A stretch of DNA of 64,000 bases, from contig CABRNK010000004.1 of the NCBI GenBank assembly GCA_902472305.1, positions 15,395 through 79,394 on the forward strand, in the 5' to 3' direction. Position numbers and translations under genes: made by a program. Origin of the DNA: an uncultured Oscillospiraceae bacterium. Lineage in GTDB: Bacteria; Bacillota; Clostridia; Oscillospirales; Acutalibacteraceae. Below are positions 1 to 64,000 of this stretch, one piece after another; position 1 is the stretch's first letter; the number at the start of each line of letters is the position of its first letter. Under the pieces are notes generated by a model. That model saw nothing but the letters and a program-made list of their open reading frames with translations, made no database searches and was not told the origin of the DNA.

Positions 1-869
1 ATTGCATTGTCTTCGCGGCCGACGGCGAAAAAGGTGGGCGGATAGACGACGCCGGTGTAATCCACCGAGACGCCGGCGAACCGGGGGCCGTACACGCAGA
101 TGAAAGCGTCCGGCGCGCCGCAGAATGCGTCCAGCGCATCGGGCGTATAGCCGGGAAAATGATCGGCCACCTTTTTTTCGCCCGAATAGTGGAGGATGCA
201 GGCCTCGCCGGTGACGCCGCCGTTCGAGTACCCGGCAAAGGCGATGCTGTGCGGGTCGATCCTGTACTTTTCCGCGTCGCGCCGGATGATGCGGATCGCC
301 CTCGCGGCGTCCGCGCCGCATTCCTTTTCGCACCACGGGTTATGGTTCGGGCGGTTGTTGAGCATGAAGGCCTGATACCCCATTGCGAGAAAATCGAGGC
401 AGTTCTGGTATCCCTCCGGCAGGGAGCAGGCGCCGTGGTCGCCGCCGGCGCAGACGACGACCGCTCCTTTCGGCTGCACGTCGTCGGGCAGGAGCAGGGC
501 GTACATGTGCGGCACAAAATCCGGGTCGTGATTGTAGCGGTATGCGCTGTTGTCGGTGTAATCGGTCAGCGTGGGAACCCCGCCCTGCGGCCAAAGCTCG
601 ATGCGCTGCGGCGCACCGGGCTTTTTTCGCATGCCCGCGCGCTTTTTAGAAAAGGCTGCGATCCGCTCGGCGCGCTCTGCCTCGGGGCAGCGGTAGACGG
701 CTTCGTTCAGACGGTAGAGCTCGACGAGATCCTCCGCCGGGTAGCAGGGGGCGTCCTCGAAGATCTCCACCGCGGCGTGCTCCTCCGGTCCGAACACGGC
801 CTTGATGCCGCGGGCCTGCTCGAACATTTTGGTGAGAAAATCCTGCATGGCGTCGTTTTTGACTGGCAT
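1..869 (-). CDS. alpha/beta hydrolase (esterase/lipase-like), partial; 3' end runs past window start
   Basis: Unlisted minus-strand frame reads MPVKNDAMQDFLTKMFEQARGIKAVFGPEE... continuously from the ATG at 867-869 to the window edge. Nucleophile-elbow-like GYSNGG motif. GGAG RBS 7 nt upstream. The listed + ORF 159..932 is its antisense shadow. Confidence 0.6.
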   Translation of the reverse strand, partial: MPVKNDAMQDFLTKMFEQARGIKAVFGPEEHAAVEIFEDAPCYPAEDLVELYRLNEAVYRCPEAERAERIAAFSKKRAGMRKKPGAPQRIELWPQGGVPTLTDYTDNSAYRYNHDPDFVPHMYALLLPDDVQPKGAVVVCAGGDHGACSLPEGYQNCLDFLAMGYQAFMLNNRPNHNPWCEKECGADAARAIRIIRRDAEKYRIDPHSIAFAGYSNGGVTGEACILHYSGEKKVADHFPGYTPDALDAFCGAPDAFICVYGPRFAGVSVDYTGVVYPPTFFAVGREDNA

Positions 870-1049
870 AAAATCACTCCGTTCTGCTGTTTCTTTGTGA
901 AAATTGGGGTCTGCATACGCTGCAATCAATAGGGGGATTCAAAGGGGGATTTGAGAAATTTTAGATTATTTTAGTGCTGAAACTGCGCGCTTGTTGGCGA
1001 AATAGTACCATATAATTCTGCGTTTGTCAAATTTTTAGTGAAAAGAAGG

Positions 1050-1078
1050 TTGACAAACCGCTAAAACTAAACTAAAAT
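1050..1078 (+). promoter_or_regulatory. sigma-A-like promoter (TTGACA-17-TAAAAT) for the 1307 gene, with 9-bp inverted repeat GTTTGTCAA...TTGACAAAC (1022-1030 / 1050-1058)
   Basis: Motifs read directly; spacing is 17 nt; the inverted repeat overlaps the -35. Confidence 0.3.
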
Positions 1079-1306
1079 ATTTATTTAAGTTTAGAAGATT
1101 TCAGCAAGCGCCGCGCAAAGCCGCGGTTATCCCGAAAATGCCCCGGAAGCCGCCTGCGTGTACGCACGCTGCATACAGGCGCCCGCCTGCCGCGTCTTTT
1201 GCCGTGCGGCAGGCTGCCGGACACAGGAGAGGACCGCCCCGTGCCGGGAAGGCCGGAGGGGGCGGAAAATATACCATCAAAATCATGGAGAGGAAGAGGA
1301 TACGCT

Positions 1307-2764
1307 ATGATCACCGAAATGAAGAAAATTCCAATCACGGAGGAGAGCCGTCCCTTTGCCACGGCGCTGAAGGTCTGCCCGCTGGAGACGCTCGGTTACG
1401 TGGAGGAGGAGTTTTTCCAGACGGGCACGGCCAACGTCTACCGGGAGGGCGAAGGCGCCCCCGTGGCAGAGATCGCCGACGCGCCGTACACCACCCGCCT
1501 TTTGGTCCGCCGGCCGCGCGACCCGGAGAAATTCAGCGGCAACGTCGTGATTGAGATCCTAAACGCCTCGGCGATGATGGATATCGACCGCATCTGGGTC
1601 AACACATGGCGGTATTTTACCCGGCACGGCGATATTTACATCGGCATCACCAGCAAGGGGCATGTTGTGGATGCGCTCAAGGGCTGCGACCCGGCGCGCT
1701 ATGCGGCGATCAACTGGGCGAACCCGGCGCCGGAGCGCGTTCCCAGCGAGGCTGTGCGCAGCAGCCGGTTCGGCTTTTTGCCGCAGTACGAGCAGGGGCT
1801 TTTTTGGGATATGCTCATTGACCTCGCAAAGCTGCTGCGGACGGATTCGCCGCTGAACCCGATCGCGGGCTTCGGCAGGGCGTGGCTCTATCTTTCGGGG
1901 TGGTCCCAGTCGGGCGCTTATCTCTCCCGCGTCGTCAACAGTTTTGCCTATCTGCCGGAAAACTGCGGGGCGGGCCCGCTGTTCGACGGCTATCTGAATG
2001 CCGGAAGCGGCGCCTCCAACGCGCCGCTGAATGCCTACGAGCCGTTTGGCACGCCGTTCCAAAGAGGGCGGCCCGCCGCAAGCCTGCTCTGCACGAAGGA
2101 GCCGTGCATCGCGGTGAATACGGAGAGCGAAAACCGCAGCACCTTCTGGTACGGCGATTTCGACGAGCCGAGCTGCAAATTCCGCACGTGGCAGATCCCA
2201 TGCTCGAGCCACGACAGCCTCTATAACCTCGTGACATACTACCGCCTCGGCTACGGCACGGAGAGCCTGCACCGCCTCGGCCGCGAGCTGGAATGGGAGG
2301 GATATCAGGGCGAGGCGCTGGACACGCCGTATTATTTCGTGTTCCATGCGGCCTTTGAGGCGCTTTACCACTGGGTGCGCGAGGGGATTCCCGCGCCGCA
2401 TGCGCCGAAGATCGAGACGGAAATGACATATGCCGCCACAGACCCCACCGGCGTTCAGGCAGCGAACCGGACGGATTCATTCGGCAACGCGCTGGGCGGC
2501 ATCCGCTATCCCGCGGCAGACTGCCCCACGTCGGTCTGCCAGAGCTACACCGTCCGCGAGGACGGCGGCCTCCAGCAGATGTTTGGCACGGAGTACCCGT
2601 TCCCGCCGGAGAAGCTGAAGGCGGTGTACGGCGATCTCGGCCATTACCGCGCGCTGGCGGAAAAGAGCGCCGACAACGCGGTCGCCCACGGCTGGATTTT
2701 GGCGGACGACCGGGATGAGCTGGTCCGCATTGCGGTCGAGACGGCCGCACGCCGCGGCCTGTAA
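1307..2764 (+). CDS. conserved hypothetical protein, alpha/beta-hydrolase-like fold (paralog of 7755..9218)
   Basis: ATG at 1307 (MITEMKKIPITEE...) preceded by GGAGAGGAAGAGGA. About 486 aa. Motifs RRPRDPEKFSGNVVIEILNA and LSGWSQSG. Strong paralogy to the ORF at 7755. Confidence 0.7.
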   Translation: MITEMKKIPITEESRPFATALKVCPLETLGYVEEEFFQTGTANVYREGEGAPVAEIADAPYTTRLLVRRPRDPEKFSGNVVIEILNASAMMDIDRIWVNTWRYFTRHGDIYIGITSKGHVVDALKGCDPARYAAINWANPAPERVPSEAVRSSRFGFLPQYEQGLFWDMLIDLAKLLRTDSPLNPIAGFGRAWLYLSGWSQSGAYLSRVVNSFAYLPENCGAGPLFDGYLNAGSGASNAPLNAYEPFGTPFQRGRPAASLLCTKEPCIAVNTESENRSTFWYGDFDEPSCKFRTWQIPCSSHDSLYNLVTYYRLGYGTESLHRLGRELEWEGYQGEALDTPYYFVFHAAFEALYHWVREGIPAPHAPKIETEMTYAATDPTGVQAANRTDSFGNALGGIRYPAADCPTSVCQSYTVREDGGLQQMFGTEYPFPPEKLKAVYGDLGHYRALAEKSADNAVAHGWILADDRDELVRIAVETAARRGL

Positions 2765-2780
2765 CCGCAGAAAACTGAAA

Positions 2781-2819
2781 AACGGCTCTCAGCCTAGCGG
2801 GCTGGGAACCGTTTTTTTG
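2781..2819. terminator. bidirectional intrinsic terminator between convergent genes
   Basis: Imperfect GC hairpin cggctctcagcc..gggctgggaaccg followed by a T7 run. Confidence 0.4.
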
Positions 2820-2885
2820 TTGTATTCGGCAAAGCCGGGGAGCGGTCGCCGCGTGAAGAAGCGGCCCGGCGCGGGAGCTTGCCGG

Positions 2886-3890
2886 TCAGCGCAGGGGCTT
2901 GCCGCCGCGGACGACGAGCTGCGTGCCGATGCGCACATGGCAGCAGGGGCAGCCGTCCTCCTGAATCAGCCGCAGAAGCAGCCGGAGCGCCTCGCGCCCG
3001 CGCGTCTCGGAGCGGATGTCGATGGAGGAAAAAGCGTAAGGCGAGGGGATGCGCCCGCCGAGGTTGTCGAAGCCGATGATCCGAGGGCCCTGCGCCGCGC
3101 CCTGCCGGCGTTCGGCCAGCAGGGGCAAGAGCGAAAAGGCAAGATAATCGGAGGAGAAGAAAAGCGCGTCGGGCGCATCGGCCGCTTCCTCGAGCTTTCG
3201 GCAAAAGACCTCGGCTTCCTGATGCGCGGGGAGATAGAGCCAGAGGGGCTGCAGCCCCTTTTCCTCCATCCAGCGCATATAGGCCTCGCGGCGCTCCCGC
3301 TCATTCCGGTGCATGTGGCCTCCCTGCGGCTCGACGAAGGCGGGGCGGCGGCAGCCATGCGCGTACAGCCAGTCCAGCCCCTGCATCATACCGCCCTCGT
3401 TGTCGATGGAGACGGAGCAGACCGGCTGGCCGGGGAGCGCGTGGTCCACCAGCACCACGGGGATATGCAGGGCAAACAGCGCGTCAAGCTGCCCGGCGGA
3501 GAGCAGCGGGGCGTTGAACAGAAGGACGCCCGCGCAGTCCCGCAGTGCCTCGGTGTTCAGCGGGTTGTCCGCGTCCCAGTATTGAATGGTCGTCACGCAG
3601 TTTTCCCGCGAGGCCAGATCCAGAATGCCGCGCTGCAAATCCATGAAAATATAATCGGTTCCCGATGTGCCGCTGAACAGGGGACCCGCGGCGGTTCTGC
3701 AAAACAGGAGGAGGATCCGGGTGGCGGGCGCAGCGCTTTTTTTCACCTGATAGCCGGCGGCCTCCACCTCGGTCAGGATTCGGCTCCGGGTCTCGTCCGA
3801 AAGGCCGGGCCTGCCGTTGATGGCGAGCGAGACGGCGGAAACGCTTACGCCGAGCCGCTCCGCCAGCTCCTTTAATGTGAGTTTTCCCAT
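2886..3890 (-). CDS. LacI family transcriptional regulator
   Basis: N-terminal HTH MGKLTLKELAERLGVSVSAVSLAING, then a periplasmic-binding-fold body; 334 aa. Confidence 0.85.
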   Translation of the reverse strand: MGKLTLKELAERLGVSVSAVSLAINGRPGLSDETRSRILTEVEAAGYQVKKSAAPATRILLLFCRTAAGPLFSGTSGTDYIFMDLQRGILDLASRENCVTTIQYWDADNPLNTEALRDCAGVLLFNAPLLSAGQLDALFALHIPVVLVDHALPGQPVCSVSIDNEGGMMQGLDWLYAHGCRRPAFVEPQGGHMHRNERERREAYMRWMEEKGLQPLWLYLPAHQEAEVFCRKLEEAADAPDALFFSSDYLAFSLLPLLAERRQGAAQGPRIIGFDNLGGRIPSPYAFSSIDIRSETRGREALRLLLRLIQEDGCPCCHVRIGTQLVVRGGKPLR

Positions 3891-4118
3891 AGTTTCACCG
3901 CAATTTTAGTAGAGTATAGTTTTTATAATAATGCCATAAAATGTCCGGGAGGTCAACTGCGTTTTGCGCCTGCACGGGGCGGAAGGCAAAACGAATAACT
4001 AAAACTTTACAAAATATTTTACAAAACCGTAATGGGCGAGAAAATGAGCTAAATTAAAACACAAGAGAACATCTGAAAATAAATTGACTAAAAAATACTG
4101 TTTTTTCTCAAAAAACTA

Positions 4119-4159
4119 TTGACTTGTTCGGGTTTGCGTGGTATTGTTTGCTTGCAAAC
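4119..4159 (+). promoter_or_regulatory. promoter (TTGACT-17-TATTGT) with overlapping palindromic operator candidate GTTTGCttGCAAAC (4146-4159)
   Basis: Read directly in the divergent intergenic region between the LacI gene and the ABC operon. Confidence 0.35.
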
Positions 4160-4266
4160 TAAAATTTCACATAAATATTAACTAAAATAAGCGAAAAACA
4201 AGCAGAAAAAACCCGCAAAACATTTATGTGAAATTCAGTTGCAAAAAATATTTTGAGGTGAACAAA

Positions 4267-5748
4267 ATGAAAACGACCCCCAAGATCATTGCAATGCTGA
4301 TGGCGCTTGTGCTCTGCGGCTCGCTGCTTGCCGGCTGCGGCGGAGACGGCGGCGCCGAAAGCTCGGCGTCCGGTCAGAATGCGGGCGCATCTGCCGCGGA
4401 GGACGGCGCGTACACCATTACGATGGCGTACATCGGCAGCGAGCAGCCCAATGAGGAAAGCGTTTTGGCTGCGGTTCAGGAGCAGGTCAAGGCGGATACC
4501 GAGTTTAATCTCGAGCTTATCCAGCTCGGCTTCGGCGATTACCAGCAGAAGCTGAACCTGATGCTTTCGGGCGGCGATAAGCTGGATGTTTTCCCGATTG
4601 GCCCGGGGCTGGCCGGCACGTACAAAAACGCCGGGCAGCTTGTGGAGCTCACGGAGCTCATCGACACGCACGGTCAGGGGATCGTGGAGCTTATGGGCGA
4701 GGACGTCGCCAAGAGCGGCTCGCTCAACGGCTTTGTCATGCGCAAGGACGTTGTGGAGGAGCTGGGGATCGACGTGGAATCCATCAACACGATGGACGAG
4801 ATGACGGCGGTGTTCGAGCAGGTGAAGGCGGCGCACCCGGAGCTGGACTGCGTTGCGGGCACGAATCTGGTCATCGGCACCGCGATGTGGGACACGCTGG
4901 GCGACAGCTTCGGCGTTCTGATGGACTGCGGCAAGGACCGGGAGGTCACGAACCTCTTTGAGAGCGAGGAGTACCACAAACGCGTTTCGCGCATCCACGA
5001 CTGGTACCAGAAGGGCTATGTGAAGCTGGACGCCGCCACCTCCACGGAGACGACGCAGAACCTGATGAAATCCGGCTCTCTCTTCTGCTACATGTCGTCC
5101 ATCAAGCCGGGCTTTCTCGTGCAGGAGGAGGCCGCGACCGGCATGGAGCTCGTCACAACGTATATCGACAACGACGACGGCAGCATGGCGAATATCATCT
5201 GCACCGGCAATGTGAACTACTTCGATTGGGGCATTGCCGCGCAGTCTGAGGACCCGGAAAAGGCCATGGAGTTTTTGAACTACATCTACACGAGCCCCGA
5301 ATGGAACAACCTGATGAACTTCGGCATCGAGGGTCAGGATTACGTCCGCGTGGAGGAAAGCGACGTTCTGATCGACTATCCCGAGGGCACGGACGCTTCC
5401 TCTGTATACCACCTGAACATGGGCTGGATGCTGCCGAACCAGTTTATCGGCTATGTTTGGAACGGCCAGCCGGAGGATATCTGGGAGCAGTATCAGGATT
5501 TCAACGCGTCGGCCACGTATTCCGTCGCCTTCGGCTTCCTGCCGGATACCTCGTCCCTCGCGACGGAGCTGACCGCGCTGTCCAGCGTCAACAGCGAGTA
5601 CAATAACGCGCTGGTCACCGGCTCCGTATCGAATGTGGATACCGCCCTCAGCGAGTTCAACGAAAAGCTGTATGCGGCGGGCCTGCAAAAGGTGATGGAC
5701 CTCAAGCAGGAGCAGCTCGACGCGTGGTTTGAGGCGCAGGGCAAGTAA
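4267..5748 (+). CDS. sugar ABC transporter substrate-binding lipoprotein (CUT1 family, LplA/YtcQ-like)
   Basis: MKTTPKIIAMLMALVLCGSLLAGCGG lipobox. About 490 aa SBP. RBS GAGGTG. The ATG at 4228 is unlikely because it lies upstream of the RBS. Confidence 0.85.
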   Translation: MKTTPKIIAMLMALVLCGSLLAGCGGDGGAESSASGQNAGASAAEDGAYTITMAYIGSEQPNEESVLAAVQEQVKADTEFNLELIQLGFGDYQQKLNLMLSGGDKLDVFPIGPGLAGTYKNAGQLVELTELIDTHGQGIVELMGEDVAKSGSLNGFVMRKDVVEELGIDVESINTMDEMTAVFEQVKAAHPELDCVAGTNLVIGTAMWDTLGDSFGVLMDCGKDREVTNLFESEEYHKRVSRIHDWYQKGYVKLDAATSTETTQNLMKSGSLFCYMSSIKPGFLVQEEAATGMELVTTYIDNDDGSMANIICTGNVNYFDWGIAAQSEDPEKAMEFLNYIYTSPEWNNLMNFGIEGQDYVRVEESDVLIDYPEGTDASSVYHLNMGWMLPNQFIGYVWNGQPEDIWEQYQDFNASATYSVAFGFLPDTSSLATELTALSSVNSEYNNALVTGSVSNVDTALSEFNEKLYAAGLQKVMDLKQEQLDAWFEAQGK

Positions 5749-5869
5749 GGCCGTAGGAAAGAGGAAAAGGGCGGAGCCTCCTGCAAAACGGTTCGGGAGG
5801 CGCCGCCCGTCTTTATCAAGCAGGAGCCGGAGGGCGGAAACGCCGGCCCTGCCGCTGTGAGGTGCAACA

Positions 5870-6814
5870 ATGGCAACAAATATCGCTGTGAAAAAGAAGG
5901 GCTCCAAGGCGGAGCGGATCAGGCGGTGGCTGCCGCTGTATCTGATGATGCTGCCCGGCGCGCTGTATCTGATCGTCAACAACTATCTGCCGATGGCCGG
6001 TCTGGTCATCGCCTTTAAGCAGGTGGATTTTAAAAAGGGCATTTTCGCGAGTGACTGGGCGGGCCTGAAAAACTTCGAGTTTTTGTTTGCCAGCGACGAC
6101 GCCGCGCTGATCACCCGGAACACACTGCTGTACAATCTCGTTTTTATCGTGCTGAATACGGTGCTCGGCATTCTGCTCGCGATCTTCATCTGCGATGTGG
6201 CGAGCAAGAAGCTGAAAAAAATCTACCAAAGCGCCATTTTATTCCCGTTTTTGATGTCCATGGTGATCGTCGGCTACATCGTGTACGCCTTTTTCAGCAT
6301 GCAGAGCGGCATTGTCAATAAGACCATTCTCCCCGCACTGGGAATGGACCCGATCTTCTGGTACAACGAGCCGAAATACTGGCCGGCGATTTTGATTTTC
6401 GTCAATGCGTGGAAGGGCGTCGGCTATGGATGTCTCATCTATATTTCGTCGATCAACGGCATCGATCCCACGTACTATGAAGCCGCAGAGCTGGACGGCG
6501 CAGGCAAGCTCAAGCAGATCTGGCACATCACGCTGCCCTGCATTCTGCCCTCCGTGATCACGCTGACGCTGCTCAATATCGGCAGGATCTTCTATTCGGA
6601 TTTCGGCCTGTTCTATCAGGTGCCCCGCAATTCCGGCATGCTCTTCTCCACGACGAATGTCATCGATACCTACGTGTACCGCGGGCTGATGCAGCAGAAC
6701 AACATCGGCATGTCGTCTGCCGCGGGCTTTTACCAATCCATCGTCGGCTTTGCGCTCGTCCTGATCTCCAATCTGGTTGTGCGCAGGGTCAGCAGAGAAA
6801 ACGCCTTGTTCTGA
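5870..6814 (+). CDS. sugar ABC transporter permease (LplB/YtcP-like)
   Basis: Six-TM permease with the EAAELDGAG signature. Confidence 0.85.
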   Translation: MATNIAVKKKGSKAERIRRWLPLYLMMLPGALYLIVNNYLPMAGLVIAFKQVDFKKGIFASDWAGLKNFEFLFASDDAALITRNTLLYNLVFIVLNTVLGILLAIFICDVASKKLKKIYQSAILFPFLMSMVIVGYIVYAFFSMQSGIVNKTILPALGMDPIFWYNEPKYWPAILIFVNAWKGVGYGCLIYISSINGIDPTYYEAAELDGAGKLKQIWHITLPCILPSVITLTLLNIGRIFYSDFGLFYQVPRNSGMLFSTTNVIDTYVYRGLMQQNNIGMSSAAGFYQSIVGFALVLISNLVVRRVSRENALF

Positions 6815-6831
6815 GGCGGGGAGGAAACATC

Positions 6832-7728
6832 ATGGCTAAAAGAAACAGAGGCTACCAAATCATGATCAACGCGGTGATGCTGCTGGTCGTCGTCACGGTC
6901 GTTGTGCCCTTCCTGCTGCTGTTCATGTCGTCGATCACGGACGAAAACACGCTGCTCGTAAACGGATATTCCTTTTTCCCCGAAAAGTTCAGTCTGGGGG
7001 CGTATGCGTACATCTTCCGCTCCGGCGATAAAATTTTCCGTGCCTACGGGATGACCGTGCTCGTCACACTGTTCGGCACGCTCGTGAACGTGACCCTCTC
7101 CGCGCTGTTCGCCTATCCGCTGTCCCTGAAGAACCTGCCGGGCAAGCGGGGCATCACGTTTTTCGTGTTCTTCACGATGCTTTTCAACGGCGGCCTCGTC
7201 CCGTCCTACATCCTGTGGTCGAATTACATCGGGGTCAAGGATTCGATCTGGGGCCTGCTGCTGCCCGGCCTTCTGATGAGCGCGATGAATGTGCTTTTGA
7301 TCCGCACCTATTTTTCGACGAGCATTCCCGACACGCTCTTCGAGGCCGCGGAAATCGACGGGGCGGGCCAGATGACGATTTTTGCGAAGATCGTACTGCC
7401 GCTCGGAAAGCCGATTCTGGTGACGATCGGCACCTTCTCCGGTCTCGCCTATTGGAACGACTGGACAAACGGCCTGTACTACATCACAAAGCGCACAGAG
7501 CTTTTCACTATCCAGAACCTTTTGAACCAGATGGTGTCCGATTTGCAGTTCTTGTCTCAAAATGCCGGAAACGTGTCCTCCGACGTCGCGCTCGAGCTTT
7601 CGAAGGTGCCGTCCACCGGCGTGCAGATGGCGATCGCCTTTGTGGCGATTCTGCCGATCATTTTGATTTTCCCGTTCCTGCAAAAGTATTATGCCAAGGG
7701 TATTGCATTGGGCGCGGTGAAAGGGTAA
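6832..7728 (+). CDS. sugar ABC transporter permease (LplC/YteP-like)
   Basis: EAAEIDGAG signature; AGGCGGGGAGGAAAC RBS. Confidence 0.85.
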   Translation: MAKRNRGYQIMINAVMLLVVVTVVVPFLLLFMSSITDENTLLVNGYSFFPEKFSLGAYAYIFRSGDKIFRAYGMTVLVTLFGTLVNVTLSALFAYPLSLKNLPGKRGITFFVFFTMLFNGGLVPSYILWSNYIGVKDSIWGLLLPGLLMSAMNVLLIRTYFSTSIPDTLFEAAEIDGAGQMTIFAKIVLPLGKPILVTIGTFSGLAYWNDWTNGLYYITKRTELFTIQNLLNQMVSDLQFLSQNAGNVSSDVALELSKVPSTGVQMAIAFVAILPIILIFPFLQKYYAKGIALGAVKG

Positions 7729-7754
7729 GATATTTTATATAGGAGGATTTCATC

Positions 7755-9218
7755 ATGATTACAGAAATGCGGCTGGTTCCGGTCACGGCGGATTCCCATC
7801 CGTTCGCATCGGCACAGTTCCACTGCAGGCTGTCGGAAATCGGCTATACGGAGGAGGAATACTTCCTCTCGGGCACGGCGAATGTCTATGAGGAGGGCGA
7901 AAATAACCGCCCGGAAATTATTTTCCGGGACGCCCCGTACACGACGCGCGTCCTGATCCGCCGGCCGGCCGACAAGAGCCGGTTCAGCGGCAACGTGGTG
8001 GTCGAGGTGCTCAACGCCACGGCGATGATGGACATCGACCGCATGTGGGTGAACAGCTGGAAGCATTTTACCCGCAGCGGCGACGTTTACGTCGGCATCA
8101 CAAGCAAGGGGCACGTGGTCGATGCCCTCAAGCGCTTCGACCCCGCGCGCTATGCGCCGATCAGCTGGGCGAACCCCATGCCGGAGCGGGCGATTCCGCC
8201 CTTTGCCAAGGGGCCGTTCCCGTTCCTCGCGCAGTATGAATCCGGCCTGTTCTGGGACATGCAGGTGGAGCTCGCGCGGCTCCTGCGGTCGGAGGATGCG
8301 AAGAACCCGCTGGCCGGCTGGGGAAAGCGCTATCTGTACCTTACCGGCTGGTCCCAGTCCGGCAGCTATCTGTGCCGCATCGTGAAATCCTTTGCATATC
8401 TGCCGGAAAACACCGGAAACGGCCCGCTGTTCGACGGCTATCTGGCGGCGGGCTGCCGGGCGGACGTGGCGCCGATGAATGCCTACGAGGCGCCGAAAAC
8501 GAACATCATGCACTGCGACGGATGGCCGGCAGGCAGCGTCATGGGCGCGCGAGAGCCGTACATCAATATCAACACGGAGAGCGAGAACCGTGTCGCGAAC
8601 TGGATCGGGGACAGCGACCAGCCCGACTTCAAATTCAGAACCTACCAGATCCCGGCCTCCAGCCACGACTCGCGGTACAGCTTGATCGACTACTATGCCG
8701 GGCAGGGGCAGGCGGACTGCAAACGCATCGGCATGGAGCTCGGCTGGCGGGGCTGTGAGGGCGAGCCGCTCGGGAATCCCTTCGAGCTCGTGTTCAACGC
8801 TGCGTTCCGCAATCTGTACGCTTGGGTGCGCGGCGGCGTCCCCGCGCCGCATGCGCCGCGGATCGAGACGGAATACACCGATGCGGCGCACGCCGATACG
8901 CTTGGCGCGTGGCTGCGCAATAAGACGGACTGCTTCGGAAACGCGCTTGGCGGCATCCGCACGCCCGGCATCGACTGCCCGGCCGGCGTGTATTCGAGCG
9001 ACAGCAGGACGGCGGACGGCGGCTGGCAGCTTTTGTTCGGGCAGTTCGTGCCATTCCCGGCGGAAAAGCTGAAGACGATGTACGGCTCCGCGCAGCAGTA
9101 CAGGGCGCTGGTGGAGCAGCGGGCTGACGAGATGATCGCGCAGGGCTTCCTCGTGCCGGAGGACCGCGCGGAGATGATCGAGGCCACCGTGCAGATCGCA
9201 GTCCGCTGCGGCCTGTAG
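7755..9218 (+). CDS. conserved hypothetical protein, alpha/beta-hydrolase-like fold (paralog of 1307..2764)
   Basis: AGGAGG RBS then ATG MITEMRLVPV...; 487 aa. Collinear similarity to the 1307 protein, including LTGWSQSG and the C-terminal VPAPHAPRIETE. Confidence 0.75.
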   Translation: MITEMRLVPVTADSHPFASAQFHCRLSEIGYTEEEYFLSGTANVYEEGENNRPEIIFRDAPYTTRVLIRRPADKSRFSGNVVVEVLNATAMMDIDRMWVNSWKHFTRSGDVYVGITSKGHVVDALKRFDPARYAPISWANPMPERAIPPFAKGPFPFLAQYESGLFWDMQVELARLLRSEDAKNPLAGWGKRYLYLTGWSQSGSYLCRIVKSFAYLPENTGNGPLFDGYLAAGCRADVAPMNAYEAPKTNIMHCDGWPAGSVMGAREPYININTESENRVANWIGDSDQPDFKFRTYQIPASSHDSRYSLIDYYAGQGQADCKRIGMELGWRGCEGEPLGNPFELVFNAAFRNLYAWVRGGVPAPHAPRIETEYTDAAHADTLGAWLRNKTDCFGNALGGIRTPGIDCPAGVYSSDSRTADGGWQLLFGQFVPFPAEKLKTMYGSAQQYRALVEQRADEMIAQGFLVPEDRAEMIEATVQIAVRCGL

Positions 9219-9285
9219 GCCCGGCAAAGGCGGCGTGTCCGGCCCGCAGAAAAAACACAAGGCAAGGGAAAAAACAGGAAAATAT

Positions 9286-10338
9286 ATGAAAGTCAACATC
9301 AAAACAATCAGTAAAATGACGGGCGTTTCCCCGGCAACGGTGTCGAACGCTTTGAACAACCGCAAGGGGGTCAGCCGGGAAACGGCGGAGCGGATTCAGG
9401 CCGTCGCGCGGGAATTCGGCTATTTCGACGGCGCGCGGATCGAGACGATCAACTTCGTCATCTATAAGCGGGACGGCAAAATCGTGACCGACACGCCGTT
9501 CTTTACAGCGCTGATCGCGGGCGTTGAGGCGGAGGCGCGGGCCGCTGGCTATAAAACGGTCATCTGCAATTTGGATTACCGGGAGCCGGATTTCTTCGCG
9601 GTGCGCGACCAGATTCTGAACGATTCGAGCTCGGCGATCCTCCTGCTCGCGACCGAGATGCAGGAGGAAGACATCAAGCCGTTTTCGTCGTCCCTCGCGC
9701 CGATCGTCGTGCTGGACAGCTGGTTCGAGGACATGACCTTCGATTCCGTTTTGATCAGCAACACGGATTCGGTTTGCAGCGCCGTAAGGGGGCTGATCGC
9801 CCGCGGGCACAAAAAAATCGGCTACCTGTGCGGCAGCACGCGGATCAAGAACTTTTTCTACCGCGAGGAGGGCTACCGGCGGGCCATGGCCGGCGCAGGG
9901 CTGGAGGCGGACCCGAAATTCTGCTTCCCGCTCACGCCCGACATGGAGGGCGCCTATGCGGACATGCTGTTTCTGCTTGAAAACGGCATAGAAATGCCGA
10001 CCGCCTTTTTTGCCGACAACGACATGGTCGCCTTGGGGGCGATGCGGGCGTTTCGGGAGTACGGCTACGCTGTGCCGGACGATATTTCGGTCGTCGGCTT
10101 CGACGACCTGCCGTTCGGCGCGGTGTCGTACCCGCCGCTGAGCACGATTCAGGTGCCGAAGGAGGAGATGGGCAGAACCGCGGTGCGCCGGCTGATCGAG
10201 ATCATCCGGAACCCAGCGGGCGTTAAGATGAAAATACAGGTCTGCAATACATATATCGAGCGCGGCAGCGTCCGCAATCTGAACGACGGGGAAGCGGGCG
10301 GCGTACCGGTGCAGACGGCGGCGGACCGCGCTGAGTGA
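9286..10338 (+). CDS. LacI family transcriptional regulator
   Basis: MKVNIKTISKMTGVSPATVSNALNN HTH; LacI-type sugar-binding body. Confidence 0.8.
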   Translation: MKVNIKTISKMTGVSPATVSNALNNRKGVSRETAERIQAVAREFGYFDGARIETINFVIYKRDGKIVTDTPFFTALIAGVEAEARAAGYKTVICNLDYREPDFFAVRDQILNDSSSAILLLATEMQEEDIKPFSSSLAPIVVLDSWFEDMTFDSVLISNTDSVCSAVRGLIARGHKKIGYLCGSTRIKNFFYREEGYRRAMAGAGLEADPKFCFPLTPDMEGAYADMLFLLENGIEMPTAFFADNDMVALGAMRAFREYGYAVPDDISVVGFDDLPFGAVSYPPLSTIQVPKEEMGRTAVRRLIEIIRNPAGVKMKIQVCNTYIERGSVRNLNDGEAGGVPVQTAADRAE

Positions 10339-10389
10339 GCCGCTCCGCGGCAAGCCGTAAAAGGTCTAGAGAGAAAGGAAGAGACGACG

Positions 10390-11793
10390 ATGAAAAAAAC
10401 GATCAGGCTGGGATACGCCCCCACGCGGCGCAGCATCTTCAGTGCGCCGGACGCCGTAAAGTACAGAAATCTCACGGCGGACCGGCTGCGGGAAATGGGC
10501 GTCGATTTTGTAGACATCGACGACATCAATGCCGAGGGGCTGCTGTACAGCGAGGACGACCGGCTGCGAATCCTCGAAAAATTTAAGGCCGAGAAGGTCG
10601 ACGGTCTGCTGCTGGCGCACTGCAATTTCGGCACGGAGTACCTCTGCGCGCGGCTCGCGAAGGAGCTCGGCGTGCCGGTGCTCTTGTGGGGCCCGCTCGA
10701 CGAGCGCCCTGAGCCGGACGGCGTGCGCCTGCGCGACACCCAGTGCGGCCTGTTTGCGACGGGCAAGGTGCTGCGCCGGTTCGGCGTGCCCTTTACCTAC
10801 CTGACGAACTGCCGGCTGAACGACCCGGTCTTTGAACGCGGCGTGCGCGATTTCCTCGCGGTGTGCAATGTGGTCCGGACCTTCCGGCACATTCGGATTT
10901 TGCAGATCGGGCCGCGCCCGTTTGATTTCTGGTCCACGATGTGCAACGAGGGCGAGCTGCTCGAAAAATTCGGCGTGGAGCTCGCGCCGGTGCCGCTGCC
11001 GGAGCTGACGGCGGAGGTCAGGCGCGCCATCGAAGAAGGGGACGCGGTGCGGGAGACGATCGCGTACTGCCGGGAGAATATGGAAATCCGGATCACAGAC
11101 GAGCAGCTTCAAAACGTGGCGGGGCTTGCCGTCGCGATGGAGCGCCTGATCGAAAAATACCACTGCAATGCGGGCGCGATCCAGTGCTGGAACGCCTTGC
11201 AGGGCGAGCTCGGCATCATGCCCTGCGCGGCGAACTCGCTTTTGAATGAAAAGGGCATCCCGATCGTCTGCGAGACGGATATCCACGGCGCGATCACGGC
11301 GCTTTTGGCCGAGGCCGCGGCGATGGGCGAAACGCGCTCCTTCTTTGCGGATTGGACGATCCGCCACCCGGACGTCGAGAACGGCGAGCTCTTGCAGCAC
11401 TGCGGCCCGTGGCCGATCTCTGTCGCGTCGTGCAAGCCGTGCATCACGTATCCGCTCGCGTTCGACTACCCCGGCGCGATCACCGCCGAGGCCAAGCACG
11501 GGAACGTGACGCTCTGCCGCTTCGACGGGGACAACGGCGACTACAGCCTGCTGCTCGGCAGCGCGAGGGGGATCGACGGCCCGAAGGGCATGGGCACCTA
11601 CCTTTGGGTCGAGGTGGAAAATATCAAGCGGCTCGAGGCAAAGCTTGTTGAGGGGCCGTATATCCACCACTGTGTGGGCATCCACAAGGATATCGTGCCG
11701 GTGCTGTATGAGGCCTGCAAGTACATCGGCGTCACGCCTGATTTATACGACGACAACGAGGAAGAGATCAAGGCGTATCTGAGGGGGGAATAA
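10390..11793 (+). CDS. sugar isomerase of the L-fucose/L-arabinose isomerase superfamily (candidate aldose-ketose isomerase)
   Basis: 467 aa; family-like architecture; GAGAAAGGAAGAGACGACG RBS. Family assignment from recognition only. Confidence 0.55.
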   Translation: MKKTIRLGYAPTRRSIFSAPDAVKYRNLTADRLREMGVDFVDIDDINAEGLLYSEDDRLRILEKFKAEKVDGLLLAHCNFGTEYLCARLAKELGVPVLLWGPLDERPEPDGVRLRDTQCGLFATGKVLRRFGVPFTYLTNCRLNDPVFERGVRDFLAVCNVVRTFRHIRILQIGPRPFDFWSTMCNEGELLEKFGVELAPVPLPELTAEVRRAIEEGDAVRETIAYCRENMEIRITDEQLQNVAGLAVAMERLIEKYHCNAGAIQCWNALQGELGIMPCAANSLLNEKGIPIVCETDIHGAITALLAEAAAMGETRSFFADWTIRHPDVENGELLQHCGPWPISVASCKPCITYPLAFDYPGAITAEAKHGNVTLCRFDGDNGDYSLLLGSARGIDGPKGMGTYLWVEVENIKRLEAKLVEGPYIHHCVGIHKDIVPVLYEACKYIGVTPDLYDDNEEEIKAYLRGE

Positions 11794-11794
11794 C

Positions 11795-12622
11795 ATGGGG
11801 CTTCAGGCAAAATCGTTCGCCCTGCGCCGGGACATTCTCGACATGGTGTACCGGGCCAAAACGGGGCACATCGGCGGGGACTTCAGCGTGTGCGATATTT
11901 TGAACGTGCTCTATAACGCGGTGATGGATATCACGCCGGAGAACTTCCCATCTCAGGACCGCGACCATTTTATTTTGAGCAAGGGACATTCCGTGGAGGC
12001 GTTGTACGCGGTGCTCTGCGACAAGGGCTTTTTCCCGCGGGAGGATCTTCTGACCGTGTCGCAGTTTCAGAGCCGCTACATCGGCCACCCGAACAATAAG
12101 GTGAACGGCATCGAGATGAACTCCGGCTCGCTCGGGCACGGGCTGTCCGTCGGCGTGGGCATGGCGCTCGCCATGCAGCGGGACGGCAAAAAGCACCGCG
12201 TTTACGTCGTCATGGGTGACGGCGAGCTGGCGGAGGGCTCCGTGTGGGAGGGCGCGATGGCGGCGGGCCACTACAGGCTCTCGAACCTCTGCGCTGTGGT
12301 GGACCGCAACGGCCTGCAGATCTCCGGCACGACGGAGGCGGTCATGCGGCAGGAAAGCCAGCGCGACCGTTGGAAATCGTTCGGCTGGAACGTACTTTCC
12401 GCTGCCGGAAACGATACGGCGGCGCTGAAGGCCGCATTTGACGCGGCGAAGCAGTGCACGGATAAGCCGACGGTCATTCTGGCCGAGACGGTAAAGGGCT
12501 GCGGCGTATCGTTCATGGAAAATCAGGCGGGCTGGCACCACCGCGTTCCGACCGAAACGGAATACGCGGCCGCGGCGGCCGAGCTTGAGGTGAAGAGAAA
12601 GGAGGCGGAGAGCCGTGAATAA
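11795..12622 (+). CDS. transketolase, N-terminal subunit (split TK)
   Basis: TGHIGGDFS, GHPN, GSLGHGLSVGVGMALA TPP-binding motifs; 275 aa. Confidence 0.85.
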   Translation: MGLQAKSFALRRDILDMVYRAKTGHIGGDFSVCDILNVLYNAVMDITPENFPSQDRDHFILSKGHSVEALYAVLCDKGFFPREDLLTVSQFQSRYIGHPNNKVNGIEMNSGSLGHGLSVGVGMALAMQRDGKKHRVYVVMGDGELAEGSVWEGAMAAGHYRLSNLCAVVDRNGLQISGTTEAVMRQESQRDRWKSFGWNVLSAAGNDTAALKAAFDAAKQCTDKPTVILAETVKGCGVSFMENQAGWHHRVPTETEYAAAAAELEVKRKEAESRE

Positions 12623-13550
12623 AATTGCAAACCGGCAGGTGATCTGCGAGGTGCTTTTGGAGCACGCGGCGAAGGATCGGGACATCACGGTGCTGTGCAG
12701 CGACTCCCGCGGCTCCGCCTCGCTCGCGCCGTTCGCCGAAAAATTCCCGACGCAGTTTGTGGAGATGGGCATTGCGGAGCAGAGCCTTGTTTCCACGGCG
12801 GCAGGCATGGCGCGGGTCGGCAAAAAAGCGTTTGCGGCTTCGCCGGCCTGCTTCCTCTCCACGCGGAGCATGGAGCAGGTGAAGGTGGACGTGGCCTATT
12901 CCCATACCAACGTCAAGCTGATCGGTATTTCCGGCGGCATCAGCTACGGGGCGCTGGGCATGACGCACCACAGTGCGCAGGATATCGCGGCGCTCGCGTC
13001 GATTCCGGGCCTGCGGGTGTACCTGCCGAGCGACCGGCATCTGACCCGCGCGCTCATGGAGGCGCTTTTGAAGGATTCTGAGCCGGCCTATATCCGCACG
13101 GGGCGCAACCCTGTGGAGGACGTGTACACGGCGGAGACACTGGATTTCGCGCTCGACCGGGCAGTCACCGTCCGCGAGGGCGGCGACGTCACGATCATCG
13201 CGTGCGGCGAGCTGGTGCGCCCTGCCTTGGATGCCGCTGCGCTGCTCGAAAAGCGCGGGATCTCCGCGCGCGTGCTCGATATGTACTGCGTCAAGCCCAT
13301 CGACCGCGCGGCGGTTCTGCGGGCCGCGGCGGAGACAAAGGGCATCGTCACGGTGGAGGAGCACGGCAAAATCGGCGGCATGGGCGCGATGGTCAGCCAG
13401 ATCACGGCGGAAAGCTGCCCGGTGCGCGTGAAAAATCTCGCTTTGCCGGATGAGCCGGCGGTCGCGGGCAGCTCGCAGGAGGTGTTCGCGTGGTACGGGC
13501 TGGACGCCGCGCACATTGCGGACGCGGCGGCGGAGCTGGTGGCGCTATGA
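12615..13550 (+). CDS. transketolase, C-terminal subunit (split TK)
   Basis: GTG start overlapping the upstream stop. Pyrimidine-binding / C-terminal TK domain motifs (EQSLVSTAAGMA). 311 aa. Confidence 0.85.
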   Translation: MNKIANRQVICEVLLEHAAKDRDITVLCSDSRGSASLAPFAEKFPTQFVEMGIAEQSLVSTAAGMARVGKKAFAASPACFLSTRSMEQVKVDVAYSHTNVKLIGISGGISYGALGMTHHSAQDIAALASIPGLRVYLPSDRHLTRALMEALLKDSEPAYIRTGRNPVEDVYTAETLDFALDRAVTVREGGDVTIIACGELVRPALDAAALLEKRGISARVLDMYCVKPIDRAAVLRAAAETKGIVTVEEHGKIGGMGAMVSQITAESCPVRVKNLALPDEPAVAGSSQEVFAWYGLDAAHIADAAAELVAL

Positions 13551-14998
13551 GGTACATTCTCGGCATCGACCAAAGTACGCAGGGCACAAAGGCCCTGCTG
13601 TTCGACGAAAACGGCGCGCCTGTCGGCCGGTGCGACCGGCGGCACGCGCAGAAAATCAGCCGGGAGGGCTGGGTTTCCCACGACCCGATGGAGATCTACC
13701 GCGGCACGATCGATGCCGTGCGGGCGCTGCTCGATCAAACCGGCGTTGACGGCGGCGCCGTCGCCGCGGTCGGGATCAGCAACCAGCGGGAGACCGCGCT
13801 GCTCTGGGACCGCGACACCGGCCTGCCCGCCGCGGATGCGGTCGTCTGGCAGTGCAGCCGCGCGGCGGAGCTCTGCCGGCACTTTGAGGACAGCGCCGGG
13901 CAGATCAAGCAGACGACGGGGCTCAACCTATCCCCGTATTTCCCGGCGGCAAAGTGGGCATGGCTGCTCGAAAACACGCCGGGGCTTTCCGGAAAAAGGC
14001 TGTGCGCCGGCACGATCGATAGCTGGCTCGTCTATAAGCTCACCGGCGGGAAGCACTTTAAAACCGATTATTCAAACGCCTCCCGCACGCAGCTCTTCGA
14101 CATTACGGCGCTGCGGTGGGATGCGGCGCTGTGCGGCATGTTCGGCGTGGCGGAGGAAATGCTGCCCGAGGTCTGCCCGAGCGATTCCGTTTTCGGGGAG
14201 ACCGATTTTGAGGGCATACTGCCGCATCCCGTTCCGATCTGCGGCGTGCTCGGCGATTCGCACGGCGCGCTGTTCGGGCAGGGGTGCCTAAAGCCCGGCA
14301 TGACAAAGGCCACCTACGGAACGGGCTCCTCGGTGATGATGAACATCGGGAAAAAGCCCGTGTTCAGCGATAAAGGCGTCGTGACTTCGCTCGCGTGGGG
14401 CATGGGCGGCGAGGTCGCCTATGTGTTCGAGGGCAATATCAATTACACCGGCGCCGTCACCCGCTGGGTGGTGGATGACCTGCATCTGCTCGATTCCGCC
14501 GCAGAGGCGGGCGCCGTTGCGGCGGAGGCCGACCCGGAGGACGGCACGTATCTGGTGCCGGCGTTCACCGGGCTCGGCGCGCCGTACTGGAAGCCCGAGG
14601 CGCGGGCCGCGTTCTGCGGCATGTCCCGCACCACGGGCCGGGCGGAGCTGGTGAAAGCTGCGGAGGAGTGCATCGCCTACCAAATCGCGGACGTCGTCCG
14701 GGCGATGGAGGCGGATTCCGGCGTGCAGATCGGCGAGCTGCGCGTGGATGGCGGCCCCACGCGGGACAAATATCTGATGCAGTTTCAGAGCGACATTCTG
14801 AACATCCCGGTCGCGGTGCCGCAGCACGAGGAGCTTTCCGGCATCGGCGCGGCATACTGCGCAGGCATTGCCGCCGGCGTTTACAGCAAAGCGGTGCTGG
14901 CGCGCGCAGAGCGCTCGGCGTTCGTGCCGCTGAAAGGCGGCGCATGGCGGGAGAGCCGGTATCAGGGCTGGAAAAACGCAGTCGGCAGGCTGCTGTGA
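13547..14998 (+). CDS. FGGY-family carbohydrate kinase
   Basis: ATGA overlap with the TK-C stop. MRYILGIDQSTQGTKALLFDENG N-terminus typical of FGGY kinases. Confidence 0.8.
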   Translation: MRYILGIDQSTQGTKALLFDENGAPVGRCDRRHAQKISREGWVSHDPMEIYRGTIDAVRALLDQTGVDGGAVAAVGISNQRETALLWDRDTGLPAADAVVWQCSRAAELCRHFEDSAGQIKQTTGLNLSPYFPAAKWAWLLENTPGLSGKRLCAGTIDSWLVYKLTGGKHFKTDYSNASRTQLFDITALRWDAALCGMFGVAEEMLPEVCPSDSVFGETDFEGILPHPVPICGVLGDSHGALFGQGCLKPGMTKATYGTGSSVMMNIGKKPVFSDKGVVTSLAWGMGGEVAYVFEGNINYTGAVTRWVVDDLHLLDSAAEAGAVAAEADPEDGTYLVPAFTGLGAPYWKPEARAAFCGMSRTTGRAELVKAAEECIAYQIADVVRAMEADSGVQIGELRVDGGPTRDKYLMQFQSDILNIPVAVPQHEELSGIGAAYCAGIAAGVYSKAVLARAERSAFVPLKGGAWRESRYQGWKNAVGRLL

Positions 14999-15027
14999 TA
15001 TTTTGAAAAGTGAGAGGAGACGGAATC

Positions 15028-16545
15028 ATGCAGACGGTTGAAAAATGGGGCGTCTTTGAAGCGGCGGTTCGCGGCCCGCAGGACGGTAACCCCTTTACGG
15101 AGCAGTTTTTCAGCGCCGTGTTCCGCGGCAAGTGCGAGACGGTCGAGGTTGACGGCTTTTACGACGGCGACGGCATTTACAAGGTGCGCTTTATGCCGTC
15201 CTTCGAGGGCGCGTATACGTACGAGACGCGCGGGAGTTTCCCCGAGGCCGCCGGCCGCGGGGAATTCACGGTGACGGCGCCCGGCGCGGGCAACCACGGC
15301 CCGATGCGCGTCGTGAACCAGTACCATTTCGCCTACGAGGACGGCACGCCGTACTACTCGGTGGGCACGACCTGCTATGTCTGGTGCCACCAGCCGGAGG
15401 ACATCCGGCAAAAGACGCTCGAGGAGCTCGACAAGGGATATTTCAATAAGATGCGCTTCTGCGTGTTCCCGAAGCATTACATCCACAATTTCAAAGACCC
15501 CGAAACCTTCCCGTACGAGGGCACCCCGGTGGACAACAGCGGCCTGAATGAGGAGACCTTCTCACCGGCCGTCGATTTCTCGGGCAATGACTGGGATTTC
15601 ACCCGCTTCAACCCGGTGCATTTCCGGCGCGTGGAGCAGGCGATCCGGGAGCTAGGCGACCGCGGAATCGAGGCGGATATCATTGTCATGCACCCGTACG
15701 ACCGCTGGGGCTTCTCACAGATGACGAAGGCGCAGGACGACCTGTACTGGAATTATGTGATCGCCCGCTTCGCCGCGTACCGCAATGTTTGGTGGAGCCT
15801 CGCAAACGAATACGACCTGATGGGGGCCAAAACGCTGGAGGACTGGGAGCGGTACGCCGCGATCCTCTGCGAAAAGGACCCGTACAACCACCTGCGCTCT
15901 ATCCACAACTGCATTGCGTTTTACGACCACAGCCGCCCGTGGATCACACATTGCAGCCTGCAAAGGCAGGATTTGTACCGCCATGTCGAATACACGGAGG
16001 ATTACCGCGTGCGCTACGGCAAGCCGGTGGTCTGGGACGAGATCGCCTACGAGGGCAACATCGATATGGGCTGGGGCAACATCTCCGGGCAGGAGCTGAC
16101 CCGCCGGTTCTGGGAGGCCTCGCTCCGCGGCGGCTACGCGGGGCACGGCGAGACGTATCTCGACCCCGAAAACGACATCCTCTGGTGGAGCCATGGCGGC
16201 CCGCTGCACGGCGATAGTCCCGCGCGCATCCGGTTCCTGCACGGCATTCTGGCGGAAACGCCGGGCCGCGGCTTAAAGCTCGCCGCCGGCATGTTCGATG
16301 AAACCGTGGCCGTGCCGGACGCCGTGTCCTTCGGGCAAGGCGCCGGGTATGAGATCCACTACTACGGCTTCGGCCGGCCGTCGTTCCGCGATTTCCGCAA
16401 GCCCGAGGGCGAGCGGTGGAAGGCGGAGGTCATCGACACGTGGAACATGACGGTCGAGGACGCCGGCGTCCACACCGGCCGGTTCCGCATTTCGCTTCCC
16501 GGCCGCGAGTATATCGCCGTTCGGCTGACGCGGGTAGAGGCGTAA
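15028..16545 (+). CDS. glycoside hydrolase, GH140-like (DUF5060 + DUF4038 architecture; apiosidase family candidate)
   Basis: GAGAGGAGACGGAATC RBS then ATG MQTVEKWGVFE. N-terminal region typical of DUF5060 followed by a DUF4038 TIM-barrel region. Assignment by recognition, not computed. Confidence 0.5.
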   Translation: MQTVEKWGVFEAAVRGPQDGNPFTEQFFSAVFRGKCETVEVDGFYDGDGIYKVRFMPSFEGAYTYETRGSFPEAAGRGEFTVTAPGAGNHGPMRVVNQYHFAYEDGTPYYSVGTTCYVWCHQPEDIRQKTLEELDKGYFNKMRFCVFPKHYIHNFKDPETFPYEGTPVDNSGLNEETFSPAVDFSGNDWDFTRFNPVHFRRVEQAIRELGDRGIEADIIVMHPYDRWGFSQMTKAQDDLYWNYVIARFAAYRNVWWSLANEYDLMGAKTLEDWERYAAILCEKDPYNHLRSIHNCIAFYDHSRPWITHCSLQRQDLYRHVEYTEDYRVRYGKPVVWDEIAYEGNIDMGWGNISGQELTRRFWEASLRGGYAGHGETYLDPENDILWWSHGGPLHGDSPARIRFLHGILAETPGRGLKLAAGMFDETVAVPDAVSFGQGAGYEIHYYGFGRPSFRDFRKPEGERWKAEVIDTWNMTVEDAGVHTGRFRISLPGREYIAVRLTRVEA

Positions 16546-16871
16546 GCGGGATATTTCAAAAGGATCGACTGATCTGGAAACAGAAAAGTCAAAACTTTAA
16601 GCAAAGTCGAAGGCGCGATTAAGCCCTGAAAGGGTTTAATACAAGTTGGTATCCAAGACGTGTGGAACGATTTGGGACTTGTGTCACTTGCCATAACGCC
16701 CGTAAACGGGCGTTATTCCTTCTAGGCATGGATTGTGCTCTGCTCTGACTCCCTGATCTTAACTCGCTTCACCCGCAACTTGGAGCTAAAGCTTTAGGGT
16801 GTTCCCACCAGCATGGTGGTCCCATATGCAACAGAAAAATGGAGGACAGCCTGTATCGCACAGGCTGTCCT

Positions 16872-17110
16872 CGGTTTTTGTCGCTCACTTCTGCGCCTTT
16901 CCCATATGGCTCCGGTACTGCTCCGGCGTGACGCCATAGATCTTTCGGAAGGACTGGATGTAGTGGGATACATCGTTGTAGCCCACATGGGCGGCAATAT
17001 CACTGACCTTGAAGATAGTTTTTTCCAAAAGCTCGCGGGATTTTTCCAGCCGATATTCAATCAGATATTTTGAGAAGGTTTTGCAGCACTTCGCCTTGAA
17101 AAGCCGGCAA
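16872..17110 (-). pseudogene. C-terminal fragment of an AraC-family HTH regulator
   Basis: Minus frame reads ...KTFSKYLIEYRLEKSRELLEKTIFKVSDIAAHVGYNDVSHYIQSFRKIYGVTPEQYRSHMGKAQK*; no N-terminal part. Confidence 0.55.
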
Positions 17111-17136
17111 GGAACGGTAATATTTCTGAACTTTTG

Positions 17137-17877
17137 CTAGGTGTTGGCTCCATCGATAGTGGCGGCTTCATACAGATCCGCCGGAACGCTTTGCAGACCG
17201 GCCAGCAGGAGCACGGTAGGCGTTGCGCAGCCCTGTAAAATGTTGGATTGAAGCTGAGACAGCGTCCATGTGTCCTTGTCAGGGAACATGAATGCGACCT
17301 CACTCTTGCTTTTAATATCTTCGGCAATGGCGATCAGCTCGTCCCACATCGTGGGACTTTCATATCCGGCGGCCTCAAACTTATCAACGTCGTAGAATAC
17401 GCCCATGAAGTTGCAGGAGAAGGGCAGGCAGCAGTAGTGGCCGTCCTCGAATTTCACGGCGTCCAGATAGTTGGACATCACGTTGTCCATGCAGCCGACC
17501 TTGTCCAGCGCCCGCAGACGGCCCTGCTGCGCAAACTGGATGAACTGCGAATCGGTGGGCCCATGCATCATGACGTCGGGAATATCATTGGTTGCGGCGC
17601 GGGTCATCAGGACGGTCGCTGCATCGGGCACCACGTTCTGCGTGACTACGATACCGGGATTTTCCTCTTGGAACGCCTCGACCGCAGCGTTTAAGGAGTC
17701 CACGACCTCCCGCTTTTGCTGGAAAAACTCGATCTCAACGGTTGTGCCGGCAGCTTCCGGCGCGGATTCCCCGCTGCTGGAGGTGCTTCCATCAGCCGTA
17801 CTGCCTGCGGAGCCGGTATCCCCGCCGCAGCCGGCAATCATGCTGGCCAGCATGGCGGCGGCAAGAGAAACGACCAA
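17137..17877 (-). pseudogene. ABC transporter SBP N-terminal fragment fused in frame to a permease fragment (EAATIDGA)
   Basis: Lipoprotein signal ...LAAAMLASMIAGCGG. Body ends in ...LYEAATIDGANT, which is a permease signature. The upstream ATG is out of frame across a 7-nt homopolymer at 17882-17888. Confidence 0.6.
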
Positions 17878-18393
17878 AAGCTTTTTTTCATAACAACAAC
17901 ATCCTTTCTTTGTTGAGCGTTATCCCGAGATGTTTGACTATTTGCACAATCAATCTCGGCTTATCTGTGTATAATTATAGAAACTTTTTCGAAGATTTGG
18001 TATAAGATTTATTACGTTTCCCATATAGCAAAACTGATTTTTGTGTATTGTGTCCGAATGGGGGGGTTAAATACGTTTGATTTTGGTGCTTTTAAAAGTT
18101 TAACTTATCGGCATTCCGCCCACAAAATACCGTCCTTTTTCTCAGAGGAGAGGCAGGGCGCTGCCGTTGAGCAGAACGCGGGAGACATGCTCGCGGCAGT
18201 AGAGCTTCACCGCGCGGACCGGCATTACGGCCCCAGAGAGTATGAAGCTGCCATTGATAGCTCCGTCCAGTGGTATCAGCCGGAGTATTGGGCCTACCGG
18301 GAAAGAAGATTACAACAACAGGAAAAGAAACAGCTATCCTTTTATCGTCAGGAGCTGGAACGGTGAAGAATTTTGAGTTGAAAGGAGGGAGCC

Positions 18394-18500
18394 ATGGCAA
18401 GTAAATTCCAGACCATCACGGAACTGCATGGGAGCACAGCGAAAGCAGTGACCGCCACCCCGTCTAGCTGGAGGACGTTTTTTCACCACTTTCCGAGCGG
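18394..18500 (+). pseudogene. truncated ORF start (MASKFQTITELHGSTAKAV...) with strong RBS
   Basis: GAAAGGAGGGAGCC then ATG; the reading frame degenerates into low-complexity antisense sequence after about 35 codons. Confidence 0.25.
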
Positions 18501-18506
18501 GGTGCC

Positions 18507-19447
18507 TCATCCTCCGGGGACACTGTCCAGCAGTTCCCTGTCTTTTTCGTTCAGCTTCAGTAGCTTGGTCAGCTCCGCCAAGCGTTGGGGTTTCTCCCGC
18601 GGCTTCTGCCCCCGGCCAAGGGCTTTTCCGCTTTCGTCTTGGCAACAGGCACTCTGTTGCTCAAACGTAATTGCTTCAGTTCCAAATAACTTTCTGAGCT
18701 TATTCAGCTTGTCAAGCTGTTGTTTGTTTAGCTGTACGGTCTGCAAAATTGCTGAAATAGTATTTTTTGCGTTGCGTGAATCAGCCTGTGAATCCGTTCA
18801 TGCAGAATGATCAGATTGGTGTACAAGCGGCCGTCCTTCATGCTCTCCGGCACCAGCCCAAAGAAGTTGCCAATGCCGCAGGAAGGCCCCAAGATGTTAC
18901 CCGTGCGGAATCCCATGTTTTCCACCGTCTGGTAAATGGCCTTGATGACAACGGGAGAAGTGTGCTGGGCATTTAGGGTGGTGGCTTTGGTGGCATCTAT
19001 TCCCTGGAGGACAACAGGCTCTTCAGTCCTGCGAATTTCTTCGCCCACTGTGGATTGTCCCCCGTCAAACGCTTAGGGCAAGCCGCCCCAGCCCACATAC
19101 CGGGACAAGGTTTCCTGTTCCTCCGGAGTGGCCAACTTTCCTTCCGGCTCGATTTTCTGCAAGGCTTGGATGGCCGCTGCATTGTTGTGGAATTTTGTCT
19201 TGGCCCCGCCCTCGCCCAGATGGTCATCTGTAATGCGGAAGTTGTGGCGCTGTACCGGGGGAATTTCCGGGTACAGGGTCGTAAAGGTAATACGCTCACG
19301 GCGGGGGTGCTTTGGCGGCGGTGGAAGTGATTCTTCTTTTTTAGGCTGTTCCTGCTCCATGCCGGTCATTTGGCTTTCATGGCGATCAATATTCTCCATG
19401 GTGAGCCATTCCGGTTTTTCCGGCAGGGCGGTATAGAGTTCCCACAT
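18507..19447 (-). pseudogene. frameshifted 5' fragments of a conjugative-element-type DNA methyltransferase/helicase gene
   Basis: Fragments NFRITDDHLGEGGAKTKFHNNAAAIQALQKIEPEGKLATPEEQETLSRYVGWGGLP, then DNPQWAKKFAGLKSLL in another frame, then NAQHTSPVVIKAIYQTVENMGFRTGNILGPSCGIGNFFGLVPE (methylase motif I). Frames are interrupted. Confidence 0.5.
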
Positions 19448-19801
19448 TTTGGCAATTTACTCGTCCATATTCCCTGCCCGCAGGTGTTTTTCCGCCCGTC
19501 CGCCAGCATCCAGAAAGTAATCGCAATCGGTTTTTAAGCGGCTTAGCAGACAGTAACTTTCTTCTGCAAGCTCTTCTTTTTGGGGAGGTTCCTACACCTT
19601 AGGCGGCGCGGTGAACACCGGCGCGTTCTGGGATAATTTATAAGCATATCGAAATTATCCACATAAAAAGAAGGGATTATCCAAAGATTTTATATATAAA
19701 ATTCGGTATACTAATACCATCAAAAAGAAAAGGGAATGCGTCTGCCGGATTAGGCTGGCAGAGCATCCACGCAAAATCTACGGATGGAGGAGAGAATAGG
19801 C

Positions 19802-20884
19802 ATGAAACAGCGGAAGTTTATTCTGGTTGGAGCCGGTGGCTTCGGAGAATTCTGGGAAGAAATCTTTATTCCCAAGATGAAGGACTTTGCCGTTCCTGTA
19901 GCGGCGGTGGATGTTTCGGAGGAAGTTTTGAAGCTCCCCGTAAAATACGGCACTGTTCCGGCAGAGAAATGCTATACTGATCCCCGCAAGGCTATTGAGG
20001 AAAACCCCTGCGACTTTTTGGTGCTGGTGATTCCGCCTCAGGTACGGATGCAGTACATCGATCTGGCCGTTGAATACGGGCTGGATGTGGTTTGTGAAAA
20101 ACCTCTAGCCGACACCATGGAACATGCCTGCGAAATTTATGTGAAAATGCGGGATGCAGGACTCAAGGTTTCGGTTACGGTAAGTCATCGGATGGAGCAG
20201 AGCAAACAGTCTTTGAACCGGATTTTGGACAGCGGCAAATATGGGCCCATCAACTATCTTGTGGGAAGGCTGACTATGACCCGCAAATATGATCAGGGGA
20301 AAAAGTGGTTTGACAAACCGATCGATCAGCTCATCCGTGGCAACATTTCGGGCGGCCTGATCCACGAGCTGGACACGTTCCGCGGGCTGTCCCGTTCCAA
20401 TGCCAAAAAGGTCTACGCAAAGATGTGGAAATTTAATCCATCGGACAATAGCGCTGGCCCCAGCGCCTTTGCTCTGGTAGAGATGGAAAACGGCGTCCAG
20501 TGCGTGCTGGAACATTCCCATGCCAACGCAACGGAGCTTAACGGCTGGGCGCACGAGTTCTACCGCGCGGAATGTGCTTACGGCACTGTGGTGGTGGACA
20601 AGGAAAAGCTTACCGCCAGTTGTGATTTGGGACATCCTTATCCCACCTACTCCGAGATTCCTCTGGCTCAGCAGGACTTCTGGGATCATGCCTTGATTGT
20701 CCGAGATTTTTGCCATTGGCTGGACGGTGGCAATGAACCCGAAACCTGTATCCGGGACAACATGTACTGCTGCGCTCTGACTTTTGCAGCCATAGAAAGC
20801 GCCCTTACCGGCAGGGAGGTGGATGTCCCCGCGTTTCTGGACCGTTACGCGAAGAAATATGGAATCAATCTGGAAGAAGATTAA
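19802..20884 (+). CDS. Gfo/Idh/MocA family oxidoreductase (ThuB-like)
   Basis: GGAGGAG RBS then ATG MKQRKFILVGAGGFGEF Rossmann N-terminus. Confidence 0.8.
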   Translation: MKQRKFILVGAGGFGEFWEEIFIPKMKDFAVPVAAVDVSEEVLKLPVKYGTVPAEKCYTDPRKAIEENPCDFLVLVIPPQVRMQYIDLAVEYGLDVVCEKPLADTMEHACEIYVKMRDAGLKVSVTVSHRMEQSKQSLNRILDSGKYGPINYLVGRLTMTRKYDQGKKWFDKPIDQLIRGNISGGLIHELDTFRGLSRSNAKKVYAKMWKFNPSDNSAGPSAFALVEMENGVQCVLEHSHANATELNGWAHEFYRAECAYGTVVVDKEKLTASCDLGHPYPTYSEIPLAQQDFWDHALIVRDFCHWLDGGNEPETCIRDNMYCCALTFAAIESALTGREVDVPAFLDRYAKKYGINLEED

Positions 20885-20896
20885 GGAGGAGTAACT

Positions 20897-21859
20897 GTGC
20901 AGCGCTCTGAATCTGTCGTCCCGCCGGCAACTGCCGGAGTAAGGAACAAGAGCAAGGGCTTATGGCAGAAAATAAAGGCTCATAAGACCCTTTACCTCTT
21001 TCTGATGCCCGCCGTTCTGCTGGTGCTGGTTTTTAACTATGTCCCTATGGTGGGCCTAATTATGGCATTTCAGGATTATCGAGCCAATCTGGGCTGGTTT
21101 GGCAGCGAATTTGTGGGTCTGACCCATTTTGTAGAGTTCCTACAGGATCCCACTTTTTGGACGGTGCTAAAAAATACCCTGATTATCTCGATTGCATTGA
21201 CGATTTTTTCATTCCCAGCCCCTATTTTGCTGGCCATTTGTCTCGACAATATTCCAAGGCAGGGATTCAAGCGAGCGGCGCAAACCATCTCTTATTTACC
21301 GCATTTTATCTCCTGGGTGGTTATGGCAGGCTTAGTCTACCGACTGCTGGACACGGATACTGGAATCGTTAACTACATCATCCGTTCTCTGGGCTGCGAC
21401 CCCATTCCCTTTATGCGCACGCCGAGCATGTTTTTGCCCATCGTCATTATTGTGGACATTTTAAAGGAGGTGGGATGGAACTCCATCATTTTTCTGGCGG
21501 CCATCACAAATATCGACTCATCTCTGTATGAGGCAGCTCGTATCGACGGTGCCGGAAAGCTCAAATGCATCTGGTATATCACGCTGCCGGGCATCGGCCC
21601 CACCATCGGCACCATGCTCATCCTCCGGGTGGGCAGCATGGTCAATGTCAATTTTGATATGATCTTCAACCTTAAAAATCCCATGATCGACAGTGTGGCC
21701 AACGTTTTGGGAACCTTCGTTTACGAGCAGGGCATCCTCTGGGGAAAGTTCTCCTACGCTACCGCTGTGGGTATGGTTCAGGGCCTGATTTCGGTTATTC
21801 TGGTTTTCATCACCATGAAGGCTGCCAACAAAGTCTCGGGCGAATCCTATATCGTCTGA
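20897..21859 (+). CDS. sugar ABC transporter permease (LplB-like)
   Basis: AGGAGG then GTG; EAARIDGAGK signature. Confidence 0.8.
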   Translation: MQRSESVVPPATAGVRNKSKGLWQKIKAHKTLYLFLMPAVLLVLVFNYVPMVGLIMAFQDYRANLGWFGSEFVGLTHFVEFLQDPTFWTVLKNTLIISIALTIFSFPAPILLAICLDNIPRQGFKRAAQTISYLPHFISWVVMAGLVYRLLDTDTGIVNYIIRSLGCDPIPFMRTPSMFLPIVIIVDILKEVGWNSIIFLAAITNIDSSLYEAARIDGAGKLKCIWYITLPGIGPTIGTMLILRVGSMVNVNFDMIFNLKNPMIDSVANVLGTFVYEQGILWGKFSYATAVGMVQGLISVILVFITMKAANKVSGESYIV

Positions 21860-21881
21860 CCGGAAAGAAAGGAGGATTTTT

Positions 21882-22766
21882 ATGGCTATTCAGCGCTCCA
21901 GAGCGGAGAGAATCGGCAATGGAGTGTTCTACATTCTGCTTGTCCTGCTCTGTATCGTCACGCTTTACCCCTTCTATTACGTCCTCTGCTATTCGGTCAG
22001 CGAAGGCGCTGAGGCGGCCGCTAAGGTGGTCACTGTATATCCCCGAGGCTTTACTATGGACAATTACGATGCGGTTTTTCGGGATAAAAATCTGGGCAGC
22101 GCCTTTATAGTTTCAGTGCTGCGGACCGTCATCGGCACCGTGGGCACCCTCATTGTCACCAGCATCGCGGCTTATGCTCTGTCTCGAAAAAATCTCCCTG
22201 GCAAGAAGTGGATCATGTGGTTCTTTATGATTACCATGTACTTTAACGCCGGCACCCTGCCCAATTTCGTGGTGATGAGCAAGCTGGGACTTTTGGACAA
22301 TTTCGCGGTCTATATTCTGCCCATGCTCTTCAGCACCTACTACATGATCATCATAAAGTCCTTTTTTGAGCAGATTCCCACTGCGCTGATTGAATCCGCT
22401 GTGCTGGACGGTGCTTCGGAGTTCGTCATCTTTACCAGAATCGTCCTCCCTACCAGCACCGCCGTCATCGCCACCATCGCACTATTTGCTGGCGTGGCCC
22501 AATGGAATGCTTACTTCGACGGTATCCTTTATGTCTCTAATGAGAAGCTGCAGCCTCTGCAGACTTTGATGTACAAGATCCTCAAAAGCGAGCAGGCTTT
22601 CAGCCTTTCCCAAATTGCCAACGCCGCTGAGGGCGCGACCAGAATTACGGCTGAAGGTGTTAAGATGTCTATGCTGATCATCTCTACAGTTCCCATTCTC
22701 TGTGTTTATCCGTTCCTGCAGAAATACTTTGTCAAGGGTATTATGCTGGGGGCGGTTAAGGGCTAA
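21882..22766 (+). CDS. sugar ABC transporter permease (LplC-like)
   Basis: ESAVLDGAS signature; AAAGGAGG RBS. Confidence 0.85.
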   Translation: MAIQRSRAERIGNGVFYILLVLLCIVTLYPFYYVLCYSVSEGAEAAAKVVTVYPRGFTMDNYDAVFRDKNLGSAFIVSVLRTVIGTVGTLIVTSIAAYALSRKNLPGKKWIMWFFMITMYFNAGTLPNFVVMSKLGLLDNFAVYILPMLFSTYYMIIIKSFFEQIPTALIESAVLDGASEFVIFTRIVLPTSTAVIATIALFAGVAQWNAYFDGILYVSNEKLQPLQTLMYKILKSEQAFSLSQIANAAEGATRITAEGVKMSMLIISTVPILCVYPFLQKYFVKGIMLGAVKG

Positions 22767-22795
22767 AAACTTACTAAATCAAAGGAGGATTACAT

Positions 22796-24592
22796 ATGAA
22801 AAAAGCACTCTCTGTTATACTGCTGGCAGTCATGCTGCTGACCGGTTCTCTCACAGGCTGTGGTCAAGATACCGGCACTTCTGGCAACGGAAGCGATAGC
22901 AGCGGGTCAGCCATCGCTTCCGAAACTGCTGACAATAGTGATTTGGAATGGCTGACCTACACGTTTGTGGATGTCCGCAACTCAATCCAACCTGATGGCG
23001 AAAGCGATTTGGACTGCATCACCCCGTATCTGGAGGAGAAGTTCCACATCAAGGCGGAACGGGTGACTTTTGGTGAGGGTGAACCGGTTCAGCAGCGGCT
23101 GAACATGATGATTGCGGCCGGTACCTTGCCTGATGTGATCAATATTTCCAGTCCGGATCTTCCCTGGCTGGTCGGTATGGATGTGCTGCAGCCTCTGGAC
23201 GACTATTTGCAGTATGTGCCTACTATGACAAAATGGATTAACGAGCTGGGCTGGAAGATGATGAGTGTGGATGGCCAGACTTACGGCCTGCCCAACTATG
23301 GCATCCCCAACACGGATGATGCGGACGTCCAGACCCTGATCGATGAGAGCGACAAATTTTATCAGCCCTATTCCTCCGCACCTCTAAAGATCAACGAGAA
23401 AATTTTGGAGCAAGCCGGCTACCGCTTCACCAAGCTTTCTGATATTCAAGCGGCTTGCACGGCCGAGGGCAGGGCTCCCACTTGGGAAGATTTTGCCCTT
23501 GACCCGCCGGTGGAGACCTTTGAAGATTTTGAAAAACTTCTGTACACCATCCATGACACCGTCAAAACCGAATCCGGTGTGGAAGTGACGCCTCTAACGA
23601 TCAACGACTGGGCAATTCTCCATATCCAGAACCTCTTTGGTCCCGCCTCTCAATGGTGGCGTAATCCGGAGACGGGAGAGGTTTCCGGCTATCTGGATCT
23701 GCCTTGGGCCAAGGACACTTACAAAACTCTGGTCAAGTGGATTCACGATGGTATTCTGGATCCCGATTATCTGGTTCAGAAGCAGGAGCAGATACAAGAA
23801 AAAGTGGCTTCCGGGCGCGTTGCCATCTATTACTCGGTTCCCAACAATCTGGCTTGCCGTGAAGCCATGACTGCCGCCAACCCCGGTTATGATTTCCGTC
23901 CTATGCGTTGGCCTACCACCGCTTACGGGGACACCGTCAATTATCAGGGCCACGCAGTGGACGGCATCTATCCCGCTGGCTACGGAAACATGGTCATCAA
24001 CAAAGATTTTGAGGAGCCCCAGCGTCTGTTGGAGTACTTTGAATACCTGTGGAGTGAGGAATTTCTGGAATTGCAGACTTGGGGCACCGAAGAAGCCGGT
24101 CTTTACGAGATTATAGACGGCAAGAAACAGTTTAAGGATGAGGCCCTTTACGAGTCTATCCGTACCGGCACCAAAACTGATGACGGCATCTCTGCCTCTA
24201 CCTATGGTATCTACGACCCCAACAATTATTATAAGTATACTGCTCAGGCGCTCCTTATGGCCCCCATGCACCCCTTCAACTACAAGGATGCCCGGGGCAA
24301 TTACGGCCTGAATGTGGACGCTTACAACTATTTTGAAAAGATGGCGGGTTCCGAGAGCGTTGTTTCTGATGGTTCCGTTCTCTCCGCCGGTTACGATGAT
24401 TTGACCAATACTCCCAGCAACTTCTTTGCCTACGAGTTTAGAAGCAAGGGCATGGCCGAACTGATTGCGACAAATTCCGATGAGGAGTTCGATGCTGTTT
24501 GGGATAAGTGGTACGATGCCTTCCTGACCGAGGGCAAATACACGGAGGTCAAACCTCTGATGGAAGAGTACTACGAGAGCCTGCTGTCCTAA
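22796..24592 (+). CDS. large ABC transporter substrate-binding lipoprotein
   Basis: MKKALSVILLAVMLLTGSLTGCGQD lipobox; 598 aa; AAAGGAGG RBS. Confidence 0.8.
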   Translation: MKKALSVILLAVMLLTGSLTGCGQDTGTSGNGSDSSGSAIASETADNSDLEWLTYTFVDVRNSIQPDGESDLDCITPYLEEKFHIKAERVTFGEGEPVQQRLNMMIAAGTLPDVINISSPDLPWLVGMDVLQPLDDYLQYVPTMTKWINELGWKMMSVDGQTYGLPNYGIPNTDDADVQTLIDESDKFYQPYSSAPLKINEKILEQAGYRFTKLSDIQAACTAEGRAPTWEDFALDPPVETFEDFEKLLYTIHDTVKTESGVEVTPLTINDWAILHIQNLFGPASQWWRNPETGEVSGYLDLPWAKDTYKTLVKWIHDGILDPDYLVQKQEQIQEKVASGRVAIYYSVPNNLACREAMTAANPGYDFRPMRWPTTAYGDTVNYQGHAVDGIYPAGYGNMVINKDFEEPQRLLEYFEYLWSEEFLELQTWGTEEAGLYEIIDGKKQFKDEALYESIRTGTKTDDGISASTYGIYDPNNYYKYTAQALLMAPMHPFNYKDARGNYGLNVDAYNYFEKMAGSESVVSDGSVLSAGYDDLTNTPSNFFAYEFRSKGMAELIATNSDEEFDAVWDKWYDAFLTEGKYTEVKPLMEEYYESLLS

Positions 24593-24636
24593 GCCCGTGT
24601 TGATCTGAAGACTCACTTTATCTAAAGCGTTTGTAT

Positions 24637-24680
24637 TTGTTTCCCGCTGTCGGGCTGCCTTACCGGCGGCGGGAACATTG
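24637..24680 (+). terminator. hairpin ttcccgc...gcgggaa (weak or attenuating, no strong T-run)
   Basis: Inverted repeat read directly. Confidence 0.25.
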
Positions 24681-24762
24681 CTTTAACCCAGAGCGCCTTT
24701 TGTTGCTGGATGGGTTTTATTGACCAAAATGTTTTAATAAATAATCCATATTATATTTTAAC

Positions 24763-24791
24763 TTGACAAATAAAAGCTGATAATTTATAGT
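24763..24791 (+). promoter_or_regulatory. sigma-A-like promoter TTGACA-17-TATAGT upstream of ThuA-like gene
   Basis: Motifs and spacing read directly. Confidence 0.4.
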
Positions 24792-24806
24792 AAGGAGAGA
24801 TATTTT

Positions 24807-25565
24807 ATGGCGAAAATTCGTGTGACTGTTTGGAGCGAAGGCTTGGATCCTGTCAACGAACCCAAGGCCGTAGCGGTTTATCCAGATGATATCAACACGG
24901 TAATCGGCGGTTTCCTTGCGGAAAACGAGGATATGGAAATCACCCTGCATAACATCCGTGAGCCGGAAAATGGCCTGACTCAGGAGACCATAGACAACAC
25001 CAATGTACTGGTCTGGTGGGGACATATGTATCACGATGAGGTCTCCGATAAGGTGGCGGCCCGGGTGGCGGAGGCGGTGCTAAATGGTATGGGGCTGCTG
25101 CTGCTCCACTCCAGTATGGGCGCCAAGCCGGCCAGGGTGCTGTTGGGAAAGTGCAGCAACACCGGGAAGTACCGGGAAATCGGCGAACGGGAGCGCGTCT
25201 GGGTTGTGGATCGCAGCCATCCAGTGGTGGCGGGCCTGGAGAAGGAGTACATTGAGGTGGAAAAGACCGAGATGTATGGCGAGCCCTATGGCATCCCCAA
25301 CCCGGACAACACCGTTTTTATCAGCTGGTTTGAAGGGGGAGAAGTTCTCCGCAGCGGTGTCAGCTGGCACAGAGGGGCAGGTAAGATTTTCTTTTTCGCC
25401 CCCGGTCACGAGGAATATCCCATCTATTACGATGGAGAGATTCAAAAGGTCATTCGCAACTGCGTGCGATGGCTGTGCCCCATTAACAGCCCTAAGACTT
25501 CCTTCCACGGGTGCCTCAATCAGGTAACACCGCTAAGCCCCATCAATCTGAGCGGGAAGGAATAA
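24807..25565 (+). CDS. ThuA-like (trehalose utilisation protein A family, class-I glutamine amidotransferase-like fold)
   Basis: MAKIRVTVWSEGLD..VLVWWGHMYHDEV..GGEVLRSGVSWHRG..FFAPGHEEYPIY family-typical blocks; paralog at 44716. Confidence 0.75.
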   Translation: MAKIRVTVWSEGLDPVNEPKAVAVYPDDINTVIGGFLAENEDMEITLHNIREPENGLTQETIDNTNVLVWWGHMYHDEVSDKVAARVAEAVLNGMGLLLLHSSMGAKPARVLLGKCSNTGKYREIGERERVWVVDRSHPVVAGLEKEYIEVEKTEMYGEPYGIPNPDNTVFISWFEGGEVLRSGVSWHRGAGKIFFFAPGHEEYPIYYDGEIQKVIRNCVRWLCPINSPKTSFHGCLNQVTPLSPINLSGKE

Positions 25566-25635
25566 GCGCCTTTTGATTGATCCGCCGGAGGTTCCCGGCC
25601 GGAACTTCCGGCGGGCGGTTGAAAGGGTGAACCAT

Positions 25636-27453
25636 ATGAAAAAGAAAACCCGGGGAAAGACGATTCAACGAGAGCTGTTTTGGTCCTATTCGGCCTTGAT
25701 CATCCTTGTGCTGACGCTCTGCATTGGTACCTTCTTTGCGGTATTTTTGACGCAAATTGCCCGCAGAATGGAGGAGTACAACCTCAGCCTTTGCTACCGG
25801 CTGGCAATGCAGCTGAACGATGAGGTGGAGCGGATGGACGAGGTGGCTCAGCGGATCATCTTTTCCCCCGAGGTGAAGGAGCTGTTCTGCCAGAAGTTTT
25901 CTTCAGAGCAGGACGAAGAACTCTATGACAATGAGTTAGAGCTGGCAGAACTGCTCAGTACCTTTATAGGCCCCACCTACCGCCTGGCCAGAATCAACCT
26001 CTTTTCCGATGGCGTTCGCTACCTTTCGGTAAAGGGATACGCTTCTGTGCAGGAGCTGCCGCCTCAGGAAATCAGCTGGACGCCCAAAGCCTATGCAGGC
26101 AACCGGATTTTACTGTCTCCTTCCATGAAAGGAGATGGTTTCACTACATTTTCCCTGATTCGGGATTTGGCGCTGCCTGCCTACTTTCAGGAGAACGGTT
26201 ATGTGGAAATTCAGCAGAACTATGCTGTGTTCAGCAGCATCATTGACAACACTCAGGCGGGGTTTACGGCGTTTGAAAATATGAAGAACCGTCCCTCGGT
26301 CTATGTCTTTACAGCTCAGGGTGATTTGGTTTATCCATACGGCGGCGGAGATCAGGCGGAGTATTGTCTGGGTTTAACGCGGGAAATGGCGGAAAATCCC
26401 GACATGGCCCCCAGCCGCCTGCGGATAGAGCCGGGCCATTTGGAATTGTACTCCTGTGTGAAAATGCAAAACACAGATTGGTATGTCGTCATGGTGGACG
26501 GTCAGAGTTTTTTAGACCGTTCCATCACCTTTTACGTCTTTGGGATTCTTATTGGCGGCGCGCTGATGCTGCTTTTGGCTCTTGTGATCTCCTACTGGAT
26601 TTCCAGACGGATCACGAAGCCTATTTCTCAGGTGCACCGGCAGATCCAGTCAATGAATCCCGTGACTTTGGTAACGACAGCGCCGGAGCTTAGCGGAGAA
26701 AATTTCAACGAGATCCAGCAGCTGAACTTTGCCTTCAAGAATCTTTGTGATGAACTGGGCAAGTCTGCCGACGAAGCAGCCACGACCCGTGCCTACCTGC
26801 TTCAGGCCAAGCTGCAGGCTCTGCAGTCTCAGATGAATCCCCACTTTTTGTACAACACCCTTTCGGCCATTGGAATTATGGCAGAGGAAGAGGGGGCCAT
26901 GCAGTCTATGGACATGATTCTTGCTCTTTCCGATATGCTCAATTACGTTTCTGGCGGAGATATGTCGCCGGTGGAACTGCGCACAGAGGTGGAGTATACC
27001 CAGAACTTTCTCTCTCTGCTGAAAATAAGGTTTGAAGATCAGGTCATGGTGAGTATCAGCATCCCCGATCCCCTAATGGAAATCCGGGTCCCCAAATTGA
27101 TTTTGGAGCCGCTGGTAGAAAATTGGTCTAAGTATGGGATGAGCGGAACAGGGCAATCCCGGCTTTCTATTAAAGGTGCCGTTTCGGGCGGCAGGTGGTC
27201 CATTACGGTAACCGACAACGGCCCGGGTTTTTCTCAGGAGATTATGGAGGAACTGACGAGCAAGATGGACGGTGTTGTGCGGGAAGGGAAAATCCCGGAT
27301 CTGCACATTCACAAAATGGGGCTATTGAACATTTTTATACGGCTGCACTATGCCTATGGCAAGGAGTGTATCTTTCAGGTGGAGAACACCCCGCAGGGTA
27401 GCGGACAGGTGACGATTGGAGGGTCTTATCATGTCGATGAATCCGCTCATTGA
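25636..27453 (+). CDS. sensor histidine kinase (YesM-like, His_kinase PF06580-type + HATPase)
   Basis: Two TM helices, NPHFLYNTLSAIGIMAEEE H-box region, C-terminal ATPase G-boxes. Confidence 0.8.
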   Translation: MKKKTRGKTIQRELFWSYSALIILVLTLCIGTFFAVFLTQIARRMEEYNLSLCYRLAMQLNDEVERMDEVAQRIIFSPEVKELFCQKFSSEQDEELYDNELELAELLSTFIGPTYRLARINLFSDGVRYLSVKGYASVQELPPQEISWTPKAYAGNRILLSPSMKGDGFTTFSLIRDLALPAYFQENGYVEIQQNYAVFSSIIDNTQAGFTAFENMKNRPSVYVFTAQGDLVYPYGGGDQAEYCLGLTREMAENPDMAPSRLRIEPGHLELYSCVKMQNTDWYVVMVDGQSFLDRSITFYVFGILIGGALMLLLALVISYWISRRITKPISQVHRQIQSMNPVTLVTTAPELSGENFNEIQQLNFAFKNLCDELGKSADEAATTRAYLLQAKLQALQSQMNPHFLYNTLSAIGIMAEEEGAMQSMDMILALSDMLNYVSGGDMSPVELRTEVEYTQNFLSLLKIRFEDQVMVSISIPDPLMEIRVPKLILEPLVENWSKYGMSGTGQSRLSIKGAVSGGRWSITVTDNGPGFSQEIMEELTSKMDGVVREGKIPDLHIHKMGLLNIFIRLHYAYGKECIFQVENTPQGSGQVTIGGSYHVDESAH

Positions 27454-29032
27454 GTCGTTGGTGGTGGAAGACGAGGCGCTTATGCGCCGGACGGTGATCA
27501 AAAGGCTGGAAGCCTCTCCGGTAGGATTTCAGGTAGTCGGCGAAGCCAAAAACGGTCGGGAAGCGCTGAAACTGATCCGGCTTTTGCAGCCCAAGGTGGT
27601 TTTTAGCGACGTTTATATGCCGGTCATGGACGGTCTGGAACTGGCCCGGATTCTGCAAATGGAATTTCCTGAGATCAGGGTGGTAATCATCAGCGGCCAT
27701 CGAGATTTTGAGTATGCGCAGAAGGCCATCCGCTATGGGGTAGTCAATTATCTGATTAAACCGCTGGAACCGAAGGCTCTGGACGAAGTGCTCACCTCTC
27801 TGCGGGAGAGGATCCTCCGGGAGCAATCCAATCTGGTCCGCCGGGACATTGAGGAGATGCTGAGCGGCGGAGCAGGAAGGGGTGCAGGCCGAAGATTCGG
27901 CTTTTTTCTGGCCTCTCTGGGGTATTCTCTTTCTGCTCCAACCGTAGAGGCATCCATGCGCTTAAAGGGGCTGTGGAGCCAGGTGCTGGGGCAGCTGCCG
28001 GAGGACCCAGACTGGTATGTTTTCAACGGGTCCAGGACAGGAGAAATGTATTTTCTTTGTGAACTGTCCGGTGTGAACACTGAGACACGGATGGAAAGGC
28101 TGGCAAAACAGCTTTTCGAAAGCCTTCTGTCACTGTCAGACGGCCATCCCGTCAACCTTTGCGCGCCCCATGGAGGGGTGACGGAGGAAAACCTCTTTCC
28201 CGTTCGGCAACAGTGCAGCCGGCTTTTGCTGGAGCAACAGAGGATTGGGCCGGGGGCGATTTTCTGGCTGCAGGAGAGTTCGGAGGAAACCGGCAGCCAC
28301 GATACACTGCTGACCATGCAGCAGATGAATGTTATCAAAACTTTGGCCAGCTACCGCAACGGTACAGCGCTCTGCCGGGAACTGGAAAAACTGCTGACCG
28401 AATGGGATGCCATGGGATGCCGGCAGAGCGCCTTTGAAAACACACTGGGTTCTGTGCTCTGGATGATTGCCAACAGTCTGTCCGGCTGCTCGGAGCAAAA
28501 GGTGTGGCACGCCAAGAGTACCATACTTTCCCATTTGGCCCTCTCCGCCCGGCTTGTCGACGTGATTCCCACAGTTGAGAGTGCTGTGAAGGATATGATG
28601 CTCTCGGAAGATGCTGTTGCCGGCGATAGTAGCAATCTGGGACAGATGATTGAAACATATATTCAGGATCACTTTACCGAGCAGTTCAGCATGGATACCC
28701 TGGCCAGTCACTTCGGTTTTAATTTGTCCTATTTGACCCGCATCTTTAAAAATTACAAGCAGGAATCCCCGCTGAAATACTTGATCTCGTTGCGAATGAA
28801 CCGCGCTCTGGAGCTGATGCGTCAGTACCCGGAGATGGATATCAAGAGTATTGGGGAAGCGGTGGGGTATGACGACCAGCATTATTTCAGCCGAGTATTC
28901 AAAAATGCCATGGGGATGAGCCCTATAAAATATCGAGAGGCGTTAACCAAGGGGGAAGAGATCACCGCCAGCTCCGCCGTTGGACTGGAAGTGCTGTTCC
29001 CGGCCGGAACTTCGCCGGATCATATTCCGTAA
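27431..29032 (+). CDS. response regulator, REC + AraC-type HTH (YesN-like)
   Basis: GGAGGG RBS. N-terminal receiver VVEDEALMRR...VFSDVYMPVMDG. C-terminal AraC HTH ...YFSRVFKNAMGMSPIKYR. Confidence 0.8.
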   Translation: MSMNPLIESLVVEDEALMRRTVIKRLEASPVGFQVVGEAKNGREALKLIRLLQPKVVFSDVYMPVMDGLELARILQMEFPEIRVVIISGHRDFEYAQKAIRYGVVNYLIKPLEPKALDEVLTSLRERILREQSNLVRRDIEEMLSGGAGRGAGRRFGFFLASLGYSLSAPTVEASMRLKGLWSQVLGQLPEDPDWYVFNGSRTGEMYFLCELSGVNTETRMERLAKQLFESLLSLSDGHPVNLCAPHGGVTEENLFPVRQQCSRLLLEQQRIGPGAIFWLQESSEETGSHDTLLTMQQMNVIKTLASYRNGTALCRELEKLLTEWDAMGCRQSAFENTLGSVLWMIANSLSGCSEQKVWHAKSTILSHLALSARLVDVIPTVESAVKDMMLSEDAVAGDSSNLGQMIETYIQDHFTEQFSMDTLASHFGFNLSYLTRIFKNYKQESPLKYLISLRMNRALELMRQYPEMDIKSIGEAVGYDDQHYFSRVFKNAMGMSPIKYREALTKGEEITASSAVGLEVLFPAGTSPDHIP

Positions 29033-29111
29033 TGGTTAGGGGGCCCGCTTATGGATGGGGGAATGCTTCTAACACAAGCGGGCCTGCCTATTTACAGTTA
29101 GGAGTACAACT

Positions 29112-30296
29112 ATGCAAAAAAACGATTCCAGAATGGTTTATGCCTACTTTTCCATCCTTTACTTTTTGAATATGTCCTCCCGGGCGCTGTTTACCCCCTT
29201 TTTTACGGTGTACCTTCAGGAAAAGGGGCTGGACGTTTCAGAGATTGGAACCGTCATGTCGATAAATTCGATTATCATCATTCTCTCTCAGCCATTTTGG
29301 GGGATGATTGCGGATCGGGTCGGATCTTCCAGAAAAGTGCTGGCCTGCTGCTTCCTCTTTCAGGCGGCGGTAGTGTTCAGCTTTAATCTGGTTCACACCG
29401 CCCTGCTGGTGGCGGTGACTTTCTTCCTGAGCACGTTCTGTTCCTCGCCGGAGGGCCCGCTGATGGACACATGGGTGCTAGGAAATATGAAAGCCTCCGG
29501 CAATGCCAAAGGGGTGGGAAAGCTAAAATTTTGGGGCTGCGCCGGTTACGCCCTCTTCAGTCCGTTGGGCGGCGCGCTGATTCAGAGATATTCCACCGGC
29601 AGGGTGACGCCGATCTTTGCGGTTTTGCTTTTGCTGCTGGGACTGTTCATCTGGTTTTTGGGCTGGGACGAACCCAAAAGCGCACAAGAGAATAGCCGTG
29701 TTCAGCTGGGACGAATCCTTCGGGATGCGCCGCTGCTGATTTTTTTGGCCTATTTAGTGGTGATGCAGGTCCCGCACAGGGCCGCCTACACGTTTTATCC
29801 TCTGCTAATTGAGGATTTGGGCGGCGATCAGACTATGATCGGCTACACCAGTTCGGTGATGTTTATCTCCGAAGCGGTGATGATGTTCCTCTCCACATAC
29901 TTTTTGAAAAAACTCAAGCCCATTCACATCGTGCTGCTTTCTTCCTGCTTTTTTGCCCTCTGGCAATTCCTGTACAGCGGCATGACGGAGGCCTGGCAGG
30001 TGGCCGCGGCAGCTGTGCTGGACGGCCCGGCTTTCGCTTTCCTCTCCTTGGGTATCCTCTATTATGTGGACGAGATAGCCCCGCCTCAGCTGCGCAGCAC
30101 CTATCAGACCTTGATCTATTCCTTCTATTTTGGCTTGAGCGGCATCATCGGCAACGTCTGGGGCGGCTGGGCTGTGGAGAACATCGGTTACCAGCCAATG
30201 TATCTGGCAGGGGGATGCTTGGTGCTGGTTTCCACCTTGCTGTTCTCCCTATACAGCAGGCGGCAGAGCCAGAAGAAGGGCCTTAATCACACATAG
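29112..30296 (+). CDS. MFS transporter
   Basis: 12 predicted TM segments; 394 aa. Confidence 0.7.
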   Translation: MQKNDSRMVYAYFSILYFLNMSSRALFTPFFTVYLQEKGLDVSEIGTVMSINSIIIILSQPFWGMIADRVGSSRKVLACCFLFQAAVVFSFNLVHTALLVAVTFFLSTFCSSPEGPLMDTWVLGNMKASGNAKGVGKLKFWGCAGYALFSPLGGALIQRYSTGRVTPIFAVLLLLLGLFIWFLGWDEPKSAQENSRVQLGRILRDAPLLIFLAYLVVMQVPHRAAYTFYPLLIEDLGGDQTMIGYTSSVMFISEAVMMFLSTYFLKKLKPIHIVLLSSCFFALWQFLYSGMTEAWQVAAAAVLDGPAFAFLSLGILYYVDEIAPPQLRSTYQTLIYSFYFGLSGIIGNVWGGWAVENIGYQPMYLAGGCLVLVSTLLFSLYSRRQSQKKGLNHT

Positions 30297-30492
30297 GACG
30301 CGGGAGAGCCCCCTCAGCTTTCTCCCTCCAATCCTGCCGCGGGCCTGTTGAACCGCGGGGCGTGATAGAGCGGGCGGACAGGATTCCGCGTGAAATGAGT
30401 TCCAATCCCTGAAAAGGGGAACAGGATAAGAACAATTTCTGCTGATTGCAGGTATGAAAAGCAATGGCTTAAAACATAAAGGAGGACCGACT

Positions 30493-31863
30493 ATGGCAAG
30501 AGTATTTTCAAGACTGACGTTTCATTCATACAGCGCCAAGCTCAATCAGGGCTTTCAGTGGGCGATGCGTCAGGCGTTGAGCTATGTGCATTCAGGCGGT
30601 GACCCGGTGGGATATTGGTATGAAGCGGCTCTCCCCGGGCGGGATGCCTTCTGTATGCGGGATGTTTCCCATCAGTCATCCGGGGCGGCGGCCATGGGAT
30701 TTTCCGCCCACAACCTCAATATGGCTCAGAAATTTGCCGCCTCCATCAGCGAGGGCAAGGACTACTGCTGCTTTTGGGAGATTAATCGGGAGGGTCTTCC
30801 CGCGCCGGCAGATTACCAGAGTGACGAGAACTTTTGGTATAACCTTCCCGCCAGCTTCGATCTGCTGGACTGCTGCATGCGAATGTATCAGTGGACCGGC
30901 GACCAGAGGTGGCTTGATGACCCTGTTCTGCGGCGGTTTTATGATCTGACCATGCACGAATATATTGCCCGCTGGGATAAAAACGGCGACGGCATCCCTG
31001 AGCGAGCTGTGGCCGGAAGCGTCCGGGGCATTCCTTCTTACGACGAATCGGGCCATTCCGATGCGCTGATGATGAATGATCTGCTGGGCTGTCAGGCCGC
31101 CGGCTGCGACGCCTACGCCTTTTTCTGCCAGATGACGGGGAGGGAGAAAGAAGCGGAGGACTTTCGAGCCGAGGGGAAGCGAATCCGCAGCCTCTTGGAA
31201 ACCCAGTGGTGGGATGAAGCTGCTGGCCGTTATTTTACGATCTGTCAACCCGACGGCAGCCTGATCCACAAAGGGAAAAATGACCTTTCCGCCTCCCTGA
31301 TTTTTGACGGTGCGCTGCGGATCCCAGAGCGGCTTTTGGGAATGCTGGATCAGATTGACAGCACGTCCCAGCGGTGGCAGATTGAAGGGCTCTCCCACTG
31401 CCCCATGTACTTCTATCCCTACGGCCAAAAGGAACGGGGCATGAAGTGGCTGCTCAGGCTGCTGGATCCTGATGTTCCCAGAAGAGAGTATCCCGAGGGA
31501 TCCTTTTCGGTGGTAATCGCCTTGGCAGAGGGGCTTTTGGGCCTGACTCCCATTTGGAACACTGGGACGCTCCAGACTGTTTCGAGCCTGGATCAGAGCC
31601 TTTCTTTCGCGGAAATGAAGCATATTTCCGTGTTTGGGGGCGAAATTGACCTGCGGCAGGAAGAGAGCGCTTCCGTGCTCACCAACCGCACAGGCAGAGA
31701 GATCCAGTGGAAAGCAGGGTTTGATGGATGTCACAAAACCCTCTTGGTCAACGGGGAGCAGAGGTGTGCTGTCCAAGAAACAATTAATGTTATTCGGGGC
31801 TGCAGTTTCTGCACTGTGCCCCTGAAAGAGGGCGAAACAGCTCGAGTGGAGGCAAAGGGATAG
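30493..31863 (+). CDS. hypothetical protein, possible glycoside hydrolase-like (alpha/alpha toroid type)
   Basis: AAAGGAGGACCGACT RBS then ATG MARVFSRL; about 456 aa; no confident family. Confidence 0.35.
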   Translation: MARVFSRLTFHSYSAKLNQGFQWAMRQALSYVHSGGDPVGYWYEAALPGRDAFCMRDVSHQSSGAAAMGFSAHNLNMAQKFAASISEGKDYCCFWEINREGLPAPADYQSDENFWYNLPASFDLLDCCMRMYQWTGDQRWLDDPVLRRFYDLTMHEYIARWDKNGDGIPERAVAGSVRGIPSYDESGHSDALMMNDLLGCQAAGCDAYAFFCQMTGREKEAEDFRAEGKRIRSLLETQWWDEAAGRYFTICQPDGSLIHKGKNDLSASLIFDGALRIPERLLGMLDQIDSTSQRWQIEGLSHCPMYFYPYGQKERGMKWLLRLLDPDVPRREYPEGSFSVVIALAEGLLGLTPIWNTGTLQTVSSLDQSLSFAEMKHISVFGGEIDLRQEESASVLTNRTGREIQWKAGFDGCHKTLLVNGEQRCAVQETINVIRGCSFCTVPLKEGETARVEAKG

Positions 31864-32097
31864 AAGGAACGAGAGAAAATCCGGCTGAGGCTTTTTTTGC
31901 CCGATGGATGGCGGCTAATGGACAAAGTTACATCCACAGCGGGGAAAATTAAAATAAAGTGCCCCGCTGCCGCCGTGTGATTACAGTTGACCTGTATCTG
32001 CGAAAGGGCAGACCCCTGTACCAAACAGCGCGTCAGGGATATATTGTAAGGCTTCGTACCGAGCAATGGGTCCGCGGGAAACCGTGAGTCACCAAAA

Positions 32098-32161
32098 GGC
32101 CGGACGTGGAGAGGAAAATCTCTAGTTTGAGCTTTTCTCCTCATGTCCGGCCTTTTTTTTG
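32098..32161 (+). terminator. strong intrinsic terminator with no upstream ORF (orphan terminator or 3' end of an sRNA)
   Basis: ggccggacgtggagaggaaaa...ttttctcctcatgtccggcc plus a T9 run. Confidence 0.5.
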
Positions 32162-32367
32162 TTGTTTCGGTTCCGGAAATGGAGCAAGCGATGGCCTTAT
32201 ATCAGTGGCAGGAGGCGTTCTGCCGGTATCCCTGACTTTCCGATTTTCTCCCACAGAAAAATCGGAAAGGAGTCAGAGGCCTGAAGCGCGCCTATCATTT
32301 TGTCAACGAAACCGTAGAAATTGAAGTTGAGGAAAAGTGGGATCAGGGTCTAAAAGAGCTTGACCGT

Positions 32368-32700
32368 TTGGAGTACAACAACAATCCAAAAGAGACACGT
32401 CGGCATTCCTCCTTGGATGACCCGAGTGGAAAGGGCGGTCACATTCCCTGTGAGGACAATTTGGAGGAGATGGCGGAGCGTCTGGAGGAAATTGAGGCGT
32501 TAAAACAGGCGGTAGTCACTCTGGGGCAAACGCAAAAGGTCTTGCTTCGAAGGGTCTACATCCTAGAGGAAAAGCAATCGGAAATTGTCAGGAGAGGGGG
32601 GGCAGCGGGCGGCCATATCCAAACGGCTCGACAGGGTTTGCAGGCTGCTGAAAAAATTTTTTGAAAAATCTTAAAAACAGGCAGAAAGATTTCCAGTTCC
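32368..32700 (+). pseudogene. small sigma-70 region-4-like HTH gene disrupted by a frameshift in a G7 run (32596-32602)
   Basis: In-frame ...LKQAVVTLGQTQKVLLRRVYILEEKQSEIVRR then garbage. The alternative frame after the G-run reads QRAAISKRLDRVCRLLKKFFEKS*, a typical ending. Confidence 0.45.
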
Positions 32701-32838
32701 CGTGGCTTATAGATAGAAGGACTTTTTCGGAGGGCTTCCCCGCCGGAAAGTCTTTCCCAGAACCATGACAACTGAATACGCACTTCATCCAGTCGATTCC
32801 CACCGTGAGATTGAGGAGCCAAAGCCAAATAAAAAACT

Positions 32839-34047
32839 ATGATGGAAATCATGGAGAAAACAAAAAAAGTTGATAGCGAAACTACTGTCCTATATGTGTG
32901 TCTTTCCAGAGTGGAAGGAGAAAGCAATTCCATTTCCAACCCAAAGGCTATGCCGACGGATTACGCGAAACGGCACAAATACAAGAATGTCCGTATTTTC
33001 GTGGACGATAGTGTTTCCGGTGTCACCGTGAAGCGAAATGGATTCCAGAAGATGATGGCTTTGGTGGAGGCGGGAAAAGCCTCCGCTGTAATCGTTAAGG
33101 GTCTGCCCCGTCTGGGGCGGAATTATCTAGAGGTTGTACAAGCTCACGGAAACTGTTTTCTCTTGCACAACGTTCACTTCATCGCCGTCAACAATGGGGT
33201 GGACAGCGAGCAGGGCGAGGACGACTTTATCCCCCCCTTTTTTCCATAATATTATGAACGAGTGGTACGCCAAGGACATGAGCCGAAAAATGCGCTCCAG
33301 TATACGGACGAAAAGCAAACAGGGGTACGCCATTGGACGGCCTCCTCTGGGATATATGCACGATGCAGAAAACCCGAAACTCTGGTATGAGAAGGTGCTG
33401 ATCCCCTCCATCTATGCCGAGCGGAAGGGCTTTAAGAAACCCATCCGGCGGGCTACCCGGGGAGAGTAGCAATGGGACACCAGCATGGTGCGCCAGATTT
33501 TGCACAATCAGGGGTGTCCACGATGCCATCATCTCTCGAGGGGATTGGGAGGCCGTCCAAAAGACCTTTAGAGACACAAAATATAGAAAGCCGTTGCACA
33601 TGGAGAAAAATATGTTTTGCGGCTACCTCAAGTACTCCGGCTGCGGCGTAAATCTCAACTACATACACCCATGACAACCCGGACAACACTACGTTTCCTG
33701 CCGCAATAAACGGGCAGGAAACAGCCTTTGCAGCAAAACCCAGCACATCCGGGTGGGTACTTTACGAGAAGTTGTTTGAAGAAAAAATCCTCGGCAATCT
33801 CACCGAGGAACGTTTCAAGAAGTTGTCTGAGAAATACGAGGATGAGCAGGCCGAGCTGACTCAGCACATCCGGCACATGAAAAAAGTGGTGGCGGAGGAG
33901 CAAAAGCATGAGCTGAACGCCGAGGGATTCCTCCGGCTGGTACGGAAATGCACCGATATTGAGATGCTGATCCCGAAAATCCTCCGGGAGTTCATTGACA
34001 AGGTTGTGGTGCATCACCGGGAGAAGCAAGGGAAAGAAACTGTGTAG
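32839..34047 (+). pseudogene. large serine recombinase, multiply frameshifted/deleted
   Basis: Resolvase N-domain LYVCLSRVEGES...VKGLPRLGRNYLEVVQAH...FIAVNNGVDSEQGEDDF. Frame switch at C7T6 (33231-33243) into NIMNEWYAKDMSRKMRSSIRTKSKQGYAIGRPPLGY. Later fragments WDTSMVRQILHNQ, GVHDAIISRGDWEAVQ and a C-terminal coiled-coil LIPKILREFIDKVVVHHREK. Confidence 0.6.
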
Positions 34048-34184
34048 CAGGTAGATATATACTACTGCTTCATTGGCCATGTGGAACTGCCTAAGCGGAG
34101 CAAGCCCCGGCGGGAGGCGTATTTGCTCAGTTTTAGCCGTGAAAAAGAAGAAAGCCAAAGTGCCTAAAGCACTGAGGCTTACAT

Positions 34185-34228
34185 AAAAAGAAAATACCCA
34201 CAGGGGCTCAGGCCCCTTATGGGTATTC
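34185..34228 (-). terminator. intrinsic terminator of the tRNA operon
   Basis: aatacccacaggggc-tcag-gcccctTatgggtatt hairpin followed (on the minus strand) by a T-rich run. Confidence 0.6.
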
Positions 34229-34232
34229 ACTA

Positions 34233-34310
34233 TGGGGTGAATGATGGGACTTGAACCCACGGTCTCCAGAGCCACAATCTGGCGCTTTAGCCAACTAAGC
34301 TACATCCACC
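34233..34310 (-). tRNA. tRNA-His (GTG)
   Basis: Hand-folded cloverleaf: acceptor GGTGGAT/ATTCACC, anticodon loop TTGTGGC, T-loop GGTTCAAGTCC, CCA encoded. Confidence 0.75.
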
Positions 34311-34313
34311 ATA

Positions 34314-34390
34314 TGGCGCGCCAAAAGGGACTCGAACCCCTGACCTACTGCTTAGAAGGCAGTTGCTCTATCCAGCTGAGCTATTGGCGC
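34314..34390 (-). tRNA. tRNA-Arg (TCT)
   Basis: Acceptor GCGCCAA/TTGGCGC, anticodon stem ACTGC/GCAGT with loop CTTCTAA, T-loop GGTTCGAGTCC, CCA encoded. Confidence 0.75.
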
Positions 34391-34430
34391 TTATCGCAGG
34401 CGCCTTCGGCGCTTTGTCCCTTTTCCGGGC

Positions 34431-34504
34431 TGGAGCGGGTGATGGGAATCGAACCCACACGACCAGCTTGGAAGGCTGGGATTCTACCATTGAACTACAC
34501 CCGC
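34431..34504 (-). tRNA. tRNA-Gly (TCC)
   Basis: Acceptor GCGGGTG/CACCCGC, anticodon loop CTTCCAA, T-loop GGTTCGATTCC, CCA encoded. Confidence 0.75.
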
Positions 34505-34523
34505 ACAATTTGCGACACTAGGA

Positions 34524-34552
34524 ATTATAGCACAGATGCTTGTGCGCGTCAA
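34524..34552 (-). promoter_or_regulatory. near-consensus sigma-A promoter for the tRNA operon (TTGACG-17-TATAAT on minus strand)
   Basis: Reverse complement reads TTGACGcgcacaagcatctgtgcTATAAT about 20 nt upstream of the tRNA-Gly 5' end. Confidence 0.55.
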
Positions 34553-34708
34553 CCGCTTTTACAGACTTTTTTCTGTTTTTTTGCGCGCAAAATTTTTGTC
34601 CGGCAAGACGCATGTTGACAAAAATAGTCTCATATGATACGATATTCTGGAAACCGGAGGTGCTGCGGGTCTTTGCCGCCGCCGTTCGGCGCAGAAAGGG
34701 GTGTCGGC

Positions 34709-35395
34709 GTGGCGGCAGAGCAGAAAACTGGAGGGGACGCATTGCAGGCGGCTTTTTCCGAATGCCCGCTGTTTTCCGGCATGGATGCCTCGGCCTGCGG
34801 CGCTTTTCTGCGGGTGTTTCACCGCGGCGAAACGATCAGCGCGGTGCAGGACGGCGTGCCCTGTGTCGGCGTGCTCGCGTTCGGCGAGGCGGACGTCTAC
34901 ACGCGCGGCGCGGCGTCCGGCGCACAGCAGAATGTTTCGACGCTGCATCCCGGCAGTGCGTTCGGCATCTGCAACGTCTTTATAGAGCGCGATATGCCGA
35001 CGTACCTGCACTGCAAGGTGCGCACCGGTGTGGCGTTTCTGCCGGCGGCGCGTTTTACGGCGCTCCTGCGGGAGGACGGCGCGCTTCTGCGGCGCTATCT
35101 GACGCTCTGCAACGAGAAAATCCTGTATCTTGCCGATAAGATCGATCTGATGGGTGTTTCCGGCTGCTGCGCACGTGTGGCGGCATATCTGCTGCGCGAG
35201 GCGGACGAAACGGGTGCGGTGCGCACCTGCGTTTCCAAAGAGCAGCTCGCAAAGTACCTCAGCGTGTCGCGGGCCAGCCTGTTCCGCGCGCTCGGCGAGC
35301 TCACCGCGCAGGGTGTTATCGTGCAAACCGCCGCAGGCTTTCAAATACTGGATCTATCTGCGCTCAGCCGCGCATGCGGCGGCGCCGGAGAATAA
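34709..35395 (+). CDS. Crp/Fnr family transcriptional regulator
   Basis: cNMP-binding-like N-domain and C-terminal HTH SKEQLAKYLSVSRASLFRALGELTAQGVI. Start assigned to a GTG after AAAGGGG; the start is uncertain. Confidence 0.55.
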   Translation: MAAEQKTGGDALQAAFSECPLFSGMDASACGAFLRVFHRGETISAVQDGVPCVGVLAFGEADVYTRGAASGAQQNVSTLHPGSAFGICNVFIERDMPTYLHCKVRTGVAFLPAARFTALLREDGALLRRYLTLCNEKILYLADKIDLMGVSGCCARVAAYLLREADETGAVRTCVSKEQLAKYLSVSRASLFRALGELTAQGVIVQTAAGFQILDLSALSRACGGAGE

Positions 35396-35436
35396 AATTT
35401 TGCGGCGGATGCCGCAGCGGAAAGGAATTTACAGCT

Positions 35437-36516
35437 ATGAAGAAATTTGCAGCCGTTTTACTGGCGGCTTTGTTCTGCGTCGCGTCCTTTGCGGCGTGCG
35501 CGCAGAGTGGGGGGAGTGCGGCGGCAGAGTCGTCCGCGCAGGCGCCCGAGTCCTCCGCGCCGGAGGAAAGCGCGGAGAGCGCAGAGGGCTCCGACACGGT
35601 TGGGGTCACCGCAGAGCCGGCGAGCTATGCAGTCGCGTCCCTGAAGGGCCCGACGACGATGGGTATGGTCAAGCTGATGCAGGACGCTGAAAACGGCGAA
35701 ACCTTCAACACCTACGACGTGGCGATGTACGGCACGGCGGATGAGATCACCGCGGGCATTGCGAACGGTACAATCGATATCGCGAACGTTCCCTGCAATC
35801 TTGCCTCGGTCCTCTACAACAAGACAGAGGGCGCGATTTCCGTGGCGGCGATCAACACGCTCGGCGTCCTGTACGTCGTGGAGACCGGCGACACGATCCA
35901 GTCGGTTGAGGATCTGCGCGGCAAGACGATCTACTCCACCGGCAAGGGTACGACGCCGGAATACGCGCTCAACTATATTTTGAACGCGAACGGGATCGAC
36001 CCGGAGAAGGATGTGACCATTGAGTATAAATCTGAGTCAACCGAGGTTGCGGCCGTGCTCGCAGACGCCGAGGATGCCATCGCGGTTCTGCCCCAGCCGT
36101 TTGTCACCACGGCGATGATGCAGAACGAAAACCTGCGCATCGCGCTGAGCCTGACGGACGAGTGGGATGCCGTGCAGGGCGAGGGCGGCAGCACGCTTGT
36201 CACAGGCGTCACGATCGTCCGCAACGCAGTGCTCGAGGAAAATCCGCAGGCGTTCGCCGAGTTTATGAAGGAGTACGAGGCCTCGATCGCCTACACCGAG
36301 ACGAACCCGGAGGAAGCCGCCGCGCTGATCGCCGGCTATGAGATCGTGCCGAAGGAGCCGGTCGCGCTCAAGGCGCTGCCTTACTGCAACATCCGCTTTG
36401 TCGCGGGCGACGAGATGAAAGCGAAAGTTTCGGGCTACCTCGAGGTGCTCTTTGACGCCGATCCGAAGTCTGTCGGCGGCACGCTGCCCGACGACGCGTT
36501 CTACTATGCGGGCTGA
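35437..36516 (+). CDS. ABC transporter substrate-binding lipoprotein, NitT/TauT (SsuA/ThiY-like) family
   Basis: MKKFAAVLLAALFCVASFAACAQSGG lipobox. Confidence 0.7.
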   Translation: MKKFAAVLLAALFCVASFAACAQSGGSAAAESSAQAPESSAPEESAESAEGSDTVGVTAEPASYAVASLKGPTTMGMVKLMQDAENGETFNTYDVAMYGTADEITAGIANGTIDIANVPCNLASVLYNKTEGAISVAAINTLGVLYVVETGDTIQSVEDLRGKTIYSTGKGTTPEYALNYILNANGIDPEKDVTIEYKSESTEVAAVLADAEDAIAVLPQPFVTTAMMQNENLRIALSLTDEWDAVQGEGGSTLVTGVTIVRNAVLEENPQAFAEFMKEYEASIAYTETNPEEAAALIAGYEIVPKEPVALKALPYCNIRFVAGDEMKAKVSGYLEVLFDADPKSVGGTLPDDAFYYAG

Positions 36517-37300
36517 GCGGCGAAAAAGTAAAAAACAGCGGGCCACAGCCACCCTTTTTGCGGTGGCTTTTTGGCTTTTCGTGTGGCACGCGGCGAGCGC
36601 GGCGGTCGGCTCCGAGATCATTTTGGTATCGCCGCTCGGCGTTTTGCGCACGCTCGTCTCGGTGGTCTTTGACCCGGGCTTTCTCCCAACGGTCGGCTAC
36701 TCGGCCGTGCGCATCATCGGCGGCTTTTTCATCGCGATGGCGCTCGGTGTCGTGCTCGGGTGGGTATCCTCCCGGTTCTGGGTTGTGGAAACGCTGCTGC
36801 GGCCGGTCACGGCGGTCATCAAGGCGACGCCGGTCGCGTCGTTTATCATCCTCGTTCTGCTGTGGTTTTCGAGCCGGAACCTCTCCGTTATCATTTCGGT
36901 GCTGATGGTTTTCCCTGTCATCTACACAAACACGCTCGAGGGCATTCAGAGCGCAGACCCGAAACTGCTCGAGATGGCGAAGGTGTTCCGCATGTCCGCG
37001 CCGCGCCGGCTGCTGTATATCTACCTGCCGGCGGTGATTCCATTCTTCGTCTCGGCGTGCTCGGTCTCGCTCGGGCTGTGCTGGAAAAGCGGCATCGCCG
37101 CGGAGGTCATCGGCATTCCGGACGGCTCGGTCGGCGAGCTGCTCTACAATGCGAAAATTTACCTGCAAACCGGCGAGCTGCTCGCGTGGACGGTCGTGAT
37201 CGTCGCGGTGAGCGTGCTTTTTGAAAAGCTCTTCATGCTGCTTTTGCGCGCAGCCGTGAAAAAGCTCGGGATGGGAGGTGCTCTGCGTGGCAAGGGCTGA
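36506..37300 (+). CDS. ABC transporter permease (SsuC/TauC-type)
   Basis: ATG overlaps the SBP stop; six TM helices; weak RBS, so the start is approximate. Confidence 0.7.
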   Translation: MRAERRKSKKQRATATLFAVAFWLFVWHAASAAVGSEIILVSPLGVLRTLVSVVFDPGFLPTVGYSAVRIIGGFFIAMALGVVLGWVSSRFWVVETLLRPVTAVIKATPVASFIILVLLWFSSRNLSVIISVLMVFPVIYTNTLEGIQSADPKLLEMAKVFRMSAPRRLLYIYLPAVIPFFVSACSVSLGLCWKSGIAAEVIGIPDGSVGELLYNAKIYLQTGELLAWTVVIVAVSVLFEKLFMLLLRAAVKKLGMGGALRGKG

Positions 37301-37892
37301 AAATTTGACTGTAAAATACGGGGAAACCGCCGTGCTCGACCAGTTTTCGGCCGATTTCCCAGACGGTGCCGTGACGGCGGTCTCGGGAAGATCGGGCTGC
37401 GGAAAGACGACGCTGCTCGCGGTGCTGCTCGGCCTGCTCCGGCCGGATGCCGGGGCGTTTTCCGGCTTCCAGAGGCCGAGCGCCGTTTTTCAGGAGGACC
37501 GGCTCCTGCCGTTCCTCAGCGCGGCGGGGAATATCGCCGTGGCGGCGGGCTGCACGGAGGCGGAGGCCGCGGCGGCGCTTTGTTCGGTCGGCTTTGACAA
37601 TGCGGACAGCGAAAAGCGCGGCTTCGAGCTTTCGGGCGGCATGGCGCGCCGCGTGGCGATCGTCCGCGCGATGCTGGCGCAGGGCGACGCGGTCTTGCTC
37701 GATGAGCCGTTCAAGGGGCTCGACGAGTGCACGCGGGAACAGGTCGTCCGGTTCGTCAACGAACGCCGCCGCGGGCGCACGATGGTCGTCGTGACGCACG
37801 ACCCGCGCGACGCTGAAGATCTGCACGCCGTGCATGCGGTGCAAATGGGCGGCCCCGAGGATGCCGCCCGCAGCGCGGGTGAAAAAGAATAG
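37287..37892 (+). CDS. ABC transporter ATP-binding protein
   Basis: Walker A GRSGCGKTT, signature LSGGMARR, Walker B VLLDEPF. GTG start after GGGAGG. Confidence 0.8.
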   Translation: MARAENLTVKYGETAVLDQFSADFPDGAVTAVSGRSGCGKTTLLAVLLGLLRPDAGAFSGFQRPSAVFQEDRLLPFLSAAGNIAVAAGCTEAEAAAALCSVGFDNADSEKRGFELSGGMARRVAIVRAMLAQGDAVLLDEPFKGLDECTREQVVRFVNERRRGRTMVVVTHDPRDAEDLHAVHAVQMGGPEDAARSAGEKE

Positions 37893-37907
37893 AAAGCGGC
37901 CGGGCAT

Positions 37908-38071
37908 TGATAAGAACCCAAAAGTCCTTTCACGAATAGGCCGAAAATAAGCAAAGGCTGCCCCAAATAGGAAACTATTTTTAAATGTTCACAAATTATT
38001 TACAAATGCAGTTTGTACAACCAGCCGAAAGGCGTCGAGCCTAACTTGGTTCGACGCCTTTCGATAAATGG
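37908..38071. repeat. direct repeat copy 1 (about 164 bp, roughly 90 percent identical to 39305..39469) containing a conserved hairpin
   Basis: Aligned by eye. Both copies start tgataagaac and end cgataaatgg. Shared hairpin gaaaggcgtcga(g/a)cctaacttg(g/a)ttcgacgcctttc. Confidence 0.85.
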
Positions 38072-38389
38072 GGGGACAAAATAGATACCAACTATAGGCG
38101 CGGGCACAAGACCATAGAAAAAATAAAGCCCCGCACGCGGACTGCGTGTCGAGGCTATCGACTGGGCTTACGCGACAAAAAAAGATACCCGTTGAAAATG
38201 AAAAATTCCGGGGCCGTTTTCGCATTATAATTTATTCATTTTTATTTTCTTGGGGTCCCCTTTTTGTAAAAGAGGACGATCCTGAAAAAACAGTTTAAAT
38301 GCTGGAATTTATGACATGAAAATAGCCGACGGTCTCACCATGCAACAGAGCTGTCGCGGCAGATCCGCACTTAAACCAGATTAGGAGAA

Positions 38390-38641
38390 TCAATTCTCAA
38401 ATTGCGCTTTAATCCGCTCATTTACCCGAGCGTCCATCCCATCCGGCAGCAGCACTAGATCTTCTTCCAAAATGGAAATCTCTGCGATGTCATCTTTTTC
38501 ACCGTATTGCGGAAAGTTTACTAACCAGTATCCCTCCGTGCGTTGTTCCAGACAAATCCAACCCTGCATCCCTTTGTGCACACCATCTTGTGCGTACTTC
38601 TCTTTTTCAACTATCACTTCAACACAATCCATCATTTTCAT
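38390..38641 (-). CDS. small acidic protein (82 aa), candidate immunity/antitoxin partner
   Basis: MKMMDCVEVIVEKEKYAQDG... The ATG lies 1-2 nt after the TAA of the upstream gene. The RBS GGAGGT is embedded in the upstream gene's last codons (Y-G-G-K). Coordinates are within 1 nt. Confidence 0.45.
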   Translation of the reverse strand: MKMMDCVEVIVEKEKYAQDGVHKGMQGWICLEQRTEGYWLVNFPQYGEKDDIAEISILEEDLVLLPDGMDARVNERIKAQFEN

Positions 38642-38642
38642 T

Positions 38643-39284
38643 TTATTTACCTCCATAAGGTGTCGTAAGTTTGAGGAGTCCATTTGGGTAAACCATCCAA
38701 CCGGATAAAAACGAAACCATTTTACCGCTGCCTTTTCTGGGTATTTCAATCCGAATGCTGATTCGCTGTCCATCTTTATTTAATTTTCCAAGCGTATAAT
38801 CTCCTGCAATATACTTTTCAAGAGCCTGCTTTTCTATTTCTGCTTGCAGCCACCGCGCGTCGGCAACCGTATAGCCCCAGCTTTCAAAGGCCCTGTTCTT
38901 TCCATGCTGATAAACATTGTCAGTGTCAAATAAGTAGGGATCAAATTTGCTGTAATCGCTGTATGTCGTTGCATCCATTAAAACCACCGTGTAATCAATT
39001 GGGTCTAAAGTACAGTGACAGAAAGGATGATGCGGCCACGTGGGCGACTTGCTTTTCAGAAACCAGCAGCCGTCCAGCTTTAAGCATACATCACAATGGT
39101 TTTTTCCTTCTGGATGGTGTGTCCACCGAATCCAGTCTGGCGTGGCAGATTTCTGAACAAAGAGGAAAACGGGCCATCGTTTGTGATAACTGCCGTTCAC
39201 TTCTGGCAGAGCTGGCAAAGATTTCGATACGGGTGATAGCTTATCATATGGCAAAACGTAACCACATGCTTTCTGGATATACAT
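38643..39284 (-). CDS. Phage Mu F / SPP1 gp7-like domain protein with unknown C-terminal domain (candidate MuF-type polymorphic toxin)
   Basis: AGGAGAT RBS then ATG MYIQKA. Motifs HCDVCLKLDGCWF and WPHHPFCHCTLDP resemble the MuF family R..H..LDG.vf and pp.HPNCRCT blocks. About 110 aa C-terminal region with no recognisable family. Confidence 0.5.
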   Translation of the reverse strand: MYIQKACGYVLPYDKLSPVSKSLPALPEVNGSYHKRWPVFLFVQKSATPDWIRWTHHPEGKNHCDVCLKLDGCWFLKSKSPTWPHHPFCHCTLDPIDYTVVLMDATTYSDYSKFDPYLFDTDNVYQHGKNRAFESWGYTVADARWLQAEIEKQALEKYIAGDYTLGKLNKDGQRISIRIEIPRKGSGKMVSFLSGWMVYPNGLLKLTTPYGGK

Positions 39285-39304
39285 TTAAACCATCTCCTAT
39301 TGAA

Positions 39305-39469
39305 TGATAAGAACAAAAAAGTCCTTTCACGAATAGGCTGAAAACAAGCAAAGGTTGCCCCAAAATAGGAAACTATTTTTAAATATTCACAAATTATTTA
39401 CAAATACAGTTTGTACAACCAGCCGAAAGGCGTCGAACCTAACTTGATTCGACGCCTTTCGATAAATGG
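39305..39469. repeat. direct repeat copy 2; its last 3 nt are the CCA end of tRNA-Gln
   Basis: See copy 1. Confidence 0.85.
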
Positions 39470-39541
39470 CTGGGCTGGCGGGATTCGAACCCACGGGTGA
39501 CGGAGTCAAAGTCCGTTGCCTTACCGCTTGGCGACAGCCCA
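39467..39541 (-). tRNA. tRNA-Gln (TTG)
   Basis: U1-A72 acceptor TGGGCTG/CAGCCCA, D-arm GCCAAGCGGTAAGGC, anticodon loop CTTTGAC, T-loop GGTTCGAATCC, CCA encoded. Confidence 0.75.
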
Positions 39542-39574
39542 ATATGCAGTTTTCTCTAGCAGGAGACTGCAAAA

Positions 39575-39602
39575 GTATAGCACATTTTTGCCCGATAGTC
39601 AA
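39575..39602 (-). promoter_or_regulatory. sigma-A promoter for tRNA-Gln (TTGACT-17-TATACT on minus strand)
   Basis: Reverse complement reads TTGACTatcgggcaaaaatgtgcTATACT. Confidence 0.5.
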
Positions 39603-39669
39603 ACACTTTCCATAAAACAACGGCCCCGCCGCGGTGTTTTCCGCGGCGGGGCTGCTTTGCGTGTGCCGG

Positions 39670-40971
39670 TCAGTCCTCGATGGGCGCCTCGAGACTGTTC
39701 ATCACAAGTCCGGTGATGAGCTTCGGGTAAAAATATGTCGATTTCTGCGGCATCTTTTCGCCTGCGGCGGCGACGGCGCCGATTTCCTCGACGCGTGTCG
39801 GGTTCAGCAGAAACGCACACTGGCTTTCGCCGGCCTGCACGCTCTCGAGCGCTTCATCCGCGGAGCGGGTGTAGGTCAGGTTTTTCTGGTTCGCCATATT
39901 TTCCTTGTCGATGCCGAGCACGCGCTCCAGAACGAGCGTGTGCAGCACGCTGACATCCAGACCGCGGGAGGCATCGCTCTTTTCCGGCAGGAAATCCGCC
40001 ATGACGGCTGGATCCCGGAGTGTGAGCAGCGTGTAGGCGAGTGCGCCGTCCCGCTTTGCGGCGAATACAAACGACTTTTTGCCCGCGTCGTAGTCGGCCT
40101 TGAGGCGCGGCTCAACCGCGTCCCGGCCGGGAAGCGGCTCAATGTCGAAGTATTCCGCGCTGCCGGAAAGCACCTGCTCTGCCGAAAAATCCGGCAGGCC
40201 GCGCACGAGGCGGTGCGTGGGGAACACAAGGAGGCCGGGGTGCGCCATATCGACGAGCATCATCATAACAAATTCACTGCCCGGCGCCCAAACGGCGTTT
40301 TCGCGGCAGTAGTTCCGGTAGTTGATCGCTGTCTCATAGCGGTGGTGGCCGTCCGCGATATACAGCTTGCGCGCGGCAAAATCGCTGCGGAATGCCTCGA
40401 TGGCAAGCGCGTCGTTGACAATCCACAGGCGGTGCGTCACGAGGCCGTCGGAAAATTCACACCGAGGTGTGCCGCTCGAAAGGCGGTCGATACGGCGCTG
40501 GGTCTCGCCGGTGTCGTCCATATAAAGGGAATAAATCTGGCTGAAATTGCAGTTGGTCGCCTGCATCAGGTTGAAGCGGTCCTGCTTGGCTTTGGAGAGC
40601 GTCTCCTCATGCGGCAGCACGACGCCCGCGCTGAAATCCTCCACGCGGACAAGACTGATGATGCCCTTGAGCGAGCGTTTCTCGCCGTGGTCGACGCCGG
40701 TGAGAAATTCTTCCTCGTAGATGTAGATGCCCGCGTCGTCGTCGCAGTGCAGCGTGCCGTTCGAAAGCCAGCCGCGCAGCGTTTTCCCGGCGTCGCCGTA
40801 GGGATCCTCGCCCTTCGGCAGCTCGAGCCGGATGACGTTGTGCGGGTTGCGCGCGAGGTATTCGGCGCGCTCCGCGTCGCTGATGATGTCGTAGGGCGGG
40901 CAGGTCAGCTCTGCTGGAGAGCCGGCCGCGGCAGTATAGCGCATGGCGTGAAAAGCCTTGATGTCGGCCAT
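39670..40971 (-). CDS. DUF1015 family protein
   Basis: MADIKAFHAMRY...PPYDIISDAER...DGHHRYE blocks typical of the DUF1015 family. Confidence 0.7.
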   Translation of the reverse strand: MADIKAFHAMRYTAAAGSPAELTCPPYDIISDAERAEYLARNPHNVIRLELPKGEDPYGDAGKTLRGWLSNGTLHCDDDAGIYIYEEEFLTGVDHGEKRSLKGIISLVRVEDFSAGVVLPHEETLSKAKQDRFNLMQATNCNFSQIYSLYMDDTGETQRRIDRLSSGTPRCEFSDGLVTHRLWIVNDALAIEAFRSDFAARKLYIADGHHRYETAINYRNYCRENAVWAPGSEFVMMMLVDMAHPGLLVFPTHRLVRGLPDFSAEQVLSGSAEYFDIEPLPGRDAVEPRLKADYDAGKKSFVFAAKRDGALAYTLLTLRDPAVMADFLPEKSDASRGLDVSVLHTLVLERVLGIDKENMANQKNLTYTRSADEALESVQAGESQCAFLLNPTRVEEIGAVAAAGEKMPQKSTYFYPKLITGLVMNSLEAPIED

Positions 40972-41316
40972 AGTGGTTTCATCCCTTCAATCTTTTTCTA
41001 AATTGTAGCGCAGGGCTCGGCGGTGTGTCAAGCGCGAATGTGAAAGCAATGTGTTAAAGGGCGGTAAAAAACGGGCGGCGCGCAAGGAAGGCCGTGCCTG
41101 TGCGAAAATTTCGTAAACTTGAGACGAATTTTACGCGATGCGGGCGGAGCATAACGAAAAATAGAGAAACATAAAGGGTGCGAAATACGCACAGAACTTC
41201 GAAGAAAAAACCAAAGACAAATGGATGAAATATCAATAGAAATAAAGGGATAGGGGAAAATACCACGATAATTCTAAATTGAAAATAAAAAAACAGTGCT
41301 TTTTGATATTTTACTC

Positions 41317-41346
41317 TTGACAAGCGCGGAGAAACATGCGTATAAT
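41317..41346 (+). promoter_or_regulatory. consensus promoter TTGACA-18-TATAAT in the long AT-rich leader of the 41457 operon
   Basis: Read directly. Confidence 0.5.
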
Positions 41347-41456
41347 TATGGCGTAATAAATGAGTAGCAAAAGTAAACAAATAGAGAGATCGAGAAAATG
41401 CGGCAAATGGCTCTGCGGAGCTTGCATATTACATTCAAAGGGAAGGAAGTAAGAAA

Positions 41457-42761
41457 ATGAAGCGAAGAATCATGGCGGCCCTGCTGGCTGCGGCGATGCT
41501 GCTTTCTGTGGCCGCGTGCAGCAGCGGCGGCGAAAGCAGCGCGGGCGGAGAGGCGCAGGAAAGCACCGGCGGCGCGGCGGGAACAACGGAGAGCACAGCC
41601 GGCGAGGGTGCGGCGGACGGCGACACGGGCCTCACGTACGACGGCGAGGAGGTTGTGCTCAAGGAGCAGATCGTCCCCGAGTTCGAAAAGCAGTTCCCGA
41701 ACATCCACGTCAAGCTGGTCCGAATGCCGTATGACGGCCTGAAGCAGCAGGTGATTCAGGGCGTTTCCAGCGGAACAGCACCGGATTTGATGCGCATGGA
41801 CATCATCTGGGTCACAGAGTTCGCGAAGCTCGGCGCGCTGGTGCCTGTGGACGACCTGCCCGGTTTTGCCGAAATGAAGGAAACGCTGTTTGAGGGGCCG
41901 TTGAGCACCAATTACTACGAGGGCAAGTATTACGGCCTGCCGCTGAACACGAACTGCCTCAGCGGCGCGTGGAGCAAGACGATGCTCGATCAGCTCGGCC
42001 TGACGGAGGTCCCCAAAACGTACGACGACATGCTCGCGCTCAAGGATCAGCTAAAGGAGGGCCAGTACCTCTTTGCGACGGAGGACACGAACACGTGGGC
42101 GACCGCGCCGCTGTTCTATTCGCTGGGCGGCACGTACACGAACGAGGACTACACGAAGGCGAGCGGCTACCTGAACGGCGAGGCGAGCGTCAAGGCGCTG
42201 GAAACGATCGTACAGTGGTATGACGAGGGCATCCTCGGGCCGGCGACGATGGCCGGTAAGCCGGACGTTTCGAACGGTGTTTTCCGCGGCGAATATCTCC
42301 TGACGTATCAGGGCCCGTGGTTCTACACGAACAACAAGGAGGAGGACATCGCCAAGGTGCAGGCCGGCCTGCTTCCGGCGGGCGACGCCGGTTCGATGAC
42401 GGTTGTCGGCGGCGAGGACCTCTGCATGTTCACGAGCGGCAAGAATCAGGAGGCCGCGTGGGTATTCGCGCGCTTCCTGATGGGCGAGTTTGCCCAAAAG
42501 GCACAGGCGCTGGGCGGCGGCCGCCTGATCCCGACCGTGAAGGAGTTTGCGAATTCTGAGGAGGTCATGGCCGTCGAGAACATGGACGTCTACGTCGAGC
42601 AGCTCGAAAATGCAGTTTCGAGAACACCGCACCCGGCTTGGGAAAAGATGTCCGATAAGATCATGAAGCTTTTCCAGAGCTGCCTGCGCCACGAGGTGGA
42701 GCCGAGAGCTGCGCTCGATAAGCTCGCGCCGGAAATCGACGCGCTGCTGGCGGAGAAATAA
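41457..42761 (+). CDS. sugar ABC transporter substrate-binding lipoprotein (CUT1 family)
   Basis: MKRRIMAALLAAAMLLSVAACSSGG lipobox; 434 aa. Confidence 0.85.
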   Translation: MKRRIMAALLAAAMLLSVAACSSGGESSAGGEAQESTGGAAGTTESTAGEGAADGDTGLTYDGEEVVLKEQIVPEFEKQFPNIHVKLVRMPYDGLKQQVIQGVSSGTAPDLMRMDIIWVTEFAKLGALVPVDDLPGFAEMKETLFEGPLSTNYYEGKYYGLPLNTNCLSGAWSKTMLDQLGLTEVPKTYDDMLALKDQLKEGQYLFATEDTNTWATAPLFYSLGGTYTNEDYTKASGYLNGEASVKALETIVQWYDEGILGPATMAGKPDVSNGVFRGEYLLTYQGPWFYTNNKEEDIAKVQAGLLPAGDAGSMTVVGGEDLCMFTSGKNQEAAWVFARFLMGEFAQKAQALGGGRLIPTVKEFANSEEVMAVENMDVYVEQLENAVSRTPHPAWEKMSDKIMKLFQSCLRHEVEPRAALDKLAPEIDALLAEK

Positions 42762-42838
42762 TGCGGAAATAAAGGCGTGGCCGGCGCTTTCCGGACACGC
42801 CTTTATTTTTCAAGCGGGATAATAAGGAGGAATGTCAC

Positions 42839-43777
42839 GTGAAAAAGGACGCGCTTTCGGTGCGGTTCCGAAGAGGGCTGCGTCAGTGGGCGGCGGTGCT
42901 GCCGTTTATCTCGGTGGGGCTGATGCTGTTTGTGGTCTTTGTGCTGTACCCGCAGATCAAGAATATCTACATCGCCTTTACGGATTACAGCATCATGCCC
43001 GGCGCAGAGACGCCCTTTGTGTTTTTCGATAATTTCAAGCGGGCCTTTGAGGGCATGTTCGAGCAGGGAACGGACGCCTATTATTTCTGGATCTCGTTTC
43101 GGAACAACCTGCTCGCCGTTCTGGTCACCGTGCCGGGGCAGCTCATCCTCGGCCTGCTGGTCGCGGTGATGATCCACAACATCCGGTTTGGAAAAAACGC
43201 ATATAAGATCATGTTCTACATCGCCGTGATCTGCGACTGGGTCGTCGTGGCCAATATTTTCGATTACATCTTCCAGCCGGATAACGGCAGCCTCGTCAAC
43301 TACGTGCTGCTTAAGCTGCACATCATCTCCGAGCCGATCGCGTGGCTTCAGGAAACGTGGAGCGGCAATCTCGTGATCTGGGTGTTCAGCATCTGGAAGG
43401 GCTTCGGCTGGGTCATGATCATCTACACGGCGGCGCTGCAGGGCATTCCGAACGACCTGTACGAGGCCGCGACGATCGACGGCGCTTCCACGATCGATAA
43501 ATTCTTCCACATCACGCTGCCGAGCATCCGTGGCACGACCTTCTATCTTCTGATCAATCTGATCAACGGCGCGATGAACATCTTCATTCAGGTGTTTCTG
43601 CTCACCAAAGGCAACCCGGTCGGCACGACCGACGTCATGATGAACTACATATACACGCGGGCCTTCAATTACTTTGAATTCGGCTATGCGGCGGCCTGCG
43701 GCCTGATGATGGGCGTCTTTGTGTTCACAACGTCGATGTTCCTCAAGCGCTACCTGCGCTACGGGCAGGATCAATGA
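42839..43777 (+). CDS. sugar ABC transporter permease
   Basis: AAGGAGG then GTG; EAATIDGAST signature. Confidence 0.8.
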   Translation: MKKDALSVRFRRGLRQWAAVLPFISVGLMLFVVFVLYPQIKNIYIAFTDYSIMPGAETPFVFFDNFKRAFEGMFEQGTDAYYFWISFRNNLLAVLVTVPGQLILGLLVAVMIHNIRFGKNAYKIMFYIAVICDWVVVANIFDYIFQPDNGSLVNYVLLKLHIISEPIAWLQETWSGNLVIWVFSIWKGFGWVMIIYTAALQGIPNDLYEAATIDGASTIDKFFHITLPSIRGTTFYLLINLINGAMNIFIQVFLLTKGNPVGTTDVMMNYIYTRAFNYFEFGYAAACGLMMGVFVFTTSMFLKRYLRYGQDQ

Positions 43778-43790
43778 GAGGGGGAGAAAC

Positions 43791-44630
43791 ATGAAAAAAG
43801 GAAAAATTATTTCGCAGGCCGTGCTGCATGCGGTTCTGATCGTCCTCGCGGTCATCTGCCTCACGCCGTTTCTCTCCATGGTTTCCTCATCCTTCATGGA
43901 CATCCGCGGCGTTCTGCCGGATGTACCGGTCATTTTCCCAGAAACGCCGCTCTACACGGAAAATTATGTCAAGGTATGGACGGCCAACAACTTTTCGCGG
44001 TATTTTGTGAATACCCTGCTGCTTTCCGCAGGCGGCCTCGTCGTCAACGTGGCGATCTCCATCTCGATGGCGTACAGCTTCTCGCGGTTTAAGTTTCCGG
44101 GAAGGGAGCTTCTCTTCAACGTCTTTCTGCTCACGATGATGGTGCCGGCGCAGCTCGCCCTGATCTCGCAGTACACCGTGCTTAACGGCCTGCATTTGAT
44201 CGACAATTACGCGGGCATCCTGCTGCTGTGGGGCGGCACCTGCGTGGCCGGCAACACGTTTTTCTACCGCGGCTTCTTTGAAAGCGTGCCGCGTGAGCTG
44301 GAGGAGTCGATGTTCCTCGACGGCGCCTCGCGCTTCGGCGTCTTGATCCACTGCATCATCCCGCTCAGCAAGCCGGCGATCGCAACCTCTGCGATCTTCG
44401 CGTTCAACGGCTACTGGGGCGACCTGTTCAACATCCTGACTTTTGTAAAGACCGAGGAAAAGCGGACGCTTTCCGTCGCGCTGCAGCTCTTCCGCGGCCA
44501 GCACACGACCGAATACGGCCTGATGTTCGCGGCCTCCGTGATCGTCGTCATCCCGGTCATCGTGATCTTTATCATCTTCCAAAAGCAGTTCATGAAACAG
44601 GGGCTGATGGAGGGCGCCGTCAAGGGCTGA
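43791..44630 (+). CDS. sugar ABC transporter permease
   Basis: GGGGGAG RBS, ATG MKKGKII; EESMFLDGAS signature. Confidence 0.85.
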   Translation: MKKGKIISQAVLHAVLIVLAVICLTPFLSMVSSSFMDIRGVLPDVPVIFPETPLYTENYVKVWTANNFSRYFVNTLLLSAGGLVVNVAISISMAYSFSRFKFPGRELLFNVFLLTMMVPAQLALISQYTVLNGLHLIDNYAGILLLWGGTCVAGNTFFYRGFFESVPRELEESMFLDGASRFGVLIHCIIPLSKPAIATSAIFAFNGYWGDLFNILTFVKTEEKRTLSVALQLFRGQHTTEYGLMFAASVIVVIPVIVIFIIFQKQFMKQGLMEGAVKG

Positions 44631-44715
44631 CCGGCACGCCCCGCACAAAACAGAAAAACACGCGGCGGCGCCGCGTGAAAATCAAAGCATATTTTCAAAA
44701 TAGGGAGGAAAGAAA

Positions 44716-45486
44716 ATGGCAATCAAGGTAACGGTATGGAACGAATACCTGCACGAGAAGCAGTTTGAGGAGGTGGCGGCGATCTACCCGAAGGGGATTC
44801 ACGGCTGCATCGCGGAGTTTCTCGAAAAGGCGGGGATGGAAACAAAAGCGGCAACGCTCGAGGAGCCGGAGCACGGCCTGACGCAGGAAGTGCTGGAGGA
44901 CACCGACGTGCTGATCTGGTGGGGACACATGGCGCACGAGCGCGTGGCGGACGAGATCGTGGAGCGCGTGCACAAGCGCGTTTTGGACGGCATGGGTCTG
45001 ATCGTGCTGCACTCGGGCCACGCGTCGAAGATTTTTCAGAAAGTCTGCGGGACGAACTCGGGCATGCTCAAGTGGCGCGAGGACGGCGAGAAGGAGATCC
45101 TGTGGGTGGTGGACCCGAGCCATCCGATCGCGGCGGGACTGGATGAAAAGATCATAATCCCGCACGAGGAGATGTACGGCGAGCACTTCAACATCCCGCA
45201 GCCGGACGAGCAGGTGTTCATCAGCTGGTTCGAGGGCGGCGAGGTGTTCCGCAGCGGTTGCTGCTGGCACCGCGGCAAGGGGAAGGTGTTCTACTTCCGC
45301 CCGGGTCACGAGGTATTCCCGATCTACCATCAGGCGGAGATTCAGCAGGTGATCACGAATGCGGTGAAGTGGGCCGCGCCGATCGAGTTCGCAAAGGTTT
45401 CCTACGGCAATCCCCCGCCGGTCGTCGAGATCGCGGCGCAGGCGGCGGGCATCACGGGCAATCCCGGCCTGCACGAGCCGAAGTAA
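44716..45486 (+). CDS. ThuA-like protein (paralog of 24807..25565)
   Basis: [11 protein letters not shown]...[13 protein letters not shown]...[14 protein letters not shown]...[11 protein letters not shown]. Confidence 0.75.
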
Positions 45487-45583
45487 GGGGCGAAACGTGT
45501 TTATTGCAGAGCGGTAAGCGGGCCCGCGGGGCCCAGCGGTTGTATTGAAAAAACGCTTTCAGCGTACAGAAAGGAAAGACAGT

Positions 45584-46672
45584 ATGGAAAAGAAGGTTAT
45601 CCGCATCGGCTCGGTCGGTGTGGGCGCAATCTGGACGGGCGTGCACGAGCCGGGTATCCGGCGCAGCCCCGATCTCGAGCTTGTGGCAATCTGCGACATC
45701 GACGCGGAAAAGCTGCGCGCCGTGGGCGAAAAGTACGGCATCGACGAGGCGCACCGGTTTACGGACTACCGCGACCTGATTCGCTGCCCGGACGTGGACG
45801 CAGTGGACATCTGCACGTCGAATGACGCGCATTTTGAGATCGCGATGGCGGCGGTCGAGGCCGGCAAGCCGTATGACGTGGAAAAGCCGGTCACCATGAC
45901 GGCCGCAGAAGCCGATATACTCGCGAAGGCCACGGCCGAAAAGGGGCTGCCAAACATGGTGTGCTTCTCCTACCGCTTCAAGGCCGCGGCGCGCTGCGCA
46001 CGCGAGCTGATCGAGCAGGGGAAAATCGGCCGGGTATACCACGTCGATATGCAGTATTTTCAGGCTTGGGGCCTGCCGCGCTGCAATACGCCGCGCGTGT
46101 GGCGCTTCGTAAAGTCGCGCACCGGCTCGGGCGCCATGGGCGATCTGGGCTGCCACGCGCTCGATCTCGTCCGTTTCGTCGTGGGCGGGGATTACACGCG
46201 CGTGGTCGGGCATACGGGCACGTATGTCACGGAGCGCAAGCGGCTGGACGGTACGGGCATGGGCCCCGTGGACGTCGACGACTTCTGCAACTACATGGCG
46301 GACATGGAGGGCGGCGTTTCCGCGAGCTTCCAGATCACGCGCTTCGGCTACGGCCGCGGCAACTACCAGCGCATGGAGATCTACGGCAGCGAGGGCGCAA
46401 TCGTCTATACGCTGGATGCGGAGCCGGGCCGCGAGGACGAGCTCGAGGTCTGCGCCGGCGACGTGTATGCCGACGCGCACACCTTCGTGAAGCTGCCGAT
46501 TCCCGAGCACTGCCGCAGCGATCAGATGCAGTCGTTTGCCGATATCATCAACGGCAGCGCGGACGGCAAGGCCGCGACGATCGCCGACGGCCGCTCGAAC
46601 CAGCGCGTGCTGGATGCGATCCTGCGCTCCGCACAGGAGGGGCGCTGGCTGGCGGTTCCAAAGGGCGAGTAA
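45584..46672 (+). CDS. Gfo/Idh/MocA family oxidoreductase (ThuB-like)
   Basis: AAAGGAAAG RBS, MEKKVIRIGSVGVGAIW Rossmann N-terminus. Confidence 0.8.
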   Translation: MEKKVIRIGSVGVGAIWTGVHEPGIRRSPDLELVAICDIDAEKLRAVGEKYGIDEAHRFTDYRDLIRCPDVDAVDICTSNDAHFEIAMAAVEAGKPYDVEKPVTMTAAEADILAKATAEKGLPNMVCFSYRFKAAARCARELIEQGKIGRVYHVDMQYFQAWGLPRCNTPRVWRFVKSRTGSGAMGDLGCHALDLVRFVVGGDYTRVVGHTGTYVTERKRLDGTGMGPVDVDDFCNYMADMEGGVSASFQITRFGYGRGNYQRMEIYGSEGAIVYTLDAEPGREDELEVCAGDVYADAHTFVKLPIPEHCRSDQMQSFADIINGSADGKAATIADGRSNQRVLDAILRSAQEGRWLAVPKGE

Positions 46673-46885
46673 AGTGCCCGGCGCTCAAAACGGCCCCCGC
46701 GCGGCGCGCGGAAACTGAATAAACCGCGGGATGCTTCTGCAAGCGCTTTCACCGTATCGGATTCGGCCTGTAAAGCGCGGCGGGAGCATTCTTTTTGCCT
46801 GTGCGCCCCGGTTGCATTTGACAAGGGAAAGCAGTGCGGGTATAATAAATTCAGATTTATGTTGTCGATCGGAAGGAGGTGCTGT

Positions 46886-47899
46886 ATGGCGAAAAAAGTG
46901 ACGGTCCGCGATATTGCCAAAGCGGCGGGCGTATCGGTCGCCACGGTGTCGCGTGTTTTGAACAGCCAGTCGGGCTTTTCACCCGAAACGGAGCGCCTCG
47001 TGCAGGAAACGGCCGGGCGGATGGGCTACCGTATTCCGGAGCGCAAGGCGCAGAGCCGCGAGACCGAGGCGATCGCGCTTGTCATCCCGGCCGTAAACGA
47101 GTATTTCAGCGGCTCCCTGACGCGCAGCGTCGAGAATGCGGCCAGAAAGCGCGGCTACGTCGTGATCCTCTGCAATGCCGGGTGCGACGCGATGTACGGC
47201 GAGGAATTCGTCGGGCTTTTGAAGAAAAAGCTCGTCAAGGGCATCGTCGCGTGCAGCATCCCGCCGGATTCGGCGCTGCTCCGTGTGATCTGGGAGGCGA
47301 AGCTGCCCTGTGTCCTGATCGACAGCGTATCCTACGAATACACTTTTCCCTATGTGAAGATCGACGATTTTCAGGGGATGTACGCGGCGACGAAGTTTCT
47401 TCTGGACCGCGGCCACCGGCGCATCGCGATTCTTTCCGGCGCGATGGAGGATCAGGTGGCGGGCGGCCCGCGCATGGAGGGGTACCGGCAGGCTCTGCGA
47501 GACGCCGGCATCGCGCCGAGCGCTCAGCTCGAGGCGTTCGCGGGCGATTTCAGCTATGAGAGCGGCCGGAAGGCGTTTATGGAGCTGCTTTCGCGCGAAG
47601 CCGATTTCACCGGCCTCGTGACGTGCAGCGACGTGGTCGCGGCTGCCGCCATCACGGCGGCAGCGAAGCGCGGCATCCGCGTGCCGCAGGAGCTTTCGGT
47701 GATCGGGTTTGACAATTCACAGATCGCCGCGCTGCTGAACCCGCCGCTGACCTCTGCGGCGCAGCCGTATCAGGAGATGGGCGAGATGGCGGTGCACCTT
47801 CTGAAGAAGGTCATCGAATACGAGGGCCTCGTGGAAAGCCGCGTTTTCCCCGTGCACATTGTGGAGCGGGAAACGACCGCGCCCCCGCCCGAAAAATAG
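46886..47899 (+). CDS. LacI family transcriptional regulator
   Basis: GGAAGGAGGT RBS; MAKKVTVRDIAKAAGVSVATVSRVLN HTH. Confidence 0.85.
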   Translation: MAKKVTVRDIAKAAGVSVATVSRVLNSQSGFSPETERLVQETAGRMGYRIPERKAQSRETEAIALVIPAVNEYFSGSLTRSVENAARKRGYVVILCNAGCDAMYGEEFVGLLKKKLVKGIVACSIPPDSALLRVIWEAKLPCVLIDSVSYEYTFPYVKIDDFQGMYAATKFLLDRGHRRIAILSGAMEDQVAGGPRMEGYRQALRDAGIAPSAQLEAFAGDFSYESGRKAFMELLSREADFTGLVTCSDVVAAAAITAAAKRGIRVPQELSVIGFDNSQIAALLNPPLTSAAQPYQEMGEMAVHLLKKVIEYEGLVESRVFPVHIVERETTAPPPEK

Positions 47900-47912
47900 A
47901 AAATAGGCGCAA

Positions 47913-47950
47913 AAAAAGCAAGAGGAGAAAAACTCCCCTTGCTTTTTTGT
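47913..47950. terminator. bidirectional terminator between convergent genes
   Basis: gcaagaggag...ctccccttgc hairpin followed by a T6 run. Confidence 0.4.
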
Positions 47951-48220
47951 TTAGAGCAGGTTCATCCGCACGGCGATCGAGAACAGGAAGATGCCGAGCA
48001 TGACCGCGCCGAGCACGACGAGACCGATCCACCAGCCGGGGGTGCGGCGCACCGTGCCGGCCGGGACGCTTTTCGGGATGACGGCCGGCTGCGTCTGCTG
48101 CAGCTTTGTGGGACCGGGCTCCACGCGCGGCGCCGCGTATTGCAGGTCAAACTCCGCGCCGCAGTCCGGGCAGCGCACAACGGCATCGTCGATCAGCTTT
48201 CCGCATTTTGGGCACATCAT
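47951..48220 (-). CDS. zinc-ribbon plus single-TM small protein (tandem paralog 1)
   Basis: MMCPKCGKLIDDAVVRCPDCGAEF, then a proline/basic linker, then WWIGLVVLGAVMLGIFLF TM helix. Confidence 0.55.
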   Translation of the reverse strand: MMCPKCGKLIDDAVVRCPDCGAEFDLQYAAPRVEPGPTKLQQTQPAVIPKSVPAGTVRRTPGWWIGLVVLGAVMLGIFLFSIAVRMNLL

Positions 48221-48266
48221 AAGAGCTCACCCCTTTCGGGAACAGACGAGCGCGCAGGATCGCGTT

Positions 48267-48545
48267 TTAACCGGCGAACAGGCCGGACTGTGCGAGCACG
48301 GCAAACACGATGGCGCCGAGCATAATGGCGCCGAGCGCAATGGCGGCAATCCACCAAATTGCGGTGCGCCTGCCGCCCCGTCCGACCGGGACTGTTTTCA
48401 GGATGACGTTTGTCGGCGTAAAGGAGGACTTCGTTCTGCCGCCGGTCATCATGACGGGCGAATACTGCACGTCCAGCTCCACGCCGCAGTCCGGGCACCG
48501 GACAACGCCCTTTTCGAGGTTCTTTCCGCATTTCGGACACATCAT
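48267..48545 (-). CDS. zinc-ribbon plus single-TM small protein (tandem paralog 2)
   Basis: MMCPKCGKNLEKGVVRCPDCGVEL ... WWIAAIALGAIMLGAIVFAVL. Start taken at MMCPK after an AAAGGAAAGGG RBS. Confidence 0.55.
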   Translation of the reverse strand: MMCPKCGKNLEKGVVRCPDCGVELDVQYSPVMMTGGRTKSSFTPTNVILKTVPVGRGGRRTAIWWIAAIALGAIMLGAIVFAVLAQSGLFAG

Positions 48546-48683
48546 AGAAATCCCTTTCCTTTCTGCTGAACAGGGGGTACGGTGTGAAAACCCTTTCCAC
48601 ACAAATCTCCACCTTCAGTATAGCAGAGTGCCTAGAAAATATAATTCTTTATCGGAATAACTGGAAAAATATTTTAAATGCGG

Positions 48684-49538
48684 TTACGGCTTTGCCGAAA
48701 CGGCAAGCAGATGGGTGGAAAGTCCCGTAATATCCGCACGGCGGTCTGTCAGGCGGACGGTGCGCATCAGCGCCTCGCGCGACGCGGAATCGGCCCAGAG
48801 CGCGTCGAGTTCCGGCGCAAGCCACGCCGCGCCCACAACGCCGTGTACGGCGCTTTCGGGGAAGCCGCCGTCCGCAAGCTCCGCGCAGAGTTCGGCGGCG
48901 CTGTGAAAGTGCGAGCGGCCTATGCCGCGGTACGCGGTATTTTCCGTCGGGCGGATATGCTCGCCGTCCGTCAGCTCGCGCTCGACCATGCGCATAAAGG
49001 CGTCCTCCGCGATCAGCCGGTTGTCCCGGCCGAAAACCGTCGTGGCCCACAGCAGCGTGGCGTACGGCGTGATGGCGGCGGTGAACAGCAGGCCGCCGGG
49101 CTTCAGCAGCCGCAGGCTTTCCCGAACGGCGGCGATGCGCTCGGCCTTTTCCGTGATGTGGTACAGCGGCCCCATCAAAAGCACCGCGTCGGCGCTTTCG
49201 GACGGGCGGCCGACCGACCGCGCGTCGCAGACCTCCGCGGCGCACAGCGCTGCGCCGGGGTATTCGGCGGCGAGCTCCGCGGAAAGGCGGATGTTCGTTT
49301 CCGCAAGGTCGAACAGGTGGACTTCATAGCCGAGCGACGCGAGCCACCAAGCGTATTCGCCGTACCCGCCGCCGATGTCGTAGACCACGGCGGGCGGCTT
49401 CGGCAGGTACTCGAGCAGCAGCTCCTTTGTGCGCGCGAGCTCGATTAGGCCAATGCCGGTGTGCAGGCGGCCGCGCTCGATGCCGGCGTTGTAGCCGGCC
49501 AGAACATCCCGGTCGATAGATTTTTCATTGTTATACAT
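48684..49538 (-). CDS. class I SAM-dependent methyltransferase
   Basis: Motif I VYDIGGGYGEY; 284 aa. Confidence 0.75.
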   Translation of the reverse strand: MYNNEKSIDRDVLAGYNAGIERGRLHTGIGLIELARTKELLLEYLPKPPAVVYDIGGGYGEYAWWLASLGYEVHLFDLAETNIRLSAELAAEYPGAALCAAEVCDARSVGRPSESADAVLLMGPLYHITEKAERIAAVRESLRLLKPGGLLFTAAITPYATLLWATTVFGRDNRLIAEDAFMRMVERELTDGEHIRPTENTAYRGIGRSHFHSAAELCAELADGGFPESAVHGVVGAAWLAPELDALWADSASREALMRTVRLTDRRADITGLSTHLLAVSAKP

Positions 49539-49866
49539 GTGTTTTTGTCTCCTTTCCCAAATTGCTGCGGTTTGGATTCAGCTTGTTGGGGGAGATCGTT
49601 CTGTTCCGGCATTTCCGCCGCCTGCCTTTCAGACCGGCGCCTGTGCGTCGGGTAAATTATCTGCTGGCATTACCATCGCCGGCGGCTCTTTTAATTCGGT
49701 GCAGGAAAATAAAGGCCGCAGATGAAAATTATTCCGTTCTTTACCGGAGGGCGCGGATGTACAGCCGGTCCGGAATTCCCGGCGCGTATCGGACAAGGGC
49801 AAAAGCGCGAACGGGGAAACCGCTCGCGCTGATTTGTCTGTATGCAGGCCGGGGCCAATCCGGCTG

Positions 49867-51939
49867 TTAGTCGACCTCGCCCGCGGCCTTTGCGGCCTCG
49901 ATGACCTTCTGCGCCACGTTGGCGGGCGCCTCCTCGTAGCGGATGAATTCAAACGTGAATTTGCCTCTGCCCTGCGTGACCTGACGCACATAGGTGCTGA
50001 AATCGTGCATTTCGGCCATCGGCGCTTCGGCCTCGACGGTCTGGTAGCCCGCGTCTGCCGGAGACATGCCGAGCACGCGGCCGCGGCGCTTGTTCACCTC
50101 GCCCATGATGTCGCCCATGTTTGCATCCGGTACGGTCACTTTAAGTGCGCCGATGGGCTCGAGCAGAACCGGGTTCGCCTGCGGCATGCCGGCCTTGTAG
50201 GCGAGCGTCGCCGCCATCTTGAACGACATTTCGCTCGAATCAACCGGGTGGTAGGAGCCGTCGTACAGCGTGGCCTTGAGGCCAACGACCGGGTAGCCCG
50301 CGAGCGGCCCCTTCGCGATACAGTCGCGCAGGCCCTTTTCCACGGCGGGGAAGAAGCCCTTCGGCACCGCGCCGCCCACGACGCGCTCGGCAAACTCGAG
50401 GCCGTCCGCATCGCACGGGGCGAACTCGATCCAAACGTCGCCGAACTGGCCGTGGCCGCCGGTCTGTTTCTTGTGGCGGCCCTGCACGGAGACCGTCTTG
50501 CGGATTGTCTCGCGGTACGGCACGCGCGGGCTACGCAGCGTGACGTCCACGCCGAATTTCGATTTGAGCTTCGAGACGATCATGTCGAGGTGCTGCTCGC
50601 CCATGCCACTGATGACCATTTCCTTCGTCTCCACGTTGTTGACGAAGCGGATCGTCGGATCCTCCTCCGCAAGGCGCATGATGCCCTGCGCGATTTTATC
50701 CTCGTCGCCCTTGTTTTTCGGGACGACGGCCATGCTCATCTCGGGCGTCGGGTACTCGATGGGGTCGAGCGTGATCTTGCGCGCCGGCGCGCAGAGCGTG
50801 TCGCCCGTATTTACGGCGGAGAGCTTCGGGATCGCGCCGATGTCGCCGGCCGCGATCGCCTTGACGTCCTCCTGCTTTTTGCCGCACATCATCACGGTTT
50901 TGCCGATGCGCTCGACGTTGCCGGTGCGCATGTTGACGAGCTGCGTCTCCGTCGTGATTTTGCCGGAAAGCACTTTCACGTAGGAGAGCTTGCCGATGAA
51001 CGGGTCCGCGACCGTCTTAAAGACGATGGCCGCCGGCGCCGCATCCTCGTTGACCGCGATCTCGACCGGGTTGCCGTCCACATCGACGGCGAGCTCGCCG
51101 CCCTTTTCGGCGGCGCTCGGCGCGAGCCAGCACAGGCCGTCCATAAACTGCTCCATGCCGCGCATCAGCATCGCGTCGCCGCAGAATACCGGCGAGATCG
51201 TGCCGCGCTTGACGCCCTGAGAAACGCCGATGATGACCTCCTCCGGCGTGAATTCCTCGCCGGAGAAATATTTTTCAAAGAGCTCGTCGCTCGTTTCGGC
51301 GACGGCCTCGTAAATGGCTGTGCGCAGGCCCTCGAGGCGCGCGCCCATGTCGGGCATCGGCACCTGAACCGGCTTGCCGCCCGAATAGTCGTACGCCTTG
51401 TATTCGAGCATGTTGATGTATTTATCGGCCTTGCCGTCCTCAAAATAAGGGACGACGATCGGGCACACGGAGGGGCCGAAGCTGGCCTTCAGGTCCTCGA
51501 AAACGCCGTAGAAATCGGAGCCCTCGTCGCACAGGCCGTTGACGAAGAAGATCTTCGCGAGCCCGCGCTGCTCCGCGGCGGCAAAGGCCTTTTCCGTGCC
51601 GACGGAAACGCCGCTCTTGCCCGCGAGCACAATGACGACGGATTCCGCCGCGCGCGCCGCCTCATACAGGCCGCCCTCAAAATCAAAGAGGCCGGGGGTG
51701 TCCAGCAGGTTGATTTTTTTGTTTTTCCACTCAAACGGTGCGACGGCCGTGGAAACCGACGTTCTGCGGCGGATCTCCTCGGGGTCGTAATCACAGACGG
51801 TGTTGCCCTCGCCCACCTTACCGCGGCGGTCCGATGCGCCTGCAAGATAGAGCATTGCCTCTGCGAGGGAGGTCTTGCCGGCGCCGGAATGGCCCGCCAT
51901 TGCTACGTTGATGATGTTCTTTGCCTGATACGTGTTCAT
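49867..51939 (-). CDS. elongation factor G family GTPase (EF-G paralog)
   Basis: NIINVAMAGHSGAGKTSL P-loop, DTPG, NK.D; EF-G domains II-V including RGRVLGM. Confidence 0.7.
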   Translation of the reverse strand: MNTYQAKNIINVAMAGHSGAGKTSLAEAMLYLAGASDRRGKVGEGNTVCDYDPEEIRRRTSVSTAVAPFEWKNKKINLLDTPGLFDFEGGLYEAARAAESVVIVLAGKSGVSVGTEKAFAAAEQRGLAKIFFVNGLCDEGSDFYGVFEDLKASFGPSVCPIVVPYFEDGKADKYINMLEYKAYDYSGGKPVQVPMPDMGARLEGLRTAIYEAVAETSDELFEKYFSGEEFTPEEVIIGVSQGVKRGTISPVFCGDAMLMRGMEQFMDGLCWLAPSAAEKGGELAVDVDGNPVEIAVNEDAAPAAIVFKTVADPFIGKLSYVKVLSGKITTETQLVNMRTGNVERIGKTVMMCGKKQEDVKAIAAGDIGAIPKLSAVNTGDTLCAPARKITLDPIEYPTPEMSMAVVPKNKGDEDKIAQGIMRLAEEDPTIRFVNNVETKEMVISGMGEQHLDMIVSKLKSKFGVDVTLRSPRVPYRETIRKTVSVQGRHKKQTGGHGQFGDVWIEFAPCDADGLEFAERVVGGAVPKGFFPAVEKGLRDCIAKGPLAGYPVVGLKATLYDGSYHPVDSSEMSFKMAATLAYKAGMPQANPVLLEPIGALKVTVPDANMGDIMGEVNKRRGRVLGMSPADAGYQTVEAEAPMAEMHDFSTYVRQVTQGRGKFTFEFIRYEEAPANVAQKVIEAAKAAGEVD

Positions 51940-52147
51940 GGAAACACCCCTTATATGTATATTGCACAATTTCGTATGAGATTGCACTTTTGATTATATA
52001 TCAAATTTCCGGAAAATGCAATCTCTAATCGCAACTTGTACAGATATTCTATTTTAATATATGCCGGTATATTCATGTTGCACAGAAAAGCCGGCCGAAA
52101 AAAGAAAAAATCCCGCACAGCCCGTAAACGGGTGCGCGGGATCTCCT

Positions 52148-52687
52148 TCACTGCACCGTTTCCCTGCCGAGAAACGAGGCGGCGAGCTTTGCAAGGCGCA
52201 GGCTGTCCTCCGGCTCGCCGGGGCGGCTGTTTTCGCCCTTAATCAGCATGAACATGCCGCAGATGTCGCCCTGACTGAGAATCGGGAACGCGGCGTCCGC
52301 GGTGCGGAGCCCGCCGTCCGCGGCGAGCACGGTATCCTCGCCGGAGGAGATGAACGGCTTTTTTTTGCGCATCAGCTCCTCGAGCTGCTTGGAGACCGGC
52401 TTGTCCACAAGCTCCTTTTTCGGGATGCCGGCGGCCGCCACGATGCGGTCGCGGTCGGAAACGGCGACGCCGGCGCCGCACATGGCGGAGACGCACTCGG
52501 ACATGCGCTGTGCGCTTTCGCTCATCTCGCCGACCGGGGAATACTTGCGGAAGATGATGCCGCCGTCCTTATCGATGAAGATCTCGAGCGGCGTGCCCTC
52601 GCCGATCTTCATGGTGCGCCGGATTTCCTTCGGGATGACGACCCGCCCGAGATCATCCATCCGCCGCACGATACCTGTTGCTTTCAT
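52148..52687 (-). CDS. spoVT: stage V sporulation protein T (AbrB-N + GAF)
   Basis: MKATGIVRRMDDLGRVVIPKEIRRTMKI swapped-hairpin N-terminus; about 179 aa. Confidence 0.75.
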   Translation of the reverse strand: MKATGIVRRMDDLGRVVIPKEIRRTMKIGEGTPLEIFIDKDGGIIFRKYSPVGEMSESAQRMSECVSAMCGAGVAVSDRDRIVAAAGIPKKELVDKPVSKQLEELMRKKKPFISSGEDTVLAADGGLRTADAAFPILSQGDICGMFMLIKGENSRPGEPEDSLRLAKLAASFLGRETVQ

Positions 52688-52841
52688 GAGTTACGAACGC
52701 TCCTCTCTGCTTTATGGAAAGCACCGGCAAAAGCCTTCTGGGTGCGCAGGTAGTATTTGCATCGAAAGGAATGATATTCGTTTTCCGGAAGAATTATCGG
52801 CGGCCGCGCGCATACAGGGCGGTATTTTTGCGCGCGGCGTT

Positions 52842-53402
52842 TTACCAAAGCTGGTTTTCCCCGAGCTCCAGCACGATGTCTGTGTTTTCAAAATCGGCCG
52901 CATGGCGCTTCGCCTTTTCCGAAATCAGCATCAGCATGGTTGTCAGGTGCAGGCTGTCGCTGCGGAAAGGCGCCCGCTTTGTGCCGCCCACAAGGCGGGC
53001 GCCCGCGTCTGCGGTCCAGCCGCCCCGCGTGTAAAAGGAGACCTTCTCCGGCGCGCAGGTAAAGAGGCTGAGGTCGGGCTGACGGGCGATGATGAAGCGG
53101 GCGGCCTCCCGAATAACGCCGGAGGCGATCCCGCGGTTTTGAAAGCGGGGGTGGGTGACGACTTCGCTCAGGCCGTAGGCGAGGTACGTCTGCCCCTTGT
53201 GCGCGAAGGCGCAGCGCCGAACGCCCACGTGGCAGACGGCTTCGCCGCCCTCGAGCAGGACAAAGGAGGTCGCGTGGGTATCGGGTGCGGTGGGAAACGG
53301 CTGCTCTGCGCCGTCTGCGGGCCATGCGGTGCTTTGCAGGGCGGCGATCAGCCGCGCGAGCGCCGCGTCGGCCCTGTCCTGCGGATATTGTATGAGCGGC
53401 AT
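52842..53402 (-). CDS. GNAT family N-acetyltransferase
   Basis: GGAGG RBS then MPLIQYPQ; acetyl-CoA motif QNRGIASGVIREAARF. Confidence 0.6.
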   Translation of the reverse strand: MPLIQYPQDRADAALARLIAALQSTAWPADGAEQPFPTAPDTHATSFVLLEGGEAVCHVGVRRCAFAHKGQTYLAYGLSEVVTHPRFQNRGIASGVIREAARFIIARQPDLSLFTCAPEKVSFYTRGGWTADAGARLVGGTKRAPFRSDSLHLTTMLMLISEKAKRHAADFENTDIVLELGENQLW

Positions 53403-53598
53403 GCGGCCGCCTCCTTTCACGCGTGGTTTTCTGCGGTGTATCTCCACAATTATACCACGATTATAAGTGAAACGCCCGGATTAGTCAACCGCAAGCCCCT
53501 TGCCGGCGGCGAAAAAGGCGCCATCCGCCGCTTTTCTTCTTGCGCTTTCAGGGGATATTTGGTAAAATCGAAACAGGGGCGGAAGGGGAGCGGGTTGT

Positions 53599-54777
53599 AT
53601 GAAAAATTGTGTGGAAAAAATATTCGGCGGGCTTCGCGGCAGCTATTTCAGCTATGCGCTGACGTACTTTTCGTTTTATTTCGGCATGGGCGCCTTTATC
53701 TCGGTGCAGTCTGTGTATCTCATGGGCCTCGGGAAATCGACGGGGGAGATGTCCTTTATCGTCTCGGCGTCAAGTCTGTTCGGCATCGTGCTGATCCCGG
53801 CGGTCGGCTATCTCAACGACCGGCTCAAGAAGCCGCGGCTGATCGCCGGCCTGCTGCTTGCGGCGGTCGCGGTGCTGGGCGCTGTGTTCGCCGCCTCGCG
53901 CAGCACATGGGTGCTGTACGTTTTGAACGGCCTGATCATGGGCCTCGTCTCCGCGATTTCGCCGGTCTGCGAGCGCATGGCGGGCTCGGGCCGGTTCCGC
54001 TACGGCACGGTGCGCGTTTGGGGCACGATCGGATACGCCGCGGCGGCGCAGCTTGCGGGCCTCGTGATGGAATTTATTGCGCCCCGGATGATTTTCGTCC
54101 TCTTTGGCGCGGCCATCGCTGTGGCGGCGGCCGGTTTTGCGGGCACGGACGGCATTCGGTTTGAGCAGGAGGCGGAGAAAAGCACGGCGGCAGATCAGCT
54201 TTCGTTTTTGTCGAAGCCGATGTTTCTGCTTTTCGCGGCGATTGCGCTGGTCTTTTCCGGCATGTCGAACCTCAACATCACGTACAGCCCGATCCTGCTG
54301 CAGGAGCTTGGGCTTTCGACGGGCTTTGTCGGTACCGCGCTTTCGCTGAGCACGCTCGTCGAGCTGCCTGTCATCTTGTTTTCCAACCGGTTTATGGACC
54401 GTTTTTCGGGCCGTGCGCTGACGGCCGCGGGCTTTGCGGTGATGCTGCTGCAATTTCTGCTGTACGGTTTCTCGTCCAGCGCATGGCTGGCGTTTTTATC
54501 GATGCTTCTCCTGAAGGCGGTGGGCTCCACGCTGTTTATGATGATCATGCTCAAGGTGGTGCGCGGCATCGTGCGGGAGAACTCGGTCTCGACGGCGCTC
54601 GGCGTGATCAATGCGGCGAATGCGGTCAGCACGATTTTGATGCAGAACCTCGGCGGCTTCATCGTCGGAGCGCTTGGCATCCACACGATGTATTTCCTGC
54701 TGGCAGGGCTCTCGGCGCTGGGGCTGCTCCTCAGCCTTTTCCTGCGCGTGCAGAATGCAAAAAAAGTGTTTTCCTGA
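53599..54777 (+). CDS. MFS transporter
   Basis: 12 TM segments; 392 aa. Confidence 0.7.
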   Translation: MKNCVEKIFGGLRGSYFSYALTYFSFYFGMGAFISVQSVYLMGLGKSTGEMSFIVSASSLFGIVLIPAVGYLNDRLKKPRLIAGLLLAAVAVLGAVFAASRSTWVLYVLNGLIMGLVSAISPVCERMAGSGRFRYGTVRVWGTIGYAAAAQLAGLVMEFIAPRMIFVLFGAAIAVAAAGFAGTDGIRFEQEAEKSTAADQLSFLSKPMFLLFAAIALVFSGMSNLNITYSPILLQELGLSTGFVGTALSLSTLVELPVILFSNRFMDRFSGRALTAAGFAVMLLQFLLYGFSSSAWLAFLSMLLLKAVGSTLFMMIMLKVVRGIVRENSVSTALGVINAANAVSTILMQNLGGFIVGALGIHTMYFLLAGLSALGLLLSLFLRVQNAKKVFS

Positions 54778-54948
54778 GCGTATCGTCCGCAGTGTGTGCG
54801 GCCGAAATAGAAAAACAGCATAAAAAGGAAGAAAATTAAGAGAAAAAAGCGGATGCACCGTATTTGCGTGTGCATCCGCTTTTTGGTTTTGCACCGTGCG
54901 CCGGCCGCCCGGAGGCGGCAAGGGGGCGCGTGCGGCTTATGGGGCTGG

Positions 54949-56508
54949 TCAGCCCCCGGTGCTCCAGTCTGCAAGGCCAAATTCGTCGTAGCTCGTCTTG
55001 TATTCGACCGTTGCGGCGGCGACCTCGGGCGATTCCAGCAGGTTCTGCTGGTAGGCTCTGAATGCGTCGATCGTCTTGTTCCCGGTGACGACGTCCGCGC
55101 GGAACGCGTTGAACTCATCCTGCGTCAGCGCCCAGTAGTCCGACCATGTCGGGGAGGAAATGATGTTGAAGATCAAAAAGGGCGCGCCGTCGATTTTGGC
55201 GGCAAGCGTATCGACCTCCTGCACGGTGTCCTGCATGGCGAGGTTGTAGGCGGCGGGCGCGAGCGGGCTGTTGACCTTGGTGTAGGTCGCGGTGGCGAGC
55301 GTAAAGGGGATGTAGAAGGAATTGTTGACGACCTTCTTGCCCTCCTCCGTCAGCGCGGGGAATTCGTCCACGATGTTGTAGTGCACGCCCTCGATGCCGT
55401 AGTAGAAGTAGTTGTAATTCTCCGGGTCGCACGTCTGCTCCATGAAATCCATCCAGCGCAGGAACTTTTCCTCGTCCAGACCGCTGTTGACGGAAAGGCC
55501 GCCCGAGTAGCCCATGTCGTAGAAAACGCTGGTGCCGCCGGGGCCCTCGAGGCCGAAGATCGGCACGAAGCTGCCGTTTGAATCAACCTTTTTGATCTCC
55601 TCGTTGATGCGGTAGCTGTGCCACGCGTTTTTGGAGTAAATGCCGCCCTTGCCGGAGAGCATCAGGTCCTCGGTCTGGTCGCCGTTGAGCAGCGCGAATT
55701 CCTGCGAGACGAGCCCCTTGCTGTAAAGCTGCGCCATGTATTCCACGGCCTGCGCGTAGCTTTCCGTGAGCTGGAACGGCACGATGCCCGTACCGTCGTC
55801 CGTGTAGACGGGCAGGATATTGCCCGGGCCGAACGCGGCCTGCACGAGCTCGATCGGGGAATCGAGATTCGAGGGGACCGGCACCATGCCGGGCTCCTGC
55901 GCAATGGCTTCAAAATATGCGGTGAGCTCGTCCACTGTCTCCGGCCGGGAAAGGCCGTATTTTTCGAGAAGATCCCCGCGCAGGAAGTAGCAGTTGTTGT
56001 ACTGCCCGCGGGAGTTCGGGAACAGGTAGTTGCGGCCCTTGTACTTTGAGTTTGTCCACGCTGCGGGGTTCAGGGCGCAGAGGTTCGGGTAGTCCTCCGG
56101 CTTCAAATAGTCGGTGAGATCCTTGAACATGCCCGCCTCGGCCGCCTTGACGGTCCACGGCGCAGTGACCTGCTCCACGCGGATGACGTCCGGCAGATCG
56201 TTTGTGGAGACGAGAAGGCTGAGGCGGTCCACATACGAGGTGACGGGCACCCATTCGGGCTGGTAATCGATGTTGTACCTTTCCTCCATGTCCCGCCAGT
56301 ATTCGCCCTCCGTGTCGGGCGGCGTCTCGTACATGGTGAGCACGGCGGTGATCTCCAGCGGGGGGAGCTTTTCCCCGCCCGAAGCTTCCGTTTTTACGCT
56401 TTCGGGCGCGCTGCTTTCTTCGCCGTTTCCCGGGGCGCAGGCGGCCGCGCCCAGCGCGAGCAGCATGGCCAGCGCCAGAGCGGCGCCGCGTCGTTTCTTG
56501 TCTTGCAT
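54949..56508 (-). CDS. sugar ABC transporter substrate-binding lipoprotein (YtcQ/LplA-like)
   Basis: MQDKKRRGAALALAMLLALGAAACAPG lipobox; 519 aa. Confidence 0.85.
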   Translation of the reverse strand: MQDKKRRGAALALAMLLALGAAACAPGNGEESSAPESVKTEASGGEKLPPLEITAVLTMYETPPDTEGEYWRDMEERYNIDYQPEWVPVTSYVDRLSLLVSTNDLPDVIRVEQVTAPWTVKAAEAGMFKDLTDYLKPEDYPNLCALNPAAWTNSKYKGRNYLFPNSRGQYNNCYFLRGDLLEKYGLSRPETVDELTAYFEAIAQEPGMVPVPSNLDSPIELVQAAFGPGNILPVYTDDGTGIVPFQLTESYAQAVEYMAQLYSKGLVSQEFALLNGDQTEDLMLSGKGGIYSKNAWHSYRINEEIKKVDSNGSFVPIFGLEGPGGTSVFYDMGYSGGLSVNSGLDEEKFLRWMDFMEQTCDPENYNYFYYGIEGVHYNIVDEFPALTEEGKKVVNNSFYIPFTLATATYTKVNSPLAPAAYNLAMQDTVQEVDTLAAKIDGAPFLIFNIISSPTWSDYWALTQDEFNAFRADVVTGNKTIDAFRAYQQNLLESPEVAAATVEYKTSYDEFGLADWSTGG

Positions 56509-56556
56509 GATTTTTACCTCCTTAACAGATGCGTGTGTTTTAGGATGAAGGCGGGA

Positions 56557-57486
56557 TCAGCCCTTGACCGATCCCACCATGACGCCCTTGACAAAGTAGC
56601 GCTGCACGAACGGGTAGACGCACATGATCGGCAGCATGGCCAGAATGACCGTGGCCATGCGGATGGTTTCGGAGGGGAGAACGCGGTCGCTTTCCATCGC
56701 GTTCATGCCCATCGTGTCCGAATCCACCAGAAGGGATTTCAGGTAGACCTGCAGGGTGTGCATCTTGTAGTCGTTCAGGTAGAGCAGCGGCTTTGTGTAC
56801 TGGTTCCAGTTGCTCACGGCGATAAAGAGCGTGAGCGTAGCGATGGACGCCGTGGAGAGCGGCAGGATGATGCGGAAAAAGATGCCGAAGTACGAGCAGC
56901 CGTCGATCTTGGCGGCCTCCTCCAGCTCGCCGGGGATGCCCTGAATGAAGTTGCGGGCGATGATGACGTTCCACGAGGAGATCAGGCCGGAAAAGATCAG
57001 GGACCAAAAGCTGTTGAGCAGGCCGAGCGTGCGGATATTCATGTATTCCGGAATCATGCCGGGATTGAAGAGAAGCCCGAAAAGCACCACAGTGATAAAC
57101 AGCCTGTGCAGGGGAATGTCCTTTTTGGAAAGGCCGTAGGCGAAGGTAAAGGTGGTGAAGATGCTCAGCACCGTGCCCACAAGGGTGATGTATACCGTGT
57201 TGCCGAGGCTGCGCGTGAAGGTGTCCGTGTTCAAGATGGAGCGGTACACCTCGAGCGAGAATTTTTTCGGAAAAAGCTGGAATTCCAGCGGGATATAGAC
57301 GGACGGGTCCGTGAACGACACGATCAGCACGTATACGAACGGCAGGAAACAGACCAGCACGATGATCCCGAGAATGAGGTGCACGGCGGCGTCGAAGAAC
57401 GTGAGCTTTTTCGGAAAGCGGCGCTTTCGCCGGGCGGGCGTCAGGGCGCTTTGGGTTACAGCGGCGGATTCAAGCGTGTTTTGCAT
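56557..57486 (-). CDS. sugar ABC transporter permease (YteP/LplC-like)
   Basis: EEAAKIDGCS signature. Confidence 0.85.
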   Translation of the reverse strand: MQNTLESAAVTQSALTPARRKRRFPKKLTFFDAAVHLILGIIVLVCFLPFVYVLIVSFTDPSVYIPLEFQLFPKKFSLEVYRSILNTDTFTRSLGNTVYITLVGTVLSIFTTFTFAYGLSKKDIPLHRLFITVVLFGLLFNPGMIPEYMNIRTLGLLNSFWSLIFSGLISSWNVIIARNFIQGIPGELEEAAKIDGCSYFGIFFRIILPLSTASIATLTLFIAVSNWNQYTKPLLYLNDYKMHTLQVYLKSLLVDSDTMGMNAMESDRVLPSETIRMATVILAMLPIMCVYPFVQRYFVKGVMVGSVKG

Positions 57487-57505
57487 GGGAGAGCCCTCCT
57501 TTTAC

Positions 57506-58444
57506 TCAGTAGATTCCGTCCCCGTCGGCTTTTTTGACGAGCCAGTTGCTGGCGAGCACGAGGCACAGCCCGACGACGCTCTTGCACAAGCCGACGGCGG
57601 TGCCGATGCTGTAGTTGCCGCGCTGGATGCCGATGCGGAAGGTGTAGGTATCGAACACCTCCGACACGCTCGTGACAAAGTCGTTCGTCATCATCAGAAC
57701 CTGCTCAAAGGAGACGTCCAGCAGCGTACCGAGCCGCATGATGAACATGACGACAATGGTGGGCATCAGGCACGGCAGCGTGATCCGCAGCACTTTCTGC
57801 ATGCGCGTGGCGCCGTCTACCGTCGCGGCCTCGTAGAAGCTGGTGTCGATCTGCGAAATGGCGGCGAGATAGATGATGGAACCCCAGCCGCATTCGCGCC
57901 ACACGTTTTGCAGCAGCAGGACGATCCAAAAGGTGCCCGGCGTGGAGAGAAAGCTCTGCGCCTGCCCGCCGTTTGCGGTGATGAATTTATTGACGACGCC
58001 GATGTCTACGCTGAAAAGGAAAAAGGTGATGCCCGTGATGACCGGCCAGGAGAGAAAGTGCGGCATGTAGACGATCGACTGCGAGAGCCGCTTGAAGCGC
58101 TCGCTTTTCACCTCGTTGAGCAGCAGGGCCAGCAGGATCGGCGCAGGAAAGGCCACAAACAGGTTGAGCAGGCTGATGCCGAGCGTGTTGCGCAGCATCA
58201 CGAAAAACTGCTCGCTGGTGAACAGGTCGGTAAAGTGGCGGAGCCCGGCGAAGGGGCTGTTCAGGATGCCGCCGACGATATTGTAGTCCACAAACGCGAG
58301 CGATAATCCCCAGAGCGGCAGGATGCGGAAGATCAGATAGGCCAGCAGCCCGCCGGCCATCAGCACGTAGATCTGCCAGTATAGCTTCATTTTGCCGAGC
58401 CTTGACCGGCGCGGAACAGCGGCGCCTCCGGCTTTTGTTTTCAC
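57506..58444 (-). CDS. sugar ABC transporter permease (YtcP/LplB-like)
   Basis: EAATVDGATR signature. GTG start after AAAGGAGG; the track's TTG at 58516 is less likely. Confidence 0.75.
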   Translation of the reverse strand: MKTKAGGAAVPRRSRLGKMKLYWQIYVLMAGGLLAYLIFRILPLWGLSLAFVDYNIVGGILNSPFAGLRHFTDLFTSEQFFVMLRNTLGISLLNLFVAFPAPILLALLLNEVKSERFKRLSQSIVYMPHFLSWPVITGITFFLFSVDIGVVNKFITANGGQAQSFLSTPGTFWIVLLLQNVWRECGWGSIIYLAAISQIDTSFYEAATVDGATRMQKVLRITLPCLMPTIVVMFIMRLGTLLDVSFEQVLMMTNDFVTSVSEVFDTYTFRIGIQRGNYSIGTAVGLCKSVVGLCLVLASNWLVKKADGDGIY

Positions 58445-58748
58445 AGCGGTGTCCTCCTTTGTGTTTCGTCTGTATTTTGTGCCCAAAGTATAAGCGCCCG
58501 AAAAGCGAGTTGTCAATGTACAATAGTTTAGACGATGCGCACGACGAATTTTGTGTGCTTTTTGCTGCCAGAATCAGGTGTGCATTTTTTGGGATTTGTG
58601 GGCGATACTTGCGAATATACATGAAATTTGAAAGATAGATGTAGATTTTTTGACGATCCTGCTGTATCATTGGGGTAAAGAAAATGCGGTTTTCGCCCGG
58701 CAGAGGGCCGCGGCGGAGGCGGTGGTGCAGAGGGAGGCGCGGTGCAGT

Positions 58749-61001
58749 ATGAAATTAAAACGCTTGCGGGGGCTGACACAGAGGTACAGCTTCTTTTTCT
58801 TCATCTTCCTGTCGTATCTTTCGGTGCTGCTCTTTTCCGTTTTGTTCAGCGCCTACAACTACGGCGCTTATCTCGGCGACCTTCGGGAGCAGAAGGCGAT
58901 GTACGACGAGGTCATGCTGCAGCAGCTGGACGAGATGATCGGCGCGGAGCTCGACAAAGCGAACGCGCAGCTCGTCAATGTTTTGATGGATACGGACATT
59001 ATGAAGGCGGTGGCCGCGGAGGACCTCGTCTCCGGCAGCAGGCTTTCGCAGACGCTCCGCGCGGCAAACCAGATGCGCAGCTACAGCAAGGCGGTCTCCG
59101 GCATGTACATCTATTTTGAAAACGGCGACGCGATCATCATGGACGGCGCGTATTACCGCCCCGAGGATTTCTACGCCCGGTTCATCGACGGAGAGGCGAT
59201 CGGCTTTGAGGCTTGGTATGCGCAGCAGACGGCGCAGCACGACCGCGCCTGCCGGCAGGCATTCACGTCCACCCCAAACGAGCTCGTTTTGTATCACACC
59301 GTCATGAGCGCCGGGGCGGGGCGGCGGGCGCTGGTTGCGATTCGGATTGATCTGGAAAATATCCTGCGCATTTTCAAGGACTCCTTTTTCTCCGGGCAGA
59401 TGGCGTTTCAGATCACAGACGGCAGCGGGGCGGTGCTGGCGGATTACGGCTGGCAGGCCCTGCCCGACGGCGAAAGCGAGCGCACCGCGCCGTTTGTCTC
59501 GAGGCGCACGGGCTGGACATATGCCTCCGCGATACCGTCCGCGGTGTACAACCGCGCGGCAAACGAGCTGCTGCTCCGCTCTGCGGCCGTCCTGCTGGTC
59601 GAGCTGGCGGCCGGCGTTCTGCTCTCGTTTTTCTTCGCGCGCACCAACATCGCGCCGATCCGCCGCATTTATAAGCGCCTGAGCGGCGGGGGTACCCGGC
59701 CGGGGGCGGTGAAAAACGAGTACGAGCTGGTAGATTCCTGCATGAAAACGCTGCTCGAGGAGAAGGAGCAGCTTCTCAGGCAGCACGACCGCGCGGTCAA
59801 AAACAACCTGCTCTTGGAGCTTCTCAACGGCGGCGCCGGCCGGGCAGGGGCTTCCGCCGACTATGCGGAGGTGCTCGGCGCCGACCCCGAGGCGGCGCGC
59901 TTTCGGGTTGCCAGCATCGCCTTTTCGCACGGGGATGCGGCACGGGCCGGCAGCCTCGAGAGCCGCTCGCTGATGAAATACTGCCTGACTGAGCTGCTCG
60001 GCAAGGCGTTTCAGACGTATCGCCTGCATATTGCGGATGTAAACTGGAACCAAACGGCGGTGATCCTGCACGGCGGCCTCGAGGACGGCGCGGAGCTGAT
60101 CTGCCGGCGTATGGAGCAGGTTCGGCAGGCGGCGGAGGCGGAATTTCATGTTTCGCTTAGCATCGGCGTCGGCGGCGTTCACCGCGCGGCGGCGGGCGCG
60201 GGCCTCTCCTACCGCGAGAGCCTCATGGCGCAGGAGTACAGGCTGCTTGAGGGTCTCGGCGCGGTGTGCCTGTACCGGGATATTCCGGACGGCGCGTTTC
60301 CGAAATCTTTCTATCCCGCGCTCGACAGGGCGAAGATCAAGGCCAGAATCCGCGCGGGGGACGGCCCGGGCACGGCGGAGCTGCTGGACAAGGTGTTTGC
60401 CGGCATCGCCGCCAACCGGCAGCACATGCCGCTCGGCGCGGCGAAGTGCCTGTTTTTCGAGATCATGGGCGTGGGGCTCGAGGTGCTGGCGGAGATCCGG
60501 TTCGAGCATGAAACCGCACCGGGCGAGTACATGCGGCAGTTGTTCGACTGCCAGACGATCGGCCAGCTGCAGTGCGCGCTGAACCGCATCCTGCTTGAGA
60601 TCTGCGGCGCCATCAAAAAGGGGCAGAGCAGCCGCAACCAGCAGATTTTAGACCGCATCCACGCGTATATCGGCAGAAACTGCTACGACAACAGCTTCAG
60701 CCTCGTCGGCCTCGCGGATTATATGGGGCTGACGCCCACCTATCTCTCCAGCTTCTTTAAGGAGAAAACCGGCGTGAATCTGGTAGACCGCATCACGGAG
60801 CTGCGCATGGCGCGGGCAAAGGCGATGCTGCTCGAGACGAACCGGAACGTGGCGGAAATCGCGGTTCAGGTTGGGTACGGGAGCAGCGGGACGTTCATCC
60901 GCAAGTTCAAGCAGCTCGAGGGCATCACGCCGGTGCAGTATCGGCAGGAGCATGCGGGGGAGCCCGGGAGCGCGGGCCTGCTCGAAGGCCGCAACGCCTA
61001 A
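58749..61001 (+). CDS. membrane-anchored AraC-family regulator (YtdP-like, about 750 aa)
   Basis: GGGAGG RBS, ATG MKLKRLRG; N-terminal TM helix; large sensor region; second TM; C-terminal AraC HTH ...YGSSGTFIRKFKQLEGITPVQYRQ. Divergent from the ABC operon, as in B. subtilis ytcQP-yteP/ytdP. Confidence 0.75.
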   Translation: MKLKRLRGLTQRYSFFFFIFLSYLSVLLFSVLFSAYNYGAYLGDLREQKAMYDEVMLQQLDEMIGAELDKANAQLVNVLMDTDIMKAVAAEDLVSGSRLSQTLRAANQMRSYSKAVSGMYIYFENGDAIIMDGAYYRPEDFYARFIDGEAIGFEAWYAQQTAQHDRACRQAFTSTPNELVLYHTVMSAGAGRRALVAIRIDLENILRIFKDSFFSGQMAFQITDGSGAVLADYGWQALPDGESERTAPFVSRRTGWTYASAIPSAVYNRAANELLLRSAAVLLVELAAGVLLSFFFARTNIAPIRRIYKRLSGGGTRPGAVKNEYELVDSCMKTLLEEKEQLLRQHDRAVKNNLLLELLNGGAGRAGASADYAEVLGADPEAARFRVASIAFSHGDAARAGSLESRSLMKYCLTELLGKAFQTYRLHIADVNWNQTAVILHGGLEDGAELICRRMEQVRQAAEAEFHVSLSIGVGGVHRAAAGAGLSYRESLMAQEYRLLEGLGAVCLYRDIPDGAFPKSFYPALDRAKIKARIRAGDGPGTAELLDKVFAGIAANRQHMPLGAAKCLFFEIMGVGLEVLAEIRFEHETAPGEYMRQLFDCQTIGQLQCALNRILLEICGAIKKGQSSRNQQILDRIHAYIGRNCYDNSFSLVGLADYMGLTPTYLSSFFKEKTGVNLVDRITELRMARAKAMLLETNRNVAEIAVQVGYGSSGTFIRKFKQLEGITPVQYRQEHAGEPGSAGLLEGRNA

Positions 61002-61048
61002 AAAAGTACGGCCCGCTGTGGTGCAGCACAGCGGGCCGTTTTGCGGGA

Positions 61049-62560
61049 TCAGCCGATGGCGCCGTCCCAAGTATTCACTTTTTCGTGGTTTGAGGCCTCG
61101 TCGAACCACGTGGAAGTGACGACCTTGGTCTCTGTGAAGAAGCGCAGTCCATCCTTGCCGAGCGTGTGCAGATCCCCGAAGAAGGACTGCTTGTGCCCGG
61201 AGAAGGGGAACAGCCCGACAGGGACGGGGATGCCGACATTGACGCCCACCATGCCGCCGTCGATCTGCCGGGCGAAGTGCCGGGCATAATAGCCGCTCTG
61301 CGTGTAGATGACGGCGCCGTTGGCGTATGGGTTCCGGTTGATGAGCGCCACGCCCTCCTCAAAGGTTTTCACCCGCTTGATGCAGAGCACCGGGCCGAAG
61401 ATCTCCCGTTGCCCGACGGTCATTTCCTCGGTCACGCGGTCGAAAATGGTGGGGCCGATGTAAAAGCCGTTCTCAAAGCCCGGCACCCGGATATCGCGGC
61501 CGTCCAGAACGAGCTTTGCGCCCTCCTGCACGCCGGTTTCGATCCAGCGCAGGACGGATTCCATGTGCTTTTTCGTCACAACCGGACCCATCTGCGCGCT
61601 TTCGTCGTAGGCGCAGCCGACCTTGAGCCGCCCGGCAAGCACCCGGAGCCGTTCGACGAGCCGGTCGGCAATGTCCTCCTGCGCGACCACGACGGGCAGC
61701 GCCATGCAGCGCTCGCCGGCGCACCCGAAGGCCGAATTGATGATGCCCTTTGCGGTTCGCTCCAGCACCGCGTCGTCCATGACAAGCGCGTGGTTTTTGG
61801 CCTCGCACAGGGCCTGCACGCGCTTTCCGTTTGCCGCCGCAGCAGCGTAGATCTTCAGCCCGGCGCCCGTGGTTCCGACGAAGCAGACGCCCTTGATGCG
61901 GCTGTCGGTCAGAAGCAGCTGCGCGGTGCCGCGGTCTGCGGTAATCACGCTCACAACGCCCTGCGGCAGCCCGGCTTCCTCCAAAAGCTCGAGCAGGCGC
62001 ATGGCGGTCATGGGCGTTGTGCTCGAGGCCTTGACCACGATGGTGTTGCCCGCCGCGATGCAGAGCGGCACCATCCAGCCCATGGGGATCATCGCGGGAA
62101 AATTGAAGGGGGCGATTCCGGCGAATACGCCGACCGGCTCGCGGTAAAGCACGGTATCGTAGCCGCGGCTCGCATCCATCAGGCTTTCGCCCATCAGGAG
62201 AGACGGCGCGCCGCAGGCAAGCTCCAGCGGTTCCTTCACCTTGAGCAGGTCGCCGCGGGCCTCCTCCAGCGTCTTTCCGTTTTCCCGGGCGAGAAGGCGG
62301 GCCAGCTCGTCCATGTGCTCGAGAATCAGCGTGCGGAAGCGGTACAGCACCTGCGTCCGCTTGAGCGCCGGCGTGCGTGACCACGGGCCGAACGCCTCGG
62401 CGGCCTGCGCGATCACGTCCTCGAGCTCCGCGGCGCAGATGGCGGGCGCCTGCGCGATGCACGCGCCGGTGCTCGGGTCCACGACCTCCATCCAGCGGTC
62501 TGTGGCGGACTGCCGCCAGCCGCCACGCCCGTAATAGGGCAGCTTTCTGATTTCCTGCAT
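61049..62560 (-). CDS. CoA-acylating methylmalonate/malonate-semialdehyde dehydrogenase (MmsA/IolA-type)
   Basis: GAGGGAGG RBS then ATG MQEIRKLPYYGRGGW... aldehyde dehydrogenase fold, 503 aa. Family assignment by recognition. Confidence 0.7.
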   Translation of the reverse strand: MQEIRKLPYYGRGGWRQSATDRWMEVVDPSTGACIAQAPAICAAELEDVIAQAAEAFGPWSRTPALKRTQVLYRFRTLILEHMDELARLLARENGKTLEEARGDLLKVKEPLELACGAPSLLMGESLMDASRGYDTVLYREPVGVFAGIAPFNFPAMIPMGWMVPLCIAAGNTIVVKASSTTPMTAMRLLELLEEAGLPQGVVSVITADRGTAQLLLTDSRIKGVCFVGTTGAGLKIYAAAAANGKRVQALCEAKNHALVMDDAVLERTAKGIINSAFGCAGERCMALPVVVAQEDIADRLVERLRVLAGRLKVGCAYDESAQMGPVVTKKHMESVLRWIETGVQEGAKLVLDGRDIRVPGFENGFYIGPTIFDRVTEEMTVGQREIFGPVLCIKRVKTFEEGVALINRNPYANGAVIYTQSGYYARHFARQIDGGMVGVNVGIPVPVGLFPFSGHKQSFFGDLHTLGKDGLRFFTETKVVTSTWFDEASNHEKVNTWDGAIG

Positions 62561-62582
62561 TTTAAATTCCTCCCTCACTGTG

Positions 62583-64000
62583 TTAGGCGAAGCCGTGCTC
62601 CACGCGCTTCAGATGGATTTCCTGAGACGCCCTGCTGAGCAGGACATAGTAGGCGGACCAGCCGCCCATGCGCACCCGCAGGCCGCGGTACTGCTCCGGG
62701 TCGGCCATGGCCCGGCGCAGCTCCTCGGCGCTCGTGACGGTCAGCGTCATCATATTGCCGCCCTCTCGGAGAAACGCGCGGATCAGCCCTGCGATGCGTT
62801 GCGTGCCGGCTTCTCCCTCGAGCCCGCTCCGGCTGACGCGCAGGTCGATCGGCGCGCCGGCCGCCATCGGGGCGGTGTTCAGCTTTAAATACGAGCGGAT
62901 GGCGGCTGTTGGCCCGGAAATATCGCGGCCGGGCACGGGGGAGAGGTTTGCGGCGATCGGCTCCCGCGCGCGCCGCCCGTCGGCCGAGGCGCCGAGCTTT
63001 TTGCCGATGGAGATGATCCAAGAATAGGTGCCGATGCAGGGCGAGAAAAGGATCTCCGGGTATTTCTGCGCGTGAAAGTGCGCGCGCTCGAGAAAGTAAT
63101 CGATCATCTCCGCGGCAATGCCGTCCACGGCATCGTCGTCGTTTCCGAATTTCGGCGCGCCGCCGATGCACTGCAGGCGCAGGCTTTCGCCCTCCTCGCC
63201 GGCCCAGTCGCTCTTTAGGATTTCGACGAAGCGCGGCAGGGTCAGCCGCTTTTCCGTGTAGACGAATTTCCGTATCGCGGCCATGGCGTCCGCCGCGTTG
63301 GCCACGGCCTCGCCCATCAGGTGCCAAAGGGTGTATTTTGCGCCGCCGTGCGTAAGGTCGGTCAGGTTCTTCACGCAGTCCTGCGTCAGGGCCGAAAGCA
63401 GCGGCTTTGCGTCGAGCGGCCCGTGCGAGCCGTTTTTCAGGATTTCCCGGTACACGTGCTCCATCGCCTTGCTCAAAATACCGTCGAGCTGTATTTTCCA
63501 CGCGCGCATCAGGCTTTCAAAGGTGGAAAATTCAGAGACGCAGCCGGTGTCCACACCCTCTGCGATGTCGTAGGAGACGCAGCAGCTCGCGCCGAAGGTC
63601 ATGGGGTCGTCCCGGTTCGGCTTCTGCTGCTTTTTCAGATCCTCTCCGTACAGGAAGGGCTGGCCGCGGTTGAGCGCAAGCTCCAGAAAATAGAGGAAGT
63701 TCAGCCCGCGGATCATCTCTTGGTTGGACATCCCCTGCAGCAGCGTTTCCCAGCAGTTGGAGTTCGCGTACCGGCAGCCGTCCGCCCGCGGCACGCCGAG
63801 CCGCTCGTAGCCGCCGATGATGACGTCGTCGTTGTTGATGTACGGCATGCCGCCGCCCGTCTTGAGCACCTCGGCGGCGCGGTGCAGAAGCGTGTCCGGC
63901 GTGTTTTTGTGCATGCGCACGGTCAGCACGGGGCTTGTCATCGAAAATTTTTCGTGCGCGTTCAGGAAAAGATAGGTCAGCGCATTGGTCGCGTCCGAGC
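62583..64000 (-). CDS. glycyl radical enzyme (PFL-like), C-terminal 450+ aa; gene continues past window end
   Basis: Frame is open to the window edge (..LNAHEKFSMTSPVLTVR..). Glycyl radical loop LRVRMGGWSAYYV near the C-terminus. Stop about 20 nt before the MmsA start. Confidence 0.7.
   Translation of the reverse strand, partial: SDATNALTYLFLNAHEKFSMTSPVLTVRMHKNTPDTLLHRAAEVLKTGGGMPYINNDDVIIGGYERLGVPRADGCRYANSNCWETLLQGMSNQEMIRGLNFLYFLELALNRGQPFLYGEDLKKQQKPNRDDPMTFGASCCVSYDIAEGVDTGCVSEFSTFESLMRAWKIQLDGILSKAMEHVYREILKNGSHGPLDAKPLLSALTQDCVKNLTDLTHGGAKYTLWHLMGEAVANAADAMAAIRKFVYTEKRLTLPRFVEILKSDWAGEEGESLRLQCIGGAPKFGNDDDAVDGIAAEMIDYFLERAHFHAQKYPEILFSPCIGTYSWIISIGKKLGASADGRRAREPIAANLSPVPGRDISGPTAAIRSYLKLNTAPMAAGAPIDLRVSRSGLEGEAGTQRIAGLIRAFLREGGNMMTLTVTSAEELRRAMADPEQYRGLRVRMGGWSAYYVLLSRASQEIHLKRVEHGFA

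Follow-up and report, generated by a model that had tools for sequence, protein, structure and literature searches.

Positions 16546-34232 of the window (the whole 64,000-nucleotide stretch of DNA analysed here, from a gut Acutalibacteraceae bacterium) are best explained as a composite genomic island that was acquired horizontally, grew at a hotspot for integration next to tRNA genes and can no longer move, and that carries a sugar cassette which would serve as an uptake and oxidation module; we give this reading a probability of roughly 0.6. Descent from one fossil integrative and conjugative element (ICE) is no more likely than a composite origin, since some strains carry a further tandem element at the tRNA cluster.

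Composition and left limit

By composition, the 17.7-kb block is foreign DNA, with a GC content of 0.516 against 0.602 elsewhere in the window (left flank 0.611, right flank 0.598). Values for 1-kb windows are 0.517 +/- 0.020 inside (n=17) and 0.601 +/- 0.044 outside (n=45; Mann-Whitney p=4e-8), and the tetranucleotide distance to the remaining window is 0.036-0.040 inside versus 0.011-0.021 for most outside windows, that is, two to three times the flank values. GC3 ranges from 0.605 to 0.696 (about 0.64) in nine cargo ORFs and from 0.732 to 0.853 (about 0.82) in 19 host ORFs, the two ranges being disjoint. Sliding-window GC and k-mer signature thus both bear out the lower-GC island of the original prediction. 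A second low-GC patch (about 0.43-0.44) lies at 38.1-39.4 kb in the window, so the further claim that island genes are less GC-rich than everything outside does not hold. All four sub-segments of the island are uniformly low in GC (0.531, 0.509, 0.519 and 0.497), a uniformity that also fits one donor element and counts against a composite reading.

The left limit lies in the following feature:

16546-16884, no strand: non-coding spacer past the GH140 stop codon, with the island's left limit somewhere inside

Similarity to the closest other species stops at 16535-16540. The spacer contains hairpins, for example at 16835-16879 (inverted repeat I3), and neither ARAGORN nor Rfam found a tRNA remnant in it.

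Right terminus at a tRNA cluster

The right side of the island carries a large serine recombinase (LSR) module that ends at an integration hotspot cluster of tRNA genes:

32260-32664, + strand: decayed sigma-70 region-4-like HTH gene without a proper start codon
32745-32828, + strand: LSR leader region, conserved with intact LSR relatives
32839-34167, + strand: LSR pseudogene, its pieces matching P0025
34168-34232, + strand: conserved right terminus of the LSR element (attR side), hairpin included
34233-34309, - strand: tRNA-His(gtg)
34314-34390, - strand: tRNA-Arg(tct)
34431-34504, - strand: tRNA-Gly(tcc)

The predicted tRNA adjacency stands for the 3' end of tRNA-His alone, with the Arg and Gly tRNAs lying behind it. 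Alignment with intact relatives indicates that the LSR element truly ends at this edge, with its terminus kept to the base at 34232. The LSR C-terminus and following bases match the window in five intact relatives (four aligned, one by inspection), and homology ends precisely at the CCA end of the convergent tRNA, which in the window is tRNA-His at 34233. The terminus is conserved with L096, L100 and L104 as far as ...GGGTATTCACTA, followed by TGG (the tRNA CCA). Three intact relatives (P0025, P0026 and P0028) stop 64-71 bp short of a convergent tRNA's 3' end (Leu(tag), Leu(taa) and Leu(cag), in that order), and the DNA at this terminus is conserved with the window exactly as far as the tRNA; a fifth relative, L115, adjoins a tRNA 3' half. 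These matches show that an LSR-carrying element entered the site at the tRNA-His CCA end.

A search for direct repeats matching the 3' end of tRNA-His found none, an absence that is uninformative either way: the serine integrase of Tn4451 leaves a 2-bp repeat and such enzymes give very short repeats only (PMC5704250), which makes this the wrong test. The left end (attL) of the LSR element was not found, which counts against the composite reading.

The recombinase itself is dead and its gene destroyed. Its pieces match P0025 residues 2-144, 113-265, 298-389 and 440-575 in differing frames, and three or more frameshifts, a stop codon, two deletions and a mutation in the catalytic motif agree with the multiple frameshifting that had been predicted. 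An in-frame TAG lies at 34045-34047 and the invariant RLSRDD motif has become CLSRV; Resolvase (2.4e-15) and DUF4368 (7e-14) are still matched. The TnpX/TndX recombinases of Tn4451 and Tn5397 combine Resolvase, Recombinase, Zn_ribbon_recom and DUF4368, as do the intact relatives of the window's LSR, and sit at the element end, as here, whereas the window copy is a pseudogene. In Tn5397 and Tn916 a sigma-region-4-like regulator precedes the recombinase, and the window module is arranged alike. The predicted sigma-r4 identity of the gene at 32260-32664 is weakly suggested, mainly by synteny with the sigma70_r4 genes upstream of intact LSR relatives, while its NCBIfam sigma70-ECF match (E=1.6e-4) falls below the cut-off. 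The leader is 77-81% identical to L096 5914-5996 and L098 1-66. Described serine-recombinase ICEs and IMEs enter protein genes (rumA, mutT, traG, hsdM) or have low specificity (PMC5704250, PMC4701971), whereas the clade of the window's LSR is found beside tRNAs of several kinds, at a distance of 64-71 bp from their CCA end.

The intact relatives L096 and L100 have just ~6.5 kb in common, beginning immediately upstream of the sigma-like gene, and conjugation genes are absent within 10 kb of intact LSR relatives. A small non-conjugative LSR island running from the sigma-like gene to the LSR (32.2-34.2 kb), with the cassette and left debris having arrived earlier by other routes, is an unlikely account. 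Homology between two intact relatives does start ~65 bp upstream of the sigma-like gene, the window does retain the sigma-leader-LSR backbone without the relatives' SLH/PemK cargo, and a terminator-like hairpin at 32094-32156 divides the module from the 469-aa gene. However, the homology boundary of two elements need not be an element end, the region near 32.1 kb yielded nothing resembling an attL, and the additional low-conservation genes left of the sigma gene in Solibaculum (L104) could be cargo.

Debris on the left side

Beyond the spacer, the island begins with gene fragments:

16885-17104, - strand: AraC-type regulator, C-terminal HTH fragment (HTH_AraC 8.3e-12 and HTH_18 1.5e-9 on 16885-17028)
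17105-17217, - strand: ABC permease fragment (EAA loop), an in-frame fusion between the SBP and AraC fragments
17259-17916, - strand: truncated sugar-binding lipoprotein (SBP), N-terminal ~215 aa (SBP_bac_1 7e-17, SBP_bac_8 1.3e-14)
17917-18820, no strand: debris, short ORFs only, without family match
18821-19633, - strand: polyvalent methylase/SNF2-helicase gene, three internal pieces from LPD11 to the N6-methylase start

The permease fragment contains the motif LLAGLQSVPADLYEAATIDGA and gives a weak BPD_transp_1 match at residues 221-245 of a 246-aa ORF, and the SBP fragment has a GC3 of 0.72, intermediate between cargo and host. The SBP, permease and AraC remnants are a sugar operon that collapsed through deletions. 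In the stretch that follows, 18043-18366 and 18507-18746 have no Pfam or NCBIfam match, and 17917-18820 has no Rfam match.

Homology indicates that the polyvalent pieces (~0.8 kb, with an LPD11 match, in-frame stops and internal deletions) come from a conjugative-element gene. By tblastn they match a 3208-aa protein from Subdoligranulum variabile (LPD11, N6-methylase and SNF2 helicase; OY725857.1) at its residues 1072-1095, 1341-1409 and 1556-1744, with 51-71% amino-acid identity, and this protein adjoins VirB4-like, coupling protein (T4CP) and relaxase genes. They are thus internal and not the methyltransferase/helicase N-terminus of the original prediction. Unlike that protein, the window copy has ~280 of ~3200 codons left, broken by stops and deletions. 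It and the sigma/LSR module occupy opposite strands, and no relaxase, T4CP or VirB4 remnants were detectable in the island by tblastn. The predicted mobile-element and operon debris is recovered as Resolvase, DUF4368, LPD11, SBP_bac_1 and HTH_AraC fragments.

Sugar cassette

Between the debris and the LSR module lies a foreign cassette with intact genes, about 10.5 kb long, or 12 kb when the 469-aa glycosidase-like gene is counted in:

19657-19783, + strand: upstream promoter/operator region (46 bp at 78% identity upstream of the L103 Gfo gene)
19784-20884, + strand: Gfo/Idh/MocA oxidoreductase (PF01408, PF22725; 83% identical to the L087 orthologue)
20897-21859 and 21882-22766, + strand: two ABC permease genes (BPD_transp_1; dN/dS 0.07 vs L087)
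22796-24592, + strand: 598-aa solute-binding protein of a rare family (dN/dS 0.04)
24807-25565, + strand: ThuA-like protein (PF06283 2.4e-27; PDB 1t0b 2e-72)
25573-27453, + strand: YesM-type histidine kinase (PF06580)
27416-29032, + strand: response regulator with AraC output domain (PF00072, HTH_AraC)
29112-30296, + strand: MFS sugar transporter (MFS_1_like 1.9e-49, LacY_symp 4.5e-19)
30454-31863, + strand: 469-aa protein, absent from the L087 cassette

Pfam (GFO_IDH_MocA, two BPD_transp_1, ThuA, His_kinase, Response_reg with HTH_AraC, MFS) confirmed the predicted cargo identities. With dN/dS at 0.04-0.16, the cassette evolves under purifying selection, in keeping with the predicted intactness; strain L094, a point against the reading preferred here, has a 29-bp deletion (frameshift) in the kinase gene. 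The 598-aa protein has no Pfam match itself, several of its homologues carry SBP_bac_1, and only 24 homologues were found among 5.8 billion clusters. For the 469-aa protein there is no Pfam, NCBIfam or PDB sequence match; weak matches of its family profile to trehalase (2.5e-5), rhamnosidase B, GH121 and YgjK suggest that it is probably an (alpha/alpha)6-barrel glycosidase-like enzyme. The host has its own ThuA/Gfo/ABC locus nearby, at 41457-46672, and the ThuA of the island is 51% identical to the native one at 44716-45486.

Other contigs of Oscillospirales type (L087, L089, L090 and L103; contig GC 0.475 to 0.59) also contain the cassette as a unit, and no mobility genes are visibly linked to it there. 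In rhizobia and Agrobacterium, thuEFGKAB is a trehalose and sucrose-isomer utilisation locus, an operon that, like the cassette, encodes a ThuA-domain protein, a Gfo/Idh/MocA oxidoreductase and a CUT1-type ABC importer (SBP and two permeases). The likeness is one of domain content. Unlike thuEFGKAB, the cassette lacks an ATPase gene (none was found in the island), has a YesM/YesN-type two-component regulator, adds an MFS transporter as well as an (alpha/alpha)6-like enzyme, and uses the unusual 598-aa SBP.

Distribution and origin

Scored on contigs spanning its left side, the island is present in 24/24 same-species contigs examined with the exact GH140 protein and in 24/24 with the exact SBP, and is found downstream of GH140 at none of 36 loci in other species. 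In L054, GH140 is followed after ~500 bp by tRNAs Lys-Gln-His-Arg-Gly, oriented as in the window; this single empty-site case is limited by the distance of the relative, whose GH140 is 73% identical, and by its non-syntenic right flank. L052 has GH140 adjoining homologues of window 35374-37892. In the nearest of the other species (GH140 88%), the genes that follow GH140 are different ones and a tRNA is absent, which counts against the preferred reading. This comparison of related genomes upholds the predicted island. A native region of atypical composition, never horizontally acquired, would accord with presence in all same-species contigs examined and with the native ThuA/Gfo/ABC locus already nearby, yet it is highly improbable given the disjoint GC3 distributions, the bounding mobile-element remnants, the absence from all 36 other-species GH140 neighbourhoods and the quite different GC of the contigs that hold the nearest cassette relatives.

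Some strains carry a tyrosine-integrase element inserted in tRNA-Arg, with a 135-bp repeat, and GCA_046972185.1 has the island and this second element on a single contig, a direct view of tandem accretion. The fossil ICE of the original prediction is supported in its parts (foreign DNA, an LSR terminus at tRNA-His, a dead recombinase, intact cargo and a conjugative-gene piece) and less so in their union. One LSR-type ICE that brought the sugar cassette to tRNA-His and was later stripped of conjugation genes by deletions, so that a wrecked recombinase remained at one end and the polyvalent piece near the other, is possible and rather doubtful. The similar GC and tetranucleotide signature throughout the 17.7 kb, an LSR and sigma-like module at the far right end, as in known LSR elements, and the conjugative fragment towards the left all speak for it. 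Against it stand the lack of any tblastn trace of relaxase, T4CP or VirB4, the opposite strands of the polyvalent fragment and LSR module, the intact LSR relatives with their short shared backbone and no nearby conjugation genes, the cassette's occurrence elsewhere unlinked to ICE or LSR genes, and a tRNA site that demonstrably collects separate tandem elements.

The preferred composite island resembles the tRNA-associated islands and dICE/IME remnants of Firmicutes (PMC4701971, PMC5704250) in its atypical composition and tRNA 3'-end insertion, in a recombinase at the extreme end by the attachment site, and in decayed mobility genes, kept cargo and tandem accretion at one site. Unlike usual islands at tRNA sites, it has a large serine recombinase and not a tyrosine integrase, which is why long flanking direct repeats are missing. 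At least two acquisitions at the tRNA site would have built it, with older material shifted leftwards, as is paralleled today by strains with the extra element in tRNA-Arg, and subsequent deletions would have stripped whatever was not selected for.

The cassette, its substrate and enzymology being read from domain names alone, may be a self-regulated uptake and oxidation module. Its two-component system would detect an extracellular glycoside or disaccharide and switch the operon on, the SBP and two permeases would import the substrate with an ATPase supplied from elsewhere in the genome, and the 469-aa (alpha/alpha)6-like enzyme would cleave the sugar. The thuAB 3-keto-disaccharide route offers an analogy for the Gfo/Idh/MocA dehydrogenase and ThuA-like protein, which may likewise act on the sugar. 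The island is an ordinary, well-preserved case of how such islands form and then freeze in place.

Composition and limits of the island

The low-GC block proposed in the original prediction proved to have sharp edges by GC content, GC3 and tetranucleotide distance. GC content is 0.516 across 16546-34232, against 0.611 in the left flank and 0.598 in the right flank, and the mean over 1-kb windows is 0.517 inside the island and 0.601 outside (Mann-Whitney p = 4e-8). The suggested k-mer and sliding-GC comparison likewise sets the island apart from its flanks, with tetranucleotide distances to the rest of the window of 0.036-0.040 inside and 0.011-0.021 in most outside windows. GC3 values of nine cargo ORFs (0.61-0.70) do not overlap those of 19 host ORFs (0.73-0.85). 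The island therefore has the atypical composition of tRNA-associated islands, and it is of foreign origin. No tRNA remnants (Gln/Lys) or other RNAs were found in it, and near-identical DNA was not found in plasmids or phages. Its neighbours are:

15028-16545: GH140 gene, left neighbour (domains DUF5060, Apiosidase and DUF5605, as expected of GH140; called start ATG at 15028, not GTG)
34233-34504, minus strand: tRNA-His(gtg), tRNA-Arg(tct) and tRNA-Gly(tcc)

A decayed serine recombinase at the tRNA-His CCA end

Decay of the mobility genes had been predicted, and the large serine recombinase (LSR) at the right edge is indeed broken. Translation of 31860-34235 yields the gene in plus-strand pieces in differing frames, which align to residues 2-144, 113-265, 298-389 and 440-575 of P0025, the best intact relative. 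The reading frame shifts at least three times and also runs into a TAG at 34045-34047; two deletions have removed ~30 and ~50 codons (about 80 in total). The Resolvase domain is still matched at 2.4e-15, and the RLSRDD motif, invariant in 16 of 16 intact relatives, reads CLSRV here. Of the other parts of the TnpX/TndX type, Recombinase (0.045), a zinc-ribbon region (P0025 residues 298-389) and a C-terminal DUF4368 (7e-14) are retained. Ahead of the LSR the window preserves two parts of the relatives' backbone, an 84-bp leader at 32745-32828 and a sigma-region-4-like gene, now decayed; the SLH and PemK genes that the relatives have between leader and LSR are absent. The pseudogene and the LSR-to-tRNA ends of the window and the relatives are:

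32839-34167, plus strand: LSR pseudogene, the site-specific recombinase at the element end
34168-34309: LSR-to-tRNA end in the window
L096 11729-11876, L100 11711-11861, L104 (Solibaculum) 11684-11841 and L115 2705-2845: corresponding ends in contigs of LSR relatives

The natural LSR stop codon (34165-34167) and the tRNA-His 3' end are 65 bp apart; element DNA stops at 34232 and directly abuts the CCA of the tRNA, which starts at 34233. The intact relatives P0025, P0026 and P0028 (64%, 62% and 55% identity; the last from an assembly of Solibaculum mannosilyticum that includes a contig of 2.5 Mb) each stop 64-71 bp short of the 3' terminus of a convergent tRNA: Leu-tag, Leu-taa and Leu-cag, respectively. 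From the LSR C-terminus on, their DNA matches the window until ...GGGTATTCACTA, followed by TGG (CCA) and then by differing tRNAs, and in a fifth relative (L115 from IMG/VR, 67% identity) a tRNA 3' half adjoins in the same manner. Because the relatives share this layout and the terminal DNA, 34232 is the true right end of the LSR element at the tRNA-His CCA. The LSR thus mediated insertion at tRNA-His, and the recombinase subsequently decayed.

The element terminus common to the clade reads GCCCCTTATGGGTAYTC..T.TGG; scans of viral and metagenome contigs with this pattern gave 0 matches. Among LSR loci that are more remote (37-45% identity) and extend far enough past the gene, a tRNA lies downstream in just 3 of 55. 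We give even odds to the reading that the dead LSR belongs to a clade whose elements, all with one conserved terminus, insert at the extreme 3' (CCA) end of various tRNA genes (Leu-tag, Leu-taa, Leu-cag, His-gtg and a fifth). Were such a family to recognise something that these tRNAs have in common (T-arm/acceptor end), its choice of target would be unusual. The serine integrases described for ICEs and IMEs of Firmicutes insert within protein genes (PMC5704250, PMC4701971), whereas members of this clade are found at the CCA ends of differing tRNAs. The type of recombinase is the sole feature in which the island departs from a textbook tRNA-hotspot island.

A left end (attL) was not found by direct-repeat or inverted-repeat searches, the right end alone being conserved with intact relatives, and no inverted copy of the terminus occurs in the window, L096, L100 or L104. 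The direct repeats of the tRNA-His 3' end that had been anticipated did not materialise beyond chance level in 16.3-20 kb, where repeats of the LSR-tRNA spacer also gave chance-level matches only; tRNA-derived direct repeats flanking the island, a mark of tRNA islands, were thus not found. This carries no weight, since serine-recombinase elements are flanked by very short repeats only, the Tn4451 recombinase exchanging at a 2-bp core (PMC5704250, PMC4701971). The best of these matches, the 12-mer ACATAAAAAGAA at 19661 and 34181 (E = 0.065), sits inside the conserved upstream region of the sugar cassette, and we rejected it as an att site.

Debris at the left edge

Two sets of gene remnants lie near the left edge, and 17917-18820 between them obtained no assignment:

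18821-19633, minus strand (19633-18821): polyvalent-gene fragments, LPD11 domain and start of an N6-methylase
16885-17916, minus strand (17916-16885): collapsed sugar operon, remnants of SBP, permease and AraC in this order

A homologue search with the polyvalent fragment returned short partial proteins only, and its context came from a match in a plasmid collection. This distant DNA search led to a 3208-aa ORF (LPD11, N6_Mtase, SNF2, Helicase_C) in a record of Subdoligranulum variabile, where its neighbours are VirB4-like, coupling-protein, relaxase, adhesin and group II intron genes. The window retains only residues 1072-1095, 1341-1409 and 1556-1744 of this protein, and the fragment is therefore an internal remnant. 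An ICE-type gene fragment is present as originally predicted, but it is not the N-terminus of a methyltransferase/helicase, its pieces falling within residues 1072-1744. The island thus holds the remnant of a conjugative-element gene; the other genes of the Subdoligranulum element have no match in the window.

The decayed SBP, permease and AraC fragments reported for this edge were recovered in 17916-16885. In a single frame, the first ~215 residues of a sugar-binding lipoprotein run into the EAA loop of a permease, and past one stop codon the frame goes on into the C-terminal ~70 residues of an AraC-type regulator. Deletions have collapsed an operon here.

An intact sugar cassette under selection

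The predicted cargo annotations hold for Gfo/Idh/MocA, the two permeases, ThuA, the YesM-type kinase, the response regulator with AraC output and MFS. ThuA matches PF06283 at 2.4e-27 and PDB 1t0b at 2e-72, as expected of a thuEFGKAB-type locus. The likeness to the thuAB plus ABC arrangement is by domains only, the oxidoreductase being known here by its Gfo/Idh/MocA superfamily domains alone, and 16546-34232 encodes an SBP and two permeases but no ABC_tran gene for the importer ATPase (ThuK). The 598-aa SBP has no Pfam match; its family is rare, with 24 clusters, and SBP_bac_1 is present in several of them. A 469-aa protein gave no direct match; it has a 628-cluster family, a profile of which weakly matches (alpha/alpha)6 glycosidases (trehalase at 2.5e-5, rhamnosidase B, GH121, YgjK), and a single-sequence AlphaFold model was unusable (pLDDT 33.6).

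The order Gfo, permease, permease, SBP, ThuA, kinase, regulator was found again in four other contigs (GC 0.475-0.59; SBP identities 86, 79, 73 and 66%), two of which also carry the MFS gene. Upstream homology to one of these, L103, begins at window position 19657, and the left limit of the cassette is therefore set there, beside the truncated polyvalent fragment. Compared with L087, another of the four, seven cassette genes have dN/dS of 0.04-0.16 and are therefore under purifying selection; the cassette is both intact and selected. No LSR or conjugation genes were seen beside it in the four contigs, which are short. In L089, from Ruminococcaceae bacterium OttesenSCG-928-L11, a rolling-circle Rep fragment (REP_ORF2-G2P, 72-569) precedes the cassette, which hints that mobile DNA adjoins it in that genome as well. 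A 29-bp deletion at L094 13295, equivalent to window 26093-26121, frameshifts the cassette histidine kinase in one metagenome strain (sample SHAO19-1).

The host has a native high-GC locus at 41457-46672 comprising SBP, permease, permease, ThuA and Gfo/Idh/MocA. The ThuA proteins of the two loci are 51% identical and the Gfo proteins only 25%. With the cassette, the genome has two divergent ThuA/Gfo/ABC systems 7 kb apart, one native and one on the island. A 70-nt tRNA-Gly(tcc) called by ARAGORN at 42342-42411, inside the native SBP gene (41457-42761), has no support from Rfam and is probably a false positive.

Distribution and a live tRNA hotspot

In the public collection, 455 blocks list the exact GH140 protein and 494 list the exact SBP. 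All 24 + 24 same-species contigs read from these sets, counting contigs that span the left side of the island, are arranged like the window, down to the debris, and are 99.7-100% identical to it. The island is uniformly present in them, and no empty site was seen. The proposed presence/absence comparison with other species drew on 80 loci with a 60-88% identical GH140; in the 36 with downstream sequence the cassette is absent (0/36), giving the sporadic distribution of tRNA islands. In one such locus (L054), tRNAs Lys-Gln-His-Arg-Gly follow on the minus strand 515 bp after GH140, and in another (L052) homologues of window 35374-37892 come after GH140 in inverted orientation.

A 338-kb metagenome contig, ERZ946527 NODE_2, is 100% identical to the window solely within 14735-34505, a stretch that begins within an FGGY kinase gene and stops where tRNA-Gly ends. 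To the left it switches abruptly to ~65% identity at a conserved FGGY motif, and to the right, at the tRNA-Gly end, to another sequence upstream of the tRNA operon. We judge a chimeric assembly, joined at conserved sequences, more likely here than a recent inter-species transfer of GH140 and island by homologous recombination.

Strain variation at the tRNA cluster was read via look-up of the right-flank protein (35437-36516). In three NCBI assemblies, a low-GC element that encodes a tyrosine integrase of 334 aa lies between the island and a Crp-like gene:

L093 21438-21797 and L109 1-8873 (GCA_046972185.1), also L110 and L113: tyrosine-integrase element

Its junctions place it in the anticodon region of tRNA-Arg(tct), and it is flanked by a 135-bp repeat equal to window 34231-34365 (tRNA-His and the 3' half of tRNA-Arg); it encodes HipA-like, Bro-N, small resolvase and AcrVA2-like proteins. 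In GCA_046972185.1 the fossil island and this element stand in tandem on one contig, with ~51 kb from the LSR remnant to Crp. Accretion at the cluster is therefore observed, not assumed. Yet another occupant is found there in L111.

At a second tRNA, two copies of a ~165-nt direct repeat (37908-38071 and 39305-39469; identity 92-95%) enclose a 1.2-kb segment (37908-39541 region) whose GC is ~0.43-0.44 and which adjoins the 3' end of tRNA-Gln(ttg) at 39467. It holds a 213-aa DUF6883 protein and a 127-aa ORF and lacks an integrase; L111 has a second, 83%-similar cassette of this kind, and the islet therefore looks like a variable cassette array.

Origin of the island

The locus is a decayed island at a tRNA hotspot, typical of its kind, and we favour a composite origin through two or more events (probability about 0.6). 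The original prediction of a fossil ICE stands as to foreign origin, an LSR next to the tRNAs, recombinase decay, a conjugative-gene remnant and a retained cassette; the union of these parts in one ICE is unlikely. Of the features that define an ICE, a recombinase at the element end is present as a pseudogene, and relaxase, VirB4 and coupling protein were not found. Neither the relaxase of the Subdoligranulum element nor VirB4-like and T4CP proteins found a match in the window by tblastn, and the ORFs and fragments of 16546-34232 were assigned or had no hit.

Descent from a single fossil ICE would account for the uniform composition across the block and for the polarity, which is as expected, with the LSR at one end and the ICE fragment towards the opposite one. 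It is nevertheless unlikely, given the absence of relaxase and T4SS traces, the position of the polyvalent fragment on the strand opposite the LSR module, the small size of the LSR relatives, which have no conjugation genes within 10 kb, the lack of visible mobile linkage of the cassette elsewhere, and the tandem accretion that occurs at the site. Less probable still is a minimal LSR islet that came to lie beside older debris.

For annotation, these 17.7 kb count as species-specific accessory DNA. The LSR clade with its tRNA-end sites is the most reusable by-product, and targeting of a shared tRNA feature, if true, would be unusual and possibly useful. The tRNA His-Arg-Gly cluster of this species is a landing pad that is still live, as the ~51-kb further element in other strains indicates. 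The island itself offers a base-exact example of a gut commensal that retains a useful foreign sugar-utilisation cassette while its vehicle decays.

Follow-up and report, generated by a model that had tools for sequence, protein, structure and literature searches.

A probable MuF-derived toxin-antidote unit stacked behind a tRNA-Gln gene of an uncultured Oscillospiraceae bacterium

MuF polymorphic toxins (PMC5576092; PF04233) combine the end of a MuF domain (H..C..C...LDG..F / PHHP.CHC) with a variable toxin domain and a small immunity gene. Proteins in which DUF6883 is fused to the C-terminal side of Phage_Mu_F are known, and the domain has been classed as BECR-Tox3 in a 2026 preprint (bioRxiv 10.64898/2026.08.28.747851). 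Phage BECR domains have an active-site pattern of a His and a C-terminal Thr/Ser (Iyer et al. 2017, PMC5512222). CdiA-CT Kp342 has the active-site residue set K/Y/H/R/T (PMC9086364); it acts on tRNA-Ile and requires EF-Tu/Ts/GTP. The window analysed here, a stretch of 64 kb from an uncultured Oscillospiraceae bacterium, contains a two-gene cassette that shares with the MuF polymorphic toxins the MuF end, the toxin domain and the small partner gene. In contrast to these toxins, the cassette has no N-terminal part at all and lacks some 60% of the Pfam MuF domain, PF04233 remains below threshold, and the window copy lies outside a prophage. The dominant form is also free-standing, with ~183-216 aa and a putative promoter of its own.

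Integrative elements that target tRNA genes and their integrase-less derivatives, such as genomic islands, CIME-type elements and tycheposon arrays, insert at the 3' end of the tRNA, stack in co-orientation and are flanked by direct repeats. In integron cassette arrays each small unit carries one cargo and a conserved 3' site. The cassette shares with these systems its location at a tRNA 3' end, a co-oriented stack, direct repeats, small units of one cargo each and a conserved 3' site. It differs in that the small units examined yielded no integrase gene, that the family uses at least 15 different tRNA species, and that the repeat consists of CCA followed by 161 nt of downstream sequence, rather than the tRNA 3' segment of islands and prophages. 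Unlike integrons, the window cassette has neither intI nor an attC-type site (recombinase search, sequence inspection). It is reasonably probable that the locus as a whole is a MuF-derived mobile toxin-antidote unit, stacked behind tRNA-Gln and placed there site-specifically. The insert would then be one unit of a cassette family of phage MuF-type descent. Other loci of the family are numbered with the prefix L.

A coupled gene pair with a predicted RNase domain

The 213-aa reading frame was confirmed (Table 1). An earlier note on this DNA had held its C-terminal domain to be unassignable; residues 110-210 match DUF6883 (PF21814) at 31.2 bits, above the Pfam gathering cut-off of 27 (E 2.9e-7). 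The same profile is matched at E<=1 by 45 of 45 toxin homologues (best E 8.9e-10). Structure prediction of this part, which the note had proposed, yielded a BECR fold in which N-terminal helices lie on a 4-stranded antiparallel sheet, and the AF2 model of the toxin is confident over residues 46-213. Among 45 diverse members T208 is invariant, H127 is kept in at least 90%, and K113, Y117, R174 and R178 are also conserved. As far as sequence can tell, these residues fit both the phage BECR pattern and the Kp342 set. The likeness to PBECR/BECR-Tox3 proteins includes DUF6883 by HMM, the BECR fold and the conserved His and C-terminal Thr, and extends to a small conserved downstream partner and a link to MuF.

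Table 1. Features of the tRNA-Gln locus in window coordinates
Feature	Position	Strand	Basis or remark
Promoter-like site TTGACT-17-TATACT with TG, upstream of tRNA-Gln	39574..39602	-	consensus scan, 10/12 matches
tRNA-Gln(ttg), intact	39467..39541	-	ARAGORN, full cloverleaf; Rfam tRNA 62.1 bits
R1, repeat copy leading the toxin gene	39305..39469	-	pairwise alignment; leader homology to other loci
Predicted toxin gene, 213 aa	38643..39284	-	ORF
Toxin residues 1-45, disordered extension specific to the closest subfamily			
Toxin residues ~50-97, Cys/His-rich MuF-domain remnant	38994-39137	-	
Toxin residues 110-213, DUF6883 / BECR-fold predicted RNase domain	38646-38957	-	
Predicted antidote gene, 83 aa, pI 4.4	38390..38641	-	ORF, one base after toxin stop codon
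Tail of toxin unit, non-coding	38190..38389	-	parts recur in L003, L085
End motif 1, GGTATCTTTTTTTGTCGCGTAAGCCCA, 3' boundary of toxin unit	38163..38189	-	regex and pattern scans
Mini-unit X, ~95 nt	38069..38162	-	hairpin; terminator-like site 38127-38143 (terminator scan); end motif 2
End motif 2, GGTATCTATTTTGTCCCCCCA	38069-38089	-	within mini-unit X
R2, second repeat copy, no gene behind	37908..38071	-	alignment to R1

Judged from the model, the closest structural relatives of the toxin are tRNA-cutting toxins. The BECR tRNases CdiA-CT Kp342/CdiI (6CP9) and CdiA-CT EC3006 (6CP8) differ from it in sequence, with 13-16% identity, and in being delivered by contact-dependent inhibition in Proteobacteria. 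The fold of the toxin makes tRNA, or some other RNA of the translation apparatus, the most likely target of cleavage. When the family profile was searched against PDB sequences, nothing matched at E<=10. The PADLOC defence models matched neither toxin nor antidote, and NCBIfam returned no meaningful match.

The small partner protein is acidic, with 18 D+E versus 9 K+R. Its RBS sits in the last codons of the toxin gene and a single base separates stop from start (GGAGGT AAA TAA A ATG on the minus strand), so that the gene arrangement described in the earlier note stands, but the protein has 83 residues and not 82. The two genes are translationally coupled; the antidote would be made from the toxin mRNA in this way and then neutralise the toxin. 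The structure prediction that had been called for gave an SH3/KOW-like barrel with a C-terminal helix (AF2, pLDDT 72, moderate confidence). In every complete locus examined the antidote gene lies 1-5 nt downstream of the toxin gene, and the pair is present in more than 70 loci with varied flanks, as is expected of type II toxin-antitoxin (TA) systems, in which an adjacent pair is conserved across unrelated contexts. Most likely the 83-aa protein neutralises the toxin by direct binding, as suggested by its linkage, its charge and its orphan or arrayed copies. DUF4926, the partner of BECR-Tox3, was considered as the family of the antidote and dropped, since none of 35 antidote homologues matches its HMM at E<=1. 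The pair differs from BECR-Tox3 with its DUF4926 partner in this respect, and also in its context, which is chromosomal and tRNA-adjacent rather than a neighbourhood of virion proteins.

With type II TA systems of the RelE/ParE superfamily the pair shares an operon of two translationally coupled genes, one for a BECR-type toxin and one for a small acidic protein inhibitor; like them it is also mobile, patchy and AT-rich relative to the host. In contrast to those systems, the toxin gene comes first, the antidote has no recognisable DNA-binding domain (no HTH, RHH or AbrB match), and the toxin, owing to an additional Cys/His domain, is about double the size usual for them. It is highly probable that the two genes are a toxin and its antidote, with toxicity and RNase activity as predicted properties. 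The opposite reading, in which a truncated head-morphogenesis protein has a BECR-like domain that merely binds RNA and the small gene is an unrelated passenger, is very improbable. There is precedent for it in the inactive PBECR domain of the Mu MuF protein (Iyer et al. 2017, PMC5512222), and RNA binding alone has already been proposed for phage Mu gp30. However, the candidate catalytic residues are kept across the 45 diverse members, and the tight, universal linkage to an acidic partner, together with amplification of that partner, are hallmarks of an active toxin.

Phage ancestry and possible roles of the pair

The N-terminal half of the toxin had been reported to resemble the MuF family. 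The HMM check proposed for this gave no match of PF04233 to the window protein at E<=1. The profile appears below threshold in 15 of 45 homologues (best E 0.018), where it covers only positions ~66-110 of 112, and a PHROG head-morphogenesis family matches toxin residues 51-96 (E 6e-4). A Foldseek search against viral structures returned nothing significant, only local matches of 50-60 columns to minor capsid or MuF-like proteins. Since only the end of the profile (~45 positions) is matched, the segment is a MuF remnant and not a MuF domain. The toxin would thus consist of ~45 residues of MuF end, forming a Cys/His-rich knuckle, fused to the BECR-fold RNase domain. The earlier proposal of an orphan MuF-type toxin-immunity cassette holds with respect to the conserved pair, the toxin-like fold and the location outside a prophage, and has to be amended with respect to the MuF domain.

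Membership of the two proteins in a conserved phage head module elsewhere had been named as a ground for refuting the proposal, and one such case was found. Phage contig L160 encodes a 51%-identical pair in the order terminase-portal-[pair]-scaffold-major head, so that the pair occupies the MuF slot. L160 is the single relative in a phage head module; nearly all other copies of the family are chromosomal, and the window copy is not beside a portal gene. One pair in a phage head module therefore fits MuF ancestry and is no argument against a toxin. Descent of the cassette family from phage MuF-type head toxins is supported by these sequence comparisons. The predicted toxin extends a known theme, as a compact and free-standing offshoot of the phage MuF-BECR toxins.

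The family is abundant in gut Clostridia, with 586 toxin clusters at 90% identity. The short architecture is dominant (538 representatives, nearly all <=250 aa), which argues for selection on the free-standing protein. Antidotes are more numerous, with 2484 clusters or ~4:1 over toxin clusters. Tandem (two or three) or orphan antidote copies occur in L004, L085, L162-167 and L176; L162-167 have two antidotes and no toxin, and L176 has one toxin and three antidotes. Truncated or frameshifted toxins stand beside intact antidotes in L085, L132, L140 and L168. The toxin-less arrays suggest that these bacteria accumulate immunity to RNases that phages or neighbours inject, which is of relevance to competition in the gut between phages and hosts and between strains.

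It is possible, though somewhat unlikely, that the cassette is mainly such an immunity store, and not a host poison-antidote pair. The toxin would then be dispensable, or would be used once recombined into a phage muF gene, as for orphan CdiA-CT/Rhs modules. The excess of antidotes, the toxin-less loci and the broken toxins all favour this reading, and packaging and injection have been suggested for MuF toxins (Jamet et al. 2017, PMC5576092). The MuF end kept in the protein might act as a handle for recombination. Against an immunity store, the window has an unbroken toxin frame that comes with an RBS and a start codon of its own, and the dominance of the short form speaks for selection on the toxin itself.

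Repeats, leader modules and tail at tRNA-Gln

Pairwise alignment of the two flanking segments, which had been described as near-identical 164-bp copies, gives 155 identical columns of 165, with nine mismatches and one indel. A chance origin of these 164/165-nt copies, one on each side of the insert, is impossible. BLAST finds two copies and no more in the 64-kb window. GC content is 0.44 in the insert (38072-39304), 0.36 and 0.40 in the repeats and 0.57-0.59 in the flanks, in agreement with the description of an AT-rich insert. ARAGORN and Rfam also bore out that one copy meets the CCA of tRNA-Gln (39467-39469), whose three bases are the first three of R1. The Rfam scan of the locus matched the tRNA alone and no known RNA family in repeat or tail. 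The window neighbours are an ABC transporter (NMT1-type binding protein, permease, ATPase), a Crp-family regulator, a DUF1015 protein and a sugar ABC transporter; as had been noted, no phage structural genes are among them.

The insert is foreign DNA and the repeats are real, but the locus is not a simple insert in duplicated target DNA, as the repeat is a portable module. R1 comprises the CCA, a 38-nt near-perfect palindrome without a T-tract (39424-39461) and ~105 nt (39305-39409) that are homologous to toxin leaders in L003, L086, L169 and L175. It differs by one mismatch from the R copy of a temperate-phage contig (L157), and R2 is more diverged. All four R copies begin at a CCA, and the phage copy is bounded at the same base. 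In L085 and L157, R leads a DUF4417 gene, the cargo being swapped right after the RBS. Between the end of R2 and the stop codon of the convergent ABC ATPase gene there are 16 nt. From its sequence, R2 is interpreted as the leader of a unit without cargo at this locus; its equivalent in L085 drives a DUF4417 gene. That the ~105 toxin-proximal nt constitute a toxin leader behind other tRNAs argues that R2 is not plain chromosomal DNA. The cargo of R2 may have been lost, or may never have been present. A further idea was that the palindrome is the attP of a serine integrase. All four copies, chromosomal ones included, have it intact, and in the chromosomal copies it is therefore not a recombined att site.

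The 318-nt tail between the antidote gene and the left repeat was missed in the earlier note. It contains two copies of a conserved end motif and a mini-unit of ~100 nt. Parts of its segment 38190-38389 are also present in L003 and L085, where they follow the antidote gene or a different cargo. The motif has two matches in the window versus 0.12 expected (regex and pattern scans) and bounds units in L003, L085, L086, L162-167, L174 and L175. Units end with a terminator-like hairpin and ...GTNNCNTAANCCCA, which is not attC-type by sequence inspection. Mini-unit X is 89% identical to L086 1877-1967, a segment directly after tRNA-Arg(ccg), and is also found in L085, L162 and L175. Counts of 9-mers in 35 dereplicated tails from all subfamilies revealed no universal downstream motif; the end motif is therefore subfamily-specific, being confined to the closest subfamily and, as a variant, one other. 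The T-run of the motif is also the U-tract of a terminator, so its conservation may be partly functional and not recombinational.

The locus would thus be a stack of small units, in the minus-strand order tRNA-CCA / R1-toxin-antidote-tail-motif1 / mini-unit X-motif2 / R2. The 164-nt repeats would be the 5' modules (hairpin and leader) of two successive units and not the duplication left by one event. The consensus scan called no promoter inside R, where the best candidate by eye has 8/12 positions. Unless transcription stops at the R1 hairpin, the promoter-like site upstream of tRNA-Gln may serve the cassette as well.

Placement behind tRNA genes across the family

A co-oriented tRNA gene ends within 500 bp upstream in 11 of 40 loci, versus a base rate of 0.27%, and seven further loci (L110-112, L115, L120, L135 and L144) carry tRNA 3' fragments. 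Contexts examined after this count are all behind a tRNA too. Taken together, the tRNA-adjacent members follow the 3' ends of 15 or more tRNA isoacceptors directly and in the same orientation. A 1.15-kb unit, 97% identical, stands behind tRNA-Leu(gag) in L108 and behind tRNA-Pro(ggg) in L109, with unrelated flanks. The two strains of L086 and L162 have flanks that are 99.2% identical, and their difference lies exactly from the tRNA CCA to the end motif. CCA-starting repeats that are 85-94% identical flank inserted DNA in three loci: the window (155/165), L108 (48 nt) and L162 (136 nt). Several members, L091, L099 and L130 among them, have neither a tRNA nor a tRNA fragment anywhere near.

These flanking repeats, found independently in three loci, are what would be expected of a Campbell-type crossover, the picture implicit in the earlier note. 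A circle with one copy of the segment downstream of tRNA-Gln and the cassette would have recombined, by a single crossover, with the chromosomal copy and duplicated the 164 nt, with no dedicated recombinase. No recombinase gene was detected in the small units examined. R1 agrees with the copy in the phage contig and R2 has diverged, the pattern that an incoming copy next to a resident one would show. Nevertheless, such a crossover is unlikely. The leader homology of the toxin-proximal part of the repeat behind other tRNAs speaks against it, as does the near-identical unit of L109, which stands behind another tRNA and has no flanking repeat. In many loci the left boundary lies exactly at the CCA, beyond what homology explains, and R with the same boundary is present in a phage contig too.

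The phage contig L157, in which R adjoins two large serine recombinase genes, also raises the question of whether the window holds the remains of a prophage or integrative element at tRNA-Gln, L157-like or an island, of which the toxin-antidote pair and a piece of leader are left. Toxin-antidote pairs resist deletion, and the tRNA association would merely show where such elements land. In L085, R-DUF4417 and then recombinase pseudogene fragments directly follow a window-like array. Fragments of tRNA 3' ends, such as integrase-mediated insertion typically leaves, are present in L110-112, L115, L135, L137 and L144, of which L115, L137 and L144 are distant family members. Decay of a larger element is nonetheless quite improbable, given that relatives are encoded in only 4 of 2.9 million viral contigs and that in most long loci the cassette is directly between housekeeping genes. 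The 1.15-kb unit with identical boundaries at two tRNAs is not expected of random decay, and the window repeat shares the CCA alone with the tRNA, with no tRNA 3' segment as in classical att sites.

The preferred explanation, a family of small units that are placed at, and exchanged between, positions right after the tRNA CCA, raises the matter of the placing agent. The window unit of 1.4 kb holds two genes, neither an integrase or recombinase. The L157 recombinases, used as tblastn queries, and a motif scan both failed to reveal a recombinase in the 64-kb window; a large serine recombinase is absent and a tyrosine-recombinase motif is not obvious. No recombinase genes were detected in the small units examined, the units of other loci being judged by size or called genes. 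The proposed insertion mechanism therefore comes without a candidate enzyme, and another agent would place the units. This is the weakest step of the explanation: a trans-acting, site-specific mechanism may use the CCA-terminated end motif, and a site-specific mechanism of insertion can be proposed only tentatively from these boundaries. Hairpins near the unit ends and a constant 3' target recall the transposition of single-stranded DNA by IS200/IS605-like elements. This route was rejected, as the hairpins at the left ends (R, X, Y, Z, W) differ in sequence and the units have no linked TnpA.

A still more doubtful possibility is that these are integrase-less mobile units of an undescribed kind, which home after the CCA of many tRNAs and stack as integron-like arrays. 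A unit would start with a hairpin and end with a terminator and a conserved ~12-nt CCA-ended tail, which would mimic the tRNA 3' end and recreate the target for the next unit. The tRNA would anchor a cassette platform served by a trans-acting enzyme, with toxin-immunity pairs, DUF4417 genes and empty ~100-nt mini-units as cargo, and units would be exchanged with temperate phages. The placement is the more unusual point of the locus: small units, with no recombinase gene detected in those examined, lie exactly behind many different tRNA genes, with identical boundaries, a recreated CCA-ended junction and content that is swapped between near-identical strains. A dedicated mechanism, if true, would be a new route of gene-cassette mobility and possibly a tool for site-specific insertion at a universally conserved target.

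An empty site, with one repeat and no insert, had been suggested as a sign to look for in relatives. None was found among 80 loci in a genome scan anchored on the neighbouring DUF1015 protein, and in none of these does tRNA-Gln, R or the cassette follow the DUF1015 gene. The closest genome in the scan, Anaeromassilibacillus senegalensis (86% amino acid identity in the neighbouring gene), is without the tRNA at the corresponding place; the synteny ends at 39670. At tRNA-Pro(ggg), an empty site would have the tRNA followed directly by AAAAATCGCTGAAGCATTGACGCTTCAGCG.

The gene pair and its phage ancestry

Beside tRNA-Gln, the window harbors a probable toxin gene and a probable antidote gene encoding proteins of 213 and 83 aa. 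The C-terminal domain of the 213-aa protein, which the earlier note had called unassignable, is DUF6883 (residues 110-210, above the Pfam gathering score), and 45 of 45 homologues match DUF6883 at E<=1. The earlier resemblance to the MuF family (PF04233, Phage_Mu_F) does not hold at the level of a domain. The 213-aa protein has no Phage_Mu_F match in Pfam at E<=1, matches in 15 of the 45 homologues are sub-threshold (best E 0.018), and residues 51-96 align to the final ~50 positions of the PHROGs 'head morphogenesis' profile (E 6e-4). Since these matches are confined to the profile end, the HC..CL.LDGC.F and PHHP.CHC blocks correspond only to the last part of the MuF domain.

Among 1.84 billion representatives, HMMER (exhaustive scan) revealed 538 relatives, nearly all <=250 aa; a long protein with the domain at the C-terminus was found once among the best 150, so that the short form is the rule. 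Relatives are encoded by 4 of 2.9 million viral contigs. One locus, L160, is clearly phage, with the order terminase, portal, 182-aa homologue and antidote, scaffold, major head, tail. The L160 pair, which has its own TTGACA/TATAAT promoter, occupies exactly the MuF/gp7 slot of the head module, indicating that the window copy descends from a phage head-module toxin and is now an escaped orphan. The 'MuF' label is valid for the window toxin only as ancestry, for which the sub-threshold matches and the L160 slot both argue. Residence of the pair in a phage head module elsewhere, which the earlier note had set against its reading, was seen in this one case; the window copy is orphan and chromosomal. 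Its neighbors are ordinary chromosomal genes (ABC transporter, Crp-type regulator, DUF1015 protein, sugar transporter), in agreement with the reported absence of phage structural genes nearby.

Residues K113, Y117, H127, K129, R174, R178 and T208 are conserved in the family. By sequence, they appear to fit both the His plus C-terminal Thr/Ser pattern of phage BECR domains (PMC5512222) and the K/Y/H/R/T set of Kp342, an RNase that cuts uncharged tRNA-Ile (PMC9086364). A 2026 preprint independently equated DUF6883 with the 'BECR-Tox3' RNase family, fused to Phage_Mu_F and partnered with DUF4926 (bioRxiv 10.64898/2026.08.28.747851). RNase activity is predicted for the 213-aa protein, most likely on tRNA or another RNA of the translation machinery. 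The partner was not recognised as DUF4926, with a match in 0/35 members.

The partner is acidic (pI 4.4) and is predicted (pLDDT 72) to form an SH3/KOW-like barrel followed by a C-terminal helix. Its gene lies directly after the toxin gene in all complete loci examined, and its family is four times larger than that of the toxin (2484 versus 586 clusters). Two or three tandem partner copies occur in L004, L085 and L176; in L176 (598-2049) one toxin gene is followed by three antidote genes behind a tRNA-Arg/His/Gln cluster. L162-167 carry two partner copies next to an 85-nt toxin stump (L162:6001-6549). This linkage, larger family, and tandem and stump-side copies are typical of immunity or antitoxin genes. 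Homology, fold and gene linkage together give good support to the candidate toxin-immunity cassette. The gene pair was described correctly in its 213-aa protein, its tight spacing (1 base) and the downstream RBS inside the final codons of the upstream gene; the partner has 83 aa, not 82.

Repeats and units at tRNA-Gln

Features of the window locus and segment order of two comparison arrays
Feature	Location	Strand	Segment order
Toxin ORF, 213 aa	38643-39284	minus	
Partner ORF, 83 aa	38390-38641	minus	
R1, repeat copy leading the toxin gene	39305-39469	minus	
R2, second repeat copy	37908-38071	minus	
Mini-unit X	38069-38162		
End motifs	38163-38189; 38069-38089		
tRNA-Gln(ttg)	39467-39541		
L086 array			tRNA / X / Y / Z-toxin-antidote / W
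L162 array			tRNA / W' / Y / X'-toxin stump-antidote-antidote / W

The two copies of the repeat, R, are identical in 155 of 165 alignment columns, and no third copy was found in the 64-kb window. They flank a 1233-nt insert of 44% GC (repeats 36% and 40%, flanks 57-59%). The tRNA is intact, and R1, read on the minus strand, opens with its CCA. These observations bear out the earlier description of near-identical repeats around an AT-rich insert, one reaching the tRNA CCA. The single insert then pictured does not fit: rather than one insertion bracketed by a duplicated target, the locus is a series of segments, which read on the minus strand as tRNA-CCA; R1, toxin, antidote, tail and GGTATCTTTTTTTGTCGCGTAAGCCCA; X (~95 nt, terminal sequence GGTATCTATTTTGTCCCCCCA); R2; and the ABC gene end. 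The end-motif core occurs twice in the window versus 0.12 expected, and its ATCTTTTTTGT-N7-12-CCA form was found in cassette loci only and invariably lay on the cassette strand. Mini-unit X shares 89% identity with the segment directly 3' of tRNA-Arg(ccg) in L086 and recurs in L085, L162 and L175. L086 and L162 are one chromosomal locus in different strains, with flanks 99.2% identical and differing arrays; the exact limits of the first difference are the tRNA CCA and the end-motif start. CCA-starting repeats also flank arrays in L108 (48 nt, 94%) and L162 (136 nt, 85%).

Four copies of R are available (R1, R2, L085 and the temperate-phage contig L157). All begin right after CCA, preceded variously by tRNA-Gln, end motif or phage sequence, and R1 differs from the L157 copy by one base. 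In L157, which also encodes a tail endopeptidase, tail fibre, holin and amidase, R adjoins genes for two large serine recombinases, and the gene that it drives encodes a DUF4417 protein (11997-12878; 293 aa). L085 contains a window-like array, then R-DUF4417 (1757-3151) and recombinase fragments; its DUF4417 product has 464 aa, with a long His/Asp-rich C-terminal extension. Cargo switches directly after the RBS AGGAGATG, and the toxin-proximal ~105 nt of R are homologous to the toxin leader at loci behind other tRNAs. The CCA start in four contexts, the cargo swap and the leader homology indicate that R is a portable 5' module, hairpin plus leader. For R2, the best reading is a leader belonging to another unit that has no cargo in the window.

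A strong promoter-like site lies upstream of tRNA-Gln; within R, no promoter was called and the hairpin has no T-tract. X contains a terminator-like site. Judged from sequence features, co-transcription of the cassette with tRNA-Gln is possible. Other cassette subfamilies have clear promoters of their own, with palindromic operators.

Further candidate units were observed in other arrays. Downstream of tRNA-Ser(cga), a 187-aa ORF without a family match (L169:6325-6888) follows an end motif right behind the antidote gene and may be another cargo unit. In L004 (4600-5619), a short ORF lies directly behind tRNA-Pro(cgg), ahead of the DUF6883 cassette; it weakly matches PF04233 (positions 66-110 of 112, E 0.0011), and the next gene is of the Barstar family. 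The two genes look like another short-MuF toxin, paired within this array with an immunity gene of a different type.

Of the genomes found, that of Anaeromassilibacillus senegalensis is closest, with 86% aa identity in the DUF1015 protein. Relative to it (L005), the window carries an additional ~7 kb that separates the DUF1015 gene from the next syntenic block (41032-48292), including a sugar ABC transporter and an AT-rich stretch (41050-41450, 38% GC). A 70-nt tRNA-Gly(tcc) called there by ARAGORN (42342-42411, plus strand), inside a solute-binding-protein ORF (41457-42761), lacks Rfam support at the gathering score and is likely a false positive.

Placement behind tRNA genes

In each of the three long loci analysed first, the pair is co-oriented with a tRNA gene and lies just 3' of it: tRNA-Gly(ccc), tRNA-Arg(acg) and tRNA-Pro(cgg). 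Among the 40 loci with >=500 bp of upstream sequence, 11 have a co-oriented tRNA ending <=500 bp upstream and another 2 have one at up to 1.6 kb. In 818 kb from related genomes, the base rate was 0.27%. Seven 'negative' loci (L110-112, L115, L120, L135, L144) have tRNA 3' fragments at the equivalent place, and all contexts examined afterwards are behind tRNA (Arg-ccg, Ser-cga, Leu-cag, an incomplete Arg, and a cluster of Arg, His and Gln). The tRNA genes concerned represent at least 15 isoacceptors. One 1.15-kb unit (97% identity) is shared by L108, where it follows tRNA-Leu(gag), and L109-L112, where it follows tRNA-Pro(ggg). The flanks are unrelated; the unit extends from the tRNA end to CACATCTTTTTTGTAGTCTCTTGAC, followed by the native terminator. 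This recurring placement, in units without a detected recombinase gene, is the part worth follow-up.

The precise CCA boundaries, the presence of one unit at two tRNA genes, the strain-level swaps, and a motif whose terminal CCA restores a tRNA-like junction suggest that a site-specific process, with factors supplied in trans, would insert the units at the tRNA 3' end. The insertion mechanism is the weak point of this account. No linked recombinase gene was found in the small units examined, and no empty tRNA-Gln site was found. The end motif is subfamily-specific, and its T-run doubles as a terminator tract. Campbell-type crossover could account for part of the picture, as could decay of larger tRNA-inserted elements.

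In L110-L112, tRNA-Pro(ggg) is reduced to its 3' 45 nt in front of the cassette (e.g. L110:2745-2790), and the sequence upstream is unrelated to L109. This arrangement looks like the insertion of another, larger element into that tRNA gene, suggesting that such loci are hot spots for more than one type of element. A unit of 1.42 kb, shared at 98% identity by two contexts (L115:458-1874 and L144:3555-4957), begins with a ~45-nt tRNA 3' fragment and terminates in inverted T-arm/acceptor-like sequence (GATTTGAACCCTCA), and is thus bounded by inverted tRNA-end-like repeats.
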